Shown: piece after piece, positions 1 through 64,000 of the stretch
Position numbering within the stretch: the first letter of the stretch is position 1
Layout: the number at the start of each line of letters is the position of its first letter
DNA from: an uncultured Planctomycetia bacterium
GTDB lineage: Bacteria > Omnitrophota > Gorgyraeia > 2-02-FULL-51-18
Direction: 5' to 3'
Assembly (NCBI GenBank): GCA_964373505.1
Contig: CAYJVC010000003.1
Coordinates: 11,336 to 75,335, forward strand
Length of the DNA: 64,000 nt
Program-made: the position numbers and the translations under genes
The notes under the pieces: model-generated
Told to the model about the DNA's origin: nothing
Database searches by the model: none
The model's input: only the letters and a program-made list of their open reading frames with translations

Positions 1-735
1 GAGACGCTGATCACGGCCATCAAAACGGGCTCACCCTCCAAGCGCTGGCAAAAAGCGTTTGAGCTCTCGAATGAACTCAACCGCCGAAAAGAAAACATAC
101 GCTCGGAAGGCCTCCTGAACGAAATGATCCACATCCTCGGCGACGCCGGCCGCTACGACGCTAAAACGCGCGGTTACATTGCCATGGCGCTGGGCCATTT
201 TGACAATACGGTGTCTCGAAACGCGCTGACGGGCGCCCTCTCGGATCCCTCCGAGGACGTGCAGCTTTATGCGCTCTGGGCGCTCGGGGATGCGAAGGCC
301 GGGTCCGCAGTGCCCGCGATCCTTCCTTTTCTGAAAAATGAGAAAGAAAGTTTAAGAAAAACGGCAGCCTATGTCCTCGGAGCGATCGCAAGCGCAGAAG
401 CAGCGCCGGATTTAAGGCTTCTTTTGGATGACAAAGTTGCCGACGTACGATGGAACGCGGCGCTTGCCCTGGCGAGGCTTGACGACGGCTCCGGCCTCCC
501 GGTGCTTCTCGAAATGTTGGATAGAGAGGGCCTCGCGGCCGCTTGGCGCATGAACGATGCCGAGATCGAGACCGTGATGATCAACGCGATCCGGGGGATC
601 GCGTTCGTCGGCGACGGAGGATCCGCCCAGATTCTTAAAACGATCTCGCGCGAAGACAAGAGCTTAAAGGTGCGCCAAGCCGCGATCGAAGTTTACAACG
701 CTCTCGCCACAAGGCCTAGGCGAGTCCGTCCATAA
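1..735 (+). CDS. HEAT-repeat (PBS-lyase-like) protein, 5'-partial (the reading frame is open from window position 1)
   Basis: Repeated LxALGxxxxxxAVPALxxLLxD HEAT/PBS-lyase motifs (ALWALGDAKAGSAVPAILPFL, VRWNAALALARL). The frame is open back to the window edge and stops with TAA at 733-735. Confidence 0.6.
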   Translation, partial: ETLITAIKTGSPSKRWQKAFELSNELNRRKENIRSEGLLNEMIHILGDAGRYDAKTRGYIAMALGHFDNTVSRNALTGALSDPSEDVQLYALWALGDAKAGSAVPAILPFLKNEKESLRKTAAYVLGAIASAEAAPDLRLLLDDKVADVRWNAALALARLDDGSGLPVLLEMLDREGLAAAWRMNDAEIETVMINAIRGIAFVGDGGSAQILKTISREDKSLKVRQAAIEVYNALATRPRRVRP

Positions 736-792
736 AGCTTGACATACTTATCATGGACCTTGTGGACGAGTCCGACAAGCTTTATGGCGGAC
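703..792. repeat. Family-2 palindromic intergenic repeat, copy A (CTCGCCACAAGGCCTAGGCGAG ... CCATAAAGCTTG ... GTGGACGAGTCC ... CAAGCTTTATGGCGGAC)
   Basis: Colinear with copy C at 29690-29776, which has the same CTCGCCACAA-N6-GGCGAG hairpin, the same AAAGCTT/AAGCTTT arms and the same GTGGACGAGTCC core. It overlaps the last codons of the HEAT gene and lies upstream of the Rieske gene. Confidence 0.5.
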
Positions 793-854
793 TTGATATT
801 CCAAATTAACACCATTAGAATGTAAGGATTTAAATTTAGCAAAAGGATTTTTAA

Positions 855-1439
855 ATGCCGGATACTCCGCAACCGCCCACCATTCCTGCACCTGCGGCAC
901 AACCTGCGCCTAAACCGGCGGTCGGCCTGCCCGCCGGCCAGGCAGGAGCGCCCACAATGGACAGGCGGCGTTTTCTTTCCTGGGTGGGCATCGCCTGGGT
1001 GAGCTTCGCGGCCGCGACGGGGGGTGCCCTTTCCATCGTGCTTCGTTTTCTTTTTCCGAATGTCGTGTTCGAGCCTCCCACTTCATTCAAGGCCGGTTTT
1101 CCGAGCGATTATGAAGTCGGATTGGTGGACGAGCGCTGGAAGGAGAAATTCGGCGTCTGGATGGTCCGGACCCTCGAGGGGATCTACGCGCTTTCCACGA
1201 TCTGCACGCACCTGGGTTGCACGCCCAATTGGCTTTCCAACGAAAATAAATTCAAATGCCCCTGCCACGGCAGCGGATTTTACAAAACGGGCATTAATTT
1301 TGAAGGCCCGGCGCCGAGGCCTCTCGAACGGTACCGGATCGCGCTTGCGGACGACGGGCAGATCCTGATCGATAAAAGCAAAAAATTCCAGCAGGAAAAA
1401 GGGGAGTGGAACAACCCGGAGTCATTCCTTGTTTGCTGA
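855..1439 (+). CDS. Rieske [2Fe-2S] iron-sulfur protein of a cytochrome bc/b6f-type complex, with a twin-arginine signal
   Basis: Rieske boxes CTHLGC and CPCHGSGF are present. The N-terminus carries RRRFLSWVG (Tat motif) followed by a hydrophobic helix. The gene lies immediately upstream of cytochrome b. Confidence 0.85.
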   Translation: MPDTPQPPTIPAPAAQPAPKPAVGLPAGQAGAPTMDRRRFLSWVGIAWVSFAAATGGALSIVLRFLFPNVVFEPPTSFKAGFPSDYEVGLVDERWKEKFGVWMVRTLEGIYALSTICTHLGCTPNWLSNENKFKCPCHGSGFYKTGINFEGPAPRPLERYRIALADDGQILIDKSKKFQQEKGEWNNPESFLVC

Positions 1440-1477
1440 CATAACATTTGCCAGCATGGCTGCATCCGCGGGTCCTG

Positions 1478-1556
1478 CCCGCCACAAATCGCGTCGGGCT
1501 CGTCCACACGCGTCGGCGCGATTTGTGGACGGGCTCGCCGACGCTTTGTGGCGAGC
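1478..1556. repeat. Family-2 palindromic intergenic repeat, copy B (compound palindrome CGCCACAAATCGCG / CGCGATTTGTGG / TGTGGACGGGCTCG / GCTTTGTGGCGAGC)
   Basis: Shares the CGCCACAAAG and TTTGTGGACG(A/G)G motifs with copies A and C. It sits in the Rieske to cytochrome b spacer. Confidence 0.5.
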
Positions 1557-1664
1557 CGCTTCGACAGCCCCATTCGTTCTCGCGTCACTCAAGGAGCGCT
1601 GCGAGCGAATGGGGCGCCGCGCGTCTTGCGCGTCACCCGCGGATGCCACAATTGGAGGAAAACT

Positions 1665-2465
1665 ATGCCAGAACCTTCGTCAAAACTAAAATTTAATCTC
1701 GGTAAATTTATCACCGATTCGCAGATTTATAAGTCGATGTTCCGCCACGGTTACTCGACCTCCGACCGCGACCGGGCGCTTTCGGTGATGACCAATGTTT
1801 TCTTTCATTTGCATCCGGTCAAGGTGAGAAAATCCGGCGCGCGTTTCGGATTTACCTGGTGCGCAGGAGGGCTTTCATTCTTCGTGTTCCTGACGCTCGT
1901 CGTAAGCGGCATTCTTCTTATGTTCTACTACCGGCCGACCGTGGAATACGCCTACAACGACATCCTCGCACTCCGCGAGCACGTGCCGTTCGGGATCATG
2001 CGCGAGCTGCACCGTTGGGGCGCGCATGCGATGATCATCACGGTGTGGCTCCATATGTTCCGCGTGTTCATGACGGGCTCCTACAAGCCGCCGCGTGAAT
2101 TCAATTGGGTGATCGGCGTAATTCTTCTGGTCCTGACGATGCTATTAAGCTTCACCGGGTATCTCTTGCCATGGGACCAACTGGCGATGTGGGCGATCAC
2201 GGTGGGGAGCAACATGGCGCGCGCAACCCCGTTTCTGGGGCATGAGGGGCCGGGGGCGTCGCTTTTATCCCTGGGGGATATCCAACTTGTTCATTCCGGA
2301 AGCGACGTGCGTTTCGCGCTCCTGGGCGGCCGCTTCGTGGGCGCCGGGGCTCTTTTGAGGTTTTATATCCTGCATTGTGTGGCGATCCCGACGGTCGTCG
2401 TCCTCCTCATGTCCGTGCACTTCTGGAGGATCCGCAAGGACGGCGGCATTAGTGGACCTTTATAA
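1665..2465 (+). CDS. Cytochrome b, N-terminal (b6-like) half of a split cytochrome b
   Basis: GGAGG precedes the ATG at 1665. Cytochrome b/b6 heme-ligand helices are present ([31 protein letters not shown]). The ORF-track start at 1548 would add a 39-aa basic extension with no ribosome-binding site. Confidence 0.85.
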
Positions 2466-2487
2466 TGTGGATTACGCGGATTGAAGT

Positions 2488-2533
2488 AATGATTACGCAG
2501 ATTAACCGTTTTGATCAGCGTAATCATTTTTTT
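2488..2533 (+). terminator. Intrinsic-terminator-like hairpin between the two cytochrome b halves, embedded in alternative pairings
   Basis: AATGATTACGC (2488-2498) pairs perfectly with GCGTAATCATT (2518-2528) and is followed by seven T (2527-2533). The flanking segments GTGGATTACGCGGATT (2468-2483) and AATCTGCGAAATCCAC (2534-2549) can form competing helices. Confidence 0.45.
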
Positions 2534-2562
2534 AATCTGCGAAATCCACTTAGGTTTATAGG

Positions 2563-3645
2563 ATGATTGAGTCGTTTAAGCATTTCGTCAACGCCGTCTC
2601 GTCTCCCGTCACTATCTTCAGTTTCGCGACCGCGGTTTTTGTCCTGTTCGTGCTGTTCCCCAGACAGCTCACGGCCAAATGGGCCGGTCTCGGGATCCTG
2701 TTCCTCGTCTTGGCATTTTTCGGCATGGGCCTCACGGATGAGCATTTTCGAAAGATCGTAAGCACCCCCGACAACGTCCCGATCGTCGGCCTCATCTTCA
2801 TCTTCGGCTACTTCACCTGGTTCGCGATGAAAAAAGCGGTGGACAATGACCGCCGCATCGAAAAAGGGGAGCCGACGCTCGAGCAGAAGGAAACCAACGA
2901 CAAGGTGCTTGTGTTTCCTTACCTCATTTTCATTGAATTCGTGGTGGCGCTCGCCTATGGCGCGATGCTCGTGATCTGGTCCCTTTTCCTGAAAGCGCCG
3001 TTGGAGGAGCCGGCCAATCCGACCGTATCACCCAACCCGAGCAAGGCGCCCTGGTATTTTCTCGGGCTCCAGGAAATGCTTGTCTATTTTGACCCATGGA
3101 TCGCAGGCGTTCTTTTGCCGACCTTCATTATCATAGGCCTGTGCGCGATCCCTTACCTCGACCGCGACCCGGCCAATTCCGGTTTCTACTGTTACAAAGC
3201 GCGCAGGCCTATCATTATCACTTATCTTTTCGGCTTCTGGATCCTCTGGATCCTCCTCATCGTCATGGGAACCTTCCTGCGGGGCCCGAACTGGAACTTC
3301 TTCGCGCCGTTCGAGGTATGGGACGTGCATAAGGTCGTGCCGCTGGTGAATGTCAACCTGTCCGAGCTTATTTTCATTAAATGGCTGGGCGTGGGATTGC
3401 CCAAACAGTGGTTCATCCGGGAACTACCGGGTTTCGTTCTGGTCCTCCTGTATTTTGCGGTTCCTCCGCTCGTGCTTGCGCGGACTGCTTTCAAGGAGCT
3501 CTACAAAAAGCTGGAACCCGCGCGTTACTCGGTGCTCATGATCATCCTGCTCACGATGATCGCGTTGCCGATCAAGATGTACCTGCGGTGGGCGTTCAAC
3601 CTGAAATACCTCGTCGCGATCCCCGAATTTTTCTTCAACATCTAG
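2563..3645 (+). CDS. Cytochrome b C-terminal half (b6f subunit IV-like) with additional C-terminal transmembrane helices
   Basis: Carries the PWYFLGLQEMLVYFDPWIAGVLLP motif, which is the PEWY-type Qo-site region of subunit IV / cytochrome b C-terminus. The rest is multiple hydrophobic helices. Confidence 0.8.
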   Translation: MIESFKHFVNAVSSPVTIFSFATAVFVLFVLFPRQLTAKWAGLGILFLVLAFFGMGLTDEHFRKIVSTPDNVPIVGLIFIFGYFTWFAMKKAVDNDRRIEKGEPTLEQKETNDKVLVFPYLIFIEFVVALAYGAMLVIWSLFLKAPLEEPANPTVSPNPSKAPWYFLGLQEMLVYFDPWIAGVLLPTFIIIGLCAIPYLDRDPANSGFYCYKARRPIIITYLFGFWILWILLIVMGTFLRGPNWNFFAPFEVWDVHKVVPLVNVNLSELIFIKWLGVGLPKQWFIRELPGFVLVLLYFAVPPLVLARTAFKELYKKLEPARYSVLMIILLTMIALPIKMYLRWAFNLKYLVAIPEFFFNI

Positions 3646-3648
3646 CCC

Positions 3649-6465
3649 ATGGCCAAAGAGACTCCGACCCTCTACAGCGTTCACAAAACGTTCATTTGGT
3701 TCGCCGGGGTGAGCCTCGTGCTGACGTTCTCGCTCGTGGCGATCGTTTATGTCGATTATGCGCGCGAATGGAAAACCTATCAGAAAAAATTCATTCGGCT
3801 CAAAACCGAAATGACCAAAAAAGAGCTGAAAATCGTCGAGGCGGGGCTAGACAAAAAAAGATTGGAAGAGCTGGAAAAGCGATGGAAAGACGCCGACGCT
3901 GATCTTAAATCCCGGCAAGCCGACCGGAAGCCTCTGCAGGCCAAGATCAATCGTCTCGATACGGAAATTGCCAAGGCACTCGCTCAAACCCAGGACCTAA
4001 AGCAATTTCAGGACTCTTATAAGTACTATTTGGAGGAAACCCGCGCGCACCAGGATCCGCAGGCATCGGAGTACGAAAAAAAATTGAAAGCGCTGGCACC
4101 CAAGCTCTCGCAGGCAAAACTCGGCTTGGAGAGGCTCGAGAAGGAGAAGGAGGAAAACCAGGCTGCGCTGGACGCAATGGGGGCCAACGAGCGGTCGATC
4201 CAAAAAGAAATTGAAAAAACGCTGGAAGAAAAAACCCGCCTCGAGCGTAAACTCAAGAGCGTGGAACCGACGCTCGCCAAAGAGGTCCTGAACGCGCCGA
4301 TGGTCGATTTCATCGCGCCAAGCCTAAGGATCCAGCAGATCGTGCTGGAAGACTTGGAGGATGACTATCACTTCGCAAGGGTGCAGAAGGTGGACCGCTG
4401 TACCACCTGCCATCTCGGGATAGACCAAAAAGGGTTCTCCGCCGAAGGCGGAAACGTACCTCAGCCATTCAGGGCTCATCCAAATTTGGAACTTTACCTC
4501 GGCTCTCAATCACCTCACCCGATCGAGAAATTCGGCTGCACGACCTGTCACGGCGGCAACGGCCACTCCGTGAGCTTCAAGGATTCGGCGCACACGCCGC
4601 AAACCGAAGCCCAAAAAGAGACTTGGCAAAAAAAATATCACTGGGAAGAACTCGAAAAGTGGGAAGCGAAGATGCTGCCCCTCAACTTCACGCAAGCATC
4701 CTGCGCCAAATGCCACAACGGAGTTGTCGAAGTGCCCAAGGCCGATAAGCTGAACAGGGGAAGAAAGCTCGCGGAAACTCACGGCTGCTTCAACTGCCAT
4801 AAAGTCAGCGGCTTTGAGGACCGGTGGAAAGTCGGGCCTGATCTCTCGCGCGTTGCCGGCAAACTGGACGGCGCCTGGATCGAAAAATGGCTCGAAGACC
4901 CGAAGTCGTTCAGACCTTCCACGAAGATGCCCCAAGTGTTCCATCTTTCGAACACCGATTCACCCGAAGACCGGGAAAGAAACCGCGCAGCCATCAAGGC
5001 CATCGCGGCTTATTTGATCAAAAACTCCGAACCCCTCGAGCTCACAAAACCCGCGCTCGCCGGTAACGCCGAAAACGGCGAGAAGCTGGTGAAGGAGCTT
5101 GGGTGCCTAGGTTGTCATGCCGTAGGGGGCGTTTCGATCCCGCCGCTGGCGGACAGTGACCATGGCCCCGAACTTTCAAACCTCGGAAGCAAGGTGACCC
5201 CTGAGTGGCTCTTCACGTGGCTAAAGGACCCGAAGCACACTTCAACCTCCACGCGCATGCCCAACCTTAGGTTAAGCGACCAGGAAGCCTCGGACATCGC
5301 CGAATTTCTTTTGTCGCAAAAAAACGCCGAGTTTGAGAATAAACCTCCGGTGGAAGCCAAGCCCCAGGTGATGGATGAGCTGATTCTCGCATCACTTCAG
5401 GGCAGCCTGCGCCGCGTCGAAGCCGAGACGGAACTGTCAAAAATGACGCCGGAGGACAAGCTCCAGTTTCTGGGCAAGAAATCCATAAGCCAACAGGGCT
5501 GTTACACCTGTCACGCGATCAAAGGTTATGAGGACGTCAAGCCCATCGGCGCCGACTTGAGCAACGAGGGACGCAAGGACATCCACCAATTTGATTTTGG
5601 ATTTACCAAGATCGAACGCACACGCCAAGCGTTTATCGAACAAAAGTTGAAAGAACCCCGGCTATTCGATCAAGGCAAGGAGAAGACTTATTACGACAAG
5701 CTGCGCATGCCGCAGTTTAATTTCAATGAAGAGGAAGTGGAGGCGCTCACCACTTTTATCTTAAGTCTTTCCGAAGAACAAATCCCGCTTCAAATGCAGA
5801 AACGTCTCGACTTGAAAGAAGAGCAGGTCGAGAAAGGAAGGCTTTTAGTGTCCAAGCTTAATTGCGCAGGCTGTCACGCGCTCGACGGCAAACCCGGAGC
5901 GCTCAGGGAATCGATGGAAGACAAGGGCAATGCGCCGCCTGGTTTGAACGGGGAGGGCGCCAAGGTGCAGGAGAAATGGCTTCATGAATTTCTGAAAAGA
6001 CCGACCACGATCCGTCCATGGCTTCAGGTGCGCATGCCCACGTTTGGTCTCACCGAAGAGGAGACAAAAACGCTCGTGGAGTACTTTGCGAATCTGGCGC
6101 ACCAAGAGGTTTCCTACAAGGGCTATGAGATCCCGGTTCCCACTGCCGAAAAAATAGAAGCCGGCAGGACGCTCTTCAACAAACTCCAATGCGCGAAATG
6201 CCATGAGGTCAACGCCGCAAGCGTCGCCATGGGCAGCTCGTTCCTGGCGCCGGACCTTACGCTTTCCAAGCAACGCCTCAAGCCCGAGTGGGTCAAACAG
6301 TGGATCGCAGATCCGCAGGTCCTTGAAGAGGGGACCCTGATGCCCACGTTCTTCCCTGAGGGTCAGTCCCCGGTCGCCGACGTCCTGGAGGGGGATGCGA
6401 CAAAACAGATCGAGGCCATAAGAGATTATCTCTATTCATATGAAGCTCCCGCCAAATCTGAATAA
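3649..6465 (+). CDS. Octaheme c-type cytochrome with an N-terminal membrane anchor and a roughly 200-aa K/E-rich coiled coil
   Basis: Eight CxxCH motifs: CTTCH (twice), CAKCH, CFNCH, CLGCH, CYTCH, CAGCH and CAKCH. One N-terminal transmembrane helix (FIWFAGVSLVLTFSLVAIVYV). Residues about 40-230 are heptad-like and K/E-rich. Confidence 0.85.
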   Translation: MAKETPTLYSVHKTFIWFAGVSLVLTFSLVAIVYVDYAREWKTYQKKFIRLKTEMTKKELKIVEAGLDKKRLEELEKRWKDADADLKSRQADRKPLQAKINRLDTEIAKALAQTQDLKQFQDSYKYYLEETRAHQDPQASEYEKKLKALAPKLSQAKLGLERLEKEKEENQAALDAMGANERSIQKEIEKTLEEKTRLERKLKSVEPTLAKEVLNAPMVDFIAPSLRIQQIVLEDLEDDYHFARVQKVDRCTTCHLGIDQKGFSAEGGNVPQPFRAHPNLELYLGSQSPHPIEKFGCTTCHGGNGHSVSFKDSAHTPQTEAQKETWQKKYHWEELEKWEAKMLPLNFTQASCAKCHNGVVEVPKADKLNRGRKLAETHGCFNCHKVSGFEDRWKVGPDLSRVAGKLDGAWIEKWLEDPKSFRPSTKMPQVFHLSNTDSPEDRERNRAAIKAIAAYLIKNSEPLELTKPALAGNAENGEKLVKELGCLGCHAVGGVSIPPLADSDHGPELSNLGSKVTPEWLFTWLKDPKHTSTSTRMPNLRLSDQEASDIAEFLLSQKNAEFENKPPVEAKPQVMDELILASLQGSLRRVEAETELSKMTPEDKLQFLGKKSISQQGCYTCHAIKGYEDVKPIGADLSNEGRKDIHQFDFGFTKIERTRQAFIEQKLKEPRLFDQGKEKTYYDKLRMPQFNFNEEEVEALTTFILSLSEEQIPLQMQKRLDLKEEQVEKGRLLVSKLNCAGCHALDGKPGALRESMEDKGNAPPGLNGEGAKVQEKWLHEFLKRPTTIRPWLQVRMPTFGLTEEETKTLVEYFANLAHQEVSYKGYEIPVPTAEKIEAGRTLFNKLQCAKCHEVNAASVAMGSSFLAPDLTLSKQRLKPEWVKQWIADPQVLEEGTLMPTFFPEGQSPVADVLEGDATKQIEAIRDYLYSYEAPAKSE

Positions 6466-6542
6466 CGTCTACAGTAATTGCAATCCATGCCCAAAATAGA
6501 TACAATACAGTGAAAGTATAGAATTTTCAGGAGAGGGATCCC

Positions 6543-7250
6543 ATGAACAAAAAAGACTTTAAAAGGGTGTTTTTTTTCTTGTTTTTAACGGCTTTTATCG
6601 CGCTCCAGGCAAGCGCTGCGACTGTTACGGGCAAGATCGCGTTTGAAGGCCAGGCGCCAGAATCACAGGTCATTAAAATGGACGCCGACGCCACTTGCAA
6701 GCTCGCGCATCCAGAAGGCGCTAAGAGCGAAGAGGTGGTGGTCAACTCGAACGGCACGCTTAAGAACGTGTTCGTGTATGTGAAAGAGGGTCTCTCGAGT
6801 CAGAAATTTGACGCACCTAAGCAATCGGTCGTATTCGATCAAAAAGGCTGCCAGTATTCACCCCGAGTCCTTGGGATCCAAGTGGGGCAGCCGCTTGAAA
6901 TTCTGAACAGCGACCCCACGCTTCATAACGTCCACTCACTGGCCGCTAAATCCCAGCCGTTCAACCTCGGAATGCCCATCCAGGGCATGAAGCTGAAAAA
7001 AACGTTCACGGCCCCGGAAGTGATGGTGAAAGTAAAATGCGAGGTGCACCCGTGGATGGCGGGTTATATCGGTGTCCTGGATCACCCGTTTTTTTCGGTT
7101 TCAGGCGATGACGGGGGTTTTTCCATTAACAACCTTCCCCCGGGGGAATACGTGGTAGAAGCCTGGCATGAGAAATACGGCGCGCAAACCCAGAACGTAT
7201 CTATCGCCGCCGAAGGCGATTCGAAGGAATTGCAGTTCCAGTACTACTGA
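6543..7250 (+). CDS. Secreted cupredoxin-like (type-1 copper) protein
   Basis: Signal peptide (FFFLFLTAFIALQASAAT). Candidate Cu ligands are H in LHNVH followed by C-x2-H-x2-M (CEVHPWM). Sits between the cytochrome c gene and the heme A/O synthase genes. Confidence 0.5.
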   Translation: MNKKDFKRVFFFLFLTAFIALQASAATVTGKIAFEGQAPESQVIKMDADATCKLAHPEGAKSEEVVVNSNGTLKNVFVYVKEGLSSQKFDAPKQSVVFDQKGCQYSPRVLGIQVGQPLEILNSDPTLHNVHSLAAKSQPFNLGMPIQGMKLKKTFTAPEVMVKVKCEVHPWMAGYIGVLDHPFFSVSGDDGGFSINNLPPGEYVVEAWHEKYGAQTQNVSIAAEGDSKELQFQYY

Positions 7251-7327
7251 GTTACGTAAAACTGACCCACAACACCTCTAAAGTCCTCACGGCCGCAACG
7301 TTTCTTCTTATTATTGCCGGAGGGCTC

Positions 7328-8119
7328 GTGACAAGCACCGAATCGGGCCTTTCGGTGCCCGACTGGCCGCTTTCGTACGGCCAGTTTTTTCCACCGATGG
7401 TGGGAGGCATACGCTTTGAGCACACGCACCGCGTCATCGCCGGCGCCGTCGGGCTCCTCACGTTTATCTTTCTCGGCCTGCTTTTAAAAAATGAAAGAAG
7501 GGGATGGGTCAAGTGGCTGGGCGCGGTTTTGGCTGTTTCCGTCGTCCTGCAGGCCGTGCTCGGGGGAGTCACGGTTATTTATCTTTTGCCCACCGCGGTG
7601 TCCGTGGCCCACGCGTGCCTGGCGCAGGTATTTTTTGCGCTCGTCGCCTGCCTTATGCTTTTTACTTCGTCCGAATGGAAGAACCCCACTCAAATAGTTT
7701 CTGAAAATTCGAGGCCGCTCAAAAGTCTTTTGGCCACGACCGAGCTATTTGTCTTTTTTCAGCTTGTCGCCGGCGCGATCGTGAGACATACGCATGGCCA
7801 GGCTTTGGCGACCCACGTCATCCTGGCGTTCCTAATTGCGATCCACGCGCTTTTTATCGTCGTTCGTATCCTGAAGGACTCCGCGCTCATACCGTTCCTG
7901 AACCACGCTTTATTCCTCGCGAGTCTCGTAACGGCGCAGGTCTTTCTGGGGGCCGGTTCTTATATTCTTGCTCTCGTGATCGAAAAAGCGGCGTATCCGA
8001 GGACCTCGGAAGTGCTCATCACAACCGCCCATCAATCGATCGGAGCTTTGATACTCGCCACGACGACGATTCTTATGCTAAGATCTTTCAGGATTCTAAA
8101 ACCCGGATACTCGTCATGA
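7328..8119 (+). CDS. ctaA: Heme A synthase (CtaA/COX15 family, Cys-less type 2); the N-terminus probably extends upstream without a canonical start codon
   Basis: SGLSVPDWPLSYGQ and the conserved His-containing helices are present. The coordinates follow the GTG at 7328, but the frame is open from 7172 and encodes the expected first transmembrane helix (KVLTAATFLLIIAGGLV) with no in-frame ATG, GTG or TTG. Confidence 0.75.
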   Translation: MTSTESGLSVPDWPLSYGQFFPPMVGGIRFEHTHRVIAGAVGLLTFIFLGLLLKNERRGWVKWLGAVLAVSVVLQAVLGGVTVIYLLPTAVSVAHACLAQVFFALVACLMLFTSSEWKNPTQIVSENSRPLKSLLATTELFVFFQLVAGAIVRHTHGQALATHVILAFLIAIHALFIVVRILKDSALIPFLNHALFLASLVTAQVFLGAGSYILALVIEKAAYPRTSEVLITTAHQSIGALILATTTILMLRSFRILKPGYSS

Positions 8120-8964
8120 ACCCTACGATCTATTTCGAACTCACTAAACCGCGCTTGGTGTTGATGGCGCTTTTAGTGTGCGTTTCTTCATTCACCATGG
8201 CTTCCGAAGGCCGGTTCGACTGGGGGTTGCTGTTTCACACACTGGTCGGCTCCGCGCTCGTCGGGGGAGGGGCCAACAGCCTCAATCAGTTCGCGGAAAG
8301 AGAACTCGACGCCAAAATGACCCGAACCCAGCGTCGGCCTATTCCCAGCGGGCGGCTCGTCGGAAAAAATGCGCTTGTTTTCGGCTTTTTCTTGTCGCCC
8401 CTCGGTGTTTGTTATCTATTTTTCTTCGTCAACCCGCTCACCTCGTTCGTGGGTTTCTTGATCCTCGTGACTTACGTGCTCATGTATACGCCGCTTAAGC
8501 GGAGAACCCCCTTCAGCGCGTTTGTGGGAGCCATTCCCGGGGCCTTGCCCGTACTATTGGGCTGGACGGCCGCCAACCCTTCTCTGGGCAAAGAGGCCTT
8601 GATCTTGTTTTCCATCCTGTTCGCGTGGCAAATCCCTCATTTTTTGGCGATCGCGTGGCTCTACAGGGAGGACTATCTGAAAGGGGGCTTTAAGATGTTC
8701 GCGGCCAATGACCCCGACGGCAGGATCACCGGATGGCAAATTGTCGCGGCGAGCCTCATTTTGTTCGGGCTCAGCCTCGCCCCGAGCTTTTGGGGCATTA
8801 CGGGATTGACCTATCTTTTTATGGCAATCTTTATTGGGGTGAACCTCTGCGGTTTTGCCATTTATCTGGCCGCGCACCGCCTTTCCCATGCCAAACAGTT
8901 CGTAGTCGCATCCATCCTTTATCTTTTTGCGCTCAATGTCTCCATGGTGGTGGACAAAGCATGA
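8116..8964 (+). CDS. ctaB: Protoheme IX farnesyltransferase (heme O synthase, UbiA family)
   Basis: The N-terminus MNPTIYFELTKPRLVLMALL, the UbiA prenyltransferase helices and a 4-nt ATGA overlap with ctaA. Confidence 0.9.
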   Translation: MNPTIYFELTKPRLVLMALLVCVSSFTMASEGRFDWGLLFHTLVGSALVGGGANSLNQFAERELDAKMTRTQRRPIPSGRLVGKNALVFGFFLSPLGVCYLFFFVNPLTSFVGFLILVTYVLMYTPLKRRTPFSAFVGAIPGALPVLLGWTAANPSLGKEALILFSILFAWQIPHFLAIAWLYREDYLKGGFKMFAANDPDGRITGWQIVAASLILFGLSLAPSFWGITGLTYLFMAIFIGVNLCGFAIYLAAHRLSHAKQFVVASILYLFALNVSMVVDKA

Positions 8965-9035
8965 CCCCATCCCCTGATTTGTCCGCCGGAGGCGGACCGA
9001 TTGCACAGCAATCGAAGAAATTAGGGGATGGGGTG
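8962..9035 (+). repeat. Family-1 intercistronic palindromic element E7 (TGACCCCATCCCCTGATTT ... AAATTAGGGGATGGGGTG)
   Basis: The left arm begins with the ctaB stop codon TGA at 8962. The right arm ends with an in-frame GTG at 9033. An internal hairpin GTCCGCCGGAGGCGGAC is present. Confidence 0.6.
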
Positions 9036-9629
9036 GGCGCTAAACAGGAAAAAGGCTTAACGGCGGTGCTCTGGTGGCTGGGTTGGATCCTTTTGACCAT
9101 CCTCTCATTCTTTGCATCCTGCTACTTTTGGACCCTATTTATCGCCAAAAATGTGGGCGGCATGGACAAACCCGGTGTGCCCATTTTGTGGGTTACGGCG
9201 GTCTTTGGAAGCTGGATGGTGCTTCTGGTGCCTCTTATCATTCTCATGTACAGCAAAGTGGATAAGGCTTATGAAGACGCGAGGATCGCGCGCGAAACCG
9301 GAGCGCTCGATAAAGCTAAAACGGCCTTTCGGGTGAGAAGCGTGCTCATTGAGGTTGAAAAAAGGATGCTGGACAAGACGCTCTCCCGAAAACTCAAGAC
9401 ATTTCCCGAAACCTTAAAAAGGGCCCATCTTGTCACCGCGGTCTTGAATGATGGAAGAAAGATCGAAAATGTCTTTGTCGTAAACCGCCGGGAAGTGCTC
9501 GGAGTCTACGATAAAGACGCGCTGGATTTTGAGATAAAGGATATCGCGGACTTAAGCCCCACGGACCTTGACCGTTTGCCCGACTTTAGATCCGAAAAAT
9601 GGCTCAGGCTCGACGGGGTGGGAGCTTAG
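9033..9629 (+). CDS. Small membrane protein (two transmembrane helices plus a soluble C-terminal domain), hypothetical
   Basis: Two hydrophobic helices (LTAVLWWLGWILLTILSFF, VTAVFGSWMVLLVPLIILM). The start is ambiguous between the ATG at 8961, which overlaps the ctaB stop as ATGA, and the GTG at 9033 predicted by the family-1 pattern. Confidence 0.5.
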   Translation: MGAKQEKGLTAVLWWLGWILLTILSFFASCYFWTLFIAKNVGGMDKPGVPILWVTAVFGSWMVLLVPLIILMYSKVDKAYEDARIARETGALDKAKTAFRVRSVLIEVEKRMLDKTLSRKLKTFPETLKRAHLVTAVLNDGRKIENVFVVNRREVLGVYDKDALDFEIKDIADLSPTDLDRLPDFRSEKWLRLDGVGA

Positions 9630-9633
9630 TGAA

Positions 9634-9996
9634 ATGAACACGTCAGCGGAGCAGGCGGCGAATAAAGCCGCGCAGATCATGGCGGAGCGGGACCAGAAAC
9701 CTCCGCGTAAAAAAACTCCTCCCAAGCTCGCCGTCATTGAACAAAGCGGCTGCACCGGATGCGAAGCCTGTATCGTCTTTTGCCCCGTGGACTGTATTGA
9801 GATCGTGCCGGGAATAAATTTTCATCCGCAAGTACAGCAGGTCGTGGAAGTGGACCTTGCGCGGTGCATCGGCTGCGCGCTTTGCGCGAAAAACTGCCCC
9901 TGGGACACGATCGAGATGCTGCCCACCGAGCAGGCGCTTAAAGAGGCTCCTTCCTACACGCTCAAAAGCGTCTGCGGTCAGGGGACAGCAACCTAG
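9634..9996 (+). CDS. 2x[4Fe-4S] ferredoxin
   Basis: Two CxxCxxCxxxCP clusters (CTGCEACIVFCP and CIGCALCAKNCP). GGTGGGAG ribosome-binding site before the ATG at 9634. Confidence 0.8.
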   Translation: MNTSAEQAANKAAQIMAERDQKPPRKKTPPKLAVIEQSGCTGCEACIVFCPVDCIEIVPGINFHPQVQQVVEVDLARCIGCALCAKNCPWDTIEMLPTEQALKEAPSYTLKSVCGQGTAT

Positions 9997-10934
9997 GCGC
10001 CGAGGCGCTTTTCTATGAAGTCGGCGACTTTTGCTTCCGTCCGTGTTTTGTTGAGAAAATTGAGTTCCGGAATACCTGCGGGGCTCGTCACATTCACTTC
10101 GGTAAGATAGTCCCCGATCACGTCGATCCCCGTAAAATAAAGGCCGTGCTTCAATAAAAGCGGCGCTAGGTCATGCACGAGCTTCTTGTCGTGCACCGTC
10201 AAGGCGGCTTTGTGCATTGTCCCGCCGGTGGAGAGGTTGGCCCTGAAATCATGGCGCGGCGGTCGGCGCAAAAAAGCGCCGAGCGGCTCGCCATTCAATA
10301 GGACGATCCTCTTATCTCCGTACTTGTCCGCCGAAATAAATCGCTGGATCATCACTTTTTCATACCCCGCATGAGTGGCCGTATTAAGAAGGGAGGCCAG
10401 GTTCCGGTCGCCGCGGGCCGTGGTAAAAATTCCTTTGCCCCCTTTTTCATTCAAAGGCTTTACGACCACTTCAAACCGGGCCGCATCAACAAACGCCCTT
10501 GCGCGCAAAGGACTCTCGGTCACGAGAGTCTCCGGAGCATATTTTTTAAACCTTAAACTGAAAAGCTTCTCATTGGAAATGGCGATCCCTGAAGGGTCAT
10601 TTAGCACAAAAACCTTGTTATTAATGCTCTCCAAAAGCTGCAACGCATAGAGATAAGCGTTGTCAAACGGCGGTTCCTTGCGGATAAAAATGCAGTCCAA
10701 GCCCGCCAGATCCGACGGTTTCTTTGAAAGAGGGGAGGGGATGAAGCCCTTCCGAAGGCTTAGCCGTGCCGGGCGTGTGTAGGCCTTGGGCGAGCCCTCC
10801 AACCATAGAAGATCCTCGCTCTCAAAATAAGACACCTCATGCCCCCGCCTTTGAAGCTCACGCATGATCCAGAAGGAGGAATCCTCATTGGCCTTCACGT
10901 TCTGGGTCGGGTAAAGCAAAAAAGAGATTCTCAT
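9993..10934 (-). CDS. gshB: Glutathione synthetase (ATP-grasp, GshB-type)
   Basis: Matches the prokaryotic GshB/RimK ATP-grasp fold (GEPLGAFLRRP...NLSTGGT). Start taken at MRISFLL. Confidence 0.75.
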   Translation of the reverse strand: MRISFLLYPTQNVKANEDSSFWIMRELQRRGHEVSYFESEDLLWLEGSPKAYTRPARLSLRKGFIPSPLSKKPSDLAGLDCIFIRKEPPFDNAYLYALQLLESINNKVFVLNDPSGIAISNEKLFSLRFKKYAPETLVTESPLRARAFVDAARFEVVVKPLNEKGGKGIFTTARGDRNLASLLNTATHAGYEKVMIQRFISADKYGDKRIVLLNGEPLGAFLRRPPRHDFRANLSTGGTMHKAALTVHDKKLVHDLAPLLLKHGLYFTGIDVIGDYLTEVNVTSPAGIPELNFLNKTRTEAKVADFIEKRLGA

Positions 10935-10972
10935 GTCAGGGTTTTTATTATAGCATAGACAAGGAGGCAAGA

Positions 10973-12328
10973 ATGAGCCTGCAAACCACCGACATTCAAC
11001 TGACTATTGACGACCTCGAGCGCACTTTCACGGCGGGTTTTAAAAAACCGCGCGATTTCCAGGTCGGCGTCGAATGGGAAAAGATCGCTGTCTACAAGGA
11101 TTCCGGTAAAGCCATAAGCTACTCGGGCGCACGGGGTGTGACCGCAATTTTTAAAGCGCTTATCGGCCAATTCGGCTGGGAGCCGGTCACTTCCGATCAA
11201 AACATCATCGCGCTTAAAAAACAAAATTCCTCGATCACGCTGGAACCCGGCGGGCAGATCGAGCTGAGCGGCCAAAAAGCATTCTCGCTTGACGACAATG
11301 CGCTTGAGCTCTACGCGCACCTTGAGGAATTGAAGAAGGTTTCGGACCCATTGGGCATCGCCTGGCTTGGGCTGGGCGTCCAACCCATGAGCCGGCTCGA
11401 CGAGATCGAATGGGTGCCGAAGAAGCGCTACGACATCATGCGCGAGGCGCTCAAATATAACGGAGAGCTCACTTACCGCATGATGAAACAAACCGCGTCG
11501 ATCCAAGTTTCGCTCGACACTGCGGACGAAAAAGACGCCATCCAGAAATTGCGCCTGGGCCTGGCGCTTTCACCCGTGCTCACAGGAATTTTTGCGAACT
11601 CCCCGGTGCTGGAGGGCAATGTAAGCCCGTTTTTATCCGCACGCGCGCACATCTGGTCCCACACCGCCCCCGAGCGGACCGGCATTCTCGCGAAGATCTT
11701 CGACTCGGATTTTACGCTGAAAGATTATGTGGATCATGCGCTCGAGGTGCCGCTTCTTTTCATCGTGCGAGGTGAACAATGGATCCCCGGCGACGGTATT
11801 TCCTTCGGCACCTTTTTAAAGAAAGGCCACTATGCGCATACCGCGACCCTCGAGGATTGGAACTTGCACCTGACCACTCTATTCACGGAGGCAAGGCTTA
11901 AGCACTACGTGGAGATAAGAAGCGCCGACTGCCAGAACAAGGAGCTGGGCCTTTCGATCCCGGCGTTCCTGAAGGGGATTTTTTACAGTAAGCGTTCGAT
12001 GAATAAGGTCTGGGAAAAACTCGCACCCTACTCCATCAAAGAGCGGCTGGCGCTGGCCGTCCAAGCGTCAAAAAAAGGCCTGGAGACGTCCTTCGGGAAT
12101 CAAAAATTAGCAGACTTGGCGTGGGAATTCTTGGCGCTGGCCGAAGAAGGGCTAAAAGAGCTTTCACTTCAAAATCCGGCGTTGAGCAACGACTCCCAGT
12201 ACCTGGCGCCGCTTAAAAACCTGCTCCGCGGGAGCCTGACACCCGCCGAGATCCTGCTCCGTTGTTTTCGAAGCGCCTCGTCCCGACAGGAAAAGGTGGA
12301 AAAGATCCTCCGCTGTGCGGCTATCTGA
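10973..12328 (+). CDS. gshA: Glutamate--cysteine ligase (plant/cyanobacterial-type GCS2 family)
   Basis: Transcribed divergently from gshB. Length and motifs (EPGGQIELSG, HYVEIRSAD) fit GCS family 2. Confidence 0.65.
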   Translation: MSLQTTDIQLTIDDLERTFTAGFKKPRDFQVGVEWEKIAVYKDSGKAISYSGARGVTAIFKALIGQFGWEPVTSDQNIIALKKQNSSITLEPGGQIELSGQKAFSLDDNALELYAHLEELKKVSDPLGIAWLGLGVQPMSRLDEIEWVPKKRYDIMREALKYNGELTYRMMKQTASIQVSLDTADEKDAIQKLRLGLALSPVLTGIFANSPVLEGNVSPFLSARAHIWSHTAPERTGILAKIFDSDFTLKDYVDHALEVPLLFIVRGEQWIPGDGISFGTFLKKGHYAHTATLEDWNLHLTTLFTEARLKHYVEIRSADCQNKELGLSIPAFLKGIFYSKRSMNKVWEKLAPYSIKERLALAVQASKKGLETSFGNQKLADLAWEFLALAEEGLKELSLQNPALSNDSQYLAPLKNLLRGSLTPAEILLRCFRSASSRQEKVEKILRCAAI

Positions 12329-12331
12329 GCA

Positions 12332-13105
12332 CTAACTCCTTAACTTATAACCGCTCCTGAAGAGTTTTTCGACGGCAATGAAGAGCCCGACGGCCAGCGT
12401 CCCGGCCAGGCCCATGCTGAAAGCCACGTTCACATCCGAGATGCCCAACATCCCGTAGCGCAGGCCGTTCACAAGGTAGAAAATAGGGTTCAGCTTCGTG
12501 AAAGCCTGAAGAGGCGCCGGCACCATCTCGAGGCTGTGGAACACGCCGCCGAAGTAAATAAGCGGGGTGAGCACGAAAGTGCCCCAGAGGGACAGCTTTT
12601 CAAAGCCTTCGGCCCACAACCCCGCCATAAGCCCAAGGCATGAAAATATGACCGTCACCACCACGAAAAAGTAGATCACGATCCAGACGTTAAAGAATAC
12701 GAACCGCGTAAAAATAAGCGACACGAGGTAAACGCCGGAAGCGGCCAAAATTCCCCTCGAGACGCCGCCGACCAGGAGCCCCAACACCATTTCGAAATAG
12801 GAGAGCGGCGACAACAGCACTTCCTGAATGTGGTTGTGCCAGCGAGAGATGAAGAGGGAAGAGGAGGTATTTGTGTAGGAGCCTTCGATGAGGTGCATCA
12901 TCACAAGCCCCGGCACCATAAAGGAAATGTAGTTGACGCCGGCTACCGCGAGGTTCATATTGCGTCCTATCGAAAATCCGAACACAAAAATAAAAAGCGC
13001 CGAAGAAATGAGCGGCGGCACGATCGTCTGGGTGAACACGACGAAAAACCTCAACACTTCTCTTTTCACGAGCGTCCGAAAACCCACCGGATTGCTAAAC
13101 AACAT
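12332..13105 (-). CDS. ABC-2 type transporter permease
   Basis: Six hydrophobic helices. Translationally coupled to the upstream ATPase gene. Confidence 0.75.
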   Translation of the reverse strand: MLFSNPVGFRTLVKREVLRFFVVFTQTIVPPLISSALFIFVFGFSIGRNMNLAVAGVNYISFMVPGLVMMHLIEGSYTNTSSSLFISRWHNHIQEVLLSPLSYFEMVLGLLVGGVSRGILAASGVYLVSLIFTRFVFFNVWIVIYFFVVVTVIFSCLGLMAGLWAEGFEKLSLWGTFVLTPLIYFGGVFHSLEMVPAPLQAFTKLNPIFYLVNGLRYGMLGISDVNVAFSMGLAGTLAVGLFIAVEKLFRSGYKLRS

Positions 13106-13880
13106 CTCCGGCCTCCCGTTCCACTTCCTCCGTGAGCTGTAAAAACATCGTCTCGAGGCTTTGGTTCTGCGTCAGGGATTTCTTGTCGCCGTCATGGACA
13201 ATGCGGCCTTTGTGGATGATGATCACGTTCTTCGCGAGCCGCTCGGCTTCTTCCATGTAATGCGTGGTCAAAAAAATAGTTTTGCCGTTCTTATTGATCT
13301 CCTCGAGATACTGCCAAATATGGTGTTTAAGTTCCAGGTCGGCGCCGGCCGTCGGTTCGTCCAAAATAAGTATTTTTGGGTCATGGATGAGCGCCCGGCA
13401 GATCAGGAGCCGCCGTTTCATGCCGCCGGAGAGTTTCCGAAAATCCATGTCCTTTTTTTCGAATAACCGAAACCGCTCGAGAAGCGCGCGCGAACGTTTG
13501 ACAGCCTCGATCTCCGGGATCCCAAAATATCCCGCCTGATAAACGAGCACCTGCTCAAGGGTCAAAAAGGGGTCAAAATTGAACTCCTGGGGACAGAGTC
13601 CGATCAAAGGCCGTGTGCTTCGGTAATCGCGAACAACGTCGTTCCCAAACACACGCACGGAACCCTGTTGGAAATTGCAAAGACCGGTGATCGAATGAAT
13701 TGTCGTCGTCTTGCCGGCGCCGTTCGGTCCCAAGAACGCCACAAAGTCCCCGGGCTCCACTTGGAAGCTGATCCCGTCGACCGCCTTAAAATCGCGGTAG
13801 TACTTCACAAGACCCTGGATCTGGATAGCGGCTTCCGGCATAGAGCCTTTTATCATAAACAAAGAAAGCTTAACCGTCAA
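13095..13880 (-). CDS. ABC transporter ATP-binding protein
   Basis: Walker A GPNGAGKTT, signature LSGGMKRRL and Walker B ILILDEP. The true start may be an internal Met (MPEAAIQ). Confidence 0.85.
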   Translation of the reverse strand: MTVKLSLFMIKGSMPEAAIQIQGLVKYYRDFKAVDGISFQVEPGDFVAFLGPNGAGKTTTIHSITGLCNFQQGSVRVFGNDVVRDYRSTRPLIGLCPQEFNFDPFLTLEQVLVYQAGYFGIPEIEAVKRSRALLERFRLFEKKDMDFRKLSGGMKRRLLICRALIHDPKILILDEPTAGADLELKHHIWQYLEEINKNGKTIFLTTHYMEEAERLAKNVIIIHKGRIVHDGDKKSLTQNQSLETMFLQLTEEVEREAGDVV

Positions 13881-13903
13881 AAAAATTTGCTATAATACCC
13901 CGC

Positions 13904-14533
13904 ATGAAAAAACCTCCGCCCTCAAAAAAGATCAAGGCACTTTTGTTCGACCTGGGAAAAGTGATCCTTGATTTTGATTTTGAGCCGGCGTTCGAGCGCC
14001 TGGCGAAACACTGCCCGCTGCGGCGGGCCGAAATAAGGGCCTATTTCCTGCGCTCCGGCCTCGAAGTGCTTTACGACGGAGGCCGGCTTTCGTCGCTCGA
14101 GTTCCACCGGCAGGTGAAAAAAGGGCTGGATCACCGGCTTGACTTTAAACGCTTCAAAAAAATATGGAATGAGATATTTACGCCCAACCCCGAAGTGGCC
14201 GACATCATCCGGAGCGCCCGACAAGCTTACCGGCTCGTGCTTATTTCCAACACCAACGCGATGCATTTTGACTATATCCGCATGAAATACCCGCTGCTCA
14301 ATTATTTTGACCGCTTTGTTCTCTCCTACAAGGAAAAGACGCGCAAGCCGGACCCCAAAATCTATAAAAAGGCGATCCGAGCCTGCCGCGCCAGGCCCGA
14401 GGAGATCCTGTACATCGATGACCGCGAGGATCTGATCGAAGCCGCGGCGGCGCTCGGATTGCATACTTTCACTTTCAAGAGAAATCCGGCCGAGCTCCGT
14501 AAAAAAATGACGGCGTTGGGCATCCGGCCGTGA
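13904..14533 (+). CDS. HAD-superfamily hydrolase (subfamily IA)
   Basis: FDLGKV motif (DxG) at the N-terminus and YIDD near the C-terminus. TATAAT lies 16 nt upstream of the ATG, so the leader is short. Confidence 0.7.
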   Translation: MKKPPPSKKIKALLFDLGKVILDFDFEPAFERLAKHCPLRRAEIRAYFLRSGLEVLYDGGRLSSLEFHRQVKKGLDHRLDFKRFKKIWNEIFTPNPEVADIIRSARQAYRLVLISNTNAMHFDYIRMKYPLLNYFDRFVLSYKEKTRKPDPKIYKKAIRACRARPEEILYIDDREDLIEAAAALGLHTFTFKRNPAELRKKMTALGIRP

Positions 14534-15393
14534 GCGCTTCCTCCCGGGACCTCGCCCAAGTCGCCACGAAAGCCGCACGGCTCGCCGGGAGACTGCTCAT
14601 GGCTTCTTACGGAAAGTTAAAGAACTCCCAGATCAGCACAAAGTCAAAAAACGACTTCGTCACCGACCTGGACAAAAGATCCGAGGGGATCATCGTTTCC
14701 GTGATCAAGGAGCATTTTCCGAATCACGGGATCCTGGCTGAAGAAGGGGGCCTCGGAAAAGGGGACGGGACACTCTGGATCATCGACCCGCTCGACGGCA
14801 CCTCCAACTACATCCACCAGTTCCCTATGTTCTCAGTTTCCATCGGCGTGTTGCGGGAAAATACGCTCCGGGCCGGCGTGATCTACGACCCCCTTCACAA
14901 AGAAATGTTCACGGCCCAAAAAGGCAAAGGCGCATTCCTGAACGGTAAAAGGGTTCGTGTGACGCGCGTGAAACGGCTGGCCGACAGCCTCATGGCCACC
15001 GGCATCCCGTTCAGGGCGCGCGACCGTTTCGACGAGTATTTAAAATCATTCGAAAAGATATCCCTGGGCAGCGTGGGTTTAAGGCGCGGGGGTTCGGCGG
15101 CGCTGGACCTGGCCTATGTCGCCTGCGGACGATTCGACGGCTTCTGGGAGATCAACCTGTCACCCTGGGACATCGCGGCGGGCGCTTTGATCATTGAGGA
15201 AGCCGGAGGCCGGGTGACCGACCTATGGGGAAACCCGGATTACCTCAAAAGCGGGGATATCCTCGCATCCAACGGCCTTATCCACCATGAGCTTCGCAAG
15301 ATCACTTTAAGAACCTTCACCCAACTTCACCGGAACAAGTTATCCTCCTTCGCTAAAGCTTCGGAGGATGAGCAACATTGCATAAGGCTATAA
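14530..15393 (+). CDS. suhB: Inositol monophosphatase family protein
   Basis: WIIDPLDGTSNY and WDIAAG motifs. Confidence 0.85.
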   Translation: MSASSRDLAQVATKAARLAGRLLMASYGKLKNSQISTKSKNDFVTDLDKRSEGIIVSVIKEHFPNHGILAEEGGLGKGDGTLWIIDPLDGTSNYIHQFPMFSVSIGVLRENTLRAGVIYDPLHKEMFTAQKGKGAFLNGKRVRVTRVKRLADSLMATGIPFRARDRFDEYLKSFEKISLGSVGLRRGGSAALDLAYVACGRFDGFWEINLSPWDIAAGALIIEEAGGRVTDLWGNPDYLKSGDILASNGLIHHELRKITLRTFTQLHRNKLSSFAKASEDEQHCIRL

Positions 15394-15406
15394 TTTTGGA
15401 GCGCTC

Positions 15407-15847
15407 ATGCCTCTCTTCCTAGAAGACGATCATATGTGCTACGCCTGCGGCCCCGAGAACCCGCAGGGTCTTAAGATCAAGTTTGAGCATCCCGGCAAAG
15501 GAGTGCTCCGGGCAGCCGTCGTCTTTTCCAAGCACCACCAGGGTTTCAAGAACATCGTGCACGGGGGTATGATGGCACTGGTGCTGGATGAAATGATGGT
15601 CAATCTGGCCTGGAGAGAGGGTATCCCGGCCATTACAGGTGAACTCCGGGTCAGGCTGGTAAAAGCGGCTAAAATAGGCCAAAAAGTGCATTTGGAGGGT
15701 CGTTTGGAGGGCGGGGGGGAGGGCAAAAAGGTGTTCCATACCACCGCCACGGCCAAGGACGACTCCGGGGAGCTTTTGGCCGCCGCCAAAGCCACCTGCA
15801 TCCGGATCAAGGAGCACAACATCCGGCTTGAAAATAACGAACTATAA
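15407..15847 (+). CDS. PaaI/hotdog-fold thioesterase
   Basis: HGGMMALVLDE hotdog active-site region and an N-terminal C-x2-C motif. Confidence 0.6.
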   Translation: MPLFLEDDHMCYACGPENPQGLKIKFEHPGKGVLRAAVVFSKHHQGFKNIVHGGMMALVLDEMMVNLAWREGIPAITGELRVRLVKAAKIGQKVHLEGRLEGGGEGKKVFHTTATAKDDSGELLAAAKATCIRIKEHNIRLENNEL

Positions 15848-15958
15848 AACGAACTATAAAATCTTGAAGCGGCTTTGAAATCGAGTTAGACTGAATGGGC
15901 TTGGAAATATTGGGAAAAGCCCATTCATCCTGAGCGAAGCGAAGGATCTCTAAATAAC

Positions 15959-16138
15959 ATGCCGTACATTTCTCTAAGACTCATCGGAAAACTGTCCAAA
16001 GAACAAAAGACCCAGATCGCCAAAGAGTTCTGCGATACGCTTGAAAAGATCGCGGGCAAACCCAGGAATTCGACGTACCTGGTGTTCGACGAGGTCGATA
16101 AGGAAAACTGGGCGCACGGCGATAAGCTGTTCGGTTAA
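15959..16138 (+). CDS. 4-oxalocrotonate tautomerase family protein, 59 aa (absent from the ORF track because it is under 60 aa)
   Basis: Begins MPYISLRLIGKLSKEQKTQIAKEF, the Pro-1 tautomerase fold, and ends with TAA at 16136-16138. Confidence 0.5.
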   Translation: MPYISLRLIGKLSKEQKTQIAKEFCDTLEKIAGKPRNSTYLVFDEVDKENWAHGDKLFG

Positions 16139-16161
16139 AGCGCGATGCCAAGAACCATCCC

Positions 16162-16560
16162 ATGCCGATAGAAAAACAGCTTTCCGTGTTCATGGAAAAT
16201 AAGCCCGGCCACCTGTCAAAAATGTGCAGCACCTTGGCCGACGCGGGGATCAACATCCACGCGATGACCGTGCACGACACGGTGGACCACGCGATCGTGC
16301 GCCTCATCGTAGACGCCCCCACAAAAGCGCTTATCCTCCTGGAGGAAGAGGGCGACCATATCGTCGCGCAGGACGTCGTGGTGCTTGAAATTGAAAATAG
16401 GCCCGGCATCATCTCCCACGTCGCCAAAAAACTCTTTCGCGCGGACATCAATATCGAGTACGCGTACTGCACCGCCACGAAGAACCAGGATCTGGGGTGC
16501 CTCGTCATCAAAACCAAAGACGCCGAGCAGACCCTCGAAATTCTCGAAGGATCCCCTTAA
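16162..16560 (+). CDS. ACT-domain protein (tandem ACT)
   Basis: Two beta-alpha-beta-beta-alpha-beta ACT-like units (LSVFMENKPGHLSKM and VLEIENRPGIISHV). Confidence 0.6.
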   Translation: MPIEKQLSVFMENKPGHLSKMCSTLADAGINIHAMTVHDTVDHAIVRLIVDAPTKALILLEEEGDHIVAQDVVVLEIENRPGIISHVAKKLFRADINIEYAYCTATKNQDLGCLVIKTKDAEQTLEILEGSP

Positions 16561-16575
16561 AGAGAAACGCTTTTT

Positions 16576-17226
16576 GTGAAATTCTTACTTGCCTTTTTTC
16601 TCTTCTTTGCGTGCCTCACAAGCTGCGTCTGGGCGATCGACAAACAATCCGCGGTCGTTCGGGAAGTCCTGACCGGCGATTCCGTGCGTTTGCAGGGCGG
16701 CAAGATCCTGAAATACGCCGGCGTCCAGGCGCCGCCGCTGCAAAGTATTCTTCCGTTGGTCCGCCAGTACGGAGAGGCCTCGCGGGATTTCAACCGAAAT
16801 CTTGTCGAAAGCAAGAAGATCCTCATTGAGTGGGGTCCCCAGATCCGTGACAGCCAAAACAACCTCCTGGGCTATGTGTTCCTCGAGAACGGCACGTTCG
16901 TAAATAACGAGCTCTTGAGATTGGGCCACGCGCGCCTGCGCATGCTCCCGCCCAATACGCGATACTCGGGCACGTTCCGGCAAACGGAGATGGCCGCGCG
17001 GCGCCTGAAAAGCGGGTTGTGGAAGGAGGAGCCTGAAAACCCGTACCTAAAGAGCGAATACTTGGGGGAGAAGAACACCAAGATCTATTATTTCCCGACA
17101 TCGCCGGAGCTTGACCGCATCCCGCAGGCGCAATTGGTCATGTTCCGCTCAAGGGTCGAGGCGAAGGCCGCCGGCTACCGGCCATGCTCTACCTGCAAGG
17201 AGGACGAAAAGTCTTATTTTGAATGA
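16576..17226 (+). CDS. Secreted staphylococcal-nuclease-like (SNase) thermonuclease homologue with a C-terminal Cys-rich tail
   Basis: Signal peptide plus the SNase core (VREVLTGDSVRL, NRNLVE, GHARL). Confidence 0.6.
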   Translation: MKFLLAFFLFFACLTSCVWAIDKQSAVVREVLTGDSVRLQGGKILKYAGVQAPPLQSILPLVRQYGEASRDFNRNLVESKKILIEWGPQIRDSQNNLLGYVFLENGTFVNNELLRLGHARLRMLPPNTRYSGTFRQTEMAARRLKSGLWKEEPENPYLKSEYLGEKNTKIYYFPTSPELDRIPQAQLVMFRSRVEAKAAGYRPCSTCKEDEKSYFE

Positions 17227-17241
17227 TTTTTTTCTTATTTA

Positions 17242-17271
17242 TTGACACAATTCTGATAAATGACTTATAAT
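17242..17271 (+). promoter_or_regulatory. Sigma-70-type promoter of cspA
   Basis: TTGACA (17242-17247), an 18-bp spacer and TATAAT (17266-17271). AAGGAG ribosome-binding site at 17294-17299. Confidence 0.45.
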
Positions 17272-17308
17272 TTTTTCAACTGCCAATTACTCAAGGAGAA
17301 ATACTGAC

Positions 17309-17521
17309 ATGTCCAAAGGTGTCGTCAAGTGGTTCAGCAATCAAAAAGGTTATGGTTTTATTACCCCGGAAGGGGGAGGGAAGGACGTTTTTGTCCACCA
17401 CAGCGCCATCCAGGGCGACGGCTACAAAACTCTGGATGAGGGCCAGCCGGTGGAGTTTGAAGTTACTCAAGGCCCCAAGGGCGAGCAGGCGGCTAACGTC
17501 AAAAAGGAGCCTCAAAAATAA
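17309..17521 (+). CDS. cspA: Cold-shock protein (CspA family)
   Basis: [14 protein letters not shown] and [11 protein letters not shown] motifs. Confidence 0.9.
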
Positions 17522-17614
17522 TAAAATAGTTTTTGGATACAGCTTCTGTTGAATTTCTTATTATTTGTGTTATACTTTGCTGGTGTTTGATCAGAAAATC
17601 TTACGGAGGCGGGC

Positions 17615-18025
17615 GTGATCGACAGTGGTAAACCCAATTTACAGGATCGCCGGGAGTACTTTAGAATAAATTTCAAGACCGCGGTGGAATTCAGGGTTTA
17701 TCCGTCCAAGTCACCGCAAGTGCAAAATGGGTCCTGCCAAAATATCAGCCAGTCCGGCATTCTTTTTCAAACGGAAAATAAGCCGCCGCAGCTCTCGAGC
17801 CTCGTATGGATGGGCTTGGATATCCGTACCTTGAGTATTTGTAAGGAAATTGAAAAGAAAGCGCTTATTCTGAACAATGGCTTGGTCGGGAAAGTGGTTC
17901 GCGTCGAGGAAGATGCGGATAACGAGAAACTATACGAGGTGGGCATTTGCTTCCTGACCCAGGACCAAAAAGACTCGCGAGAGGTTAAAGAGATCCTCAC
18001 GGAGCTCGCCAAGACCGCTCGATAA
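17615..18025 (+). CDS. PilZ-domain protein (c-di-GMP receptor)
   Basis: DRREYFRIN (RxxxR) and NISQSGILF (D/NxSxxG) motifs. Starts with GTG after GGAGG. Confidence 0.65.
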   Translation: MIDSGKPNLQDRREYFRINFKTAVEFRVYPSKSPQVQNGSCQNISQSGILFQTENKPPQLSSLVWMGLDIRTLSICKEIEKKALILNNGLVGKVVRVEEDADNEKLYEVGICFLTQDQKDSREVKEILTELAKTAR

Positions 18026-18161
18026 GACCTGTTTGACAAATCCTCAAAACCTCCACAAGCGCCTGGTTTCCTTTCTCTCTTAATGTCTTATAATGTATGT
18101 TATGTTAAGTATTATATACAGGGAGATCCGTCCGCCAGGTAAAAACAACTACAGCAATAAG

Positions 18162-18208
18162 AAACCCTTGCCCCGGCGCCTTTCTGGGCGTCGAAGCAAG
18201 GGTTTTTG
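18162..18208. terminator. GC-rich hairpin with a T tract between the convergent PilZ and porin genes
   Basis: AAACCCTTGC...GCAAGGGTTTTT. The opposite strand shows TTCTTATT after the stem, so it may terminate either gene. Confidence 0.4.
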
Positions 18209-18238
18209 AATGCTTTATACTAACTTTTTACCGCTTCT

Positions 18239-19672
18239 TTAGAAAACCACCGTTACTCGGCTGATATATTCGCTGGCCGTTTCATCGTTCGGCGAGCTGT
18301 ACAACTCTCCGGGTATGAACCAATTCGCCATGACTTGGAACGTGACGTCCTCGGTGTAGGCGTACGTGATCGCCGTGTCGATCTCCCACCCGATCTCGTC
18401 GCTTAACACGGATGAGGTTGGGCTGGTGGTCGTCGTGTGCATGTCTTCGTCGGCCCAGTAGTAATAGAAAACTCCTGACAACTGTAGGTCTTCCAAGGGC
18501 TTCAGAGACCCCAACAAGCTGACAAACTGCAGATTCTGCCCTGCGGCCTGGTCATTGGCTTGAGCTGTCCCATAGAAGGTCTCAAGGTACTCGTGGATCC
18601 AACCGTAGGTCGGCCCGCGGAACGGCGCGTTCCAAGAGCTGAAGTCATCTGTTGTGGCGCTAAGATCCGACTCACCCGACAGATGCACATACTCAACCGT
18701 GACTTCGGGTTTCCAGGTATAATCCCAACGATAGGTACCGAAGAGATCCACAGCCAAAGCCGAACGGTCACGATCCGGATTAGCCAACATGGAGCGGTAA
18801 TTGCCGAACTGATAGGCAATTTCACCGCCCAGCGTGATCTGCGAGATCGGGTCAAATTGGACACGGCCGCCGATCGTGTAGGTTTTATTGCTCTCCTGCG
18901 AGACAGTCGCGGTCGGAGCATTCGTCGCCCGGTCAATCTCACTGACAAAATAACCTTCGGCGACAGCGTTGTACTCCGCGAACGCATAGTTCACGTTGGC
19001 GATATACAAATCCCGGTCGTCCTCGGGATTGTGCGCATTCTCGTCGATCTTGGAATACACAAAATCGAGCGTCCAGGGACTGAAATCAAGCGTCGCGCGG
19101 ATCGCGTCAAACGACTGGATCTGCGTGAATTCATCCGCCTGTGTCACTCCTTGGGGATCCTGGGGATTCCAACCGATGATAAACCCGCGGCCGAACAACA
19201 GATCCTGACGGCCGATGGTTAAAGTTAAAGGAGAATAGAAAATCTCCTTCATCTGCACATAAGCCAGGTCAAGAATGATGTCGAACTCGTTGGCCCCAAG
19301 GCTGCCGGCAGCGGCGGCACCATCGGACGCATCGGTGAACGTATTGGCGTTCCAGTCCCTCTGGTTAATAAGATTGATCACTGTTGAGACGTTGTCCGTC
19401 AAGTCCGCGGCCACTTGGATCTGGGTGATGGTCATGAAATACTCATCTCCCCCAGACTTATAGTTGGCATCACCTGACCCGCCATGGTCATAATCCGTCG
19501 TCGTGACGGGAGCAACACCGATGTCATTGTTGTCGCGCAGATCAAAATCACTGCGGTAAAACCAGTAAGCGTCGATCGAGCCGCTCACCTTCACGTTCTG
19601 GGTTTCGGCATAAACAGGCGCCGCCACGGCCAGAACGAGCGCCAAAACAAATAACGCTCTTAAAAGTTTCAT
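18239..19672 (-). CDS. Outer-membrane beta-barrel protein (porin-like)
   Basis: Signal peptide (LALVLAVAAPVYA), alternating amphipathic strands and a C-terminal aromatic residue (VTVVF). Confidence 0.55.
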   Translation of the reverse strand: MKLLRALFVLALVLAVAAPVYAETQNVKVSGSIDAYWFYRSDFDLRDNNDIGVAPVTTTDYDHGGSGDANYKSGGDEYFMTITQIQVAADLTDNVSTVINLINQRDWNANTFTDASDGAAAAGSLGANEFDIILDLAYVQMKEIFYSPLTLTIGRQDLLFGRGFIIGWNPQDPQGVTQADEFTQIQSFDAIRATLDFSPWTLDFVYSKIDENAHNPEDDRDLYIANVNYAFAEYNAVAEGYFVSEIDRATNAPTATVSQESNKTYTIGGRVQFDPISQITLGGEIAYQFGNYRSMLANPDRDRSALAVDLFGTYRWDYTWKPEVTVEYVHLSGESDLSATTDDFSSWNAPFRGPTYGWIHEYLETFYGTAQANDQAAGQNLQFVSLLGSLKPLEDLQLSGVFYYYWADEDMHTTTTSPTSSVLSDEIGWEIDTAITYAYTEDVTFQVMANWFIPGELYSSPNDETASEYISRVTVVF

Positions 19673-19868
19673 TGAATTTCTCCTTGAGGATACTCTTTTA
19701 TTTTCTACGTTAGGTTGATTCTCATGATAACCTTAAAGCCTTTTAGTTGCCTCCCCCCTTTCTGCGGCGTAGTGTAGGTTATCTTTATACAGCTTTTACT
19801 TTAATGAGGCCAGTTTACTGTTTCATTGTTAAATCGATGTAACGGACGTATTAAACTTGGTTTTTGGC

Positions 19869-21491
19869 CTATCCGGCAAAACGGTTCGTGATCGGCATCC
19901 GCCGGTCGCGGCCGAATGCCTTGGGGGTGATCTTAACGCCGGGAGGAGCTTGGCGGCGCTTGTACTCGTTATGGTCCACCATCCGTTTGATCTGATGGGC
20001 GACACCCCGGACTATTCCCCTTTTTAGAATGCGGCTAATCGGCATGTCCTTTTCGACATAAAGCTCCAGGAAACGATCGAGCAGCTTATAAGGCGGCAGT
20101 GAATCCTCGTCCTTTTGGTTCGGCCGAAGTTCCGCAGTGGGAGGGCGTCTCAAGATGCTTTGCGGGATGGAATTTATCGGAGCAAGCGTGTTCCGGTGCC
20201 GCGCGAGCCTGAAAACCAGCGTCTTCGGTACGTCCTTGATCACGGCAAAGCCGCCGGCCATGTCCCCATACAATGTGCAATAACCGGTCGCCATCTCGCT
20301 TTTGTTGCCGGTGGTCAGCACCAGATACCCGCATTGATTGGACAAGGCCATCAAAAGATTGCCGCGGATGCGCGCCTGCAGATTCTCCTCCGTGATCCCT
20401 TGAGCAGGCGCTCCCATCCCTTTCTTGAGGGTGTTCAAATAGCCCTCCAAAATGTCCCCGATCGGGAATTCAAGGCATTGAATGCCCAAGTTTTTTGCCA
20501 GAAGTTTCGCGTCCGAAAAAGTTTCCCGGGAGGTGTAAGAGGAAGGCATCGTGACGCCAACCACATTCTCCGCGCCAAGCGCATCCACGGCGATCGCCGC
20601 CACGAGCGCCGAGTCAATGCCGCCGCTTAATCCGACGAGCGCTTTCTTAAAACCGTTCTTCTGAATGTAATCTCTCGTGCCCAAGACGAGCGCCTGGTAG
20701 ACCTCGGCCTCGTAGCTTAAGCTGCTTGGTTTGGGGCCGCGACGTCTCGAAACCGGGCCCGGCGGAATATCCGCGGCTAGAAGCTGTTCCTCAAAACGCC
20801 CGGCCTCGGCCAGGATATTCCCGGAACGGTCCATGACGAAGCTCCCCCCGTCAAACACAAGTTCATCCTGCCCTCCCACAAGATTCAGATAAATCACGGG
20901 CGCCTTCACATGAGAAACCACTTTTTTCAGCAAGGTGATCCGCTCTTTCTGTTTCCCCGCGTGGAACGGGGACGCCGAGAGATTCACAAGAAGCGAGGCA
21001 GAGCCGCGATACGCCTTGGAATAAATAAATGAATTCTTCTGCCAGATATCCTCGCAAATGGTCACGCCGAGCCTTACGCCCGGGCTCAGTCCGATGACCC
21101 CAGAGCCCGAACCCGGCGTAAAATAGCGTCTTTCGTCAAAAACACCGTAATTGGGCAATTCCGCCTTGTGATAGACGCCAAGGATCTTTTTACCGGCAAG
21201 GACAGCGGCCGCATTGAAAAGATCCCCCCGGGAGTTACGGTCCACGAACCCCACGACCGCGGCGAGGCCCCCCGTCAAGGGCACAAGCGATCTGAGCGCT
21301 TTTAGGTTATTCGCAATAAAGGCTTCACGGAACAGCAGGTCTTCCGGCGGGTAGCCGGTCAGCGTAAGTTCCGGGAAAACTACAAGCTCCGATTTTTCGC
21401 GCCGCGCCCGGTCAAGGCCCCCTAGCACCTTGGCTTTGTTATTTTCGATATCGCCGACCGTCGTATTGATCTGGGCAAGCAAAATTCTCAT
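19869..21491 (-). CDS. nadE: Glutamine-dependent NAD+ synthetase (nitrilase domain plus NadE domain)
   Basis: N-terminal CN-hydrolase domain and C-terminal PP-loop SGGIDS. Confidence 0.9.
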   Translation of the reverse strand: MRILLAQINTTVGDIENNKAKVLGGLDRARREKSELVVFPELTLTGYPPEDLLFREAFIANNLKALRSLVPLTGGLAAVVGFVDRNSRGDLFNAAAVLAGKKILGVYHKAELPNYGVFDERRYFTPGSGSGVIGLSPGVRLGVTICEDIWQKNSFIYSKAYRGSASLLVNLSASPFHAGKQKERITLLKKVVSHVKAPVIYLNLVGGQDELVFDGGSFVMDRSGNILAEAGRFEEQLLAADIPPGPVSRRRGPKPSSLSYEAEVYQALVLGTRDYIQKNGFKKALVGLSGGIDSALVAAIAVDALGAENVVGVTMPSSYTSRETFSDAKLLAKNLGIQCLEFPIGDILEGYLNTLKKGMGAPAQGITEENLQARIRGNLLMALSNQCGYLVLTTGNKSEMATGYCTLYGDMAGGFAVIKDVPKTLVFRLARHRNTLAPINSIPQSILRRPPTAELRPNQKDEDSLPPYKLLDRFLELYVEKDMPISRILKRGIVRGVAHQIKRMVDHNEYKRRQAPPGVKITPKAFGRDRRMPITNRFAG

Positions 21492-21823
21492 AAATGCAGG
21501 TTCACCCGGGTATTTTTATCCCTCTCCAGAGACAGGGAGATGAGCTTTAGAGGCAGGATTTCTTTGGACAACAGCTTCCGGAAAGCACTCAGCAAATTCG
21601 CCTCCGTCAGATCAGCGTTTTTAAGAAAATCAACGTGCAAACCAAGGTCATGGGAATCGAGCTTGGCAATGAGGCAATTGCGGACCTTCTTCTCAAGGAT
21701 GAGTTCGGATGCTTCATCGACAGGGTCCGTCACAATTTCCAGGACGTAATTATGCGCGTGGATCTTTCCGTCTCTTTCGAAGCTGGCGCTGAAATGGAAC
21801 CTCTTCTGGAAAGAAAACTTCAC
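21488..21823 (-). CDS. queD: 6-carboxytetrahydropterin / 6-pyruvoyl-tetrahydropterin synthase family protein (QueD/PTPS)
   Basis: [11 protein letters not shown] motif. The GTG start overlaps the folE stop codon as GTGA. The ORF-track version (to 21907) runs into folE. Confidence 0.6.
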
Positions 21824-22383
21824 GAGGGCTTTTTGATAAGTTCCATGAATTCCATGCGCGTGGCGCGGTCCGTCCGGAACACCCCCAGCATCGTGCTCGT
21901 CACGCACACCGAACTTTGTTTTTCAACCCCCCGCATCGCCATGCAAAGATGCAGCGCCTCGATGATCACGGCTACGCCGAGCGGCTCGAGCGCGTCCTTC
22001 AGGCAATTGGCGATCTGGCTTGTGAGACGTTCCTGCACTTGGAGGCGCCGCGCGAACATATTCACGATCCGGGGAATTTTACTCAAACCCACGATCTTCC
22101 CGCTTGGGATATAGGCCACATGGCACTTCCCGTAAAATGGCAGGAGATGGTGTTCACAGAGGCTAAAAAGGTCTATGTCCCTCACCACCACCATCTCATC
22201 GTACTCTTCGTTAAAGACGGCCTTATTCAACACGTCCTTAGGGCTGAGTTTGTAGCCGCTGGTTAGGAATTGGTACGAGGCCTCGACACGCTTCGGGGTT
22301 TTTATAAGGCCCTGGCGTTTCGGATCTTCCCCCAGGAGAATGAGAAGACGGCGCGTCAATGCGCTGATTTCGGCCTTTTTCAC
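21820..22383 (-). CDS. folE: GTP cyclohydrolase I
   Basis: CEHHLLPF...GKCHVAYIP motif. GTG start at 22383, preceded by the family-1 arm. Confidence 0.9.
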
Positions 22384-22486
22384 CCCACCACCTCCTTCCG
22401 AGATAGCTTAAAGGCTGTCTCGATGCGTAAATTTTCTTTAATTTGCGCATCGCACAACAAAGTTGTAGAAGGAGGTGGTGGGGTCA
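22380..22486 (-). repeat. Family-1 intercistronic palindromic element E1 (variant arms TCACCCCACCACCTCCTT / AAGGAGGTGGTGGGGTCA)
   Basis: 17-18 bp perfect inverted arms. The left arm ends at the folE GTG start codon. Includes an internal AAATTTTCTTTAATTT module. Confidence 0.65.
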
Positions 22487-22517
22487 TAGTGGGGAGATTA
22501 TACGATAACGCGGGAGC

Positions 22518-22576
22518 TTTTAAAATAAAAAACCCCGTCCTCTCTCAAGGTTCATTGACCTTAAGAGAAGACGGGG
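22518..22576 (-). terminator. Rho-independent terminator downstream of the 22596-22949 gene
   Basis: Stem CCCCGTCTTCTCTTAAGG...CCTTGAGAGAGGACGGGG followed on the - strand by TTTTTTATTTTAAAA. Confidence 0.55.
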
Positions 22577-22595
22577 CTCTGATTAAACCAGACCG

Positions 22596-22949
22596 TTACT
22601 CCAATCGAGCCTTTTCAGGATTGATCAGCGGCTGTTTTTTGGGGATCCAAAACGTGATAAGGTCTATCACGCCCGCACCCGTCCTATGAAGCGCCCTACG
22701 GGCCCCGATCGCGCCACCGGCCACAACACCCGTGAGCTGTTCGCCCGTGCTCTTCCCCTTGGAAGCTTCGGCATGGGTGCTGTCCAGTACTTCCACCCAA
22801 CCGGTGCCGACATTCCTTGAACCAACCTGCACATTTTTTACCTGTGCCTTGCCGTCATTGGCTGACATCGAAGCGTCATCCGCAAAAGCGGGAATTCCCA
22901 TCGCGACCGCAACGAACAGCAGTAAAGCTAACGCAACTGATTTCTTCAC
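22596..22949 (-). CDS. Small secreted Gly-rich hypothetical protein
   Basis: Signal peptide MKKSVALALLLFVAVAMGIPAFA. Has its own terminator and an AT-rich upstream region. Confidence 0.45.
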   Translation of the reverse strand: MKKSVALALLLFVAVAMGIPAFADDASMSANDGKAQVKNVQVGSRNVGTGWVEVLDSTHAEASKGKSTGEQLTGVVAGGAIGARRALHRTGAGVIDLITFWIPKKQPLINPEKARLE

Positions 22950-23070
22950 TCTTTTCCTCCTTATTATATAGAAATACTAACGTTGATATTCTATTACACA
23001 ACACTCTTTTTATGCAAGTTCAATTTTATTTCTAAAATTTCTATCTATTTACTAGTATTTTTAAGTGATA

Positions 23071-23574
23071 TTAACGAAGATTAACAAATTGTAGATCAAC
23101 CCCAAAATCCTGTTTCCTTAAATAGACGATGACGGCTTGCAGATCATCGATCTTGACCGCCTGCACCCGCACCTGGTCGGATTGGATCGTGGCTTGAACC
23201 TTCATTTTGATCTCTTTGATGCTTTTGACTATTTCCTTGGCCTTGTCGGAAGGGATGCCGTTCTGCACCGTGACGACCTGCTTCACGGAGCCGCCGACCA
23301 TGCCCGTTTCCAGCTTTCCAAACTGCAGCGCCTTGAGCGATACGCCGCGCTTCACGCATTTGGTTTGAAGCATGTCCACGAGCGTTTTCAACCGGTATTC
23401 ATTTTCAGTTTTAAACGTGATCGTTTTCTGAGTTTTGTCGAGCTCCAGGGTGCTCATCGAGCCTTTGAAATCAAAGCGGTTCTCAAGCTCCTTTTTGGCC
23501 TGCTGCACGGCATTGTCCAGCTCCTGCATATTGACCTCCGACACCACGTCGAACGAATGATCCTTAGCGCCCAT
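23071..23574 (-). CDS. yajQ: YajQ-family nucleotide-binding protein (UPF0234)
   Basis: [19 protein letters not shown]...ENRFDFKG signature. Start taken at the ATG at 23574. Confidence 0.75.
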
Positions 23575-24430
23575 GGCCCACAACACTCCCGATCCGGCTC
23601 AAATTCCGTATCACGTGCACTCCTTTTTTTTCGAGCGAGGAAATTTTCTCCTGCGCCGTGCCCGAGGAGCCGGAAATAATAGCGCCCGCGTGGCCCATGC
23701 GTTTGCCCGGCGGCGCCGTTATGCCGGCAATAAACGCGAAAACCTCTTTCTTCATATTTTCCTGAATGAAATGGGCGGCCTCTTCTTCCTGACTGCCTCC
23801 GATCTCCCCGATGAGAAGCACCGCCCGGGTCTGGGGATCTTTCTCAAACATCTCCAAGAGCTCAATGAAGCCCGTGCCGATCACAGGGTCCCCGCCGATA
23901 CCGATGCAGGTCGTCTGGCCAAGTCCCGCCGAGCTCAATTGCCACACCGCCTCATAGGTCAAGGTGCCGCTTCGCGAGATCACGCCGATATCGCCTTTTT
24001 TATGGATATAACCCGGCATGATGCCGATCTTGCACGTTTCGGAGGTGATAATTCCGGGGCAGTTGGGCCCGATAATTCGGGCGCCCCGGGCCTTGGCATA
24101 TTCCACCGCCTTCACCATGTCCAGCGTAGGAATACCCTCCGTGATGCAGACGAGAAGTTCTATCCCGCCGTCCACGGCCTCTATGATCGCCGATAAGGCA
24201 AACGGCGCCGGGACATAAAGCATCGAAGCGATCGCGCCTGTTTTCTCGACGGCCTCCCGGACCGTATTGAACACGGGGATCGTTCCGACAAAACTGCCCC
24301 CTTTCCCGGGGGTCACTCCCCCCACAAGCTTTGTGCCGTACTCCAGGCATTTCTGGGAATGAAAACTGCCGGCCTTTCCGGTGATCCCCTGGCAAATGAC
24401 TCGTGTGTTCTTATCAACGAGTATCGGCAT
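23564..24430 (-). CDS. sucD: Succinyl-CoA synthetase alpha subunit
   Basis: VICQGITG and CoA-binding motifs. Overlaps the sucC stop. The ORF-track start at 24493 has a spurious basic extension. Confidence 0.9.
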
Positions 24431-25604
24431 GGGCTTGGGAATATTGTTTGGCCTTCTTGACGGCCGTTTCGGCGGCTTCCTGGATCGTCGCACAAGACAG
24501 GATAGGTAAGCCGGAGTCTTTCAGAAGCCTCCTCCCCTCTTCGACCTGCGTGCCTTCCAGGCGGACCACGAGCGGCACCTGGGATCGAACCTCCTTCGAG
24601 GCCTCGATCACGCCCTGAGCGATCACATCGCACCTCATAATACCGCCGAAAATGTTCACCAGGATAGCCTGCACGCGTTTATCTTCCAGAATGATCTTAA
24701 AACCTTCCCTCACCTGATCGGCCGTGGCGCCCCCTCCGACGTCTAAAAAATTGGCGGGTTCCCCGCCGGCCAACTTGATCGTGTCCATCGTCGCCATCGC
24801 AAGCCCCGCGCCGTTCACGAGACAGCCGACGTCACCGCTCATTGAAATATAGCTTAAACCGAACCCTTTGGCCTTCCTTTCGCGCTCGTCTTCCTCATCG
24901 GGGTCCTTCAAGGCCTGGTTCTCGGGGTGCCGGAACAACGCATTGTCATCAAACACCATTTTGGCGTCCAGCGCCATCACCCGGCCGCCTTCCACCAGCG
25001 CCAGTGGGTTGATCTCACAGGTCGAAGCGTCCTTTTCTACAAAAAGCCTCGCCAGCTTCTCGGCGATAGCTGCAATTTGTTCGGGGGTCGCCCGATCGGA
25101 ATAGATCGGTTTTATCAAGGAAATGATCTGCGCGGCCGTGGGAAGCGACTCGGGTGAAAAGTGCATTCGGTGGATCGCCGAAGGGTTCTTCGCAGCCACC
25201 TCCTCGATCTCGACGCCGCCCTCTTTTGAGAACAGGATCACGGGCTTATTTTTTGTGCGGTCCACCACAAGGCCCAAATAATATTCCTCACGGATGGGTT
25301 TGTCTTCGGTGATCAGAACGGATTTAACGGTCTTCGCCTCGCCGCCCGACTGGGGGGTGGAAAAAGGCTTGCACAGGAATTTTTCGGCGAACGCCACGGC
25401 CTCGGCGGCCGTCCGAACTTTTTGAACGCCGCCCGCTTTCCCGCGGCCTCCCATCAACACCTGAACCTTCGTGATGCAAGAGGGGCCGGCGTAACGGCCA
25501 AAGGCGGCTTGGATATCCTTGGAATTAAAGACAGCTTCACCTCGGGGGATGGGGATGCCGTAACTTTCCAGAAGGTTTCTGGCCTGATATTCGTGGAGTT
25601 TCAC
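24414..25604 (-). CDS. sucC: Succinyl-CoA synthetase beta subunit
   Basis: ATP-grasp domain with N-terminus [15 protein letters not shown] start at 25604 inside the family-1 arm. Confidence 0.9.
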
Positions 25605-25719
25605 CCCATCCCCTGTTTCTTTGTTTTAAGAACAAACAAATTCGCCTCCGGCGTATTTGAACGCCGCTTTTCGTAGTTTTTTTGCCGCCACAGCGGCGTT
25701 GAAACAGGGGATGGGGTCA
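25601..25719 (-). repeat. Family-1 intercistronic palindromic element E2 (TCACCCCATCCCCTGTTTC ... GAAACAGGGGATGGGGTCA)
   Basis: The right arm ends with TCA, which is the mdh TGA stop codon (25717-25719). The left arm ends at the sucC GTG start (25602-25604). Internal hairpins GGCGTATTTGAACGCC and GCCGCCACAGCGGCG. Confidence 0.65.
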
Positions 25720-26664
25720 TAATAGCCCGAGCCGCGTAAGCTCACCGACGCCCTGCTTGACTTTGCGAGCCGAAAGCTCCAAAGCCTTTTTTTCTTCGGC
25801 CGTCATTTCGATCGTCACTACTTTCTCTACGCCGTTTTTGCCCAGTTCAACCGGAACTCCGAAGTACATGTCCTTCAAGCCGTATTCACCGTTTAAATAA
25901 GCGCATACGGGCAGCACCTTTTTTTCATTCTTTAGTATCGCCTTGACCATCTCGGCAATGGAGCTGGCCGGTGCATAGAACGCACTCCCCGTTTTTAAGA
26001 GTGCCACGATCTCGGCTCCGCCGTCGCGGGTCCTCTGCTCGATCCGGGCCAGTTCTTCGGGTGGAATGAGCTCCTCCACGGGCTTATTCTTGACAGCCGA
26101 ATGGCTGGATAGCGGCACCATCAGATCTCCGTGCCCGCCCAAAACGACCGCAACCACATCACGCGGCAAAACCTCTAACCGCTCCGCGATGAAGGCGCGC
26201 ATGCGCGCGGTATCCAATACGCCCGCCATCCCGAAAACCCTCTGCGACGGAAAAGCCGCCGTTTTAAACGCCAAATAAGTCATGACGTCCAAAGGGTTCG
26301 TCACGATCATGATCTTGGAATCGGGCGCGTATTGCTTGACGTTCGCGCATACCTCCTTCACGATCTTCGCATTGAGCGCCAGGAGGTCCTCGCGCGTCAT
26401 GCCGGGTTTGCGCGGCAGCCCCGCCGTCACCACCACGAGTTCGGCGCCCGCAATATCCTTGTAGTCGTTGGTCCCGACGATCCGCTTGTCATGCCCCTCG
26501 ATCGGCGCCGACTCCATGAGATCCAGCGCCTTGCCCTGCGGCAGGCCCTGAACAATGTCGAACAATACGACGTCCGAGAGGCCTTTCTCCAAGATCCGCT
26601 GGGCCGCAGTGGCCCCCACTTGTCCCGCGCCGATCACGGCCACGAACGGTTTTCGGATCTTCAT
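25717..26664 (-). CDS. mdh: Malate dehydrogenase (LDH-like family)
   Basis: AVIGAGQVGAT Rossmann motif and MTRDDL-like catalytic loop (GMTREDL). Confidence 0.9.
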   Translation of the reverse strand: MKIRKPFVAVIGAGQVGATAAQRILEKGLSDVVLFDIVQGLPQGKALDLMESAPIEGHDKRIVGTNDYKDIAGAELVVVTAGLPRKPGMTREDLLALNAKIVKEVCANVKQYAPDSKIMIVTNPLDVMTYLAFKTAAFPSQRVFGMAGVLDTARMRAFIAERLEVLPRDVVAVVLGGHGDLMVPLSSHSAVKNKPVEELIPPEELARIEQRTRDGGAEIVALLKTGSAFYAPASSIAEMVKAILKNEKKVLPVCAYLNGEYGLKDMYFGVPVELGKNGVEKVVTIEMTAEEKKALELSARKVKQGVGELTRLGLL

Positions 26665-27107
26665 TTGAGGATCTTTCCCAAAAAATCGCTGATGCGCCTG
26701 GCTTCCGCCTGACCGGCCAGCTTTTCCGTCAGAAGCTTCATCAGGCGCCCGAAGTCTTTTTTGGAAACGACGCCCGCGGCTTGTACCTGGCTTTGAATAA
26801 ATCTCTCAAGATCGGCGTCCGGCATCTGTTTCGGCAGGTAAGTTTCAAGCAGGGCGACCTCTTTCTTCTCCTTCTCCGCCAGATCCGCACGGCCTCCCTT
26901 CATGAACTGATCGATCGACTCACGTCTCTGCTTGATCTGTTTCTGGATCACCGACTGCACATCGGAGTCGCTTAAAACCCCACCTTTTTTTTCAATGGCC
27001 ACATACTGGATCGCGGACTTCAAGAACCTCAAGGCGCCCAGCTTTTGAGAGTCTTTGGAAATCATCGCCTGCTTTACGTCGGAATCGATTTTTTCCACCA
27101 AAGACAT
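26661..27107 (-). CDS. GatB/YqeY domain protein
   Basis: YqeY family N-terminus (SLVEKIDSDVKQAMISKD). ATGA overlap with mdh. Confidence 0.7.
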   Translation of the reverse strand: MSLVEKIDSDVKQAMISKDSQKLGALRFLKSAIQYVAIEKKGGVLSDSDVQSVIQKQIKQRRESIDQFMKGGRADLAEKEKKEVALLETYLPKQMPDADLERFIQSQVQAAGVVSKKDFGRLMKLLTEKLAGQAEARRISDFLGKILK

Positions 27108-27219
27108 GCCTTATCTCCTGTTACTCGGTAAACTAAAGGGGAGTCGCCGCGCGACGCACCGGCTAACTCCCCTTAAGAAATAGGACTAGTGAACTTTTTC
27201 GTATCGAAAGCTTGAGAAC

Positions 27220-27573
27220 TTACTGATTTTCTTCCGCTGCTTTTACCGGGATCTGAACCGTTTCGGACACTGTCTGACCCGTCGTTTCAAGCGTTCCGAC
27301 GACCGGTTGCGCCACAACCCCGCCCAGATCACCCCCGGCAATGGCCCCACCCGTGTTGGACAGGACCTTTTCTCCGGTGTTGTTAAGCGTATTGGCGGTC
27401 ATTTCGCCGGTTTCTTGAGTTGCTTTCACCGGATAGTTGAAAAGCCTTCTGAAAAAACCCGTGACGCTATTTTCCGAGTCACTGGCTGCCGCAAAAGCCG
27501 TTGAAATAAGAGACAACGAAAAAAGCCCGATCAAGGACGCTACGAGCACTTTCTTTGAAAAATGAGACATCAA
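27220..27573 (-). CDS. Small secreted hypothetical protein
   Basis: Signal peptide (LVASLIGLFSLSLISTAFA) followed by a Gly/Thr-rich mature region. Confidence 0.4.
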   Translation of the reverse strand: MMSHFSKKVLVASLIGLFSLSLISTAFAAASDSENSVTGFFRRLFNYPVKATQETGEMTANTLNNTGEKVLSNTGGAIAGGDLGGVVAQPVVGTLETTGQTVSETVQIPVKAAEENQ

Positions 27574-27622
27574 AACCTCCTGTTAATTTAAGAAGACATT
27601 ATAAAAATTGCGGGAGGGCAAG

Positions 27623-29455
27623 TCAAGCAAATTGGGAGGTCTGGATCTTATAGGGAACGGTATTTTGAGAATCCGCGTTGGTGATCAAAAGGTATACCTT
27701 TCGGATATCCTTCGCTTGAAGCCCTTCCTTTTTAATTTCCTCTTCAAGCGATAGTCGATTGCCTGGATTCCGTCTGATAACCAAACCGCCCTTCGTCACC
27801 AAGATGGCCTGCACGGTGAGCGGCTTGTCCAACGATCCCGTGGAGACAGCCAGTTCGGGTAAAGAAGCCGTGCCCTTGGCAATGTTTATTTCGTAATAAT
27901 CTGTCGCCCATCCTGAAACATCGCTCCGGTCCGAGCTGTCCCCCGCGACAGACGACTCCCCGTGCCTGGCCCGGCGATCTCCCCAGCCTCCGATCCAGTC
28001 GGTCTCGCAGACCGCCCCCAAGAGCCTTTCCGAGCCATAACCGTCCTTTAAATAAAACGCGCGCTTGCGGTATACGAGCTTCGTTTTGGCGACGTCCTTT
28101 AAAAAGACGACGTCATCTTTGAGTTCAAAGTCTTTCAGGAGGATGGCCAGCGCAAATTCTTTAAGAAGGCCCGCGAAAGGGGTGCCGGTGACCCTTTCAA
28201 GCGCCGGCTTAAAATTCTCCGGATCGACGCCTCGAAATTCGCGGCTTAAGCGTTCGATCGAAGACATGCCGTAGCGAGTATCGATAAAGCGCCAAAAAAG
28301 CGCATTCTCGTACCGCAACTCCATGAACGACTGGTCCGGATAGCACATGAAATAATTAGCGCCGCCGCGGGAGAATCGTATCTTATCGGGCAGCACCTGT
28401 TTGAACCCTTGCGAATAAAAATCATGCCGTGCGCCCGCAAAGGTCTCAAAATATCGGGCGAGCCCCTCCACGTACCAATCCAATTTTTTGACGGGTGCCT
28501 GTTGCTTGGAGCCGTCAAATTCCTTGTTGAGGTTGCGGTTGTAATAAAACAAGACCACGTGGAGCATCTCGTGAATCAGCGTGCCGCGAAGGTCCACGTC
28601 GATATTCCGGGCCCCGAGCGGCGACGGATTGATGAGCTCCCAATTCCGGATAAAATCGCTGTAGTTCGCGGGCAATAGGATCACCGCGTTAAAGCCTGTC
28701 TTAGAAACGCGGGTCGTGTCAAAACAGGGCGCGTCCTTGAATGAGGCGGCGTTGAATCCGTGAGTGGGGAAGTTCTGGGTTTGATCGGGATTTCCTAAAT
28801 AAATGTCGATAGTCTTGTCCGGGTCGTACGCGTATTTTCTACGCGGCGACACGAATGAAAAACCGTCCGTGTTGAATCCCTGGGACTGGGTGATGATCTG
28901 ATAGGCGGATACGGCGGCGTCCAGCACCTCTTTTGGGAAAGTTGGCCCCTGGCGGCTCTCCTCCAAGAGCTGGTCCGTGAAATAAACCCTGATGGATGCG
29001 CCGTCCGGAAACCGGTGTTCATAAACCTTTTCAAGGGTGCGGTGTGCGGCCAGCGTTTTGCCGTTGCCTTTGATCACAAGCCGGCCTGTGAAACTCTCTT
29101 TGGCGGGGGTGACCGTCAGCCGTCCCTGCCTGAGCGAATTCAAGTGCACATTCCAAACTCTTTTGCCCTTGGTGTCTTTCAAAGCCTCCAGGTGGCCATC
29201 CGCGCGCTGCACGTAGCCCCACACCCTCACACTTTGCCAGGGTTTCCAATGGCAGGCGATACTTTGAGCGCGTTCGATCGAAATGATCAGGGGGGTGCTT
29301 TTTTCAGGATCGCTTAGGTTGATCTGGGAATAGGAATGGCTTTGGGATCTTTCTTGAGCGGCTGAGACTTCGCGGCAACTCAGGCCTAAAACAACCATGA
29401 GGGCCGCCATGAGAAAACGAACCTTGCAAGATCGCCGCATGTCCTTATCCTTCAT
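27623..29455 (-). CDS. Large secreted protein with an HEXXH...E motif (putative gluzincin-like metallopeptidase)
   Basis: Signal peptide, HEMLH at the Zn site and a downstream EGLARYFE. Start uncertain: it could be 29440, 29455 or 29515. Confidence 0.45.
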   Translation of the reverse strand: MKDKDMRRSCKVRFLMAALMVVLGLSCREVSAAQERSQSHSYSQINLSDPEKSTPLIISIERAQSIACHWKPWQSVRVWGYVQRADGHLEALKDTKGKRVWNVHLNSLRQGRLTVTPAKESFTGRLVIKGNGKTLAAHRTLEKVYEHRFPDGASIRVYFTDQLLEESRQGPTFPKEVLDAAVSAYQIITQSQGFNTDGFSFVSPRRKYAYDPDKTIDIYLGNPDQTQNFPTHGFNAASFKDAPCFDTTRVSKTGFNAVILLPANYSDFIRNWELINPSPLGARNIDVDLRGTLIHEMLHVVLFYYNRNLNKEFDGSKQQAPVKKLDWYVEGLARYFETFAGARHDFYSQGFKQVLPDKIRFSRGGANYFMCYPDQSFMELRYENALFWRFIDTRYGMSSIERLSREFRGVDPENFKPALERVTGTPFAGLLKEFALAILLKDFELKDDVVFLKDVAKTKLVYRKRAFYLKDGYGSERLLGAVCETDWIGGWGDRRARHGESSVAGDSSDRSDVSGWATDYYEINIAKGTASLPELAVSTGSLDKPLTVQAILVTKGGLVIRRNPGNRLSLEEEIKKEGLQAKDIRKVYLLITNADSQNTVPYKIQTSQFA

Positions 29456-29594
29456 TCTGGTTAACCCAGACGTTCGGCAAACTTCGAAAACCGGACAAGG
29501 ACACTGATCCGCCAAAGGACATTCGTCCTTCGGCGAATTGTCAGCAACCCAGCCGCCCTATTCCCCCTTGATGGGGCCGAATGTAGGCCTGTCG

Positions 29595-29776
29595 GCTTTG
29601 CCCGCCAAACAGCGCGGCGGCTCGTGACCCGCCAATCTTTTTGGTGGGCCTCTCGGCTCGCTATGCTTTTTGACGAGTCCGCCTTCCTCGCCACAAAGCG
29701 CCGGCGAGTCCCTCCACTAAAGCTTTGTGGACGAGTCCACCGAAGCTTTAGTGGCGGATTTATGGCGGACGTCCCC
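29595..29776. repeat. Family-2 palindromic repeat cluster, copy C, including the perfect 14-bp palindrome GTGGACGAGTCCAC (29727-29740) flanked by CCACTAAAGCTTT / AAGCTTTAGTGG
   Basis: Contains CTCGCCACAAAGCGCCGGCGAG, repeated CCCGCCAA motifs and a TTATGGCGGAC tail, as in copies A and B. Confidence 0.5.
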
Positions 29777-29912
29777 CCGTTTCCAGAGGTTTGCCTTTTA
29801 TAACTATCTAAAATTAAATTATCAAACTAACTACTTACTAAACTCCTATATAAAGTATACAGTAAAAACCACCTTTTTCAAGGTGTAATATAACCCATTC
29901 AATTTAAATGAC

Positions 29913-30443
29913 TTAGTAACGTCTTCTAGAGGAACTACGTGCATCCCTGGCCCCGTCTACCTGAATCTCTATCTGCAGGTGTCCTTCGGCATTCATCTTG
30001 GAAGAAAGCTGTGTCCCTTTTCCCACATAAACGATCGCCAGTTCAGCTCGCGAACCGTCCAAAAATACATAAGGAATATTGTTATCGTCTGAGAGCGTAT
30101 TTTGGATCTTCTGCCGCCAGCTATCCTCCGTTACCGGCTCTTCCTCGCGGCCGCCCGGCGCATCTATCACAACGATGTGGTCGCCGTCTTTTCTTCTTGG
30201 GTATAAAAAGTTGCCGCCGCCGGAGTTGAAAATAAGCGCATCTGAAAACCGCCCGTGCATCGCATCCCGTCGTGAGCGTGACAAGCTCTCATAGGTGTAT
30301 TTGCCTGCCAGCACATGTCGTTTGATGTCGCCGATGTGTTCTTCAGCCTCTCGGCCCTTCAACACGACGAGCGCGTGCGCCTCGGTCGAGAGAAAAAGAA
30401 CGAGCCAAAACACCCAAAGAACTTCTTTGATGCGGCCAAGCAT
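29913..30443 (-). CDS. Secreted hypothetical protein
   Basis: N-terminal signal/anchor (LWVFWLVLFLSTEAHA). No recognisable motif. Confidence 0.4.
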   Translation of the reverse strand: MLGRIKEVLWVFWLVLFLSTEAHALVVLKGREAEEHIGDIKRHVLAGKYTYESLSRSRRDAMHGRFSDALIFNSGGGNFLYPRRKDGDHIVVIDAPGGREEEPVTEDSWRQKIQNTLSDDNNIPYVFLDGSRAELAIVYVGKGTQLSSKMNAEGHLQIEIQVDGARDARSSSRRRY

Positions 30444-30465
30444 GAAAACTCCTTTCGTAAGAAAA

Positions 30466-31038
30466 TCAGCGGACGACGATGGACGGATCTATCAGGCCGG
30501 CCGTGGGATTTAGGGGTATTTCCCGGTCCCTTATTTCAAAATGAAGATGAGGGGCTATGCGGGGATTCGCGGCATTGCCTGTTTTCCCGCTCTTGCCTAG
30601 CCTCGCTTCCTTAGAAACCCACTGTCCTGTCCTTACCTCCAGCGAAGACAAATGGGCATAACGCGTTAAAAGGCCGTCGGGATGCAGGATATCCACGGAA
30701 AGACCGTAGCCTTTCGCGTCCTGCGCAAATGCCACTCGCCCGCTTTTAGCGGCCAAAACCGGCTGGCCTACTTGCGTGATAAGGTCGATCCCCCTATGGA
30801 CCCGCCTTCCGTTGCGAGAAGCCCCGAAATGACCCTTGCCATAACCGTCGTTACGAATATGGATCGTGTTGAGCGATGCAGCCACCGGCGCGCCGAAGAA
30901 AGGCTCGCGCTCCCGATAGTACTGCCGGTAATAGTTCGTGATCACGGGGCAGGCGGCAACGCAAAGGCATCCCGCAAGGAAGGCAAATAACCACGTGTTT
31001 TGGGAACGCGTTACCAATGAAGAAGAACCCTCGCGCAC
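30466..31038 (-). CDS. M23-family metallopeptidase (lipoprotein)
   Basis: HRGIDL...HLHFE motifs (HxxxD and HxH). Lipobox-like LAGC. Confidence 0.75.
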   Translation of the reverse strand: MREGSSSLVTRSQNTWLFAFLAGCLCVAACPVITNYYRQYYREREPFFGAPVAASLNTIHIRNDGYGKGHFGASRNGRRVHRGIDLITQVGQPVLAAKSGRVAFAQDAKGYGLSVDILHPDGLLTRYAHLSSLEVRTGQWVSKEARLGKSGKTGNAANPRIAPHLHFEIRDREIPLNPTAGLIDPSIVVR

Positions 31039-31164
31039 GCGCCTAAAAAGACGCCCGCGACGATGCCGATAAACGTGGTGCGATTCGGCTTGAAATTTAA
31101 AAACGAAGGAAACATGCGGATGATTCTATTACGTGGGGCGGCGCGAATCAAGAAAAAACGCTTG

Positions 31165-31208
31165 AAAAAAAGGGCCCCGTCCGCCATTTGCGGCGGGCGG
31201 GGCTTTGA
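31165..31208 (-). terminator. GC-rich hairpin with a U tract downstream of the small transmembrane ORF
   Basis: GGCCCCGTCCGCC...GGCGGGCGGGGC, followed on the - strand by TTTTTTTCAAGC. Confidence 0.4.
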
Positions 31209-31228
31209 TCCTTCAAGGCTTGTTACGG

Positions 31229-31366
31229 TTACTTCCGGTCAATCATTTTGGTGCCGAATAAAACCGCCAAAACGACCACCGCTGCCAGATACGGAGCAAG
31301 CTCAGCAGTGAATACGAGACCTAGAGTTATGCCGATCAACAGGCCCGTCAATATATCCGCTCTAAA
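31229..31366 (-). CDS. Small (45 aa) single-transmembrane protein, hypothetical
   Basis: GGGAGGTGATTCCC ribosome-binding site before the ATG (MFRADILTGLLIGITLGLVF...). It has its own terminator. The longer 31229-31456 ORF-track version has no ribosome-binding site. Confidence 0.3.
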   Translation of the reverse strand, partial: FRADILTGLLIGITLGLVFTAELAPYLAAVVVLAVLFGTKMIDRK

Positions 31367-31523
31367 CATGGGAATCACCTCCCAATCAGGAACACAGACT
31401 GTTCGTGTCCCGACCGACCCATCCTTACAGGCTCGATAGGCGTTCCTCCTTTCCAATCTGTCCCTCTACTCATAGTTTACCCTGGGCTACAACCGATTCA
31501 AGCGGAGCTTAAATTTGATTAAT

Positions 31524-32402
31524 TTATAAGCTTAATGTTATGAATGAGTTAGTGGGAAGTCTACGCCGAAGCCAGGTGCCTATGCGGTCGAGCACAAGAG
31601 CGCGATCTATTTCATTCAACACTTCATGGTAAAATCCGTCAAATATTTCAATTTCTTTCGGTTGATCCCCAAGCCTCTCATAGAATGAAAGCGCGTCTTT
31701 CTTGGATACTATGAGATCATCGCCCGCCTGGACGAGCAGAACCGGGCAATCAATGCGAACGGCGATCTCTCCGGCTTTACGGCATAGGCGCTTTATTTCA
31801 TGATAGAGCCGGGCGCTGATGCCGCGGTAAACAAGCGGGTCCTGCAGGTAACGCTCGACGATCGCTCGGTCGTGAGTCAGGTATTTAGGGTTTAATCCGG
31901 TCGCTTGGGTAAAATTGGGGAAAAGACAGGAGGCTAAAATGCCCAGGCCCCGTCTCCAAAACGGCACTTTCACCCTAATACCAAAGCAGGGAGAGCTCAA
32001 GACGAGTCCGGCAAGCCCAGGATGCGGAACGAACGCAGCATAAGAAGAAGCTATCAATCCGCCCAGACTATGGCCCAATAAAAAAATGGGCGTGTTTTTC
32101 TGCTCGCACAGCGCCACGCGGTGCAGGGCTAACAGGTCCTCATGGTAATCTGAAAAAGCCCGGACACACGCGCGCCGTCCGCCGCTTCTCCCAAAACCGC
32201 GCAGATCCGGAACGAATACCTGCACACCCCATTGGGCCAGTGTTTCAGCCACAAAACAGTACCGGCCGCCGTGCTCGCTCAAGCCATGAACAAGGATGAA
32301 CGTCGCACTAGGCTTTGAGGAGGGGGTTAGACGTTGATAAAAAATAGCCGTTTTATCGAAAGACAAAAACCGGTGCTCGCTCCAAGCCGGGAGACCCCCC
32401 AC
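31524..32402 (-). CDS. Alpha/beta-hydrolase (lysophospholipase / monoacylglycerol-lipase-like)
   Basis: HGLSEHGGRY and the GHSLGG nucleophile elbow. Confidence 0.7.
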   Translation of the reverse strand: MGGLPAWSEHRFLSFDKTAIFYQRLTPSSKPSATFILVHGLSEHGGRYCFVAETLAQWGVQVFVPDLRGFGRSGGRRACVRAFSDYHEDLLALHRVALCEQKNTPIFLLGHSLGGLIASSYAAFVPHPGLAGLVLSSPCFGIRVKVPFWRRGLGILASCLFPNFTQATGLNPKYLTHDRAIVERYLQDPLVYRGISARLYHEIKRLCRKAGEIAVRIDCPVLLVQAGDDLIVSKKDALSFYERLGDQPKEIEIFDGFYHEVLNEIDRALVLDRIGTWLRRRLPTNSFITLSL

Positions 32403-32407
32403 GGTCT

Positions 32408-34117
32408 TTAGACTCCCTCTTTCTCATAAAAAGGGAGCAATCTGTCCCGGTAACGGGAGAGCACCGTATCGCGCTTCACCTTAAGCGTCGGCGTAAGCTC
32501 GCCTGCGGATTGGCTGAAATCATGCTCCAAGAGCGCAAAGTATTTTATCCGCTCGAAACTAGCCAAGTCCTGGCAAAGCGCCTGGATCTTTTGATCCATC
32601 CACCCGTAGACCCTTGGGTTCCTCAAAAGATCTCCCAGGTCACGATAGGCGATCTTGTCAGCGTCGGCGTATGCCATGACCTTTTCTGCGCGGGGAACGA
32701 TGAGCGCACTGATGAATTTCTTGCCCTCGCCGAAAAGCACACACCGCAGGATACAGGGGTCATTTTCGATCATTTCCTCGATCGCGCGGGGCGCTATCTT
32801 TTTTCCGCCGGAGGTGACGATCAGCTCTTTTTTCCGCCCGGTGATCACGAGGAAGCCTTCCTTGTCGATCAAACCCAGATCGCCCGTGTAAAACCACCCT
32901 TCCTTTAAGACTTCGCGCGTCTCCTCCGGCTTATTCCAGTAGCCCTTCATCACGCATTCGCTTTTTGTGACGATCTCGCCCTCCCCGGTGATCCGTACCT
33001 CGACGCCGTCGAGCGGAAGGCCCACGCTCCCGAACTTGTAGCGCTCCTGGCGGTTCGCGCTTATCACCGGCGCTGTTTCGCTCAAACCGTAGCCTTCCAG
33101 TATCACAACGCCCAGGTCCGCAAAAAACTCGGCGGTTTCTTTCGGAAGCGCGGCGCCCCCCGAAACGCAGAAGCGCACCCGACCGCCCAGGCGCATCCTG
33201 AATTTCCATCGGATAAACCAAAAAAGAAGTCGTTTTTTAAACGGGCTCAGTTTCTCGAGGGTCTCCGATACCCGTGCCTTTATTTTTTCATAAAACCTCG
33301 GCACGCCCAGGATAAATGTGGGCCGCACTTCCAGAAGATCCCGGGCGACACTGTCCATATTTTCGGCATAAGAGATCCGGGCGCCGATCATGATCATTAA
33401 GTAATGGCCCGCGAGCCTTTCGAAAACGTGCGAGAGCGGCAGGAATGACAAGTGCACGTCCGATTCGCTCATTTGGAGAGCCTTTTTACAAAAAAATGCG
33501 TTATGAATAAAGTTAGAGTGCGTCAGCATCACCCCTTTCGGGAAACCGGTCGTGCCGGAAGTATAAATAAGGCTCGCGACCGCGTCGGCGGGGATCGTGC
33601 GGATCCTTTGGTCCAGGTCCGCCGCGTCCGAAACCTCGCTTTCAAGCTCCTTCAAGAGCTCGAAATTCACGCTCAAATTTTCTTTCGACAAAGAAAGCGA
33701 CGCGTCAAAACCCACGACCGTTCTCAGCATCGGCAGAGAGCGGTGGATAGGCACCAGTTTTTCGAACAGCTCTTTGCTGGATACCGCCACGAGCGCCGCG
33801 CCGCAGTCGGACAAGATGTATCGGATCTCATTCGGGGTGAGCGACGTATAGACCGGCACCGTGATGACTCCCACGCATTGCGCCGCCAGATCCACGCAGG
33901 CCCACTCAGGCCTGTTCTCCGACAGGATCGCGATCCGGTCACCGGGAGCCAAACCTCTTTTAAGAAGCGCGGATGCCACCGAGTCCACTTTTTTTGAAAG
34001 CTCAAGCCACGTGAGCGACTCTATGCGGCCGCCCCGCTTTGAGGATAAAGCGGTTTTATCAGGAAATCGCCGGACGGTTTCTTTGAAGACAGAAGCGAGA
34101 TTCTGGGGGATCATCAA
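32408..34117 (-). CDS. Long-chain fatty-acid--CoA ligase (AMP-binding)
   Basis: AMP-binding motif IYTSGTTGFPKGV and the C-terminal GWFYTGDLG box. Confidence 0.85.
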   Translation of the reverse strand: MMIPQNLASVFKETVRRFPDKTALSSKRGGRIESLTWLELSKKVDSVASALLKRGLAPGDRIAILSENRPEWACVDLAAQCVGVITVPVYTSLTPNEIRYILSDCGAALVAVSSKELFEKLVPIHRSLPMLRTVVGFDASLSLSKENLSVNFELLKELESEVSDAADLDQRIRTIPADAVASLIYTSGTTGFPKGVMLTHSNFIHNAFFCKKALQMSESDVHLSFLPLSHVFERLAGHYLMIMIGARISYAENMDSVARDLLEVRPTFILGVPRFYEKIKARVSETLEKLSPFKKRLLFWFIRWKFRMRLGGRVRFCVSGGAALPKETAEFFADLGVVILEGYGLSETAPVISANRQERYKFGSVGLPLDGVEVRITGEGEIVTKSECVMKGYWNKPEETREVLKEGWFYTGDLGLIDKEGFLVITGRKKELIVTSGGKKIAPRAIEEMIENDPCILRCVLFGEGKKFISALIVPRAEKVMAYADADKIAYRDLGDLLRNPRVYGWMDQKIQALCQDLASFERIKYFALLEHDFSQSAGELTPTLKVKRDTVLSRYRDRLLPFYEKEGV

Positions 34118-34899
34118 CTATCGGTAAACTTGGGTTGCCGTTTCTCGAGAAACGCGCGGATACCCTCTTTCATGTCGTTCGTGGATGCGATGGCCTTAAA
34201 TTCGTTTTGCTCTATTTTCAGGCCTTCCTCCAGAGAAACATCCAGGCCCCGCGCGATGGCACGCATCGAAGCCCGGATCGCGGGCAGGCCGTGACGCGCG
34301 ATTTTTTTGGCGATCTCTCCGGCGGTTTTTAAAAGCGCACCGTCCGACACGACGCGATTCACCAGGCCGATCCGGAATGCTTCCTGCGGCGTGATGAGAT
34401 CTCCGGTCAAAATGAGCTCAGCCGCGCGGCTTGGGCCCACCATCCTCGGAAGGCGCTGCGTGCCGCCAAAACCCGGAATGATGCCCAGGGTGATCTCAGG
34501 CTGCGCGAAGCGCGTTCGGTCGGAAGCGATCCGGAGGTGGCAGGCCATCACAAGCTCCTGGCCGCCGCCGACGCAGGCGCCCTGGATCGCCGCGATCACG
34601 GGCTTCTCGGATCGCTCGATCTTATTGAATACGTCCTGCCCCCGGCGCACCACTTGTAGGATCTCCTCCTCGCTACGGAGCTGAGCCATCTCTTTTAGGT
34701 CCACGCCGGCTATAAAGACGTTCTGTATCGCACTGGCTAGGATGATGACTTTGATCTTAGGGTCCCGCTCGAATTGATCTAGGGCCTCTTCCAGCTCGTC
34801 AAGAAGCCGGCGGCCAAGCGCGTTGACCGGCGGTCGGTTGATCTTTACGTTCGCCACGCCTCCTTCGGTCGCGATTTGAATGAACTGAAAATCAGACAT
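34114..34899 (-). CDS. Enoyl-CoA hydratase (crotonase family)
   Basis: Crotonase fold (AAIQGACVGGGQELVMACHLRIAS). Confidence 0.85.
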   Translation of the reverse strand: MSDFQFIQIATEGGVANVKINRPPVNALGRRLLDELEEALDQFERDPKIKVIILASAIQNVFIAGVDLKEMAQLRSEEEILQVVRRGQDVFNKIERSEKPVIAAIQGACVGGGQELVMACHLRIASDRTRFAQPEITLGIIPGFGGTQRLPRMVGPSRAAELILTGDLITPQEAFRIGLVNRVVSDGALLKTAGEIAKKIARHGLPAIRASMRAIARGLDVSLEEGLKIEQNEFKAIASTNDMKEGIRAFLEKRQPKFTDS

Positions 34900-34907
34900 G
34901 GCTCACC

Positions 34908-36134
34908 TCACGCATATTCGATAAACCCGCGGTTTGTCTTTTTGCCCAAAAAGCCGCCGCCCGCCATCCTTTTGATCAAGGGCGCCGGGAAAAACCTTTC
35001 CCCGTAAGCGTCATACAGCTTCTTAAGCTCGCTCAATACCCGATCGATCCCGAGCGAATCGGCGTACTGCAAAAGCCCTCCTTTGCTTTGAGGAAATCCG
35101 ATGCCGGCAATCACGGCAATATCGATATCGCCCGGCGAAGCGATGCGCTCCTGGATGCAAAAAGCCGCTTCATTGATCATCGAAAGCACAAGGCGCTCCG
35201 GGGAGAACGGGAGTTTCTTCGACGACACGTAGGATTTCTTAAGCCCCGTTAGGAGCTCCTCCACCGTTTTATCGTCGGCGGGTGCCGAGGCGTTGTAATT
35301 GTAGAACCCCGCCCCGCTTTTAACGCCGTATCGTTTTCGCTGGTGGATCTCGTCCCACAAAAGCGCGGGCCGCATGCGGTTCCCGTATTCCTCCAAAAGG
35401 ACCCCGACAACGTCGTGACAGATATCGAGACCGATCGTGTCGACGAGCGTGAAGGGCCCCATCGGAAAACCGAAATCCACCATGGCTTTGTCGATCTGGG
35501 TGAGCGTCGCGCCGCCTTCTTCGGCCGAGAACGCGGCTTCATTCAAATAAGGCATGAGGAGTCTGTTGACGAGAAACCCCGCGCACTCATTTACGCGCAC
35601 CGGAATTTTTCTCAGGCCCTCCGAAAAAGCGATCGCATCCTGCACGGTCTCCTCGGAAGTCGCAAGGCCCGGGATCACCTCCACGAGCTTCATGACATTG
35701 GCCGGATAAAAAAAATGAAGGCCTACGACCTTATCGGGACGCTTGGTCGCCGATCCCAAAGCGCTGATGGAGAGCGCGGAGGTGTTCGTGGCAATAATGG
35801 CCCCGGGCGCCAGCAGGCCGTCAAGTTCCTGGAACACCTTCTTTTTAAGCTCCGCTTTTTCGGGAACCGCTTCTATCGCGATATCTACTTCTTTTAAGTC
35901 TTCAAAACGCGTCGTGACGCTCACGAGCGCCATCTTCGAACCCATTACCTCGGCGGTCATCTTGCCCTTATCCACCCGCGACTGATAGACCTTGCGGATA
36001 TTGGACAGCGCCTTCTGCGCCAGTTCGTCATTTACTTCCTTCAAGATCACCGGAAGCCCCGAGAAACTGATGACTTGAGCGATCCCGGAGCCCATGGCGC
36101 CCCCACCCACTACGGCCGCTTTATAAATGAACAT
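34908..36134 (-). CDS. 3-hydroxyacyl-CoA dehydrogenase
   Basis: VVGGGAMGSGIAQV Rossmann motif and a C-terminal 3HCDH domain. Start taken at MFIYKAAVVG. Confidence 0.8.
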   Translation of the reverse strand: MFIYKAAVVGGGAMGSGIAQVISFSGLPVILKEVNDELAQKALSNIRKVYQSRVDKGKMTAEVMGSKMALVSVTTRFEDLKEVDIAIEAVPEKAELKKKVFQELDGLLAPGAIIATNTSALSISALGSATKRPDKVVGLHFFYPANVMKLVEVIPGLATSEETVQDAIAFSEGLRKIPVRVNECAGFLVNRLLMPYLNEAAFSAEEGGATLTQIDKAMVDFGFPMGPFTLVDTIGLDICHDVVGVLLEEYGNRMRPALLWDEIHQRKRYGVKSGAGFYNYNASAPADDKTVEELLTGLKKSYVSSKKLPFSPERLVLSMINEAAFCIQERIASPGDIDIAVIAGIGFPQSKGGLLQYADSLGIDRVLSELKKLYDAYGERFFPAPLIKRMAGGGFLGKKTNRGFIEYA

Positions 36135-36138
36135 GGGT

Positions 36139-37344
36139 CTAGTTCCTCTCCAGCACCACCGCCGCGCCCTGGCCGCCGCCGACGCAGAGCGATGCAAGCC
36201 CGTAGCGCAATTTCCTTTTTTTCATCTCATTCAGGAGCGTCAGCACGATCCGCGTTCCCGTGGTGCCCACCGGATGGCCGACGGCGATCGCGCCTCCGTT
36301 CACATTCATGAGTTTCCGGTCGAGCCCCAGTACCTTCTCGCAGGCGATCACCTGCACCGCGAACGCCTCGTTGAGTTCGATGAGCTGAATATCCTTTAAG
36401 CCCAAACCCGCTTTCTTAAGCGCCAAAGGAATGGCCACGGTAGGGCCGATCCCCATCCGCTCCGGCTCGACGCCTCCGAACGCGTAGGCCTTGACCGTGC
36501 CCAGTATTTCCTTGAAGCCAAGCGCCGCCGCTTTTTTGCGCGTCATGATCAAAAGCGCCGCCGCGCCGTCGGAGATCGTGCATGAATTGCCGGGCGTTAC
36601 GGTGCCATTTTCCATGAAGGTGGTGGGATACAGCGCCAAGGCTTGCTCATTCAAGGCAGGGTTCGGGCCCTCGTCCTGCATGACGATATCGGGCGGCATC
36701 GGGCGTCCGGCCGCTTTTTTCTGCACCGTGACGGGTGTGATCTCGTCCTTAAACTTGCCTTCGCGCGTGGCGCGGAAAGAGCGCTGGTGGCTTTGAACCG
36801 CGTATTGGTCCTGTTCGGCGCGGCCAATCCTGAATTCGCGCGCCAAATTCTCGGCCGTGCGGCCCATGAGCTGGCCGCAGATCGGGTCCGTGAGCCCTTC
36901 CCACAAAGAATCCACCATCTCGGAATTGCGCAGACGCTTCCCGAAGCGGAGGTCGCGGCTCACGTAGGGTTGGCTGGACATCGATTCCGTGCCACCCACG
37001 ATCTGTACGTCCGCATCGCCGGATAAAATGTTCTGGCAGCCGTTCACAAGCGACTGGATGCCGGAAGCGCAATTCCGGGCCACCGTGTATCCAGGCACCG
37101 TTTTCGGAACGCCCGCCAAGAGCGATATGACTCTGGCGATGTTCGGCGCATCGCTGGCCTGCCCCACGCAGCCGAAGATCACCTCATCCACTTGCGCGGG
37201 ATCAAGCTTCGTTCTGTCCAGAAGCGCGCGCACGGCGATCTCGCCCAGTTTCTGGGCCGTAAAGTCCCGGAACGCGCCTCCCAGAAGCCCCTGCGGGGTG
37301 CGCACGCCGTTCACGATCACAATTTCATTTTCATTCATAGCCAC
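36139..37344 (-). CDS. Acetyl-CoA acetyltransferase (thiolase)
   Basis: Thiolase signatures NCASGIQS, NVNGGAIAVGHPVGTTG and CVGGGQG. Confidence 0.9.
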   Translation of the reverse strand: MAMNENEIVIVNGVRTPQGLLGGAFRDFTAQKLGEIAVRALLDRTKLDPAQVDEVIFGCVGQASDAPNIARVISLLAGVPKTVPGYTVARNCASGIQSLVNGCQNILSGDADVQIVGGTESMSSQPYVSRDLRFGKRLRNSEMVDSLWEGLTDPICGQLMGRTAENLAREFRIGRAEQDQYAVQSHQRSFRATREGKFKDEITPVTVQKKAAGRPMPPDIVMQDEGPNPALNEQALALYPTTFMENGTVTPGNSCTISDGAAALLIMTRKKAAALGFKEILGTVKAYAFGGVEPERMGIGPTVAIPLALKKAGLGLKDIQLIELNEAFAVQVIACEKVLGLDRKLMNVNGGAIAVGHPVGTTGTRIVLTLLNEMKKRKLRYGLASLCVGGGQGAAVVLERN

Positions 37345-37359
37345 CTCGCTGAGCTTATT

Positions 37360-39453
37360 CTATGCCATGTTCTGCTGCGAAACCAGCGCTTTGATCTTCG
37401 GAAGCATTTTGACGGTTTCTTCCTCGCCCTTTTTGATGAACGGTTGAGGTTTGAAAAACTCGACCCAACTGGCATTCGCCATGACGGGACGGATCACGAG
37501 GTCCGCGGCCTCGCTTTCGATCTCGGAGATCTGGGCCTCCATCGACTGGATCGTGTTCATCAATATATCGAACACGTTCGGGAAAAAAGCTTTGGAGCAT
37601 AATTTTTTCAACTGATGGGCAGACCTGAACAGGAAATTTTTACGACGAATAGTGCGAGCTTCCTTCTCTTCCTCCTCTTCGCGCATGAGGCGGCGTTCCA
37701 GAATATCTTTGGAGGTCGGGAACACATTCACGGCGATGATTTTGTTGGCGCCGGCCTGCTGCAGCGCCCCGATCGGGAGCGGGCTTAAGATCCCCCCGTC
37801 CACGATCATCTGTTTGTTCAGAAAAACCGGCTTAAAGATTGCGGGGATCGCGATCGAGCCGCGCACGGCCTCCGCGATATAACCGGAATCGTAAATATGC
37901 GCCTGGCGCGTCGAGAGATTGGCGCCCGTGACCTTCAGCGGGATCTTCGCTTCTTCGAACGTCTTGTTGCCCAGGTAGGAACTAAAATGTTTGACGACGA
38001 GCTTCCCGTGCAGAAGACCGCGCACCGGGAACAGGTTGAAATCCAAAAGCCGTATCATGCCGAGTTGGGTGTTGATCTTGAGCGCGATCTTTTCCACTTC
38101 GGCGGCCGTCTTCCCCACCGCATACAGAGACCCGATCAACGCACCGATGCTGGAGCCGGCAATAATATCGATCGGAATATTCTCGCGCTCCAACACTTTC
38201 AGGACCCCGACGTGCGCCAACCCCAGCGCCGCGCCGCTGCCGAACGCCACGCCCACCAGATTGTTGCTGATCCGCCTGGCGATGTGGCGCACGACGCGCG
38301 AATACTCGGCTAGCGGGTCATCCACGACGAACGGCGCCGAATGGCGCTCCTCGTATTCTTTCAATTCCGGGGTGGCCGGAAGCGAATAACTCATTTTGCT
38401 TCCGAAAAGCTCCCGCCGCACTGCGTGCGTCGTGCGCATCCCGAGAAAAACTTCGCTGATCACGATCGAGATCTTGCTTTCCGGGAACGAGAGATCCTTT
38501 TCAATATCCTGGATCAGCTCCTTGGTTTCCGTGATATTGTTGAGATTGCTGTCGGTCACAAAATAAATGGAGTCCGACTGGCTGAGCGCGCGGTGCACCC
38601 CCTCGTCCATTTCGGAAGGCAGGTCGATCAGGATAAAACGGTACTCGATCGCGAGATGATTCAGAAGCGAAATAATGATTTTTTCTCCGGCCGAGTCCTC
38701 CCCTTCGTGAGCGACATTCAAAATATCGAATCCGGCCGGATGTTTCAAAATTAGGTCGTTCAGAACACCGGCGGATTCGTTTTCGATATTGTGGAATCGC
38801 GTGATCGGCACGCGCTCGGCCATATGAAGCTTGGAGGAGATCTCGGTGCCGGACGGGCTCATGTCCAGAAGGATTATTTTTTGGCGTGTTTCCTGAAAAA
38901 GACTCGCGGCCAGATTGATGGAGAATTCGGTCCGCCCGATGCGGTGCTGCTGGCTGAAAATGGATATCACATCGCTTCTTAAAAGGAGCCTCGATCGCGT
39001 CTCCACGCCGCGCAAGCGCGAGCTCAACCGCCGACTGATCTCGAGAGAAACCGTGGCGTTGTGCTCGATCGTCCTTTCAAAATCCTCTTTTTTAAGTTCC
39101 AGCACCAGCGAGTCCGAGAGAGCGCACAACGTGGCTGAATGGGGTTCGCTCGTCAGGAGCGACATTTCTCCGAAATAATCTCCGCGGCGCAAATACGCGA
39201 GCACCTTTTTCTTTCCCTGAGAAACGGTGAAGGCCTCGAAACGCCCCGAGATCACCACGCGAAAGCGGTCCGCCTGCTCCCCCTCGCGGTAGATCACTTC
39301 GTCCTTGTGGTATTCCACCAGCCGCATCAGCTGGCCGATCGATTTCAATTCCCACGGGCTCAAGCCCGAAAAGAGCGGACAGAGGGACAAGAGCGCCATC
39401 TTGTCGAGTTTCTGATAGCGGGGATTGTTTTCGGAACCGAGGGAGGGATCCAT
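37360..39453 (-). CDS. Three-domain protein: cyclic-nucleotide-binding (CAP-type) domain, a degenerate ParA/MinD-like domain and a patatin-like phospholipase
   Basis: cNMP domain GEQADRFRVVISGRFE...GDYFGEMSLL. Central ILLDMSP...FILIDLPSE resembles a ParA fold without a P-loop. Patatin GVAFGSGAALGLAHVG (G-G-x-R-like), GSSIG (GxSxG) and DGG. Confidence 0.8.
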   Translation of the reverse strand: MDPSLGSENNPRYQKLDKMALLSLCPLFSGLSPWELKSIGQLMRLVEYHKDEVIYREGEQADRFRVVISGRFEAFTVSQGKKKVLAYLRRGDYFGEMSLLTSEPHSATLCALSDSLVLELKKEDFERTIEHNATVSLEISRRLSSRLRGVETRSRLLLRSDVISIFSQQHRIGRTEFSINLAASLFQETRQKIILLDMSPSGTEISSKLHMAERVPITRFHNIENESAGVLNDLILKHPAGFDILNVAHEGEDSAGEKIIISLLNHLAIEYRFILIDLPSEMDEGVHRALSQSDSIYFVTDSNLNNITETKELIQDIEKDLSFPESKISIVISEVFLGMRTTHAVRRELFGSKMSYSLPATPELKEYEERHSAPFVVDDPLAEYSRVVRHIARRISNNLVGVAFGSGAALGLAHVGVLKVLERENIPIDIIAGSSIGALIGSLYAVGKTAAEVEKIALKINTQLGMIRLLDFNLFPVRGLLHGKLVVKHFSSYLGNKTFEEAKIPLKVTGANLSTRQAHIYDSGYIAEAVRGSIAIPAIFKPVFLNKQMIVDGGILSPLPIGALQQAGANKIIAVNVFPTSKDILERRLMREEEEEKEARTIRRKNFLFRSAHQLKKLCSKAFFPNVFDILMNTIQSMEAQISEIESEAADLVIRPVMANASWVEFFKPQPFIKKGEEETVKMLPKIKALVSQQNMA

Positions 39454-39460
39454 CTATTGA

Positions 39461-39817
39461 TTAACGATGTTCGATATAGTCCTTAAGTATCCCCTGGTCT
39501 TTTTCGCTTATATCCGGAAAGTAAACCGCGACGTTATATTTTTTGGTGGCTGGATCGTGTTCCTTGCGGACCACGACCCCTTTCAAGCGCAGCGTGTGTT
39601 CTTGCGGCCGAGCGGAACCCATCGCGGGCACCCGCAGCCCGATCTTAAGCTGCGTCATGAGCGGGATGTCCCGCTCTAGGGCACACATTGCGCCATGCGT
39701 GGATACATTCAGCGTTCGGGCCTCGATCTCGTAGCCCTCATGGCCGATGTTAAAGGGCAGGCCTGCATCGATACGAACCGAGCGGCGGCGCTCAAGGATC
39801 GGTTTGGGTGTTCTCAC
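39461..39817 (-). CDS. PilZ-domain protein
   Basis: ERRRSVRID (RxxxR) and NVSTHGAM (D/NxSxxG). The short version starts at a GTG that overlaps the upstream stop as GTGA. The ORF-track version (to 39922) adds a low-complexity basic tail. Confidence 0.5.
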   Translation of the reverse strand: MRTPKPILERRRSVRIDAGLPFNIGHEGYEIEARTLNVSTHGAMCALERDIPLMTQLKIGLRVPAMGSARPQEHTLRLKGVVVRKEHDPATKKYNVAVYFPDISEKDQGILKDYIEHR

Positions 39818-40074
39818 GCGGGTTTTTGCTCTGGGCTTTGGGCGGCGGACGCCTTGGCGGCGGCTTCCTCGGCGGCCTTCACGGCTTTTTCCGCTTCCTG
39901 TTTCACCCAGAGTTTGAAGCACTGCTTATTCGCAAAATATTTGCCGTTCCGGTAATACCAGTCCTTGCGGCGAATGCGTTTATTGGACTGGGCACAATTG
40001 GTCGGCCTGGATTTCTGCGCCTCCACGTTCCCGCTCGCGGGCTTTGGATCCTGTTTCACTGCTGCATCTTCCAT
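39814..40074 (-). CDS. Small hypothetical protein (86 aa, KDWYYRNGKYFANKQCFKLW core, Ala/Glu/Lys-rich tail)
   Basis: Non-repetitive core sequence. Its TGA stop overlaps the PilZ GTG start. Confidence 0.35.
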   Translation of the reverse strand: MEDAAVKQDPKPASGNVEAQKSRPTNCAQSNKRIRRKDWYYRNGKYFANKQCFKLWVKQEAEKAVKAAEEAAAKASAAQSPEQKPA

Positions 40075-40148
40075 GTTATTTTTTCTCCTCCCCGACCATC
40101 TTAAACGCTATCGCGCCAAAATCAAGACTATTTTGATGCCACGCCCCC

Positions 40149-40517
40149 TCAGCCGATCCCGACGGCGTGCACGTACTCAAGAATGTGACGCAATTCCATG
40201 GGTTTGATATCCCTGAAACGCAAGCCCGCTTCGCGTAATTCGCGGTCCGTGCCTTTCGTGCGCACAAACCAGACGACCTCCCCTACGGCCGTCACGGGCT
40301 CTACCAGATGAGGGATCTGTATCCCCAATTCCAGCAAGTCTCCGGCCCGCAGATCCTCATAGACCACGAGGCTGATACCGCCTCCGCCGACATCCTTGAC
40401 AAGCGTCTTATGTGGGCGCGGCCGTTTATGCTTTTTTAGAATATGATAGGTGACACCCAGGGGTGCTTTCAAGCGGATGTATTTGCGTTTTTCTGCTGCG
40501 CCTGCGCTCATGTTCAA
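40149..40517 (-). CDS. PilZ-domain protein
   Basis: EKRKYIRLK and DVGGGGIS motifs. Confidence 0.65.
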   Translation of the reverse strand: MNMSAGAAEKRKYIRLKAPLGVTYHILKKHKRPRPHKTLVKDVGGGGISLVVYEDLRAGDLLELGIQIPHLVEPVTAVGEVVWFVRTKGTDRELREAGLRFRDIKPMELRHILEYVHAVGIG

Positions 40518-40930
40518 TGCTCGGGGCCTGATTCCCCCGTTCTTAGGGCGCTATGCTTCAGCCATTCCTTGTAAACATGCTCCAGGACCCGGGCGCGGTC
40601 CTTCAGGTTGATCTTTGTCAGTTTAAGACCCGCTTCCAGACCGTCGGCCCAAGCCACTTTCCCTGTCGCGAATACAGGCAGATTGTCGCCGGGAACGCTC
40701 ATAGAAAGCTCGAGCGTCGTGCCCACCGGCAATTTCTGCTTGGTTTTGACGCATAACCCCTCGCGGCTCAAGTCCTTCGCCAGCGCCTTTCCGAAAATGG
40801 GATTCAGTGTTAACGTCTTGTATTCGACGTCCATCGGCGTGTTGAAGCGCATGTATTTCCGCCGTTCCAGAATTTTTCGTTTGGCCGCCTCGTAAGCGTG
40901 CGTCAATGGGTCCCCCTCCGGATTAGTCAT
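40514..40930 (-). CDS. PilZ-domain protein
   Basis: ERRKYMRFN and DLSREGLCV motifs. ATGA overlap with the downstream PilZ gene. Confidence 0.65.
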   Translation of the reverse strand: MTNPEGDPLTHAYEAAKRKILERRKYMRFNTPMDVEYKTLTLNPIFGKALAKDLSREGLCVKTKQKLPVGTTLELSMSVPGDNLPVFATGKVAWADGLEAGLKLTKINLKDRARVLEHVYKEWLKHSALRTGESGPEH

Positions 40931-41132
40931 TCTTAAAATAACGGATTAAATCGCTTTTCAAAAAACGGTAATTGTCCCCCACTTTGCGTCCCGGAATTTT
41001 CTTCGATTTCACCAGCTTGTAAAGCGTCTGACGGCTGATGCTGAGGAATTGACAGGCGTCCTCCGTGGTCAGCGCCTTGTCCTCTTCCCTCTCTTCGACC
41101 ATCCATTTTTTATTCATGTCTTGCTCCTCCAA
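40923..41132 (-). CDS. Helix-turn-helix DNA-binding protein (excisionase / MerR-like HTH_17)
   Basis: ACQFLSISRQTLYKLVKSKKIPGRKVG helix-turn-helix. Confidence 0.55.
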   Translation of the reverse strand: MEEQDMNKKWMVEEREEDKALTTEDACQFLSISRQTLYKLVKSKKIPGRKVGDNYRFLKSDLIRYFKND

Positions 41133-41234
41133 AAATACTGCCCCGTGGGGATTTTCATTTAAACAAAACGGTCGAATCTTGTCAAGTAAATACCAATTCA
41201 GTTAATAGCTGTTAATCTTAGACGCGGCTATGTA

Positions 41235-41280
41235 AAATCCCCCTAAAAACAAAAATCCCCCTGGTATTATCAGGGGGATT
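41235..41280 (-). terminator. Rho-independent terminator downstream of the 41310-41654 gene
   Basis: AATCCCCCTG...CAGGGGGATT stem followed on the - strand by TTTTTGTTTTT. Confidence 0.55.
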
Positions 41281-41309
41281 CCAATTCAAAGGTCTATGGT
41301 TGACTTTTT

Positions 41310-41636
41310 TTAAAAAACGTATTCAGGCTCCAGGATAGGCTTGTAATCCTGAGGCAGCGGAAACGGGAACGTTGCTATCTCATAGATACCGGCGCCCGTG
41401 CGCACAATGGTCATCCCGGCGCCCTTCGCGAGGCCGAGCGTCACTCCCGCGAACGCATTTTCCTCAACGCTCACGCTGTAAATATTCTTCGGAAGCTCCA
41501 CCCAGCCGGTCAGCGCATTCGCCACCCCGCGACCTAGCTTGGTGAAAGCGTCATTCGCGAAACAAACGGTTGCGCCGGCTATCATGGCGACGAAAATCAC
41601 GCCCATAACAACACCCTTCAAGGCGCCTCTTTTCAT
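41310..41636 (-). CDS. Exosortase-system-associated small secreted protein (TIGR04073-like)
   Basis: Signal peptide plus KLGRGVANALTGWVELPKNIY, the hallmark of that family as I recall it. Not verified. Confidence 0.5.
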   Translation of the reverse strand: MKRGALKGVVMGVIFVAMIAGATVCFANDAFTKLGRGVANALTGWVELPKNIYSVSVEENAFAGVTLGLAKGAGMTIVRTGAGIYEIATFPFPLPQDYKPILEPEYVF

Positions 41637-41800
41637 CCATCCCTCCTCACACAAGAATTGCTTAGAATTAAATAGAAGCTTATACTTTTTGTACTGCGAT
41701 CATCTTAACAGAATTCAGGGCCCTGTCAACACTTATTTTCGATTTTACCACTTTACAATGCGACCGGCCGGAGTTAGAATGGCGTTATTCTACCAAAAAT

Positions 41801-42619
41801 ATGTACGAATCTTTCTACTCCCTCAAGCAAAAACCGTTCGCGATCACGAGCAATCCCGCTTTTTTGTATTTAAGCCAAAGACACCGAGAGGCCTTGTCCT
41901 CTCTGAGCTACGGGATCAGGGAGCGTGTCGGATTTATCGAGATCACCGGCGAGATCGGAACCGGAAAAACCACGATCTGCCGAGCGCTCTTGAACCAACT
42001 CGACGAAAAAACTAAGACCGCGTTTATTTTCAATTCGAGCCTCAGCGAACTGCAGCTTTTACAAACCATCATCGAAGATCTGGGGATCAAGACCGGCAAA
42101 AAAAGCCGCGGCGAGCTGTTCTCGGAACTTAACCGCTTTCTGATCGAGCAATTGGCCCACAACAACAACGTCGTGGTGATCATCGACGAGGCCCAGAACT
42201 TGAGCCTGCGGCTCTTGGAGCAGATACGCATGCTCTCGAACCTGGAGGCGGAAAATAAAAAACTGCTGCAAATCGTCCTCGTGGGCCAACCGGAGCTCCG
42301 GGAAAAACTGAAATCCCCGAAACTGCGACAGCTTCGGCAAAGGATCTCGGTGCGTTATCACATCAAGGCGCTGGACAAGGAAGAAGTGCCGCGTTATATC
42401 GAGCATCGCTTGAAATTGGCCGGGGCCAATGGCGCGGCGCCTGTTTTCGAGGAAAAAGCGGTGGATGATATCTTTCGATATTCGGGAGGCGTCCCGCGAC
42501 TCATCAACATCGTGTGTGACAAAGCGCTGCTGACGGGATTTGTGTTGGAAAAACGGGTGATCGGGCCGTCGATCATCAGACAATGCATCAACGAAATTGA
42601 AGGAGAAAACACCTCATGA
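41801..42619 (+). CDS. ExeA/GspA/MshM-like AAA ATPase (PEP-CTERM / T2SS-accessory type)
   Basis: N-terminus FITGEIGTGKTT and the conserved FYSLKQKPF motif. Confidence 0.75.
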   Translation: MYESFYSLKQKPFAITSNPAFLYLSQRHREALSSLSYGIRERVGFIEITGEIGTGKTTICRALLNQLDEKTKTAFIFNSSLSELQLLQTIIEDLGIKTGKKSRGELFSELNRFLIEQLAHNNNVVVIIDEAQNLSLRLLEQIRMLSNLEAENKKLLQIVLVGQPELREKLKSPKLRQLRQRISVRYHIKALDKEEVPRYIEHRLKLAGANGAAPVFEEKAVDDIFRYSGGVPRLINIVCDKALLTGFVLEKRVIGPSIIRQCINEIEGENTS

Positions 42620-43191
42620 GCATTATCAACGAAGCGCTGAAAAAAGCGGAAGGCGCGAAAGGTTTCAAGCCGCTCCATGGCGGGGATAAATCAAGGCAGA
42701 ATATTGAGCTCGAAGTCCACAAACGATCCAAGCAGATAAACTGGGGGCCGATATTTGTGCTTTTGGTTTTGTTCTTGATCACGGGCCCCCTCGTTGCGCC
42801 GGTTTTTACGACGACATTCAAGCCTTCGGGCCATGGCATTACTTCGATGCCCCCCACGACGAAGGCTTCGTATCTTGTGCCGGCCCAAACCGACGCTCCC
42901 CTGGCTGCTTTGCCTCCCGGCGTCGGACCGGAAACCCGAAAAGCCCAGTTCGGGCTTGAGGAGATGCCGCGTGAAAACACCGCCGGTCCCAAGCTATTTC
43001 TCCCCGCGACGGCTCCCAAACTGAACCTCACCGGTGTCATGTACTCGCAGGAAGATTCCTACGGCATCATCAATGGAAAAGTCGTCAAAGTCGGCGAGGA
43101 AACAAGCGGTGCAAAACTGCTGAGTGTCAAACCCCACGAAGTGAAACTTCTGTATCAGGGCGAAGAAATTACGCTCGCGATCCCCGAATAA
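42616..43191 (+). CDS. GspB/MshN-like partner of the ExeA-like ATPase (single transmembrane helix)
   Basis: MSIINEALKKAE N-terminus, one transmembrane helix and ATGA coupling to the ExeA-like gene. Confidence 0.4.
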   Translation: MSIINEALKKAEGAKGFKPLHGGDKSRQNIELEVHKRSKQINWGPIFVLLVLFLITGPLVAPVFTTTFKPSGHGITSMPPTTKASYLVPAQTDAPLAALPPGVGPETRKAQFGLEEMPRENTAGPKLFLPATAPKLNLTGVMYSQEDSYGIINGKVVKVGEETSGAKLLSVKPHEVKLLYQGEEITLAIPE

Positions 43192-43196
43192 AGCCT

Positions 43197-44309
43197 TCAG
43201 CCTCTCCGGTTCATAACGCAATTTGAAATGACGGGCAACGGCACGTTTTTTACGACCGTGGTTTTCCCCAGAGAAACCGGCAACACGAATCGGTTCGAGC
43301 CCAGTTCGCTTTTTTTGTCATAGCCCATCGCTTTTAAAACGGCCTCGGCAGAAAGCGCGTGATAAAAAAGAGGCAGGCCGAATTTGATCAGCACTCCTTC
43401 AATCCTTCCGGGAAGCGCCGGATCTCTTAAGGTTCCCAAGGCCTTGGCCAAGTCACAGGCGATCAGCATCCCGATGCTCACCGCTTCTCCATGCGTGTAA
43501 CGGCCCGAATAACCCGAAGCTCCCTCGATTGCGTGACCGGCCGTATGGCCAAAATTCAGCATGACGCGGATATCCTTTTTATCCTGCTCGTCCTGCGCCA
43601 CGAGTCTGGCTTTTATTTTCACACAGCGCTGTATTACTTTTTCGAGGCGCCGGTTTTTTTTTCGAACGCCGTCCATCCCCTCTTTTTCCAAGATGGAAAA
43701 AAGTCGCCCGTCCCGGATCACCGCGTATTTGATCACCTCCGCAAACCCGTCGCTCCAATGCCTGTCCGGCAGTGTGTCGAGCACCGCCGTGTCGGATATC
43801 ACGAGTTGCGGTTGATAGATGGCGCCTAAAAGATTCTTGCCTTCGGGGAGATCGATCGCCGACTTGCCCCCGATCGCCGAGTCGACCTGGGCCGTCAACG
43901 TTGTCGGGATCTGGATATAGGGAATACCCCTTCGGTAAACCGCGGCGGTAAATCCGGCCAGGTCCCCTACGACCCCCCCGCCGAGCGCGATCAGAAAAAC
44001 GGATTTGCCTCTGCCGTCCGTAGACGCCACGGCTTTGATCAGCTTAGAAAAAACAGCTTGTGACTTAGCGGCTTCCGAACTTTTGGAGCGGGGCGGCATG
44101 AAAAATACCGGGTCAACCCCTTCGCGAAGCAGCGAATTTACAAGGGGATCCCCGTACAGATCCACGATCGGCTTCTGTGAAACGATAATGGCGTTTCGGT
44201 GCAGAATGCGCTTATTTTTTAAAATCCGTCCCGTTTCCGAGAGGATCCCCCTCCCGATCAGCACCGGGTAGGATCTCTCTTTAAGGCCGACGCGGACGGA
44301 AAGCATCAC
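43197..44309 (-). CDS. aroB: 3-dehydroquinate synthase
   Basis: GGGVVGDLAGF, DTLPDRH and HTAGHAIE motifs. Start set at the GTG/ATG (44309/44306) inside the family-1 arm. The ORF-track Met at 44327 has no ribosome-binding site. Confidence 0.85.
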   Translation of the reverse strand: MMLSVRVGLKERSYPVLIGRGILSETGRILKNKRILHRNAIIVSQKPIVDLYGDPLVNSLLREGVDPVFFMPPRSKSSEAAKSQAVFSKLIKAVASTDGRGKSVFLIALGGGVVGDLAGFTAAVYRRGIPYIQIPTTLTAQVDSAIGGKSAIDLPEGKNLLGAIYQPQLVISDTAVLDTLPDRHWSDGFAEVIKYAVIRDGRLFSILEKEGMDGVRKKNRRLEKVIQRCVKIKARLVAQDEQDKKDIRVMLNFGHTAGHAIEGASGYSGRYTHGEAVSIGMLIACDLAKALGTLRDPALPGRIEGVLIKFGLPLFYHALSAEAVLKAMGYDKKSELGSNRFVLPVSLGKTTVVKNVPLPVISNCVMNRRG

Positions 44310-44424
44310 CCCACCTCCTTTTTCCACGCCGCAAACACAGTAAAAAATACTGCAGAGGCGGCGTTCCTATTCGCCGACGGCGAATAGATTTGTTTTTTGA
44401 ACGAAGAAAAAGGGGGTGGGGTCA
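44306..44424 (-). repeat. Family-1 intercistronic palindromic element E6 (TCACCCCACCTCCTTTTT ... AAAAAGGGGGTGGGGTCA)
   Basis: The right arm ends with TCA, the TGA stop of the CsaA-like gene (44422-44424). The left arm carries the aroB GTG. Internal hairpin TTCGCCGACGGCGAA. Confidence 0.65.
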
Positions 44425-44748
44425 ACTCACGATACTTCCAGGAGGGAGTTCTTTGTCAAGCGCCAGGAGCGTGAGTTCCGGGCCGTTTTTGGCCGCCAGG
44501 ATCATGCCGCGGGATTCAACGCCGCGGATCGTTGCGGGCGCGAGGTTATTCACGACGATCACGGACTTGCCGAGGAGGGACTCTCGGGGGTACATCGCCT
44601 TCACTCCAGCCACCACCTCTTTTTTTTCGGAGCCGACGTCGATCACGAGCCGCCAGATCCTGTCCGCACCCGGCACTTCCTGGACGTCGAGGATCTTGGC
44701 CACCTTCAGCTCAAGCCGCCTAAAATCCTCCAGAGAGATTTCCGTCAT
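44422..44748 (-). CDS. tRNA-binding protein (CsaA / Trbp111 / EMAP-like OB fold)
   Basis: LKVAKILDVQEVPGADRIW...VVNNL...GVESRGMIL, typical of the MetRS C-terminal-like tRNA-binding domain. Confidence 0.7.
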   Translation of the reverse strand: MTEISLEDFRRLELKVAKILDVQEVPGADRIWRLVIDVGSEKKEVVAGVKAMYPRESLLGKSVIVVNNLAPATIRGVESRGMILAAKNGPELTLLALDKELPPGSIVS

Positions 44749-45023
44749 TTTTTGTCGGCCGGTTTCGCGGGGGTTTGAACCGCTGCGACCGCCGGTTTCT
44801 CCGCAGTCCCCGAGGCGGGTGGGCCGGAGGCGCCTTCCGCAGCGACCGCTTTCTCTTTCTTGACCTTCAGTCTTTGCATTTTAACTTTCGGGATACCGAG
44901 TACCGAGCGTTCCTCGGTCCAAAGGTTCTTGTCCTTGAGAACCCTGAGGCGCTCGTATCGTTTTAAAACGGAGCGGTGTTTCTTCCCCTTCCCGCCGCCT
45001 CTCAAACTTGAATGAATAGACAT
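44745..45023 (-). CDS. Small Lys/Arg-rich protein, hypothetical (ribosome-associated-like composition)
   Basis: Basic N-terminal half and an Ala/Pro-rich tail. AGGAGGAGTGGGATG ribosome-binding site context. Confidence 0.4.
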   Translation of the reverse strand: MSIHSSLRGGGKGKKHRSVLKRYERLRVLKDKNLWTEERSVLGIPKVKMQRLKVKKEKAVAAEGASGPPASGTAEKPAVAAVQTPAKPADKK

Positions 45024-45061
45024 CCCACTCCTCCTAAACCCATTGGGTTGTGACTTTTTCG

Positions 45062-45643
45062 CTATCGCCTTCTAATAAAGCAATCTTTGTATCGGGCGGA
45101 AAAAAGCTTCTTATCGCGTCCTGCGTCCTCTTTAGACACATACTGGCCGGAACACACTTCATAGTAATCGCCGCTGGCAATAATAAAGGCCTGAAACCCC
45201 TTTTTACGAATGGTGTCGACTTCTCTTTCGGCCATATCCTGCTTCTTGAAAGTCGCCAGCTGGATCGTATAAGGCTTGCCCAGATCCCACGCAGGATCTT
45301 TGGGAGTCGCTGTCTTTACCGTGGAGGTCCCGAGGCCGGCCCTGGGAGCCGCCCGCGGCGGCAACACTTGTGTGGTCTTGCGAGGCAGCGGCTGAGTCGA
45401 CATCGGGACAACTCCCCCGGTCGCGGCCATGGACTTGCCTCTCAAAATACCCAGGAAAAACACGACGCACGCCGCCAGGATCAGCAGGATCGAAACCAGC
45501 AATATTTGCTCGAGCGAGGTGCTCAAGAGAACCGGCTTCTGCGCCTTATGAAGCGAAGGAAAGCGGGGTTTCTGTTTTGACGCTTGGGAGCCAAACTCTC
45601 CGAACAGCTCCTGCTGCATCTCCTCTTGTTTAATGTCTGTCAT
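45062..45643 (-). CDS. SPOR-domain peptidoglycan-binding protein
   Basis: One transmembrane helix and a C-terminal SPOR fold (YTIQLATFKKQDMAEREVDTIRKKGFQAFI). Confidence 0.65.
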   Translation of the reverse strand: MTDIKQEEMQQELFGEFGSQASKQKPRFPSLHKAQKPVLLSTSLEQILLVSILLILAACVVFFLGILRGKSMAATGGVVPMSTQPLPRKTTQVLPPRAAPRAGLGTSTVKTATPKDPAWDLGKPYTIQLATFKKQDMAEREVDTIRKKGFQAFIIASGDYYEVCSGQYVSKEDAGRDKKLFSARYKDCFIRRR

Positions 45644-45724
45644 GACTGGCGAACTGCCCGTAGTATAACAAATTCACCCAGCCCTTCCAATCTTATCTTT
45701 GCTCGCTCTAAGGAAAGGTTGGGT

Positions 45725-46384
45725 TCACCGCCAATCCGCCTCAAAAAACGGGCCTTGGCCGCCGAGGGCAGTGAGCTTGTGAGCGTGATACTGGACTCTG
45801 ACGCCCAGCCAACCCTGGCTCCGCTGGATGAGACGAGACCTAAGCTGCCGGGAAACCCCTTCTAACAACGGGTCGGAAATGAAAATGAGCGCATGGAGCT
45901 TCAGGATCCCGGACGAACCGAGCGTCAAACCTCCTTTAAGGTTAAGCTCCGAGGAAGCACATTCCAAGAGATGATAACCGAGGCGGCCGGGTTTTTGCGT
46001 GACACTGACCTTGAACCGCTCCATGCTGAGCGGTCGGTTCAGAAAGTCCGCTTTTGAAAGAAACGGCACAGAGCCTGAGGGGATGAAACCCGCGGGAAAT
46101 ACGAGATCCTCAAGCTGCAGGACGAGCTCTCCTTTGCCCAGCTTGACGAGGCCGGGCCCAGAGACTACCGGACCCGGGTGAGCGTCGGTGAATATCTCCA
46201 AAGAATCGAAGCGTACCCGATTCCAATGCTTGACGCTGGCGCGGCGAAACCGAAGCGTCAGGCCCGAGCGCTTGGAAAAAAAGGCGGAAACGGCAGAATC
46301 GACCCATCCGCCCTCCCAAGTGACCCGAGTGCTCAGCGCAAGGGCGATCACGACGAGAAGAAGCGCTGTGAAAAGTTTCCTCAC
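45725..46384 (-). CDS. Hypothetical exported protein
   Basis: N-terminal signal/anchor. No recognisable motif. Confidence 0.4.
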   Translation of the reverse strand: MRKLFTALLLVVIALALSTRVTWEGGWVDSAVSAFFSKRSGLTLRFRRASVKHWNRVRFDSLEIFTDAHPGPVVSGPGLVKLGKGELVLQLEDLVFPAGFIPSGSVPFLSKADFLNRPLSMERFKVSVTQKPGRLGYHLLECASSELNLKGGLTLGSSGILKLHALIFISDPLLEGVSRQLRSRLIQRSQGWLGVRVQYHAHKLTALGGQGPFFEADWR

Positions 46385-47895
46385 AGGCTTTTTTTAGGTT
46401 TTCGGACAAAGATAGACTTGTAATAACCTTCTTTCTGCACACTATGGACAAACACGTCTACTACCTTTGGGTCGAATTGTGTGCCGCTGTTCTTCACGAT
46501 CTCATCCAGCGCCTCTCGGAGGCTCGCGCGGTCGCGGTAAGGCCGTCCTGTGATGATGGCCTCAAACGCGTTGATCACGGAAAGGATCCTCGCGCCGATG
46601 GGGATCTTGTCCCCTTTGAGCCCTCGGGGGTAGCCGGTCCCGTCGTATTTTTCCCTCGAATAAAGGATGATCGGCACGACCGTTTTAAGGCTTTCAAATG
46701 ACTGCACGATCTTCGCGCCCTTGATCGGATGCTCGCGGATGATCTGATATTCTTCGCCGGTCAATTTCGTGGGCTTTCTCAATATTTCTTCGGGGATCCC
46801 AATCTTCGCGGTGTCCTTGAGGAGCGTCGCATAATGAAGCGCCTGCGAGTCTTCCTCGCTCAAGTGAAGCTGTTCGGCCATCCGGAGCGCGATCCTTAAA
46901 AAGATCTCCGGCGAAGCCATGTTGGGGATACGGGTCCCCAAGATCACGGCCAGCGACTGGATCGTTCCGAGCGTGACTTTCTTTTGTTCCTCGTAAAGCT
47001 GTGCGTTCTTGATCGCGATCACCGCTTCCTCGGCCAGCGTGGTCAGGATCTCCAAGTCAAAATAAGTGAATCCTTTCTTCTCCTTTTTATGGACCACCGT
47101 GAGGACGCCGATCACGTCCTCATCGATCAGGGGAATGCAGATCATGGATTTTCTTAGTACGGATTTAGCCGTCCTGACCACGCGTCCCTCCGCGGTCCCG
47201 AAAAGGGGACGGGCCTTTCCGCCTTTCGCCTTCGTCTTGGGATAGCCCACCCGCGCTTTGCATACCAATTGTTTTTTTGGTTTTTCAAAAAGATAGATGG
47301 CGCAGCGACTGGACCTCAACACCTGCGCGGTTAGGTGCGCGAGGCGTGAGATCAACTCGTCGAGATTCAGCGTGGAATTAATGATGCGGTGGACCGTGTG
47401 GACCGTGGAAAGCGCGATGGCGCGCGGGCGTATCGTGGCGGATAGACGGCTGATCTCCTCTTTCTTCGCGCAGTTGTCCAGCGTCAACGTGATGTATTCG
47501 GAAAGCATGTTCAATACTTCCTGGCGCACGCCGGCTTTCACGCCGACCAGTCCAAAGAGACCGATCGGCTGGTCTCCGACCGCCAGCGGCACACAAAAAT
47601 TCACAATATTTTTTTCGATCGTGAAAAGATAAGGCCTTTTCTCCTTCGAGCGCCGTTTGAGCACGGAGAATATCGTTTTCGCAAGGCGCGGATTTTTGAC
47701 CCTTGGGTCATGCCAGATCTCATAAGAGCGTTCGAGGGACTTCTTGAACGGCTTCGCCTGGCCGTTCAATTTGAAGGAAACCCACCACACCGGGCGGCCC
47801 AGCAAAAAATCGTAAGACATGCGAAGTTTTCTCAGGCCCTCATGGGAACTGAAAGAATCGAATATTTCCCTGTCGTTCGCGAGCGAAATCTTCAT
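46381..47895 (-). CDS. GAF-domain HD-GYP phosphodiesterase (c-di-GMP hydrolase family)
   Basis: HD motif region HATLLKD...IREHP and GYP motif YDGTGYPRGL. The central region is GAF-like. Confidence 0.75.
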   Translation of the reverse strand: MKISLANDREIFDSFSSHEGLRKLRMSYDFLLGRPVWWVSFKLNGQAKPFKKSLERSYEIWHDPRVKNPRLAKTIFSVLKRRSKEKRPYLFTIEKNIVNFCVPLAVGDQPIGLFGLVGVKAGVRQEVLNMLSEYITLTLDNCAKKEEISRLSATIRPRAIALSTVHTVHRIINSTLNLDELISRLAHLTAQVLRSSRCAIYLFEKPKKQLVCKARVGYPKTKAKGGKARPLFGTAEGRVVRTAKSVLRKSMICIPLIDEDVIGVLTVVHKKEKKGFTYFDLEILTTLAEEAVIAIKNAQLYEEQKKVTLGTIQSLAVILGTRIPNMASPEIFLRIALRMAEQLHLSEEDSQALHYATLLKDTAKIGIPEEILRKPTKLTGEEYQIIREHPIKGAKIVQSFESLKTVVPIILYSREKYDGTGYPRGLKGDKIPIGARILSVINAFEAIITGRPYRDRASLREALDEIVKNSGTQFDPKVVDVFVHSVQKEGYYKSIFVRKPKKSL

Positions 47896-47901
47896 ATTCG
47901 G

Positions 47902-49074
47902 CTAAACCTTCTCATAAGGCTCAAAAAACTTGCGGTACTCATCCTGCGCGTAACGATCCGTCATGCCGGCGATGTAATCGCAGATCACGCGATGTGCGCC
48001 TTCGACCTTCAACCTTTTTTGGCTGCCGGGCGGCAGTTGCTCGGGCCTCGAAAGATACACCTGGAAAAGCGCGCGGATAAAGCGCCCCGCCTTGTCGCTC
48101 ATGCGGACCACGCGGTAGTGTTTATAAAGCTTTTCTTTGAGGAATTTTCTTAAAGCCTCCCTTTCTTTGGAAAGTTCAGGACTGAACGAGATCATAAAAT
48201 GCAGGCACTGAAGCGCCTGTTCGGGTTTTCGGATTTTGGCTTTTTGGATATTCCGCGCCGACTGATTCAAGAGATCCGTCACCTCGAGATCAATAAGGCC
48301 TCGGATCACCTGATAACGCCGGACTTCCGGATCGGAGATCGGCCGCGCCAGCACCTTGCGCTTGACGCGTTTCCAAAACCCCGTCTTATCGAGTTCGGAT
48401 TCCAAGATAAGCCCGGAGGTCAGTCCGTCATCGATATCGTGATTGTCGTAAGCGATCTCATCGGCCAGGTCCACGACCTGGGATTCCAACGACGGCGAGC
48501 GAAAGGGGTCGAACGGACCCATGCCTCTCTGATTGGCTTCCGCGATAAGCTCCGGGTGCTTGAAAAGGCCCATTCGGGACTCATAGGTAAGATTGAGGCC
48601 CCGGAAATCGGGGTAGCGCTCCTCCAGATAATCCACGATCCTCAAGCTCTGCAGGTTATGGTCAAAGCCCTTATGCTCCTTCATGAGCTCTTTCAACTCA
48701 TCCTCGCCGGCATGCCCAAACGGCGTATGGCCCAAGTCGTGGGCAAGCGTGATGGTTTCCACGAGGTCGCCGTTGAGACCCAGACTCTTTGCGATGACTC
48801 GCGCAATTTGACTCGCTTCGAGTGAATGCGTCAGCCTTGTGCGGTAGTAATCACCCTCATGATTCACAAAAACCTGGGTCTTGTATTCCAGGCGGCGGAA
48901 AGCCGTGCTGTGAACAATGCGGGCCCGGTCCCTCTGGAACGCCGTGCGGTAGGGGTGCTCTTTTTCCGGGTGGATCCGTCCGCGGCTCCGGGCGCTTTGC
49001 GCCGCGTAAGGAGCCAGGGTCTTCTGTTCCCACTTTTCCATCTCCTGACGCGTGACCAGATGCAATGGCCGCAT
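47902..49074 (-). CDS. dgt: dGTP triphosphohydrolase-like HD phosphohydrolase
   Basis: RTAFQRDRARIVHSTAFRRLEYKTQVF and HDLGHTPFGH signatures. Confidence 0.85.
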   Translation of the reverse strand: MRPLHLVTRQEMEKWEQKTLAPYAAQSARSRGRIHPEKEHPYRTAFQRDRARIVHSTAFRRLEYKTQVFVNHEGDYYRTRLTHSLEASQIARVIAKSLGLNGDLVETITLAHDLGHTPFGHAGEDELKELMKEHKGFDHNLQSLRIVDYLEERYPDFRGLNLTYESRMGLFKHPELIAEANQRGMGPFDPFRSPSLESQVVDLADEIAYDNHDIDDGLTSGLILESELDKTGFWKRVKRKVLARPISDPEVRRYQVIRGLIDLEVTDLLNQSARNIQKAKIRKPEQALQCLHFMISFSPELSKEREALRKFLKEKLYKHYRVVRMSDKAGRFIRALFQVYLSRPEQLPPGSQKRLKVEGAHRVICDYIAGMTDRYAQDEYRKFFEPYEKV

Positions 49075-49078
49075 GAGG

Positions 49079-50749
49079 TTATTGGACGATCGGGGGGGCT
49101 TTTTCTGTCACGATGAGGGGGGCCGCGCCGTACACATCCATCAGCGCATTGATCCTGGAGAGTCCGAGCGTGAGGATCTTTTTTTCTTTCGCGAGCAATT
49201 TTGCGTTGTCGTCCACGCCGCGGAGCGCCACGAGCACCTTCATGGAAGCTTCCTTTTTGTCATGGGAAGCACTTTGGACAAGCTCAAGAACCTCCTTCTC
49301 AGTGGCCTTTTGCTCCACGATCTTGCAGACCCAGCAAGTGCCGTGACCCTGCGCGATGAAATCGCGGGAGCCTCGCTCCGTGATCCGCTCGGCGCTTGGG
49401 GGCTTGATGATCTCGGTAAAATGCGGGAGCTTTCTCTTTTTTTCGCCAAACTCGATCAGGTCATTGCGGAACGAGGAGAATAGCTCATGCACGCGGTCGG
49501 CGACGTCGAGTTTCAGAAGCTCTTCGTACTCGACCATGATTCGCTCGATCCGCGCGCCGAATGCTTCGGCTTTGCAGACCGCGCCCAGGAGCGATAGTTC
49601 CTTGTTCTCATAAACTTCCTTGAGCCAGAATTTGAACATCTTGTTATGGAGCCGGTAAAACACACCCGTTTTAATGACCAGTTCATGCCCCATCAATTCC
49701 TGTAACTGCCTGGAAATCTCCGATTGACCACGGTTCAAGGCTCGAGCGAGTTCCTTCAGCCGGTTGGTGCCGTTCGCCAAGAGCGTCAGCACCAAAACCG
49801 GAAGGCCGCGTGAACCCACCTGGGTCCAGGGAGAAATAAGCTTCAGGAAATACTGGTTCAGGATCCCCTGGGATTCATATAAAAGTCTGAGAAAAACCTC
49901 TCCGATCGTCGCCCGTGACAACTCGCGCTCCGATTTTGCGAGCGCCCTCTCTCGCAAGTGGCCCGTGATCGTCTGCAGAAAGAACGGGTGGCCGTCGGTG
50001 AATGCCACGAGAAAGTTCTTGAGGCTTTCGGGCACGGGCACCGGCGAAAGTTTCGCCTCGATGAACCGCGAAGTGGTCTCAAAATCAAACGGCTCCAAAT
50101 AAACGCGCTCAAAATTCCCGAAAAGAAGCGAAAGCTTCTCCGCGAGGATCCTGCGGCTTGCGGAAAATGAAGAGCTTGCCAGAAGGTACATCGTGTCCTT
50201 CTGCACCATGATGCGCTTTCCAAAGTCTGAAAAAGCGCTCCGGACGCCGAAATCGCCCAAACGGTGAAACTCATCGAGGATCACGATGCAGTGCTTGCCC
50301 GTCTCCTGTTTCACGATCGTCGTAAGCTCAAAAAGTTTGGAATGGGCTTCTTCGCGGTGGCGGCGCTTCAACAGAGAAACGATCTCTCCGATCTTCGAGA
50401 CCGTTCGGGGAATGATCGTTTCGGCCTTTTTGGAAAGCTCTGCCAGGGATTCGGTGGAGCCCACATCGCCGCGGCTCGCCACGCACTCGTAAAGGAGCGA
50501 GCGGATGAATTGCTCGACAAAATGATCAAGCGCCTGGATCTTTATCTCAACGTAGATCGCGAGAATTTCCGGGTCCTTGAAGACATGAAGGAATTGGCGC
50601 AGGAGCGAGGTCTTGCCCAATTGCTGGTGGCCGATGATCGCGACGTTCTGGCGGTAACCGGATTTGAGCGCGCGGGCGCGCTTGACGACGAGCTCGAGTA
50701 TGTCCTGGCGGCCGAAGAAATCGCTGCCGACGACAGGGTCACTGAACAT
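49079..50749 (-). CDS. AAA-type ATPase of the PF01637 ('archaeal ATPase') family with a DUF234-like C-terminal region
   Basis: Walker A GHQQLGKTSLL and Walker B ILDEFH. Confidence 0.6.
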   Translation of the reverse strand: MFSDPVVGSDFFGRQDILELVVKRARALKSGYRQNVAIIGHQQLGKTSLLRQFLHVFKDPEILAIYVEIKIQALDHFVEQFIRSLLYECVASRGDVGSTESLAELSKKAETIIPRTVSKIGEIVSLLKRRHREEAHSKLFELTTIVKQETGKHCIVILDEFHRLGDFGVRSAFSDFGKRIMVQKDTMYLLASSSFSASRRILAEKLSLLFGNFERVYLEPFDFETTSRFIEAKLSPVPVPESLKNFLVAFTDGHPFFLQTITGHLRERALAKSERELSRATIGEVFLRLLYESQGILNQYFLKLISPWTQVGSRGLPVLVLTLLANGTNRLKELARALNRGQSEISRQLQELMGHELVIKTGVFYRLHNKMFKFWLKEVYENKELSLLGAVCKAEAFGARIERIMVEYEELLKLDVADRVHELFSSFRNDLIEFGEKKRKLPHFTEIIKPPSAERITERGSRDFIAQGHGTCWVCKIVEQKATEKEVLELVQSASHDKKEASMKVLVALRGVDDNAKLLAKEKKILTLGLSRINALMDVYGAAPLIVTEKAPPIVQ

Positions 50750-51008
50750 GACAGTAAACCTTGATCATTTGAATTAAAATTTTATATGAGCGCGTTGAAA
50801 GTATTGCCAGATCTCTACGGCGCCCATGGTACCCCGACGCGCACCATGCGTCAAAAGAAATGTCAACCGGCCCTAAAAATTGTTTGTTTTTTTCTTGACA
50901 AAGTATACAGTTTTGTCCTGCTTCGCCAAGGCTTCGCAGGACACTCCTTCGCTCGTATTGTAAGCTATGAAATGCTCGCACTCCGAAGCTCGCGAAGCGA
51001 GCGAAGGA

Positions 51009-51029
51009 GTGGAGCGGGTGATGGGAATC
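51009..51029. repeat. 21-bp direct duplicate of the tRNA-Gly 3' end (TGGAGCGGGTGATGGGAATCG), att-like
   Basis: Identical to 51219-51239 and lies 210 bp from it. A further inverted partial copy (TTCGATTCCCATCCGCTC) is at 51176-51193. Confidence 0.5.
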
Positions 51030-51218
51030 GGCGCCTCCGTCTCGCTAGTCATGATCGCTCCGCGCGATGCGCTCCGCAATCTAACCGGCTCGACTTCGGT
51101 CGGCCATTCGCCGCCTCGATGGTCGTCGACGCTCCTAAGGGTCGCGTCGACTTTTATCTTGGCTCGGCGGCTCTATTCGATTCCCATCCGCTCTACGAAT
51201 ATTCATTGCAAAAAACAA

Positions 51219-51292
51219 TGGAGCGGGTGATGGGAATCGAACCCACATCTAAAGCTTGGGAAGCTTTCATTCTACCACTGAACTACACCCGC
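51219..51292 (-). tRNA. tRNA-Gly (anticodon CCC), 74 nt including the encoded CCA
   Basis: The reverse complement reads GCGGGTGTAGTTCAGTGGTAGAATGAAAGCTTCCCAAGCTTTAGATGTGGGTTCGATTCCCATCACCCGCTCCA: acceptor, D, anticodon (loop TTCCCAA) and T arms all form. Confidence 0.85.
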
Positions 51293-51407
51293 AAAAAATT
51301 TTCAATGAAAATTTTTTCCATAGGGGAAACGAAGTTTCCCCTCCATGGCGGTCGCCTTCGGCGACCTGTCATCCCTTCCTTAGATGAATAAAAGATTCTT
51401 TAGAAGG

Positions 51408-51432
51408 AAAAGGGGGAATTTTGTCCCCCTTT
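51408..51432 (-). terminator. Hairpin AAAGGGGGA-N7-TCCCCCTTT downstream of the PfkB-family kinase gene
   Basis: 8-bp GC stem. U-rich flanks on both strands (TTTTCCTTT on +, TTTCCTTCT on -). Confidence 0.35.
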
Positions 51433-51492
51433 TCCTTTGGTATCCATATCCCCCTAAATTGGAAGGATAAATTATAATCTCTACTACATTAT

Positions 51493-52398
51493 TTAAAACT
51501 TTGTCATGCGTTTAAAATGGTCATAGCGGTGCTGGATCTCGGAACGACGGAGTTTGACCAGCCGGTCCAGGCTGAAACTCTCCACGTTATAAGAGGCCAA
51601 GACGCTCCCGTAGATCACGGCCTGGCGTACGACGGCTTCATTGAGCCGCGGGGATCTTGTCAGATACCCGATGAAACCGCCCGCGAAGGAGTCCCCGGCT
51701 CCTGTCGGGTCGAACACTTTTTCCAAAAGATAGGCGGGCGCCAGGAACGTAAAGTTCCTGGAGAAGCAGATCACCCCATGCTCGCCTTTTTTGATCAAGA
51801 GCAGTTTCGGCCCGAACCCAAGGATGCGCTTGGAGGCCTGGATCAAATTGTATTCGCCGGAAAGCTCGCGCGCTTCGGCATCGTTGCAAAGAAAGATGTC
51901 CACCCGTTTTAAAAGGCGGCTAAGGCTCTTTCGTTTGTTTTTGATCCAGAAATTCATCGTATCGCACGCCACAAGCCATGGGTCCAAGACCTGGTTCAAC
52001 ACATTCGCCTGCAGGTCCGGGTCGATATTGGCCAGAAAAACTAAACGGCTTCTTCTTAATTCCATCGAAACTTTGGGTCGAAAATGCCTGAACACGTTGA
52101 GCTCTGTCTTCTGCGTGCAGGCGGTGTTGAGGTCAAAATCATAGAAACCGGACCAACGGAACGTCTTGCCTTTTTGCACCTCAAGGCCGCCGGTATCCAC
52201 GCCGAGCTTCCGGATAAGCTCGAGGTGCTTCTTCGGGAAATCATCGCCGACCACGGCCACCAGTGAAACCGGCGAAAAAAAGCGTGCGGCGGCGCTGAAA
52301 TAGGTCGCGGAGCCGCCGAGCGCTTCTTTCACTTTGCCGAACGGCGTCCGGACGCTGTCGAGCGCCACCGAGCCTACCGCCAGAATTCTCTCTTTCAT
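51493..52398 (-). CDS. PfkB-family (ribokinase-like) carbohydrate kinase
   Basis: DPTGAGDSFAGGFIGYL signature and an N-terminal GG motif. Confidence 0.75.
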   Translation of the reverse strand: MKERILAVGSVALDSVRTPFGKVKEALGGSATYFSAAARFFSPVSLVAVVGDDFPKKHLELIRKLGVDTGGLEVQKGKTFRWSGFYDFDLNTACTQKTELNVFRHFRPKVSMELRRSRLVFLANIDPDLQANVLNQVLDPWLVACDTMNFWIKNKRKSLSRLLKRVDIFLCNDAEARELSGEYNLIQASKRILGFGPKLLLIKKGEHGVICFSRNFTFLAPAYLLEKVFDPTGAGDSFAGGFIGYLTRSPRLNEAVVRQAVIYGSVLASYNVESFSLDRLVKLRRSEIQHRYDHFKRMTKF

Positions 52399-53030
52399 GA
52401 AAAATTCCTCAACAGTTCTTGGGCGGAAAGCCTTGGGTTTTTGCTGCTCATCACGGCCCTCACCACCGCCACGGCCTTGGCGCCGGCCCGTAGCACTTCG
52501 TGGATATTTGTCCTATCGATCCCGCCTATCGCGACGAACGGTACCGTGATGTTCCCCGCCGCAAAATGCACAAGTTCCAGCCCTACCGGAAGCGTTGTGG
52601 GTTTGGTGGGTGTGCCGAAGACCGGCCCTACCCCGATGTAATCAAAGCCTTCCTCTTGGGCGTCTAGCGCTTGCTCGCGGCTGTGCGTGGAACGACCGAT
52701 GATCGCCTCTTCCCCCAAAAGCTCGCGCACAGAGGCCAGTGAACCGTCGTCCTGGCCGAGATGCACGCCGTCGGCTGAAACTTTTTTTGCGACTTCTGCG
52801 CGGTCATTGATGATGAGCGGCACGTTCTTAGTCCGCGTCACCTCAAGGAGTTTTTTTGCGATACGGACAAGCTCTTCATCCGAAGCCGTTTTGTCGCGCA
52901 GTTGCACGACATCGGCGCCGCCCTCAACGGCTTCTTTGACGAGCTCCGGCAGAGCTTTTTTTCCGGCCGCCGAAGGATCCGTGATCACGTAGAGCCTCCA
53001 GCTTCGGCAGCGTTCTTTTCTCAATCGCAT
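52395..53030 (-). CDS. thiE: Thiamine-phosphate synthase
   Basis: LYVITD...LQLRDK...IINDR...GVHLGQDD...IGVGPVFGTPTK. Start taken at MRLRKE. The ORF-track start at 53099 overlaps the upstream gene by 175 nt. Confidence 0.75.
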   Translation of the reverse strand: MRLRKERCRSWRLYVITDPSAAGKKALPELVKEAVEGGADVVQLRDKTASDEELVRIAKKLLEVTRTKNVPLIINDRAEVAKKVSADGVHLGQDDGSLASVRELLGEEAIIGRSTHSREQALDAQEEGFDYIGVGPVFGTPTKPTTLPVGLELVHFAAGNITVPFVAIGGIDRTNIHEVLRAGAKAVAVVRAVMSSKNPRLSAQELLRNFS

Positions 53031-53409
53031 AAACATGAAATCTTGCCTTCTTAAACCTATCGGAGAGGGTCGGGTCGACCAGCTTGGAAACTTCCTCAAG
53101 CACCCTCAGGGATTCCTTCACGCGCTCACTGTTGGCCGAGAAAATATCAAGCGCATCCTTGCGCGGCTTCTCGAGCGTGGAAGGCCCTCTTCCGACGTCC
53201 GCCCTCACATTCCGCGCGGACATAAGCCGCGCGATCGGCACCGGCGCATTTTGAACGCACCGGCTGATGGCGTGCCGGACCTTTTTCAGATCGCTCGTGA
53301 GCGAAGCATCCCCGAGCACAAAACGCGTGATCTCTTCGCAGACCCGCAAACCCTCGCGCGAGCGGTTAAAATTCGCATCCAAGATCCTTAAGATCTGCCT
53401 TGGGGTCAC
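52924..53409 (-). CDS. Hypothetical protein (ILDANFNRSREGLRV motif), encoded upstream of and overlapping thiE
   Basis: GTG start at 53409 within the family-1 arm. Its 3' end overlaps thiE by at least 106 nt, so a frameshift or fusion is possible. Confidence 0.45.
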   Translation of the reverse strand: MTPRQILRILDANFNRSREGLRVCEEITRFVLGDASLTSDLKKVRHAISRCVQNAPVPIARLMSARNVRADVGRGPSTLEKPRKDALDIFSANSERVKESLRVLEEVSKLVDPTLSDRFKKARFHVYAIEKRTLPKLEALRDHGSFGGRKKSSAGARQRSR

Positions 53410-53491
53410 CCCACCCCCTCTTATTGAGGCGACGTTGTCGCCTCGGCACTTCGCGTCAAAATTAAAAATTTAAAAAGAGGGGATGGGGTCA
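53406..53491 (-). repeat. Family-1 intercistronic palindromic element E3 (TCACCCCACCCCCTCTT ... AAGAGGGGATGGGGTCA)
   Basis: The right-arm TCA is the rfaE2 TGA stop (53489-53491). The left arm carries the GTG start of the downstream gene (53407-53409). Internal hairpin GAGGCGACGTTGTCGCCTC plus an AAAATTAAAAATTT module shared with E4. Confidence 0.65.
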
Positions 53492-54001
53492 CAAACTGCG
53501 CTTGATCTTCCCGATAAGTCCCGTTGTGGAAAAGCCTTTCACGGTCGGCAGCGACGAAACCTTGCCGCCGTAAGACTCCACAAACCCGCTGCCGACGATG
53601 TCTTTTTTCTTCCAGTCGCCGCCCTTCACGAGAAAATCGGGTCGGACCGCCTGAATGAGCTTGAGCGGAGTCGGCTCCGAAAAAAGCACCAGGCAATCGA
53701 CGGCCGAAAGGGCACCCAGGATCTCCGCCCTCTGCGCCTCGGGTGTCACGGGCCTTTCAGGGCCTTTCAAGCGCCTGACCGACGCGTCGCTATTCAAGCC
53801 GACCACCAGCACGTCTCCTAATGAACGGGCCCTTTGCAGAGTGCGCACGTGGCCCAAATGGAGGATGTCGAAGCAACCGTTGGTAAATACAATGCGCTTT
53901 TTTTTCTTTTTTAATTGCTTAACGCGGGAGATGAGATCTTTCAGCGAGAGAACCTTCGACCTTCGACCTTCAACCTTCGACCTTTTTTTAGAGGAGCTCA
54001 T
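53489..54001 (-). CDS. D-glycero-beta-D-manno-heptose-1-phosphate adenylyltransferase (RfaE domain II / cytidylyltransferase-like)
   Basis: [14 protein letters not shown] nucleotidyltransferase motif. Confidence 0.8.
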
Positions 54002-54554
54002 CCACGCGCTCGCAGAGTATGTGGCCGATCATGATATGAGACTCTTGGATCCTCGCGGTTTTTCGCGAGTCGACCACGATCGACAGATCCACGAGCGAAT
54101 GAAGCTTACCGCCGTCGCGGCCGGACAGGCCGATCGTGAAAAGGCCGAGCGCTTTCGCTTTCTGAATGCCCAAAAGCACGTTCTGGGAATTGCCGCTCGT
54201 GGATATCCCGTACGCCACATCGCCTTTTCGGCCGAGCGCCTCCACCTGGCGTTCAAAGATCCGGTTGAAACCGTAATCATTGCCCACAGCCGTCAGGATC
54301 GAGGTGTCCGTCGTAAGCGCTATGGCCGGGAGGCCTTGCCTTTCTTTTTCATAACGGCCCACGAACTCCGCGGCCAGGTGCTGGCTGTCGCTCGCGGAGC
54401 CTCCGTTGCCGAAAAAAAGGACTTTGTTCCCTTTTTTCAGGGCCTCATAAATAGCGCGTGCTGCCTTCTCTATCAGAGGCACATGCGTCTTAAGAAGCGC
54501 CTGCTTGACTTGGATACTGTCTTGAATATCTCGCGTGATCTTGTCGATCATCAT
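53988..54554 (-). CDS. gmhA: Phosphoheptose isomerase (SIS domain)
   Basis: [19 protein letters not shown] motif. Confidence 0.85.
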
Positions 54555-54559
54555 GTCCT

Positions 54560-55582
54560 TTAACCGAAAAACGCCTTGGCCATCTCGTAGAATGAAGGAT
54601 CCACCGTCTTAAGCTTGCCGACGGCCACTTCAATCGGCACCGAGACTATCTCGTTGGCCTTCAAAGCGACCATCTGGCCGAACTGGCCGGCTCTCACAAG
54701 CTCAACGGCCTTTGCGCCAAATCGCGTACCGAGCACGCGGTCGTAAGCGCTGGCGCTGCCGCCCCGCTGGATGTGGCCAAGCACGGTGACACGGGTTTCA
54801 CAACGCGCACTTTCCTCTATCTTCTTGGCCAGCACTTCGCCGATTCCGCCCAAGCGCGCATGGCCGAAATCATCCCGTCTTTTCTCCAGGAGCACCTCGT
54901 TGCCCTCGAACTTGGCGCCCTCGGCAACCACGATGATACTGAAATGCTTTCCGCGTTTTTGCCTTTTTTTGATCACCTCCAGCACTTCGTTCATCTTGAT
55001 CGCTATCTCGGGGATCAGGATCAGGTCCGCGCCCCCGGCGATGCCTGAATGAAGCGCGATCCATCCTGCGTGACGCCCCATCACCTCGACAACCATGATG
55101 CGGTGATGGCTTTCGGCCGTTGAATGGAGGCGATCAATGGCCTCCATGGCGGTATTCACGGCAGTGTCAAATCCGAACGTAAAATCAGTGCCCGAAAGAT
55201 CGTTGTCGATGGTCTTCGGCACTCCGACGACGTTGAAACCGTCCTTATAGAGGCGGGCGGCCACCCCCAACGTATCTTCGCCGCCGATCGCGATCAGCGC
55301 GTCGAGCCCAAGCGATTTAAAATGTTTCTTGGCTTTTTCCAGTTTGACGGGCTCTTTATAAAGATTCGTGCGGCTCGTGCCTAAGATCGTGCCGCCGCGG
55401 TGGATGATCCCCGATACCGCCGGCACATCCAGCGGTCGCACCGTGTTGTCCACCAGGCCTTTCCAACCGTTTTCAATTCCCACCACTTTGTAGCCGTAAT
55501 GGTGCGCGGTGCGGACACTGGCGCGGATGACCGGATTAAGGCCCGGGCAATCACCGCCTCCCGTCAGGACCCCTATTTTCAT
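54560..55582 (-). CDS. pfkA: 6-phosphofructokinase
   Basis: [16 protein letters not shown] and GGDGS-like motifs. Confidence 0.85.
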
Positions 55583-55591
55583 CGGATGCTC

Positions 55592-56992
55592 CTATTTTTT
55601 CTGAACGGCCTCTTCAAGCTTACCCCCCTCTGAATCCTTGTCGCCCCATTCGCCCAACACGCGCTGGATAAAATCCGTGTACATCTGGCCGCGGCGGAAA
55701 ACAGGGTTCTTCAGTATTTCCTTATGAAGAGGGATCGTCGTTTTAATGGGTTCGATGATAAATTCATCGAGCGCGCGCTGCATCATGCTGATCGCCTCGC
55801 CGCGGTTCCGGCCGTGAGACATGAGTTTCCCGATCATCGAATCGTAATGCGGTAACACCGTGTAACCGGCGTACACATGGCTGTCGAGCCGGATCCCGGG
55901 ACCGCCCGGCGCGTTGTAGCGCTCTATTTTCCCCGGCGACGGGATAAATTGATTGGAGGGATCTTCCGCGTTGATGCGGCATTCGATCGCGTGTCCTTTG
56001 AGCGGGATCTTATCCTGCCGGGTGATCGTGAGCTTCTCGCCGGAGGCGATACGGATCTGCTCTTTCACGATATCGATCCCGGTCACCAGTTCGCTGATCC
56101 CGTGCTCAACCTGTATACGCGTGTTCATCTCCAGAAAATAAAACTTGCCGTCCGTGTCAAGCAAGAATTCCACGGTGCCCGCGTTCACGTAATTCACCGA
56201 GCGTGCCACCTTCACGGCCACGTCACCCATCTTCTTTCGGAGCTTCCAATCCACCGACGGCGAAGGCGCCTCTTCCAGAAGTTTTTGGTGGCGTCTTTGG
56301 ATCGTGCATTCCCTTTCATAAAGGTGAAGGATGTGCCCATAGGAGTCCGCAAGGATTTGGATCTCGATGTGCTTTGGTTTTTCGATATATTTTTCGATAT
56401 AAACGGAAGAATTGCCGAACGCGGCCTCCGCCTCATGCTGCGCGGTCATGATGGAGCTGACAAGGCGTACTTCATTGTGACAGACACGCATGCCGCGCCC
56501 GCCGCCGCCGGCGGCCGCCTTGATGATCACGGGGTATTTAATGCGTTTGGCGACTTTCAGCGCCGCCTCTTTGTCCTTGATGGGTTCCTGAGCGCCGGGG
56601 ACGATCGGCACGCCGACTTTCCGGACCGTCTCGCGAGCCGCCATCTTGTCGCCCATCGAGCGGATGGCCTGCGGACCGGGGCCGATGAACTTGATCTGAC
56701 AGGACTCGCAGATCTCGGCAAAATGAGCGTTTTCGGACAGAAAACCGTAACCCGGATGGATGGCATCTACATCGGTGATCTCGGCCGCACTTATGATCGC
56801 GGGAATATTGAGGTAGCTTTGGGACACCACGGCGCCGCCGATGCACACGGCCTCATCGGCCAGGTGCACGTGGGGCGAGTTCGCGTCCGGTTCTGAGTAA
56901 ACCGCGACGGTCCGCACCCCCATCTCTTTGCAGGCGCGGATCACTCTTAAAGCGATTTCGCCGCGGTTGGCGACCAGGATCTTTGAAAACAT
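55592..56992 (-). CDS. accC: Acetyl-CoA carboxylase biotin carboxylase subunit
   Basis: [18 protein letters not shown]-terminus, ATP-grasp domain and biotin carboxylase C-terminal domain. Confidence 0.9.
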
Positions 56993-57010
56993 CAGGGAAC
57001 CCTTGCGGAA

Positions 57011-57469
57011 CTACTCAAGAGAGAATAGAGGTTGGCCGAATTCCACCGGGTCGCCGTTATTGACGAGCACTTCCACGACCTTGCCTTTGATCTCCGATTT
57101 TATTTCATTCATGAGCTTCATGGCCTCGATGACGCAAACCACTTGCCCGGTCTCCACCGCTGACCCGACCTGCACGAACACAGGCGCATCGGGAGCAGGC
57201 GCCGCGTAAAAAGTGCCGACCATCGGGGACTTGATGAGGTTTCGCGCGGGCGGGGTCGGGGACTTAGCGGCTTCTTGAGCCTGGGCCTTGTCCCGCGCGG
57301 AGGGTTCAAGCGCTTTGGGCGGACGATCCTCCGACAGGATGGATTGTTCGATAAAACCCGCCTGGTTTTTTTTGAGACGGATCTTGACGCCGTCCTCTTC
57401 GAGGTCCAACTCCGTGAGATTATTCTCGTTCATGAGCTGGATCATTTCCTTGATCTCTTTTAAATTCAC
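57011..57469 (-). CDS. accB: Biotin carboxyl carrier protein
   Basis: Biotinyl domain EAMKLMNEI (AMKM). GTG start at 57469 within the family-1 arm. Confidence 0.85.
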   Translation of the reverse strand: MNLKEIKEMIQLMNENNLTELDLEEDGVKIRLKKNQAGFIEQSILSEDRPPKALEPSARDKAQAQEAAKSPTPPARNLIKSPMVGTFYAAPAPDAPVFVQVGSAVETGQVVCVIEAMKLMNEIKSEIKGKVVEVLVNNGDPVEFGQPLFSLE

Positions 57470-57551
57470 CCCATCCCCTCCTTTTGAGATGGCGGAGCCA
57501 TCTCAGCGCTAAGCGCTAAAATTAAAAATTTCAAAGGAGGGGATGGGGTCA
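57466..57551 (-). repeat. Family-1 intercistronic palindromic element E4 (TCACCCCATCCCCTCCTT ... AAGGAGGGGATGGGGTCA)
   Basis: Perfect 18-bp arms. Internal hairpins GAGATGGCGGAGCCATCTC and AGCGCTAAGCGCT, plus an AAAATTAAAAATTT module. Sits between the efp stop and the accB GTG start. Confidence 0.65.
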
Positions 57552-57559
57552 TGGAATGT

Positions 57560-58117
57560 TCAGGCCCTTTCCAGGTACTGGCCGGTGCGTGTGTCTACGC
57601 GGATCTTGTCGCCCGTGCCTACGAACAGAGGCACTTTGACCGTGGCGCCGGTTTCAACTTTCGCGGGCTTAGTGCCGCTTTTGGCCGTGTCCCCCCGGAC
57701 TCCCGGTTCGGTTTCCTTGACTTCCAGGACCACCGAGGAGGGCAGTTCGACCAATAAAAGCGCTTCGCCGTTGAAACGGCCGACAGCCTCTGAATCGTCC
57801 TTTAAGAAAGCGACACTTTCTCCCAGAAGCGAGGCGTCGACGACGATCTCATGATAACTCTCGTTGTCCATGAAGTGGTAATGCTTGCCTTCACGGTACA
57901 AGTATTGGATCGGGCGGTTCTCAAGGTAGATCTCTTCAAACTTGTCGCCGGACCGAAACGCCTGCTCCAATACGTTGCCGGTCTTGATATTGCGCAGCTT
58001 GGTGCGCACAATGGGCTGGCGCTGCTGCATCTTGACAAGCTGAAAATCCAAGATTTCGCAGAGCGCGTTGTCAAACTTGATCACGACTCCGGACCTGAAT
58101 TCACTTGTCGAGATCAC
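57560..58117 (-). CDS. efp: Elongation factor P
   Basis: N-terminus [28 protein letters not shown] with the KPGKG-like loop region. Confidence 0.9.
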   Translation of the reverse strand: MISTSEFRSGVVIKFDNALCEILDFQLVKMQQRQPIVRTKLRNIKTGNVLEQAFRSGDKFEEIYLENRPIQYLYREGKHYHFMDNESYHEIVVDASLLGESVAFLKDDSEAVGRFNGEALLLVELPSSVVLEVKETEPGVRGDTAKSGTKPAKVETGATVKVPLFVGTGDKIRVDTRTGQYLERA

Positions 58118-59159
58118 GTGTCAACACCTCATGCCCGTTCTTAGTGATAAGCACCATGTCCTCTATCCGCACTCCGAATTTGCCCGGCAGATAAATACCG
58201 GGCTCCACCGTGATCACCATTCCGGGCTCCAGAATGGTTTCGCTCCTTGAAGACACCGTGGGAGCCTCGTGGACCTCAAGTCCCACCCCGTGCCCCGTGC
58301 CATGGCCGAAATAGCGCCCGTAACCGCTCTTTTCGATGGCCTTCCGGCAGGCGGCATCCACTTCCTTGGCCGACACGCCCGGGCCCGCTTTTTGAATGCC
58401 CAGGCGCTGGGCATTCCAGACGATCCTATATATTTTTCGCAATAAACTGTTCATTTTACCTAAAAAAATAGGGCGGGTCAAATCCGAATAATAACCTTCA
58501 TACACCACACCCATGTCGACCAGCAAAATGCCATTGTCCTTGATCGGGGTCTGGTTTGTCTGGCAGTGCGGCATGGAGGATCGGGCGCCTGCGGCAATAA
58601 TAATGTCAAATGCCGGTTTTTCGGACCCCAAGGATTTGGTATAAAATTCGAGCCTCCCCTGCACTTCGCGCTCTGTCATTCCCGCTCGCGCTATGGTTTT
58701 CACGTAATGGAACCCCTTCACGGCTATCTCAACTGATTTACGGATCTGGTGGATCTCAAAGGCGTCTTTTTTCTCTCTTAATTTCTCAACGATCCCCTGT
58801 GTAGGCTTAAGCCTGTCGCGGCCTACCTTGCGACTAAGCAGCTCATAAAAACTATGGCTCACGATCGCAGACTCAAAACCCACAGCGTCCAGCCGGTGTT
58901 TCCTCGAAAGCTCAGCCACCATTTCGGAAACACCCCGCTTGTCTCTCAAAAGCACTTTGAAACCCTTGGTCTCCTCTTTAGCCTGTTCGGCATAGCGCGA
59001 ATCGGTAATAAAATAGAGCCCCTTGGGCGAAACAAAAAGCCAGGACTCGGTGCCCTTGAAACCGCTCAAGTAAGTCACGTTCGGCCAGGAGCTCACGAGA
59101 AGCGAATCCAGTGAATGCTTCCTCAGGCGCTTGAAAAGATCGCGGATCCTCGAGTTCAC
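58101..59159 (-). CDS. Xaa-Pro aminopeptidase (M24 family)
   Basis: M24 metal ligands (D, D, H, E, E) in a pita-bread fold ([13 protein letters not shown]). Confidence 0.8.
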
Positions 59160-59620
59160 CCCGCCCTCCGCTTCCCGGTCTTTCGGCCTTCGACGATCCC
59201 AAGCGCAGCCATGAGCCCGAGCTCGTAGCTTTTCTGGCCGAATCCCGAGATCTGGCCCACTGCCACCGGCGCCACCAGCGACTCGTGCCTGAAGGCCTCA
59301 CGGCTGTATATATTGGAAAGGTGCACTTCTACCGTCGGTACTTCCACGGCCGAGATCGCGTCCCGTATCGCGACCGAAGTGTGTGTATAGGCGGCCGGGT
59401 TTATCACGATCGCATCGAACACGCCTTTCGCATCGCCTATTTTGGATACAATTTCGCCTTCGTGGTTGGATTGAAAGAACTCTACCTTCGCGCCGCGCGC
59501 CGCCGCGAGCTTCGTCAAAGACTCATTGATCTTTTTTATCGTGACACTTCCGTAAACTTCGGGTTCCCGCTTACCCAAGAGATTTAGGTTAGGCCCGTGA
59601 ATGACAAGTATTTTTTTCAT
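59156..59620 (-). CDS. aroQ: 3-dehydroquinate dehydratase, type II
   Basis: N-terminus [24 protein letters not shown] and HLSNI motif. Confidence 0.9.
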
Positions 59621-59639
59621 GCAGACTCCCTTGAAATGA

Positions 59640-60608
59640 TCACAACACCACTTGACCCGGTTTGCGCCTAAAACTCACGTGGTACTTGCGGCCCAACGCG
59701 TACACGACGCCGCCGATAATGCTCATCAAAAATAAGACCGCAAGCCACAGGACACCCAGCGCCGCTGCGTTGTGCGCGCCTATATGGGGCGCCAGGAAAT
59801 ACACGTACGCGCCTTCGCGTATCCCCAAGCCGTTGAGCGACGGCAGCATGCTGATGAGATGCACGACGGGCACCAAAAGATAAAAATAAATGACCGAGCT
59901 CTTGGCGCCGAGCGCGACCGCCATGAGATACAGCGCCCAAATACTCACGGCCTGACCGATGAGCGACAAAAGAATTGCCTGAGCCACGACCGCCTTGTGA
60001 TTTTTAAAATTGTGAAGCCCATTATAAATTTTCCTGAGCTTTTCCCCCCAATGAAAACGGTTCAAGACTCGCTCAATAAACCCGAAGCGGCGGGCGACGC
60101 TCCGGTTAAAGATGAGAAAAAAACTGAACAGCGCCATGCCCAGAAATGAGTAGATCACGACCGGGACGGCCGGGTTCTCAATGTTCTTCAGAAAGAAAAT
60201 AAAAGTCACGCTCGGGATGGCGATGAATGTAAAAAGGCCGAATAGTCTGTCCATCAGCACGGAAGTCACGGACTTCATGGGGTGACTGGTGATGCGGGCC
60301 GCGCACATGGCTTTCACAATGTCCCCTCCCACCGATGTCGGCAAAAAATTATTAAAGAAGTAGCCTATGAACGTAAGGTTCAGCGACTCCCTAAGGCGCA
60401 TGGGAATATCTTCCGCGATGAAAATAAGTTGAAGGCGTCGGGCCAAAATGACGATCGTGGCCAAGAACACGGCAACGGACAACCCCAGGAGATTCCGGTC
60501 AACCCCTTTAAGCGCCGCGAGTATCTGAGGCAGGCTGCCGCGCATCAGATAGAACAGGAGAAAAAGAAAACCGATACTGACCCCGGTTCTCAGCAGAAAA
60601 CTTTTCAC
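59640..60608 (-). CDS. UPF0104 / MprF-flippase-domain-like integral membrane protein
   Basis: Eight hydrophobic helices. GTG start at 60608 within the family-1 arm. Confidence 0.6.
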
Positions 60609-60720
60609 CCCATCCCCTCCTTCCGCGCCGTTTCGGCACCCATCATCCGGGAAACGGCGCTTGGATCCGCCAAAGGCGGATCCATTGATTCTTCGAACAA
60701 ATAAGGAGGGGATGGGGTCA
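60605..60720 (-). repeat. Family-1 intercistronic palindromic element E5 (TCACCCCATCCCCTCCTT ... AAGGAGGGGATGGGGTCA)
   Basis: Perfect 18-bp arms. Internal hairpins CCGTTTC...GAAACGG and GGATCCGCCAAAGGCGGATCC. Confidence 0.65.
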
Positions 60721-60766
60721 TAAGTTAGTCATTATAACAAACTTACAAAAAATCTTCTTCTATTTT

Positions 60767-61765
60767 TTAGACGGATTGCCTGTTCAGGATATCGGCGGCG
60801 GTCTCGGGCAGCGTGGGGTTGAGATAAAAACCGGTCCCCAGTTCAAATCCGGCCACGCGCGTCAGCTGCGGGATGATTTCCATGTGCCAATGATAACTCT
60901 CGAACTGCTTGGAGTGAAGCGGCGAGGTGTGAATCATGAAGTTGAATGAGGGGTCTTTGAGCGCTTTTTTAAGCTTGAGGAGCGTCACCTTCAGCACCTC
61001 GGCCAGCGCGTGCAGATCGGGATCCGGCGTTGTCTCAAAACCAGGCCCGTGTTCCTTCGGCAGAATGCACATCTCGAAAGGAAAACGTGAAGCGAAGGGG
61101 CAAAGCGAGATGAAGCCGCCGCTTTCAAACACGGTGAGCTTCTTTTCAGAACGTTCCTGGCTCAGGATGTCGCAATAAATGCATCGGTCCGACGCTTGGT
61201 AATAGGAAGCCGAGCCCTTCATTTCCCCGAGCACGCGCGAGGGCACGATCGGTAGGCCAATGAGTTGCGAATGCGGGTGCTCCAAGCTCGCGCCGGCCAA
61301 GGAGCCGTAATTTTTGAAAATGAGGACGTATTGGAAACGGGCGTCTTTCTTCAAGTCCACGCAGCGATCCCGGTAGGCCCTGAGCACCAGCTCCACCTGG
61401 TCCAGCGGCAGGCCCGAGAGCTGCTTGTCATGATCCGGATTCTCGATGATCACCTCATGCGCACCGAAACCCCCGACCTTTTCATAGAGGCCGCTGCCGG
61501 ATTTTTCCGTGGGCTCCTCGATCCGGAGCGCGGGGAATTTGTTCGGAACAACGCGCACGAGCCAGCTCGAGGAATTCTTTGCGCCGCCGCGGCGCCCGTA
61601 AGCGGCGATCTCCGGAGGCGTCATTATTTCATTGCCCGGACAAAAGGGACAAATCTTGGTGGATTTGGGGTCGGCCTTCACGTAGAAAGCTTCGGGCCTT
61701 TTCGGTTTCTCGGCATTCACGATAATCCAGCGACTCGTGATGGGATCCTTCCGAAGCTGCGGCAT
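60767..61765 (-). CDS. Galactose-1-phosphate uridylyltransferase-like (GalT/HIT superfamily) protein, copy 1
   Basis: CPFCPGNE Zn motif and HPHSQ catalytic motif. Start taken at MPQLRKDPITSRWIIV, which overlaps the upstream paralog's stop as TAATG. Confidence 0.7.
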   Translation of the reverse strand: MPQLRKDPITSRWIIVNAEKPKRPEAFYVKADPKSTKICPFCPGNEIMTPPEIAAYGRRGGAKNSSSWLVRVVPNKFPALRIEEPTEKSGSGLYEKVGGFGAHEVIIENPDHDKQLSGLPLDQVELVLRAYRDRCVDLKKDARFQYVLIFKNYGSLAGASLEHPHSQLIGLPIVPSRVLGEMKGSASYYQASDRCIYCDILSQERSEKKLTVFESGGFISLCPFASRFPFEMCILPKEHGPGFETTPDPDLHALAEVLKVTLLKLKKALKDPSFNFMIHTSPLHSKQFESYHWHMEIIPQLTRVAGFELGTGFYLNPTLPETAADILNRQSV

Positions 61766-62808
61766 TACCATACCTCCCCGGGGATCTCGACTTCCTTCAG
61801 CAGGTAAGCCGCATCCTCCGGCGGCGTGGGATTGATGTAAATGCCCGTTCCCCATTCAAAACCCGCGTCGTGCGTCAAACGCGGCGAGATCTGAAAGTAC
61901 CAGTGGTAATCTTCCTCGAGGGTCTTCCAGTAGATCGTCTTCTTTTTGTGACGGTAGGGAGCCGTGTGAAGGATAAAATTATACGGGGGGTCGTTCAAAA
62001 GAGTTTTGACTCGGACCAAACACTCTTTCAAAACAGCGGCAAACGCGGGAAACTGGCCGGCGTTCAGCTTTCCGAAATCGGCGCAGTGAGTTTTCGGTAG
62101 GATCCAGATCTCGAATGGAGAACGGGACGCGAACGGACAAAAAGCCAGGAACGCGTCGTTCTCCGAGACGATCCTTGACCGATCCCGCTGCTCCTGTCTC
62201 AACACATCGCAAAAAACACAGCGTTCCCTTCTTTCAAAATAATTTTTAGCGGCTTGAAGCTCTTCTTTCACGCGTTTTGGGGTGATCGGCGTCGCGATGA
62301 GCTGCGAGCGCGAGTGCCGGATCACGTCGTTCGCGGAACCCGAGATCAGTCCGTGATTTTTGAATAAAAGCGCGTACTTGAGCCGAGGGTCCTTCTCAAG
62401 CGCGTTGATCCGATTCACGTAGACCTGGATCACTTTTTCGATCTCCACCACGCCGAGCTCGTCGAGATCGTGCTTGTGTTTTGGGCTTTCGATGATCAGC
62501 TCGTGCGTTCCCACGCCCTCCATGACGTCATAGATCCCCTGGCCGTAACGGTCGAAGGGCTGGTCGAGCGATAAGATCGGAAGCTTGCTCGGAATGGCCC
62601 GTACGGACCAGCCCGGACCGTTGGGCGACGAACCCGGCTCGCGGACCGCCATGACCTCTCCGGGAGTTTCGCGCTCTTTTCCCTCGCAAAAGGGGCACGC
62701 GCGTATTTCGCTGATTTCGCCTCTCCTGAACTCCGTCGGACGCCTCGAGCGTTCCGTCGAAATGATCGTCCAATACCCCACGACGGGATCGCGTCTAAGC
62801 TCCGGCAT
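61765..62808 (-). CDS. GalT-like protein, copy 2 (degenerate HxHxQ: RHSRSQ)
   Basis: CPFCEGKE motif. Paralogous to copy 1 (MPELRRDPVVGYWTII against MPQLRKDPITSRWIIV). Confidence 0.65.
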   Translation of the reverse strand: MPELRRDPVVGYWTIISTERSRRPTEFRRGEISEIRACPFCEGKERETPGEVMAVREPGSSPNGPGWSVRAIPSKLPILSLDQPFDRYGQGIYDVMEGVGTHELIIESPKHKHDLDELGVVEIEKVIQVYVNRINALEKDPRLKYALLFKNHGLISGSANDVIRHSRSQLIATPITPKRVKEELQAAKNYFERRERCVFCDVLRQEQRDRSRIVSENDAFLAFCPFASRSPFEIWILPKTHCADFGKLNAGQFPAFAAVLKECLVRVKTLLNDPPYNFILHTAPYRHKKKTIYWKTLEEDYHWYFQISPRLTHDAGFEWGTGIYINPTPPEDAAYLLKEVEIPGEVW

Positions 62809-63949
62809 TGGGAACTCCGTGCCCGTCCAGAAAATGTAGAAGGTCCGCGGGCGTGATCGTGCCCACCACCTTGCCGTTCTTGTCCTGTAAAATAAGGACC
62901 TCGCACTTTGTTTCTTTGAATTTTTTCACGACATCCGCGACCGTCGCGTCTTTCAAGATCACCGAGAAGTCTTTTTTCGCGATCTCGGCGATCGGGCGGT
63001 CAAGCTCTTTCACGGTCAGATTCGGCACCGCAAGTTTTTCAAGCTTGCGGACATTGATGAGCCGGCGGTTGATAAACTCATAAAATTGGGTCGAGAGGAT
63101 GCGTTTGAAACTGACCGGCAACAACGCCACCGGGCGCCCCTCGATGAAATCCAGATGCGTTCGAAAGGCGCACGACTGCGAGCGCTGGTCCAGCGACAAA
63201 AGATAGCGGAGCGAACTGTCGGGTACCATGAATTCCTCCGCCTCGGGGATCGACGACAGCGATACAAGCTCATAGACGTCCTCCATAGAGATGCTGAGAT
63301 CCTTGAAACCGCGCGCGATCTGAAAAGAAAGGCTGCCGTCCTGGTCCTTATAAACGGGCGCGTATTTTTCGAGCGTGTCGATGGCGTCCGCCAGGAACAC
63401 TCCGAGTGCCACGTCCGCATTGTAAAGAATACCGGCCATCACGAAAGCCGCATCGTCCGATTGGCCGGGTCCGAGCCGATAGCGGATGTAGAAATAACGC
63501 TGGGTGCGGGGATCCAAGATCCCTTCCGGCGCGACGATCAGCCCGTGTTTTTTGTAATCGTCGATCTCGTGTTCGTGCGCTTCGTGAGCGAGGATCTCGC
63601 CGTCCAGGCCCATGTCCAGCATAGTCTTGACATCGATGATGTAACAGCGGCCGCCGCCTATCTTCGTCTGATAGAGCCGCTCGGCTTCTTTGCGGATGTC
63701 CGGGTTGTCCCTCAGACCTCCGAGGTAAAGACCCCTCAAGACGTCCCTTGCATTCACGCGCCGGTCCTTGAAGATGGGGATCCCGAGGATCGGGTTCCCC
63801 TCGCGGTTTACGAGCTTTTCTCTTTTTTCGCTGTCCATCGCGGAGAGCGCGAAGTCGATGACGTCGTCAATGAGGGTCTGGCGACGCGCCTGGATATCCT
63901 GCGGGTCGCGTTTAAGCGCCTTCACGACATCATCGACGGTTGTATTCAC
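62795..63949 (-). CDS. Hypothetical protein with a C-terminal CBS domain
   Basis: CBS-like C-terminus (VLILQDKNGKVVGTITPADLLHFL). GTG start at 63949. A probable terminator hairpin of the next upstream gene lies at 63957-63990. Confidence 0.45.
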   Translation of the reverse strand: MNTTVDDVVKALKRDPQDIQARRQTLIDDVIDFALSAMDSEKREKLVNREGNPILGIPIFKDRRVNARDVLRGLYLGGLRDNPDIRKEAERLYQTKIGGGRCYIIDVKTMLDMGLDGEILAHEAHEHEIDDYKKHGLIVAPEGILDPRTQRYFYIRYRLGPGQSDDAAFVMAGILYNADVALGVFLADAIDTLEKYAPVYKDQDGSLSFQIARGFKDLSISMEDVYELVSLSSIPEAEEFMVPDSSLRYLLSLDQRSQSCAFRTHLDFIEGRPVALLPVSFKRILSTQFYEFINRRLINVRKLEKLAVPNLTVKELDRPIAEIAKKDFSVILKDATVADVVKKFKETKCEVLILQDKNGKVVGTITPADLLHFLDGHGVPNAGA

Positions 63950-64000
63950 ATAGTTTCGTTTGTTAAAAACGCCGGCGCCGTTGTGGGCGCGGCCTTCGAG

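Follow-up and report, generated by a model that had tools for sequence, protein, structure and literature searches.

Classical MITEs (Correia/NEMIS, ERIC) are bounded by terminal inverted repeats and a target-site duplication (TA, for example), and the attC site of integrons, found beside an integrase where a gene cassette ends, folds as one nested hairpin. REP and REPIN sequences are short hairpin-forming repeats of Pseudomonas and Enterobacteria that are mobilized by RAYT transposases (PMC3116915, PMC3337134), and the Rickettsia palindromic elements (RPEs; 100-150 bp) are palindromic repeats of both intergenic and protein-coding DNA (PMC1779305). The ends of IS200/IS605 elements, and their miniature derivatives (PATEs), are substrates on which HUH enzymes act as folded single strands (PMC6006769).

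Here we describe a non-coding element of 72-90 nt, three full-length copies of which (A, B, and C) lie in the 64-kb stretch of DNA that we analyzed (the window). It is probably an undescribed, small, hairpin-forming mobile DNA of Omnitrophota and not a regulator binding site. The element has something in common with each of the systems above. As with REPs and REPINs, it is short, repeated, non-autonomous, and present in either orientation, with two inverted hairpin modules and a spacer, and it could likewise persist by vertical inheritance. It resembles RPEs in that in-frame insertion is tolerated (ThiG of L016; copy A as the C terminus of a HEAT gene) and in its lineage-specific proliferation, with some copies being ancient. 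The IS200/IS605 likeness lies in the bulged, imperfect hairpins, the lack of classical terminal inverted repeats, and the seamless, duplication-free insertion; the MITE likeness lies in small size, hairpin formation, lack of autonomy, and possible co-transcription with neighboring genes. With attC it shares the property that the folded single strand with its conserved extrahelical bases matters, not the sequence of the stems.

Copies in the window

The earlier note had reported three look-alike copies, and a covariance model of the element family recovers all three at those places, with scores of 75-87 bits and E-values of 1e-18 to 1e-21. A, B, and C are 71-73% identical in pairwise comparisons and have the exact ends CTCGCC...GGCGGA. 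With filters off, the model finds in the 64 kb just one further, degenerate match (29599-29678), giving a density of four copies in the window when the degenerate copy E is included. The features are as follows.

703..791, plus strand: copy A, full length, CTCGCC...GGCGGA; 83 bits with model R1
1478..1555, minus strand: copy B, full length, colinear with A and C; 87 bits
29687..29758, plus strand: copy C, full length; 75 bits
29601..29769, plus strand: copy E, older and degenerate, CCCGCC...GGCGGA; partial model hit at 29599-29678, 24.5 bits
29770..29804, minus strand: c-di-GMP-I riboswitch, 5' half (…AAAAGGCAAACCTCTGGAAACGGGGGGACG), in the leader of the metallopeptidase-like gene
29539..29600, minus strand: c-di-GMP-I riboswitch, 3' half, CAAAGCCGACAGGCC...GGCTGGGTTGCTGACA; read directly and compared with RF01051 alignments of L082 and L083
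1462..1646, no strand assigned: spacer palindromes around B, with outer inverted repeat GCATCCGCGGGT (1462-1473) / ACCCGCGGATGC (1635-1646)
1568-1614, no strand assigned: spacer hairpin near B, CCCCATTCG...CGAATGGGG, in the same extra spacer DNA

Copy B had been described as a double inverted repeat; it is instead an ordinary colinear copy on the minus strand. The word GTGGACGAGTCC occurs three times with no more than one mismatch (0.32 expected; 0 of 100 shuffles reach three), whereas CGCCACAAAG, also proposed as a family word, is not enriched when taken alone (8 matches versus 5.7 expected).

The gene contexts agree with those given earlier. Copy A lies downstream of a HEAT-repeat gene and upstream of the Rieske gene, B lies in the 225-nt spacer leading from the Rieske gene to the gene for the N-terminal part of cytochrome b, and C is upstream of the metallopeptidase-like gene, which encodes a 630-aa protein with an HEMLH motif and a signal-like N terminus. 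By translation, the HEAT-repeat gene (124-735) ends within A, whose first 33 nt supply its final 11 codons (LATRPRRVRP plus stop), and the C-terminal tail of this HEAT protein is unlike those of four orthologues. An exact-protein look-up of the window's Rieske protein returned no record. In six relatives, whose cytochrome b proteins are 89-92% identical, the HEAT, Rieske, and cytochrome b genes form a compact operon (spacers from -8 to 21 nt), and the element is missing from all six: their HEAT and Rieske genes overlap or stand 19 nt apart, and their Rieske and cytochrome b genes overlap or are separated by 9-19 nt, such that the entire ~210 nt is extra in the window. The palindromes at 1462..1646 are also missing from these spacers. 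Copies A and B are thus lineage-specific insertions in an otherwise compact operon.

Copy C is a recent insertion into the older copy E, which itself interrupts a c-di-GMP-I riboswitch. C sits in the loop of the 3' hairpin of E, and the empty site in L082 (TCCGCC-TTC^TCTAT-GGCGGA) can be compared directly with the filled site of the window (TCCGCC-TTC[C]TTTAT-GGCGGA); the C site is identical in two further read sets of the same strain (L079 and L080). E is interrupted twice, once by C and once by a small additional hairpin, CCCGCCAATCTTTTTGGTGGG. The CCCGCCAA repeats that had been noticed beside C are present, although they are part of E, which encloses C. L081 (32.5 bits) and L082 (29 bits) each have a single orthologous copy of E in this position. 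E separates the 5' half of the riboswitch from its 3' half; the window riboswitch gives a partial Rfam match (29746-29804, minus strand; 25.5 bits), and RF01051 spans L082 end to end only when 88 nt are skipped (34.1 bits). In L083, which lacks the element, the riboswitch is intact (63.1 bits). The riboswitch halves flanking E are near consensus in three species.

Hosts, insertion sites, and conservation

We gathered 22 full-length copies from the window, six MAGs, and metagenomes; the family is found in Omnitrophota, several MAGs of which contain full-length copies, as do metagenomes. The search patterns spanned only part of the element, and its unspecified ends were nevertheless recovered in the 22 copies; chance matches in high-G+C coding DNA, which made up 10 of the 17 genome hits and 42 of the 53 metagenome hits, were discarded. 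The strict pattern gives only one or two hits per representative MAG, and although the MAGs are incomplete and the pattern is strict, the copy number per genome looks low. Relative to the nearest gene, about 10 copies are sense and about 10 antisense. At gathering thresholds, Rfam 15 finds only a tRNA in the window and contains no family for the element; at E-values up to 10, the copies attract just scattered microRNA and snoRNA matches far below threshold. A scan of viral contigs gave no hits to the element, and our literature searches on Omnitrophica/Omnitrophota repeats, palindromes, or tRNA introns turned up nothing relevant.

The 14-bp palindrome GTGGACGAGTCCAC, to which the earlier note drew attention, is indeed perfect in C (29727-29740), but in no other full-length copy; the remaining 21 mostly have GGACGAGTCC followed by GCC, GAC, or GTC at this position.

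Insertions in tRNA genes fall at one D-loop and one T-loop position. Five cases in three tRNA species are in the D loop, and the junctions in both loops are seamless when compared with intact paralogues. Of the five interrupted D-loop tRNAs, four are missing the 5' acceptor strand and are adjacent to an intact paralogue. Only the interrupted tRNA of L004 is followed by an encoded CCA, and an origin as retrocopies of mature tRNA was rejected on this ground. In thiG of L016 the element is inserted in frame, with the reading frame staying open across it, and adds ~23 residues between positions corresponding to residues 49 and 56 of PDB entry 1xm3; a further in-frame copy is in a 541-codon ORF. 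None of the resolved junctions (riboswitch, E hairpin loop, and tRNA D and T loops) has a target-site duplication, and the left flanks, when tabulated, have no fixed word, ending in TCC, TTC, GCC, TTG, AAA, AAG, GCG, and others.

Orthologous copies are better conserved than adjoining intergenic DNA, coding DNA, and even an adjacent tRNA gene. The D-loop copies of L004 and L036 are, by our count, ~97% identical, and the adjoining tRNA genes ~75%; the L041 and L060 copies are ~90% identical, with flanks at 72-75%. Such an excess is not what a purely selfish insert in decay would show; it suggests that the copies serve the host or that they are repeatedly corrected.

Fold and covariation

All copies follow a common plan. 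The 5' part consists of CTCGCC-ACAAAG with a variable segment, GGCGAGTCCG, and TCCACAAA with a variable segment, ending in a loop; after the loop come a variable segment with TTTGTGG, ACGAGTCCGCC, and a variable segment with TTTGTGGCGGA at the 3' end. Each copy can form two interleaved helices of 15-16 bp, P1 between the 5' end and the middle and P2 between the middle and the 3' end, and in each helix a single base is bulged and conserved. The hinges GGCGAG·TCCG and GGACGAG·TCCG are near-identical, and each can also pair with either terminus, so that a second conformation with small terminal hairpins is available. The hinge motifs and the two bulged bases hardly vary across MAGs with G+C contents of 0.40 to 0.53.

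For the interleaved P1 and P2, 93.4% of cells pair and 14 pairs have compensatory changes; the covariation score is 0.160, compared with 0.059 for shuffled alignments (0 of 500) and 0.02-0.05 when slid. An alignment-free permutation test agrees for S1:S4 (2 of 20000) and S3:S6 (0 of 20000), whereas the nested, REPIN-type pairing of S1:S6 and S3:S4 has no covariation (6584 and 5072 of 20000, respectively). Concerted changes in three columns occur in two cases (2/23/94 and 24/95/117), and predicted folds are much more stable than those of shuffled sequences (z of -4 to -7.7).

Movement, retention, and alternative explanations

The suggestion that this is a REP-like element captures its repeated, hairpin-forming, and mobile nature and its occurrence in either orientation, but several defining REP/REPIN features fail. 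REPINs fold as one long hairpin, whereas covariation supports two interleaved helices here; REPs are extragenic, whereas the element is also in thiG, the 541-codon ORF, tRNA genes, and a riboswitch; and REPs number tens to hundreds per genome, whereas the number here, judged from incomplete MAGs with a strict pattern, looks low. REPs are also associated with a cognate RAYT gene, present once and flanked by the repeats; a crude scan of loci up to about 22 kb showed none. REPs have a 5' GTAG-type motif and the element does not, nor does it fit the picture of dozens of copies in terminator regions. Compared by description, RPEs are longer (100-150 bp versus 72-90 nt) and belong to another phylum, and the element, unlike them, also recurs at fixed tRNA D- and T-loop positions and in a riboswitch. 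It differs from IS200/IS605 ends in having no fixed 4-5-nt target 5' of the left end, in its two hairpins interdigitating instead of standing one at each end, and in that no TnpA was found; from MITEs in having no duplication at any resolved junction; and from attC in lacking both the single nested hairpin and an adjoining integrase.

We think it likely that A, B, and C are copies of a self-folding, non-autonomous, REP/RPE-like element of 72-90 nt that moves as a folded single strand. The element enters new sites seamlessly, without target duplication and in either orientation, and it persists at places that can accommodate an insert folding on its own, namely gene spacers, the loops of hairpins, the D and T loops of tRNAs, a riboswitch junction, and protein loops (in frame). 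It would be moved in trans by a structure-specific enzyme, most likely of an HUH/RAYT- or IS200/IS605-like kind, for which the conserved hinge motifs and bulges may be the recognition features. A scan for the HUH-Y1 motif in 645 ORFs from loci up to about 22 kb gave no transposase or RAYT candidate, with a regular expression too crude for this to be evidence of absence. The low-looking copy number, the lack of a left-end target word, and the conservation of orthologous copies above that of their flanks count against this explanation.

The last of these observations, together with the near invariance of hinges and bulges across a range of G+C contents, the apparently few copies per genome, and the near-consensus riboswitch halves around E in three species, would be accommodated if the element were a host-selected structured module, every copy serving the cell as folded RNA or DNA and mobility being only how the copies arose. 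Plausible examples are a processing or stability signal for mRNA or tRNA precursors, effective in both orientations, or a landing site for a DNA- or RNA-binding protein reading the GAGTCC hinges. We regard this as possible but rather doubtful: the copies have no preferred orientation or placement with respect to genes, they occur inside ORFs and in tRNA gene copies that are mostly truncated, close relatives manage without A and B, and no Rfam family is matched. A more speculative proposal, to which we attach low confidence, is a new kind of miniature mobile module, an interdigitated pair of bulge-bearing hairpins that switches between two pairings, homes into loops of folded nucleic acids, and is read by an enzyme or a host function. 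Its homing sites could be tRNA D-loop position 17/18, T-loop position 56/57, the riboswitch junction, and hairpin loops of its own relatives. Selection would then maintain it, since orthologous copies evolve more slowly than the adjacent tRNA gene.

An intron-like intervening sequence excised from RNA is very improbable. The seamless insertions in tRNA loops, the riboswitch, and (in frame) thiG are in its favor, and in silico excision restores both the tRNA-Arg of L051, which is then recognized by ARAGORN, and the GGGACGCAAAGCC riboswitch core. However, the element lies in antisense at all five D-loop sites and at the riboswitch, whereas in thiG and one T loop it is in sense, so a single RNA strand could not carry the activity; moreover, the loss of the 5' acceptor strand from most D-loop tRNAs beside intact paralogues, the open reading frame through thiG, and the lack of any match to a ribozyme or intron family all argue against it. 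The operator for a dimeric helix-turn-helix regulator of the Rieske/cytochrome b cluster that the earlier note favored, prompted by the perfect dyad in C and the two copies flanking the Rieske gene, deserves hardly any credence, given that just 1 copy of 22 has a perfect dyad, that six relatives have the same operon with spacers too short for an element, that copies also lie in tRNA genes, thiG, and a riboswitch and beside unrelated genes, and that covariation indicates pairing within a strand and not a duplex binding site.

Three other candidates were rejected. Against a terminator, the copies have no T tract, and the terminator-like sites predicted in the window fall elsewhere than on A, B, or C; for an HDV-like or other pseudoknotted ribozyme the shortest copies have no room for P3/L3, orientation is inconsistent, and there is no Rfam hit; and the terminal TGTGGCGGA is like a Tn7 end only in the wrong reading direction.

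The interleaved covarying helices, the recurrence of insertions at both loop positions of the tRNA elbow, and conservation above that of the flanks are unexpected for an ordinary REP or MITE. Annotation is affected in practice: the interrupted genes are overlooked or miscalled by tRNA finders and by Rfam, and ORFs predicted by gene callers continue into the repeats. The c-di-GMP-I riboswitch interrupted by E offers a natural experiment on the tolerance of a ligand-binding junction, and the element offers a small, concrete object for questions of recognition, movement, and retention. In the uncultured Omnitrophota, even compact operons, tRNA genes, and riboswitches accept small self-folding inserts.

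Three copies of one element in the window

The positions that the earlier note had proposed for copies A, B and C are correct, and three related sequences are found there. A repeat finder joined window segments 703-736, 1522-1555 and 29687-29720, and GTGGACGAGTCC occurs three times in the window with at most one mismatch, against 0.32 expected by chance. Copy B had been read as a double inverted repeat; it is instead colinear with A and C once the minus strand is read. Pairwise identity among the three is only 71-73%, and all three fold far more strongly than shuffled sequence, as RNA or DNA alike (z of -4 to -7.7). Scored with a covariance model of 18 family members, A, B and C reach 83, 87 and 75 bits; run without filters, the model matches only one other place in the 64 kb, a degenerate copy at 29599-29678. 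The copies discussed here are:

703-791, plus strand: copy A
1478-1555, minus strand: copy B
29601-29769, plus strand: copy E, older and degenerate, enclosing C
29687-29758, plus strand: copy C

The word GAGTC (GANTC) occurs twice per element, once in each hinge, for example at window positions 724-728, 769-773, 29706-29710 and 29734-29738; copy B has GAGCC in both hinges, and a change at the 3' end compensates. Other bacteria are known to use GANTC as a methylation site.

Interleaved pairing

The ends of the element are exact (5'-CTCGCC...GGCGGA-3'), and the alignment of 22 full-length copies reveals two interleaved helices, each with one conserved bulged base. P1 joins the 5' end to the middle (segments S1 and S4), pairing CTCG-CCACAAAG plus a variable stretch with a variable stretch plus CTTTGTGG-A-CGAG; P2 joins the middle to the 3' end (S3 and S6), pairing TCCG-T-CCACAAA plus a variable stretch with a variable stretch plus TTTGTGG-CGGA. 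Across the 22 copies the two helices are paired in 93.4% of cells, with compensatory double changes at 14 of 31 pairs, and their covariation score is 0.160, compared with 0.059 when shuffled (0.160 was reached by 0 of 500) and 0.02-0.05 for slid partners. The alignment was made with a model that lacks P1, and the support for P1 is therefore independent of it. An alignment-free test, in which within-copy and between-copy duplex energies were compared over 20000 permutations, gave the following counts.

Permutations (of 20000) with duplex energy as low as observed
S1:S4 (P1): 2
S3:S6 (P2): 0
S1:S6 (nested): 6584
S3:S4 (nested): 5072

The nested pairings S1:S6 and S3:S4 have pair counts without covariation either. 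The terminal hairpins H1 (CTCGCC/GGCGAG) and H3 (TCCGCC/GGCGGA) are 96-97% paired, with almost invariant sequence. In two copies three columns change jointly (2/23/94 in a copy at another locus, L005:113, and 24/95/117 in window copy B), so that either terminus can pair with either of the near-identical hinges (GGCGAG·TCCG, GGACGAG·TCCG), which explains the GAGTCC direct repeat. Such exchangeable terminus-hinge pairing implies two alternative conformations. RNAalifold chooses H1 together with P2, and in this fold the H1 loop is complementary to the P2 loop, which would be a kissing-loop or pseudoknot arrangement; the strand that folds may be RNA or DNA.

Insertion into an operon, a riboswitch, tRNAs and coding sequence

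Copies A and B lie in spacers of 119 and 225 nt in the HEAT-Rieske-cytochrome b operon. Homologues of the window cytochrome b with 89-92% identity were followed to their own contigs, where, in four relatives, the Rieske gene overlaps HEAT or is separated from it by 19 nt and, in six, the cytochrome b gene overlaps Rieske or is separated from it by 9-19 nt; the covariance model finds no element copies at these operon loci. Aligned with the relatives, the window has ~210 extra nt around B, and the HEAT gene takes its C-terminal tail and stop codon from copy A in place of the native ones. By these comparisons the element was inserted into the window operon and does not represent a conserved site of control. 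The earlier note had favored an operator for a helix-turn-helix regulator of the bc complex; this reading is excluded, since the relatives' operons lack the element, its other contexts are riboswitch, tRNA and coding sequence, and the dyad is perfect in only 1 of 22 copies.

The extra segment around B has an outer inverted repeat, GCATCCGCGGGT (1462-1473) and ACCCGCGGATGC (1635-1646), and a further hairpin, CCCCATTCG...CGAATGGGG (1568-1614); the B spacer is a mosaic in the manner of bacterial interspersed mosaic elements, composed of several hairpin modules. The 97-nt spacer that separates the genes for the two parts of cytochrome b, N-terminal and C-terminal, is filled by an inverted repeat at 2467-2549, whose 39-nt arms are 82% complementary. 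The two genes overlap or lie 2-21 nt apart in the relatives, which makes this repeat a further palindromic insertion in the operon, the third and unrelated to the others. Directly after copy A begins a promoter-like TTGATA-17-TAGAAT (10/12; 793-821, plus strand), in 60 AT-rich nt that precede the Rieske gene; the relatives have no room for it between their HEAT and Rieske genes.

Copy C had been placed in a 400-bp spacer. That spacer is a c-di-GMP-I (GEMM-I) riboswitch leader with nested elements:

27623-29515, minus strand: secreted HEMLH metallopeptidase-like gene
29539-29804, minus strand: riboswitch in the leader of that gene, split at its junction by ~170 nt of nested elements
29770-29804 and 29539-29600, minus strand: the riboswitch halves

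The window riboswitch scores below the Rfam gathering threshold. Two further read sets contain this strain with an identical spacer; runs with the strain include ERR3478686 and ERR4904390. Two species (L081 and L082; neighboring protein 64% and 69% identical) have the older copy E, alone and without C, in the orthologous leader; the site that C fills is empty there, TCCGCC-TTC^TCTAT-GGCGGA in the 3'-hairpin loop of E, and reads TCCGCC-TTC[C]TTTAT-GGCGGA in the window. E in turn was inserted into the riboswitch, splitting the core GGGACG^CAAAGCC exactly at the caret. In L082 an end-to-end match to the c-di-GMP-I Rfam model requires a jump of 88 nt (34.1 bits). The locus of a more distant homologue (L083, 59%) has no element, and the c-di-GMP-I riboswitch upstream of this homologue is intact, scoring 63.1 bits (gathering score 35).

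At loci elsewhere, five copies occupy tRNA D loops (Arg-CCG, Arg-CCU and Leu-UAG) at one shared position, ...AATT^GGA..., directly 5' of G18, all five antisense to the tRNA. Two more lie in T loops after TTC (position 56/57), and two are in tRNA fragments, 3' of anticodon loops. Most interrupted tRNAs lack the 5' acceptor strand and adjoin an intact paralogue, and in-silico excision regains a recognizable tRNA only in L051. One copy is in frame in thiG (L016), splitting the ThiG domain into two Pfam stretches and adding ~23 residues between residues 49 and 56 of PDB entry 1xm3; a 541-codon ORF (L028) reads through another, a candidate insertion. All resolved junctions are seamless, and by our tally ~10 copies are sense and ~10 antisense to the nearest gene.

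Two species with nearby nucleotide identity of ~70% share a layout (L004 3380-3860, minus strand; L036 180-600, plus strand) in which "shadow" tRNA fragments, interrupted by elements in the D loop and the T loop, come after an intact tRNA-Arg(CCG). At least one shadow fragment per species matches the intact tRNA of that same species, which suggests gene conversion. One chimera (L004 3588-3662) is wrongly called a tRNA by ARAGORN.

Other repeats were also seen. Family 1, TCACCCCATCCCCTCCTT and its complement AAGGAGGGGATGGGGTCA, lies at many intergenic-spacer ends (window 22378-22489, 25599-25722, 44304-44427, 53406-53494, 57464-57554, 60603-60723, and others), its sense strand reading as a Shine-Dalgarno sequence and then a tiny ORF, ATG GGG TCA TAA or ATG GGG TGA. 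Another widespread type, TCATTGCGAGGAGCGAAGCGACGAAG ... GATTGCTTC...GCTCGCAATGA (L002 1377-1410 and 3560-3770; L041 9700-9870; L036 366-390), forms outer palindromes around some element copies.

Distribution and nature of the element

A scan of one genome per species, with a pattern for the first third of the element only, gave 17 loci. The whole colinear element is present at seven, from six MAGs labeled Omnitrophota or Omnitrophica (five) or uncultured Planctomycetia (one); the other ten are chance matches of high G+C. A metagenome scan for the element middle only gave 11 true matches, and all 11 have the 5' and 3' ends that the pattern left unspecified. The covariance model recovered more copies plus 45-nt forms, identified by orthologous comparison as internal-deletion derivatives. 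The window itself belongs to an Omnitrophota bacterium: proteins named Candidatus Omnitrophota occur in the clusters of the nearest relatives of its cytochrome b (89-90% identity), and almost all named homologues of the metallopeptidase-like protein are from Omnitrophica/Omnitrophota. No description of the element was found in Rfam or in the literature searched.

The evidence best supports a non-autonomous mobile element of the same kind as REP/REPINs and RPEs (background on RPEs, PMC1779305; on REPIN/RAYT systems and HUH enzymes, PMC3116915, PMC3337134 and PMC6006769). It fails several defining tests of REPINs, of IS200/IS605 derivatives and of classical MITEs, and we therefore place it in no named family. 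Such an element would be mobilized in the form of a folded single strand and would be tolerated at any site where its self-contained fold does little harm. From the seamless insertion and bulged hairpins we infer an HUH-type enzyme as the mover; a crude HUH-Y1 motif scan of 645 ORFs revealed no such gene, and the element flanks have no fixed target word.

With the strict pattern there are one or two matches per representative MAG, and copy number looks low. The orthologous loci L041 and L060 share 72-75% nucleotide identity over 5.7 kb and each have the element in the gidA-parA spacer, probably near the replication origin, and its core is ~90% identical by count from the alignment; a parS-like palindrome, GTTTCCACGTGGAAAC, lies beside it (L041 ~9660-9680, L060 ~3105-3125). 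In the tRNA-Arg cluster common to L004 and L036 the D-loop copy is ~97% identical, compared with ~75% for the adjacent intact tRNA genes, again counted from the alignment. This conservation and low-looking copy number do not fit plain selfish DNA, and favor the view that single copies are under selection or are repeatedly corrected.

Follow-up and report, generated by a model that had tools for sequence, protein, structure and literature searches.

Seven palindromes at gene starts as probable copies of a MITE-like element family of Omnitrophota-type bacteria

In a 64,000-nucleotide stretch of DNA from an uncultured Planctomycetia bacterium (the whole of which we call the window), seven palindromes each end in the start codon of the gene that follows. 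This raises the question of whether they are regulatory RNA structures, processing sites or mobile DNA, and how the genes behind them come to be translated from a start site that is predicted to lie within a stable stem.

Seven palindromes and the gene starts they occupy

A pattern search of the window for TGACCCCAYCMCC..GGDGRTGGGGTG returned exactly the seven loci that a sequence-only reading had listed, at the same coordinates and on the same strands (Table 1), and 100 shuffles gave 0 matches. The arms, described in that reading as complementary, pair over 15–19 bp in every copy on recount. Its account of the borders was largely borne out as well: the left TGA doubles as the upstream stop codon in four of the seven copies (8962, 25719, 44424 and 53491), and the right-border GTG is the in-frame start of the downstream ORF in all seven, coinciding with the canonical N-terminus of SucC (MKLHEYQA) and of AccB (MNLKEIKE). 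Pfam upheld the identities of the flanking genes. The AAGGAGG thought to precede every GTG, however, was found in only four of the seven right arms, the remaining three reading AAACAGG (copy 3, without the GGAG/GAGG core), TAAGAGG and AATTAGG.

The base 5' of the left TGA is A, G or T in every window copy, so that a start codon overlaps this TGA, and all seven copies lie at gene starts despite the 132 non-coding TGAs and 29 TGA stops in the window. The placement of every copy between co-directional genes stands apart from copy 2 (22486), where the terminator-like hairpin and promoter-like site just upstream place the palindrome in a very short 5' leader and not inside an operon; copy 7 (60720) follows a TATAAT box.

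Table 1. Coordinates of the seven palindromes and of the putative signals upstream of copy 2.
Feature	Span	Strand	Class	Left border	Right border and frame
Copy 1	8961..9036 (element 8962-9035)	+	in-frame	ATG 8961-8963 overlaps ctaB/UbiA stop TGA 8962-8964	GTG 9033-9035 in frame with left ATG and downstream 198-aa ORF; right end GTGG, not GTGA (right duplication decayed to TGG)
Copy 2	22380..22487	-	mini-ORF	ATG 22487-22485	35-codon ORF (MTPPPPST...KEVVG-stop); its stop TGA 22382-22380 overlaps folE start GTG 22383-22381
Terminator-like hairpin and promoter-like site directly upstream of copy 2	22497..22578	-		intrinsic-terminator-like hairpin 22578-22531, then promoter-like TTTAAA-16-TATAAT 22524-22497	
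Copy 3	25601..25720	-	mini-ORF	ATG 25720-25718 overlaps mdh stop TGA 25719-25717	39-codon ORF; its stop TGA 25603-25601 overlaps sucC start GTG 25604-25602
Copy 4	44306..44425	-	mini-ORF	TTG 44425-44423 overlaps csaA-like stop TGA 44424-44422	aroB start GTG 44309-44307, then in-frame ATG
Copy 5	53406..53492	-	mini-ORF length	GTG 53492-53490 overlaps rfaE-like stop TGA 53491-53489	ThiD2 start GTG 53409-53407; in-frame TAA five codons ahead of element end
Copy 6	57466..57552	-	mini-ORF	ATG 57552-57550, 8 nt 3' of efp stop	28-codon ORF; its stop TGA overlaps accB start GTG 57469-57467
Copy 7	60605..60721	-	mini-ORF	ATG 60721-60719, 9 nt downstream of TATAAT box	38-codon ORF; its stop TGA overlaps LPG_synthase_TM gene start GTG 60608-60606

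A dispersed family with filled and empty sites

A scan of public genomes retrieved at least 98 loci; about 84 of the listed loci are family members, spread over about 39 MAG assemblies, and the listed MAGs are labeled Candidatus Omnitrophota, 'uncultured Planctomycetia' (syntenic with Omnitrophota MAGs) or Elusimicrobia. The closest named relatives of the window's AccC are likewise Candidatus Omnitrophica/Omnitrophota. The palindromes belong to a large MITE-like family present in at least 39 Omnitrophota-type MAGs. Its elements are 67–125 nt long and share a conserved terminal inverted repeat of 11–12 bp, CCCCA(C/T)C(A/C)CCT, followed inward by about five additional pairs that vary between subfamilies and remain complementary, and by a variable interior with one to three GC hairpins. 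Arm variants look uniform inside a genome (ATCCCC in the window versus ACCACC elsewhere); the arms of copy 2 are the CCACCACC variant, which is common in other genomes. The flanks of the copies showed no motif beyond DTGA, no Rfam family matched the elements, and in the retrieved loci no arm pairs lay 200–4000 nt apart and neither an autonomous copy nor a transposase bounded by matching ends turned up.

Filled sites carry a 3-bp TGA duplication at DTGA, whereas empty orthologous sites have one TGA. Such pairs are formed by L066 (filled, cttATGA[CCCC..GGGG]TGAtcccc) and L056 (empty, tttATGAtccca), by L069 and L052 (empty, GTGAtctc), and by L006 and L048. Comparison with sister genomes, suggested in the sequence-only reading, also revealed presence and absence at the junctions of window copies 5, 6 and 7, with empty sites in relatives L179–L183 (AccC identity 83–90%). 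Five relatives have a 4-nt GTGA/ATGA/TTGA overlap at rfaE/ThiD2 in place of copy 5, four have GTGA or ATGA at the accB start in place of copy 6, and L182 has aacttATGAaaaaa at the LPG_synthase start in place of copy 7, behind the same -10 box. SucC genes generally begin ATGA (30 of 32).

Interiors are shared by copies at non-orthologous sites (window copy 3 and L030), and also within one genome, the interior of copy 4 being a flipped relative of that of copy 3. Related copies occur in either orientation relative to the TGA and the gene (38 same-orientation and 13 flipped pairs), which argues that the flanking TGA derives from the target. Other interiors are unrelated to one another, and the element that the window carries at one junction is unrelated to the one at that junction in L096. 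Because the retrieval pattern required a left TGA and a right TG, the observed spectrum of duplications is biased toward TGA; among the by-catch copies, one has a TAA/TAA duplication and several lack a TNA altogether. The base after GTG was left free by the pattern and is A in 92 of 94 copies. Insertion duplicates its target, a TNA that is TGA here. The earlier suggestion of a MITE-like cassette that supplies a ribosome-binding site and start thus finds support in the filled and empty sites, the many copies and genomes, and the two orientations.

Start codons, reading frames and the predicted fold

Over 94 copies, which are phylogenetically non-independent, the GTG is the first codon of an ORF of 60 codons or more in 81, compared with 1 and 19 for the other frames, and the base before the left TGA is A in 59, G in 24, T in 8 and C in 3. 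Classified by what the insertion site comprises, 42 copies fall on a start and a stop, 39 on a start only, 5 on a stop only and 8 on neither. Element lengths are distributed 53/36/5 modulo 3 (47/33/5 by cluster), defining class 1 (1 mod 3, n = 53) and class 2 (2 mod 3, n = 36). Read from the left start, the frame stays open in 50 of 53 class-1 copies (control frame, 16 of 53) and in 31 of 36 class-2 copies; it is open in 74 of 78 copies at gene starts versus 7 of 11 elsewhere (p = 0.007). This open frame either stops at the TGA overlapping the GTG, forming a mini-ORF, or enters the gene in frame, class-2 copies reading MTPPP...GGGV and then the protein. Right arms contain a GGAG/GAGG core in 41 of 53 class-1 versus 3 of 36 class-2 copies (p = 5e-11). 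The sequence-only description had mentioned neither the left-border start codon nor the length-mod-3 rule nor the open frame.

Together, these three features suggest that ribosomes translate through the stem. Copies that violate the frame or start rules are rare, which points to selection, possibly in addition to target preference, as restricting the family to start codons; the near-exclusive start-codon position could reflect target choice or selection. Copy 5, with its premature in-frame stop, and copy 3, with no Shine-Dalgarno core, are retained and count against a relay.

Folding supported, as a prediction, the claim that the Shine-Dalgarno sequence and start are sequestered in the stem. 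Arm-arm duplexes of the window copies have energies of -29.5 to -39.5 kcal/mol, and whole-element folds reach -42.7 to -71.5 kcal/mol (z = -6.4 to -9.3), with an outer stem and two or three inner hairpins. Stem positions 12–16 covary (for example, CG 40 / GC 40), and this complementary variation, like that of the inner hairpins, needs structural selection or a palindrome-restoring mechanism, since simple cut-and-paste does not account for it. The more stable RNA is the sense strand in 55 copies and the antisense strand in 37 (p = 0.013), a slight excess that hints at some RNA-level constraint; in the outer stem, G.U and A.C mismatches balance each other (27 versus 24).

Competing explanations, known systems and a translational relay

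The elements might chiefly be sites at which RNase III or another nuclease segments polycistronic mRNAs, with insertion history secondary. Their long, near-perfect 17-bp GC-rich stems look like double-strand RNase substrates, co-directional genes flank many of the copies (stop/start overlaps hold 42 of 94), and the Correia elements of Neisseria have been shown to act as RNase III processing sites. We nevertheless regard this as unlikely, as it explains neither the length rule modulo 3 nor the open frame, the start codon at the left border or the correlation between Shine-Dalgarno core and frame class; moreover, no preceding gene ends on the TGA in 39 of 94 copies, and at least one window copy directly follows a promoter-like site. 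Processing may possibly occur as a side effect of the elements.

It is quite improbable that the copies are REP/REPIN-type or IS200/IS605-derived (PATE) repeats, that is, single-stranded hairpins moved by a HUH Y1 transposase (RAYT/TnpA) and inserted 3' of a fixed tetranucleotide without true duplication. Related copies lie in either orientation between identical TGA flanks, which is not what a HUH enzyme specific for strand and orientation predicts; there is exactly one TGA at each empty site, the element termini are long inverted repeats instead of subterminal hairpins, and no conserved GTAG-type REP head was seen. These points outweigh what speaks for such repeats: the hairpin-rich architecture, the complementary variation of the stems, which is common in elements that act as folded single strands, and the option that the flanking TGA combines a cleavage-site motif on the left with a right-hand motif belonging to the element.

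A dedicated cis-regulatory RNA (translational gate, thermometer or protein-binding operator) that masks the Shine-Dalgarno sequences and starts of a regulon and is conserved for function without being mobile would fit the burial of both signals in a stem of -30 to -40 kcal/mol, the covariation at stem positions 12–16 and in the inner hairpins, the slight sense-strand excess and the seemingly homogenized arm variants of each genome. The regulon-wide gate proposed earlier fares poorly, and the explanation as a whole is very unlikely, given that the host genes are unrelated housekeeping genes, the junctions are empty in the 83–90% AccC relatives, interiors are unrelated and occur in either orientation, a single junction can bear different elements (window versus L096), the 3-bp duplication is an insertion mark, the mismatches are symmetric and Rfam holds no such family. 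Finally, a plain conserved ribosome-binding site plus GTG with an upstream arm by chance is refuted, even though the right arm does hold an SD-like sequence and start codon, by 7 matches against 0 expected from shuffles, by complementary arms in every copy and by orthologous starts in relatives that lack the sequence.

Among known systems, the elements resemble bacterial MITEs such as Neisseria Correia elements and cyanobacterial Nezha (Delihas 2011, PMC3184786) in being shorter than 200 bp, in having terminal inverted repeats, a flanking target-site duplication and no transposase gene, and in the stable hairpin predicted for them, their many dispersed copies and the occurrence of orthologous sites both filled and empty. 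They differ in that family-wide conservation is limited to about 12 bp per end plus a complementary variable extension, with no conserved interior, in that surviving copies sit almost exclusively on start codons, which insertion rebuilds, in following translation rules for length and frame, and in having no known parent IS. As summarized in PMC3184786, the mycobacterial interspersed repetitive units (MIRU; Supply et al. 1997) are similarly found in operon intergenic regions, transcribed in polycistronic mRNA and oriented with the genes, hold small ORFs whose ends overlap the neighbors' stop/start, and show short direct repeats and empty sites pointing to transposition. MIRUs, however, are VNTR loci of mycobacteria that consist of direct repeats in tandem and have no more than imperfect inverted repeats, and they share no sequence similarity with the present single palindromes, with their strong 17-bp terminal stem and TGA duplication.

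Of the Neisseria REP2 and Borrelia IR-A repeats (PMC3184786), REP2 has no terminal inverted repeats and has its own promoter, and start rebuilding through target duplication or a relay ORF is not known for it. Rickettsia palindromic elements (RPE), BOX, RUP and BRE (PMC3184786) are, like class-2 copies, frame-keeping palindromes tolerated in coding sequence, but they insert internally or C-terminally in proteins, never at the start-codon site, and have no stop/start-overlap relay variant. The IS1031 subgroup of IS5 makes exclusively 3-bp TNA duplications, TGA included (PMC12016507), comparable to the TGA, and in one copy TAA, seen here; the sole published inverted repeat that we compared, GAACCTGTCTAGTATCT, differs from CCCCACCACCT, and no transposase gene is linked to the present elements. 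The class-1 layout is identical to that of synthetic bicistronic design (BCD) cassettes and natural translational coupling (PMC5995908, PMC6302717, PMC12548453), where a short leader cistron holds the downstream SD and its stop overlaps the downstream start. In BCDs, which are engineered parts and not mobile DNA, the leader-translating ribosome unfolds structure at the start site, and by analogy class-1 copies may function likewise.

All seven palindromes are, in our view, likely to belong to a family of transposable elements of Omnitrophota-type bacteria that is MITE-like and non-autonomous, inserts at start codons and probably brings a translational relay. Surviving copies lie almost only at a TGA made of the last two start-codon bases plus A (DTGA), often the ATGA/GTGA stop-start overlap of operon genes. 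The old start codon is kept at the left border, while the last G of the element and the duplicated TG create a new GTG at the exact old N-terminus, to which the right arm of one class adds a Shine-Dalgarno sequence 7 nt 5' of the new start. On the mRNA, the arms are predicted to pair as a 17-bp stem of about -30 to -40 kcal/mol, hiding the new start site. Ribosomes initiating at the old start, or re-initiating there once the upstream gene is finished, would melt this stem, in line with the RNA-unfolding and re-initiation models of translational coupling reviewed in PMC12548453. We infer translation of the mini-ORF from the frame statistics; its coupling to the gene behind it and an enzyme that moves the element are further inferences. 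In class 1, ribosomes would stop on the duplicated UGA overlapping the GUG and pass translation on to the gene downstream, in a naturally occurring relay of the 'bicistronic design' type, whereas in class 2 translation would carry on in frame and yield a short N-terminal extension. In either case, the element would be apparently harmless because ribosomes read through it.

The seven window copies

The two-arm pattern TGACCCCAYCMCC..GGDGRTGGGGTG matched the window only at the seven loci that the sequence-only reading had proposed (listed in the table) and gave 0 matches in 100 shuffles, while a single-arm search of the window returned 15 matches against 0.03 expected. The inverted arms are complementary, as had been claimed, pairing over 15–19 bp with arm-arm duplex energies of −29.5 to −39.5 kcal/mol, and whole elements fold at −42.7 to −71.5 kcal/mol (z = −6.4 to −9.3) into an outer stem with two or three inner hairpins. 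Three near-matches in the window have no partner arm and were rejected as family members.

Pfam matches on the flanking genes comprised UbiA/ctaB, folE, mdh, sucC, a tRNA_bind csaA-like gene, aroB, an rfaE-like cytidylyltransferase, ThiD2, efp, accB, a galT-like gene and LPG_synthase_TM. In 4/7 copies, in agreement with the earlier reading, the upstream gene stops on the left TGA. At the right end, the GTG proved to be in frame with the downstream ORF in 7/7 copies, and it lies at the canonical N-terminus of both SucC (MKLHEYQA) and AccB (MNLKEIKE), whereas the AAGGAGG assigned to every copy is present in only 4/7 right arms. Likewise, the description of all copies as intercistronic does not extend to the 22486 copy, which is preceded by a terminator and a promoter-like site and hence lies outside an operon. 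What had been missed is a start codon overlapping the left TGA in 7/7 copies (ATGA in five, GTGA and TTGA in one each). This left start codon shares its frame with the TGA that overlaps the right GTG in 6/7 copies and, in the 8962 copy, with the GTG and the downstream gene. The window offers 132 TGAs in non-coding sequence and 29 as stop codons, yet 7/7 copies lie at gene starts.

Two further features of the window bear mention. A −10-like box (TATAAT / TACAAT) stands only 9 nt 5′ of the LPG_synthase_TM ATG in the filled and empty-site versions of this locus, and a TATAAT is likewise found 9 nt ahead of the left ATG of the folE copy; both mRNAs may be leaderless or near-leaderless, in which case the element would turn them into Shine-Dalgarno (SD)-led starts. 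Separately, an unrelated 83-nt palindrome with arms that are 82% complementary fills the gap between two co-directional genes. A 33-codon frame starts at an ATG that overlaps the upstream TAA (TAATG) and stops at a TGA shared with the downstream ATG (ATGA), a relay mini-ORF geometry the same as that of the family in a different sequence; no second copy was found in the window or the fetched loci.

Positions of the elements and associated features
Feature	Sequence	Position	Strand
Element copy 1	window	8962	+
Element copy 2	window	22486	-
Element copy 3	window	25719	-
Element copy 4	window	44424	-
Element copy 5	window	53491	-
Element copy 6	window	57551	-
Element copy 7	window	60720	-
Copy cited for the left-arm reading frame, first example	window	22380-22487	
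Copy cited for the left-arm reading frame, second example	window	44306-44425	
Element at rfaE/ThiD2	window	53406-53491	
Element at rfaE/ThiD2	L096	3646-3731	
Start region with −10-like box, filled site	window	60719-60740	
Start region with −10-like box, empty site	L182	2400-2440	
Region of unrelated single-copy palindrome	window	2465-2566	+
Left arm of this palindrome	window	2467-2505	
Right arm of this palindrome	window	2511-2549	
Near-match, rejected	window	10727	
Near-match, rejected	window	51004	
Near-match, rejected	window	51771	
Copy with TAA duplication	L054	3572-3716	- (sense)
Composite or nested copy	L036	47-130	
RNase P RNA, 3′-truncated	L056	5395-5932	+
P3 helix with family arms	L056	5413-5476	
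Nested copy at P12 position	L056	5699-5780	

Family size, distribution and sequence

A scan of species-representative genomes listed at least 98 loci, and removal of 14 unrelated matches left at least 87 family copies. The listed copies come from at least about 39 MAG assemblies labeled Candidatus Omnitrophota, 'uncultured Planctomycetia' (syntenic with Omnitrophota MAGs) or Elusimicrobia, with at least 14 loci in one single MAG. The window itself is Omnitrophota-like, since the named relatives of its AccC belong solely to Candidatus Omnitrophica/Omnitrophota; for its SucC and AccC, look-ups of the identical protein gave no record. The 14 discarded matches (Hymenobacter, Fibrella, Sulfuritalea, Bordetella, actinomycetes and others) represent either chance matches or a different GC-rich palindrome with CCCCTCCCC..GGGGAGGGG cores. 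The latter, with arms of 38–41 bp (CCCCTCCCC...GGGGAGGGG), matched the pattern by accident in L029, L039, L055, L078, L008, L076, L079 and L083, loci from Hymenobacter, Fibrella, Sulfuritalea, Desulfuromonadaceae and Betaproteobacteria. A scan of viral contigs gave 0 matches and thus no hint of a phage vector. Literature searches by sequence or topic found no description of the family; Rfam 15 gave nothing but a tRNA at gathering score, and three copies examined at E<1 matched only a chance miRNA-precursor hairpin.

The elements measure 67–125 nt, contain no transposase ORF and reach 7 copies per 64 kb in the window. The usual arm in other genomes is CCCCACCACCT, and the window mostly carries CCCCATCCCCT. 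Across 94 copies (window and scan combined), positions 0–11 of the 17-bp terminal stem are near-invariant, positions 12–16 vary between copies yet remain complementary (e.g., CG 40 / GC 40), and position 17 is random. Interiors differ widely, and subfamilies with the same interior recur within one genome and at non-orthologous sites of different genomes. Window copy 3, for example, has an interior in common with L030, a locus without sucC. Orthology as the source of the common interiors of copy 3 and the fetched loci L030, L033 and L069 was ruled out by tblastn, which showed the flanks to be unrelated and the copies therefore paralogous. In the fetched locus L036, a very short element (~46 nt) is directly followed by a second right arm (TGACCCC...GGGGTGACCCC...GGGGTG), an arrangement suggesting that one copy inserted next to or into another.

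Insertion at start codons with TGA duplication

Filled and empty versions of the same gene start define the insertion event. At a dnaG-like start, the filled L066 reads cttATGA[CCCC...GGGG]TGAtcccc and the empty L056 tttATGAtccca; a ruvA-like start is filled in L069 and empty in L052 (GTGAtctc), and L006 is filled where L048 is empty (ccgGTGAaatcc). For LPG_synthase, the empty L182 has aacttATGAaaaaa behind the same −10 box that precedes aacttATGA[element]TGAaaagt in the window. Every pair shows duplication of just one TGA, with the old start codon kept on the left and the last G of the element forming the new GTG together with TG. Five syntenic relatives, L182 among them (AccC identity 83–90%), have no element anywhere in the region fetched; the orthologous junctions hold a single TGA, namely a plain 4-nt overlap at rfaE/ThiD2 (GTGA, GTGA, TTGA, ATGA, GTGA) and GTGA or ATGA at the accB start. 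Among metagenome SucC homologues (~50% identity), 30/32 genes start with ATGA, making the sucC junction a ready target; three arm-like matches among these homologues were coding-sequence coincidences.

Related copies occur between identical TGA flanks in the same orientation (38 pairs) and flipped (13 pairs), window copy 4 being related to copy 3 in inverted orientation. Hence the TGA is part of the target and the element can insert either way round, which fits a classical TIR transposon better than an HUH single-strand mechanism. In L054, a by-catch copy lies directly before an rpsC-like gene (MGQKVHP...), with a TAA/TAA duplication within a TAATG stop/start overlap, and the target is therefore TNA. 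The rfaE/ThiD2 junction is also occupied in L096, from a distant Omnitrophota MAG (64% AccC identity), by an element of the other frame class with an interior unrelated to the window copy, while closer relatives are empty there; this pattern implies either that separate insertions hit a single hot spot or that one element replaced the other. The proposal of a MITE-like mobile cassette that supplies a start is supported by filled and empty sites, TGA duplication and both orientations, and a regulon-wide translational gate found no support.

Residence at start codons extends to most of the family. In 81/94 copies an ORF of at least 60 codons begins at the right GTG (other two frames, 1 and 19), in 46/94 one of at least 60 codons ends at the left TGA, and the copies divide into start plus stop (42), start only (39), stop only (5) and neither (8). 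The base before the TGA is A in 59, G in 24, T in 8 and C in 3 copies; no flank motif was seen beyond DTGA, and A follows the GTG in 92/94 copies, a base that the search pattern did not force. The restriction to start codons would reflect either target choice or purging of other insertions.

The length from TGA to GTG modulo 3 was 1 in 53, 2 in 36 and 0 in 5 of the 94 copies (47/33/5 per interior cluster). In the first, mini-ORF class, the frame from the left start is open to the right TGA in 50/53 copies compared to 16/53 for a control frame, with peptides such as MTPPP...KEVVG*; in the second, in-frame class, it stays open and runs on into the gene in 31/36 (MTPPP...GGGV-protein). The frame is open in 74/78 copies at gene starts versus 7/11 elsewhere (p = 0.007), and a GGAG/GAGG core is present in the right arm of 41/53 mini-ORF copies versus 3/36 in-frame copies (p = 5e-11). 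It is difficult to account for these statistics if ribosomes do not begin at the old start codon and translate through the element. At the level of the stem, a test of RNA- versus DNA-level constraint found outer-stem G.U and A.C mismatches to be symmetric (27 vs 24), and whole-element folding showed a weak bias, the sense RNA being slightly more stable in 55 vs 37 copies (p = 0.013).

From these frames we infer a relay in which the new SD and GUG would be masked within the stem. A ribosome would begin at the old start codon, or re-initiate there after the upstream gene where the site was an ATGA overlap, and would unwind the stem while translating; it would then either terminate on the UGA overlapping the GUG and hand over, or continue in frame. 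RNA unfolding and re-initiation are the two accepted models of translational coupling (PMC12548453), and the proposed relay matches both, as well as the layout of engineered bicistronic-design cassettes.

Relation to known elements and significance

In structure the family fits the definition of a MITE (PMC3184786), with TIRs, duplication relative to empty sites, small size and many dispersed copies, except that it lacks a known parent IS. An unusual and well-supported property for such an element is that it resides at start codons and itself repairs the translation start. No autonomous element (arm pairs 200–4000 nt apart) was found in the fetched loci. Exclusive 3-bp TNA duplications are reported for the IS1031 subgroup of IS5 (PMC12016507); the family resembles this subgroup in its 3-bp TNA duplication, mostly TGA with one TAA by-catch copy, counts that are biased toward TGA over TAA because the retrieval pattern forced TGA. 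The arms are dissimilar to the inverted repeat of ISLrh, the one published repeat compared, and an IS1031-type transposase is a lead rather than a finding.

Closest in behavior are the MIRU elements, whose small ORFs overlap flanking stop and start codons within operons and are oriented with transcription; correspondingly, the mini-ORF is open in 50/53 class-1 copies, the left border being NTGA and the right one GTGA. However, MIRU form tandem direct-repeat arrays of 46–101 bp in mycobacteria, whereas our family consists of single palindromes in Omnitrophota-type MAGs. Neisseria REP2 similarly carries an RBS and start codon, and the in-frame class recalls the Rickettsia palindromic elements. 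The family belongs to none of these three, since each differs from it in being tandem, in lacking TIRs or in its hosts. RAYT-mobilized REP/REPIN elements differ in that our family has a target duplication and both orientations, with no GTAG-type head seen. Integron attC sites, defined by conserved R''/L''-L'/R' core sites (RYYYAAC/GTTRRRY) bounding promoterless cassettes beside intI, were rejected, as the arms are CCCCACCACCT and the flanks are syntenic housekeeping genes.

The locus L056 also contains a 3′-truncated bacterial RNase P RNA (RF00010, 84 bits, E 7e-26). Here the P3 helix consists of CCCCACCACUUGUUUU, two hairpins and AAAACAAGUGGUGGGG, the same arm and architecture as the family without a TNA duplication; a further nested copy occupies the P12 position, and a third pair (CCCCACCA..UGGUGGG, 51-nt insert) lies near model positions 290–300. 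Family members thus seem to reside within a structured RNA gene, in its peripheral helices.

In the frame fixed by insertion, the common arm, that of most genomes, reads Met-Thr-Pro-Pro-Pro, placing a polyproline run exactly on the left arm, and the main window variant (ATCCCC) reads Thr-Pro-Ser-Pro. Polyproline runs of this kind need EF-P. One window copy lies directly 3′ of efp. We consider it rather unlikely, if conceivable, that the family goes beyond a tolerated parasite and is a transposon lineage specialized for the start codon niche, with a built-in bicistronic design that standardizes how translation begins at perhaps a tenth of the genes of some Omnitrophota genomes, ribosomes pausing on the polyproline just while they cover the left arm and coupling start-site opening and the expression of all host genes to EF-P activity or proline supply. 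On this reading, the related copies in P3 and P12 of RNase P RNA would point to a wider habit of settling only at sites where a hairpin does no harm.

The family would clearly exemplify a transposable element with surviving copies on start codons, whose damage is self-repaired in that the start codon is regenerated, a Shine-Dalgarno sequence is supplied and reading-frame rules are obeyed. It also parallels, in nature, the engineered bicistronic-design cassette and provides dozens of natural variants for testing models of coupling by unfolding and re-initiation. For annotation of Omnitrophota and related MAGs, it implies miscalled starts, spurious 25–40-aa MTPPP ORFs and false N-terminal extensions at many genes, and insertion polymorphism among close relatives is a potential strain marker for uncultivated lineages. 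More broadly, start-codon self-repair would illustrate how selfish DNA can persist in very compact genomes.

Follow-up and report, generated by a model that had tools for sequence, protein, structure and literature searches.

A patatin-type lipase with CNB and MinD-like domains encoded alongside fatty-acid genes in Omnitrophota

The locus described here raises the question of what a patatin-type lipase joined to a CNB sensor-like domain is for when its gene adjoins those of fatty-acid oxidation: the metabolism of lipids, or the destruction of the cell's own membrane. It lies in a 64-kb stretch of an Omnitrophota genome, the whole of which we refer to as the window. An earlier note on this stretch had proposed a lipid-catabolism operon under second-messenger control, while pointing out that a metabolic role should be told apart from a suicidal one. 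As far as the sequence can be read, we consider it on balance probable that the protein is a ligand-regulated cytoplasmic lipase or phospholipase feeding co-transcribed enzymes of fatty-acid activation and oxidation.

The open reading frame at 37360-39453 on the minus strand encodes a 697-aa protein in which a CNB domain, a MinD/ParA-like domain, and an RssA/PlpD-like patatin domain follow one another, an architecture that the earlier note had proposed and on which Pfam, an AF2 model (pLDDT 85.9, pTM 0.84), and Foldseek agree. The protein shows neither a signal peptide nor a transmembrane segment. Members of the Omnitrophota family are already labelled 'NTE family protein' in their source annotations, and the literature searched held no enzyme assay of any member.

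The patatin domain (residues 399-693; 37375-38259, minus strand) matches the Pfam family over residues 403-563 (E 2e-31), and the model superposes on PlpD (5fya) with a TM score of 0.85 (Foldseek E 9.5e-19). The oxyanion loop GxGxxG occurs as GSGAALG, with G407 in 78 of 78 and S406 in 74 of 78 family members, its usual Arg or Lys being replaced by Leu or Phe. The catalytic dyad is invariant: Ser435 of the GxSxG motif (GSSIG), Asp552 of the DG[AG] motif (DGG), and Gly553 are each found in 78/78. This GxSxG and DGG dyad is shared with RssA and with PlpD of P. aeruginosa, and 295 C-terminal residues match the model of E. coli RssA over practically its full length (5-299 of its 301 positions), although at 134.2 bits the match falls far under the equivalog cut-off of 272 (NF007623), and the oxyanion box has neither Arg nor Lys. 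PlpD is moreover the secreted passenger of a type-Vd autotransporter, whereas the window protein is predicted to be cytoplasmic and has two further domains. With dyad and oxyanion loop intact, it reads as a cytoplasmic patatin-type acyl hydrolase.

The CNB domain (residues ~18-150; 39004-39402, minus strand) matches Pfam cNMP_binding over residues 46-132 (E 1e-24), and its eight-stranded beta-barrel with flanking helices retrieves CRP, GlxR, and PKA-R in Foldseek. Its phosphate-binding cassette (PBC) is non-canonical (FGEMSLLTSEPHSA). The Gly-Glu pair that contacts the ribose 2'-OH is present as G95-E96, the Gly being kept in 78/78 and the Glu in 57/78 of the family. H105 aligns with the cyclic-phosphate Arg of PKG and PKA, and His occupies this position in all 78 genomes and also in 67/67 sequences; in PKA RI-alpha, the change R209K alone cuts cAMP affinity ~10-fold (PMC2246266). 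Of the conserved cassette residues whose loss, according to the earlier note, would refute cyclic-nucleotide gating, only the Gly-Glu pair is in place; with the phosphate-binding Arg a His in 78/78 genomes and the Glu lost in 21/78, gating by a cNMP is unproven. Nearby cyclases, which the earlier note had suggested looking for, did not turn up: among the ORFs scanned across the 64 kb there was no CD-NTase, Pycsar, class III, GGDEF, or other cyclase. Because the PBC Arg is absent and no cyclase lies nearby, ligand control is a conjecture.

A close parallel in plan is the NTE family (PNPLA6/NTE, PNPLA7, and Drosophila Swiss-cheese), in which CNB domains likewise precede a patatin (lyso)phospholipase within a single polypeptide; Rv2565 of M. 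tuberculosis is a bacterial CNB-patatin esterase. PNPLA6/SWS offers a precedent for a sensor of this type, since CNB1 and CNB2 of SWS also have no PBC Arg and yet the CNB sites are required for phospholipase function (PMC12710771). The window protein differs from the NTE family in having one CNB instead of three, no visible membrane anchor, an invariant His rather than a merely degenerate residue at the PBC position, a 240-residue MinD/TadZ-like pseudo-ATPase between sensor and enzyme, and a gene that shares its operon with genes for fatty-acid activation and oxidation.

That central domain (residues ~158-396; 38266-38982, minus strand) narrowly passes the Pfam cut-off of 27 bits (AAA_31, residues 161-318, 27.4 bits, E 3.7e-6), and its fold is clear from Foldseek matches to FlhG (4rz2), a ParA-family protein (3ea0), and MinD (1hyq, 4v02) at TM 0.73-0.81. 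The loss of its P-loop, suspected earlier, is borne out: QQHRIGRT replaces KGGVGKT, the window's 'visifsqQHRiGRTefsinlaasl' aligning with 'iicisnqKGGvGKTttainlaasl' of ParA 8ray. The deviant Walker A motif xKGGxxGK[ST] is thereby destroyed, and in the family the P-loop Lys is retained in only 9/78, GK[ST] in 12/67, and the signature KGG in none of 67 sequences. The Walker B Asp that follows a hydrophobic strand is present (FILIDLP; D277 in 69/78). The closest non-family relatives found by phmmer are ~400-aa REC plus ParA-like proteins of tad loci (CpaE/TadZ), which follow the same plan of an N-terminal sensor-type domain and then a MinD-like domain; one of them, P0166, is encoded in a tad locus of the order Flp-TadE-RcpC-[P0166]-T2SSE-T2SSF, with rcpC on one side and the gene of the T2SSE ATPase on the other. 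These relatives retain [ST]KGG[VI]GK[TS] where the window protein has SQQHRIGRT, and the window protein has a CNB rather than a receiver-like N-terminal domain, a lipase fused at its C-terminus, and no tad genes in its operon or elsewhere in the 64-kb window.

This ancestry bears on a reading in which the protein handles the lipids of other cells, the TadZ-derived domain anchoring the lipase to the cell pole or to a Tad-pilus contact site so that imported lipid is degraded for energy. Many Omnitrophota have been proposed to be host-dependent nanobacteria. The phylum has also been described as predatory (PMC12419801), TadZ/CpaE is a polar protein that sets where the secretion apparatus is placed (PMC11407121), and the partner genes are lipid-catabolic. 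Against this, the protein has no signal peptide or secretion signal, the window holds no tad genes, no lipid importer is evident in the operon, and the respiratory and biosynthetic repertoire of the organism is ordinary, so that we regard processing of host or prey lipid as doubtful.

The genes that follow the lipase were found, by ORF listing and Pfam domains, in the six-gene minus-strand order that the earlier note had described, with intergenic gaps of -4 to 15 nt. They encode a thiolase (acetyl-CoA C-acyltransferase; 36139-37344; Thiolase_N and Thiolase_C, with TIGR01930 at 444.7 bits, above its cut-off); a 3-hydroxyacyl-CoA dehydrogenase of the long FadB/FadJ C-terminal-half type (34908-36134, within an ORF spanning 34908-36197, the start being that of the gene call on an identical contig; 3HCDH_N and two 3HCDH stretches, aligning with FadJ 305-700); an enoyl-CoA hydratase or crotonase (34114-34899; ECH_1, E 5.6e-72); a FadD-like fatty-acid--CoA ligase (32408-34117; AMP-binding, E 2.2e-84), whose best NCBIfam matches, FadD11 and long-chain-fatty-acid--CoA ligase, all fall below equivalog cut-offs; and an alpha/beta hydrolase of the lysophospholipase/monoacylglycerol-lipase family (31524-32402; Hydrolase_4, E 1.4e-62), which weakly matches lysophospholipase L2. 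Ligase, hydratase, dehydrogenase, and thiolase are thus all present and, as in fad operons (FadD, FadE, FadBA), stand together; in the window, however, two genes take the place of FadB, the operon also encodes a pair of lipases and signalling proteins, and FadE is missing throughout the clade. The 'complete beta-oxidation set' of the earlier note was therefore an overstatement: a tblastn search of the 64-kb window and the collected loci, with acyl-CoA dehydrogenase (ACAD) and ETF queries from L034 and L075, found neither in the window or in the close-clade loci (L001-L033), and full beta-oxidation is for this reason unproven for the window's organism. More distant relatives carry an ACAD in 13 loci, inserted between the hydratase and ligase genes and in one form a 621-aa VLCAD-like protein, and in one such lineage the operon further encodes ETF alpha/beta and an ETF-QO-like oxidoreductase.

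The missing step admits a reading in which thiolase, dehydrogenase, and hydratase run synthetically, from acetyl-CoA to crotonyl- or 3-hydroxybutyryl-CoA in a butyrate- or PHA-like route rather than in lipid catabolism. The set does resemble thl-hbd-crt genes without an acyl-CoA dehydrogenase, and the best NCBIfam match of the dehydrogenase is '3-hydroxybutyryl-CoA dehydrogenase', albeit at 349 bits against a cut-off of 408. The dehydrogenase nevertheless has the extra FadB/FadJ C-terminal domain, a FadD-type ligase accompanies it along with two lipases, relatives have the VLCAD-like ACAD, ETF, and ETF-QO-like genes at the same position, and the operon encodes no butyryl-CoA dehydrogenase, PHA synthase, or CoA-transferase; we consider this direction highly unlikely. 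A catabolic direction is suggested instead by the FadB/FadJ-type dehydrogenase, by the ACAD, ETF, and ETF-QO-like genes of distant relatives, and by a respiratory chain, MDH, and sucCD encoded in the window.

Contrary to the earlier note, the lipase gene does not head its unit, since five conserved genes (HTH_17, PilZ, PilZ, orf86, PilZ) precede it. The unit probably begins ~1.7 kb 5' of the patatin gene and probably closes at a hairpin near 31165; a single transcript is suggested by the short gaps of the lipid genes, by stop/start overlaps upstream, and by terminators before (41282-41252) and after (31203-31165). Just downstream of the former, which is the strong terminator of the preceding gene, lies a candidate promoter read by eye (41157-41185, minus strand; TTGACA at 41185-41180, a 17-nt spacer, and TTAAAT); the promoter scanner missed it because it demands an A as the second base of the -10 hexamer, and flagged a weaker promoter-like site at 41023-40996. 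The first gene encodes a 64-aa HTH_17 DNA-binding protein (40923-41117, minus strand, from the gene call on an identical contig; Pfam E 3.8e-16) and recurs in this place in 25 loci; the stop codon of the HTH_17 gene overlaps the start of the next (ATGACTAA), PilZ3 (40514-40930; E 1.2e-11; RKYMR and DLSREG), copies of which, 68-80% identical, occur upstream across the close clade. PilZ2 (40149-40517; E 2.4e-9) follows, and then orf86 (39814-40074, minus strand, from the gene call), a conserved 86-aa protein with the motif RRKDWYYRNGKYFANKQCF and no match in a Pfam domain search, found by tblastn in 40 loci and always 5' of the patatin gene. PilZ1 (118 aa; 39461-39817; E 1.7e-12; RRSVR and NVSTHG) ends 7 nt from the patatin gene and is directly upstream of it (<=150 nt) in 25/26 loci at >=55% identity. 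The c-di-GMP receptor motifs RxxxR and [DN]xSxxG are recognizable in these minus-strand PilZ genes, PilZ2 deviating with RKYIR but DVGGGG (Ser -> Gly). A further layer of control, by c-di-GMP and at transcription, may come from these three proteins together with the HTH_17 protein. At the other end, the last gene encodes a 46-aa hydrophobic peptide (31229-31369, minus strand; read from the sequence) kept 3' of the hydrolase gene in 16 loci, and is followed by the intrinsic-terminator-like hairpin (31165-31203, minus strand; centroid -24.7 kcal/mol, z -2.67) and U7.

The same pairing of lipase and lipid genes recurs across the phylum, which strengthens the case for the tight operon that had been proposed. 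Among 80 Omnitrophota loci, drawn from the best 80 of 275 matching species-level genomes and holding near-full-length copies, the first downstream same-strand gene encodes the thiolase, dehydrogenase, or ligase in 56/68 informative loci, down to ~35% identity (24/24 at >=55%; 31/40 at 30-42%), an arrangement that is for this reason not due to chance. In about 7 loci the patatin gene stands without lipid genes in its vicinity. Loci of the close clade retain the synteny DHQS ... patatin ... MDH-sucCD; in this clade the ligase and Hydrolase_4 genes are each found in 15/15 loci, as against only 12/20 for dehydrogenase and hydratase. One subclade (L008, L014, L018, L020, L022, L024, L033, and L038) has lost thiolase, dehydrogenase, and hydratase and kept only ligase and hydrolase, a content as compatible with the recycling of lipids as with their catabolism.

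Such lineages invite the view that the operon serves membrane-lipid homeostasis or remodelling, the cell's own phospholipids being deacylated as by NTE/PNPLA6 and the ligase re-activating the products for re-incorporation, with hydratase, dehydrogenase, and thiolase as accessories in some lineages. The constancy of ligase and Hydrolase_4 as partners, the want of an ACAD in the window, the RssA/NTE-like character of the patatin module over its full length, and the LPG_synthase_TM gene and accB/accC lipid-synthesis genes within the same 64 kb are all in keeping with it. In deeper clades, however, dehydrogenase and hydratase genes follow the patatin gene in 26/32 loci, several of them with ACAD and ETF in what is a purely catabolic set, and the operon encodes no acyltransferase. 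We see remodelling as a possible but rather unlikely account.

The suicidal role can be weighed against the same setting. On a CBASS (CapV)- or Pycsar-type reading, the protein would serve abortive infection against phage, its patatin domain being activated by a nucleotide signal that infection elicits and destroying the membrane. The idea of a nucleotide-activated membrane-lipid hydrolase, or of an effector fused to a CNB sensor, is indeed shared: the CNB is similar to Pycsar-effector sensor domains (PycTIR, E 3.7e-12), models of CBASS phospholipase effectors weakly match the patatin (E 1.3e-5), and CapV and CapE are among the Foldseek matches. Their TM scores of 0.52-0.65 nonetheless stand well below that of PlpD, the PBC Arg and a partner cyclase are missing, and PADLOC returned nothing beyond domain-level matches. 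Nor is the distribution patchy and island-like, given the synteny kept in the close clade, the 275 species-level genomes that encode a relative, and the near-full-length copies in the best 80 of them; the examined flanks are conserved housekeeping genes (DHQS, MDH, sucCD) with fatty-acid genes adjoining, and there is no compositional anomaly. This chromosomal housekeeping setting and the lack of a nearby cyclase argue against a suicide role of either type, which we find hardly credible, and favour the metabolic one.

Within the preferred reading of a regulated lipase feeding fatty-acid oxidation, the operon is chromosomal and vertically inherited and serves lipid turnover in an Omnitrophota bacterium. 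In the scheme that we infer for substrate, ligand, direction of flux, and scaffold, the patatin enzyme would free fatty acids from glycerolipids, whether membrane phospholipid or stored or acquired lipid, and the Hydrolase_4 enzyme would then take off the second chain of the lyso- or monoacyl intermediate. The freed fatty acids would be activated by the FadD-like ligase, and hydratase, FadB-type dehydrogenase, and thiolase would shorten the acyl chains to acetyl-CoA, the acyl-CoA dehydrogenase step having to come from elsewhere in the window's clade and from the same operon in distant relatives. Activity would be set by the N-terminal CNB-like domain, the pocket of which is near-canonical apart from its invariant His for Arg and may take up a cNMP, weakly or as a function of pH, or else another small molecule as ligand. 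The TadZ/CpaE-derived fold, having no P-loop, would most likely serve as a rigid scaffold between sensor and enzyme, for coupling, dimerisation, or localisation. The cluster is then a housekeeping lipid module and not an immune system, in which the known theme of the NTE/PNPLA6-type CNB-patatin recurs with a MinD-like insert and within a fatty-acid operon.

The earlier note had read six minus-strand open reading frames (ORFs) as a lipid-catabolism operon, and we found each of them where it had been placed, with its assignment confirmed by Pfam. The product of the first (37360-39453, - strand) is a 697-aa protein in which Pfam recognizes a cNMP_binding domain (residues 46-132, E 1e-24), an AAA_31 domain that is barely at the cut-off (residues 161-318, E 3.7e-6), and a Patatin domain (residues 403-563, E 2e-31). 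An AlphaFold2 model from an alignment of 67 homologues reached a mean pLDDT of 85.9 and a pTM of 0.84, and Foldseek searches against the PDB distinguished three separate modules. More than 100 full-length homologues were identified, each of about 690 aa, and nearly all of those with a source name belong to Candidatus Omnitrophota MAGs, where the annotation reads either 'NTE family protein' or 'patatin-like phospholipase'; NCBI and a Logan contig both contain an identical copy. When one genome per GTDB species was scanned, 275 genomes were found to encode a relative, and the best 80 of these 275 loci were taken for comparison. Many of the compared loci (L002, L003, L005, L007-L010, and others) are titled 'uncultured Planctomycetia bacterium', and one 'Eisenbacteria', while carrying the same gene in Omnitrophota-type synteny at 60-70% identity; these labels are probably placeholders or the result of mis-binning. 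Literature on Omnitrophota lipid enzymes and on bacterial proteins pairing a cyclic-nucleotide-binding (CNB) domain with a patatin domain yielded no description of a CNB–MinD-like–patatin family.

The N-terminal module resembles the CNB domains of CRP, GlxR, and PKA-R (Foldseek against the PDB). Gating by a cyclic nucleotide, as the earlier note proposed, would be expected to leave the residues of the phosphate-binding cassette in place, and this holds only in part: the cassette of the window protein, FGEMSLLTSEPHSA, keeps its Gly-Glu, but HMMER alignments place His105 at the exact position of the Arg responsible for cyclic-phosphate binding in PKG and PKA. This His is found in every member of two sequence sets (67/67 and 78/78), and the ribose-contacting Glu is retained in just 57 of 78 sequences. 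Previous studies have found that R209K alone lowers cAMP affinity about 10-fold (PMC2246266), and that trypanosomatid PKA-R subunits without the cassette Arg bind nucleosides rather than cAMP (PMC10959531). PDZ-GEF and CooA also have His at the Arg position, and in CooA this His ligates haem (PMC2246266). An invariant His next to a drifting Glu marks a possibly new ligand specificity among CNB domains.

The central module is similar to FlhG, the ParA-family protein 3ea0, and MinD (TM 0.73-0.81 at 16-20% identity, Foldseek against the PDB). Its P-loop had been described as lost, and the alignment agrees, with 'QQHRIGRT' standing opposite the 'QKGGVGKT' of ParA 8ray. Across the family, the P-loop Lys remains in 9/78 genomes, with Arg at its position in 49/78, the signature KGG is found in 0/67 sequences, and GK[ST] is retained in 12/67, so that the decay can be traced inside one family. 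The central domain by itself gave just four, uninformative fragments in a word-indexed homology search; in its place, an exhaustive phmmer search against 1.84 billion representatives ranked the ~690-aa family first, followed by ~400-aa proteins matching at residues ~140-385. These relatives combine Response_reg with ParA/CbiA/AAA_31 domains and keep [ST]KGG[VI]GK[TS], and one of them occupies the CpaE/TadZ position in a locus ordered Flp-TadE-TadE-RcpC-relative-T2SSE-T2SSF-T2SSF. Because the P-loop is decayed and the nearest non-family relatives, one of them at the CpaE/TadZ position, have an intact motif, the sequence relationships identify the central domain as a TadZ/CpaE-type MinD-like domain turned pseudo-ATPase after fusion. 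TadZ/CpaE is a positioning protein that localizes to the pole (PMC11407121). The family documents a ParA/MinD-type domain as a pseudo-ATPase linker.

The C-terminal module corresponds to the PlpD patatin (TM 0.85, Foldseek against the PDB), and residues 399-693 align end to end with the NCBIfam RssA model (5-299 of 301), at a score of 134 bits that lies below the model's cut-off of 272. Among 78 species-level sequences, Ser435 of GSSIG and Asp552 of DGG are invariant, and in the GSGAALG oxyanion loop G407 is present in 78/78 and S406 in 74/78; given this conservation, the enzyme is predicted to be active. Patatins also serve as effectors in CBASS, and PADLOC matched the CNB domain to PycTIR and, weakly, the patatin domain to CBASS effectors. 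These matches are at the domain level only, however, structural similarity to CapV and CapE of CBASS is low (TM 0.52-0.65, Foldseek), the gene lies in a metabolic operon conserved across the phylum, and Pfam searches of all large ORFs in the window revealed no nucleotide cyclase of any class. We therefore favour the metabolic side of the choice between metabolic and suicidal roles that had been posed for this protein; a defensive role is very improbable and was rejected on the PADLOC results and genomic context.

The only other second-messenger genes in the window encode a GAF + HD_5 protein (HD-GYP-type phosphohydrolase; 46381-47895, - strand), which adjoins an HD + HD_assoc, dGTPase-like protein (47902-49074, - strand), and a DUF520/YajQ-family protein (23071-23586, - strand) just downstream of sucCD. 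Binding of nucleotides and c-di-GMP has been reported for the DUF520/YajQ family.

The six ORFs are separated by -4 to 15 nt, and the patatin gene is followed on the - strand by genes for a thiolase, a 3-hydroxyacyl-CoA dehydrogenase (HCDH), an enoyl-CoA hydratase (ECH), an AMP-binding acyl-CoA ligase (ACS), and a Hydrolase_4 alpha/beta hydrolase (Pfam); base composition over the region is unremarkable. The patatin gene does not, as had been supposed, head the operon, since gene calls on the identical contig and the sequence itself place five - strand genes directly upstream: an HTH_17 gene (40923-41117), whose stop codon overlaps the ATG of the next gene, two PilZ genes (40514-40930 and 40149-40517), the conserved 86-aa orf86 (39814-40074), whose stop overlaps the GTG of its successor, and a third PilZ gene, PilZ1 (39461-39817), which stops 7 nt short of the patatin gene (HTH_17 and PilZ by Pfam). 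Two of the three PilZ proteins carry the canonical RxxxR and [DN]xSxxG motifs, and the three genes together with the HD-GYP-type gene suggest active c-di-GMP-type signalling in this genome. A longer version of PilZ1, as the longest ORF (39461-39922, 153 aa, with an Arg-rich N-terminus), was dropped in favour of the gene call of 118 aa plus a separate, conserved orf86. The latter matches no Pfam family and shows a conserved RRKDWYYRNGKYFANKQCF motif plus a tail rich in Lys and Ala. It has relatives in 40 loci; distant clades, too, have it upstream of patatin, and a PilZ gene usually accompanies it.

The preceding gene (41310-41654, - strand) has a promoter-like site of its own and, at 41282-41252, a strong terminator; it encodes a small protein associated with exosortase systems (TIGR04073, 105.9 bits), and its synteny just upstream of the operon is conserved. 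At the other end, the Hydrolase_4 gene is followed on the - strand by a hydrophobic 46-aa ORF, conserved in relatives, and a hairpin with U7 (31203-31165, - strand; -24.7 kcal/mol, z -2.67), past which lies an M23 peptidase gene. The overlaps and short gaps upstream, the terminator before them, and the small ORF and hairpin at the end make a 12-gene unit spanning roughly 41185-31165 likely. The promoter that a scanner predicted at 41023-40996 falls within HTH_17 and is not regarded as that of the unit. Flanking genes include a divergently transcribed AAA_22 ATPase (ExeA/GspA-like, 272 aa; 41801-42619, + strand), its position kept in most close-clade loci (those most identical to the window) at 70-90% identity, and genes for 630-aa (27623-29515, - strand) and 176-aa (29913-30443, - strand) proteins without a Pfam or PADLOC match, which come after M23, past the downstream end of the operon, in most of the same loci.

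Synteny was assessed by tblastn with window proteins against the best 80 of 275 loci, counting informative loci only. Thiolase, HCDH, or ACS is the first same-strand gene downstream in 56/68 loci overall (24/24 at ≥55% identity, 1/4 at 42-55%, and 31/40 at 30-42%). At ≥55% and 30-42% identity, respectively, HCDH and ECH lie ≤4 kb downstream in 12/20 and 26/32 loci, ACS downstream in 15/15 and 22/26, and Hydrolase_4 downstream in 15/15 and 17/24. PilZ1 is directly upstream in 25/26 and 0/42, its adjacency being limited to clades above about 43% identity. One subclade passes from patatin directly to ACS and hydrolase without thiolase, HCDH, and ECH, and in ~7 loci the patatin gene sits amid unrelated housekeeping genes (FKBP, ROK, BipA, MoaA, and RlmN). 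Close-clade loci are flanked by DHQS upstream and MDH-sucCD downstream, which indicates vertical inheritance in a housekeeping neighbourhood.

The beta-oxidation set had been called complete, yet the operon of this organism is missing the acyl-CoA dehydrogenase (ACAD) step: none of the large ORFs in the 64-kb window has a Pfam match to Acyl-CoA_dh or ETF, and the ACAD and ETF proteins of relatives had no tblastn match in the window or in loci L001-L033. Thirteen loci do have ACAD, with distant members placing the missing step between ECH and ACS. Operons of the type of the Omnitrophota locus L034 encode a short ACAD, several ETF subunits, and an ETF-QO-like oxidoreductase; in L034 itself (16478-20746), ACAD is followed by a run of four ETF-domain ORFs (two beta-like, one short, and one alpha), more than the standard EtfAB pair, and by a FixC/ETF-QO-like flavoprotein. 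L075 and its relatives have a 621-aa ACAD with an ACAD9/ACADV C-terminal domain, and six loci of one lineage (L059, L062, L065, L075, L076, and L078) carry a D-2-hydroxyacid dehydrogenase gene between ECH and the VLCAD-like ACAD (e.g. L075 15667-16680). Since the operon dehydrogenase is of the FadB/FadJ type and distant members retain ACAD/ETF genes, a catabolic direction is favoured, and the ancestral operon would have been a full beta-oxidation operon from which the window clade lost or relocated the ACAD step. The main rival, NTE-like membrane remodelling with reacylation, draws on how constantly ACS and hydrolase genes occur and on the missing ACAD in the window; we consider it unlikely.

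Elsewhere in the window, a respiratory cluster (855-8964, + strand) comprises a Rieske protein, a split cytochrome b, CtaA-like and UbiA/CtaB-like genes, and a 938-aa multihaem cytochrome c with FixO- and cbb3-like parts, and implies a respiratory lifestyle for this Omnitrophota member. An adjacent paralogous GalT-like pair (60767-61855 and 61765-62808, both - strand; GalP_UDP_transf/DUF4921/DUF4931) has longest ORFs that overlap by ~90 nt.

Domains, motifs, operon layout, and synteny were observed directly; the substrate, the ligand, the direction of flux, and the role of the scaffold are inferred. In the favoured catabolic reading, the cytoplasmic patatin acyl hydrolase and the Hydrolase_4 lysophospholipase-like enzyme would free fatty acids, which the FadD-like ligase would activate and the hydratase, dehydrogenase, and thiolase would shorten. 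The CNB-like domain may tune activity according to a small ligand, either a cNMP bound via His or another molecule, while the TadZ-derived pseudo-ATPase would link sensor to enzyme and may dimerize or localize the protein. The HTH_17 and PilZ genes might add transcriptional and c-di-GMP inputs in the window clade. A bolder and rather improbable extension is that the invariant-His domain senses a signal other than cAMP/cGMP (a nucleoside, an acyl-CoA/lipid metabolite, or one relayed by PilZ) and that the pseudo-ATPase tethers the lipase to the pole or Tad apparatus, giving ultra-small Omnitrophota a confined, signal-gated lipolysis station, possibly for host lipids.

The closest concepts are NTE/PNPLA6/PNPLA7 and mycobacterial Rv2565, which likewise join CNB and patatin domains. 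Unlike these, the Omnitrophota family combines one CNB domain, in which the His is invariant, an inserted TadZ-type pseudo-ATPase, and operon coupling to fatty-acid catabolism. In animals, patatin lipases fused to sensors matter to medicine, as with PNPLA6/NTE and neurodegeneration or ATGL-type lipolysis controlled by cAMP. This family represents a compact, soluble, single-CNB bacterial version; its interdomain arrangement is modelled with confidence (pTM 0.84), and the fatty-acid oxidation genes of the same operon give it an obvious physiological read-out. In SWS, CNB mutations impair phospholipase function though two of three sites are without the Arg (PMC12710771). More generally, the family is a lipid-metabolism marker conserved in Omnitrophota. 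We know of no cultured free-living representatives of this phylum. If polar, signal-gated lipolysis were true, bacterial lipases would be regulated by a logic that is new for them, and the ParA/MinD positioning module would have been put to a new use.
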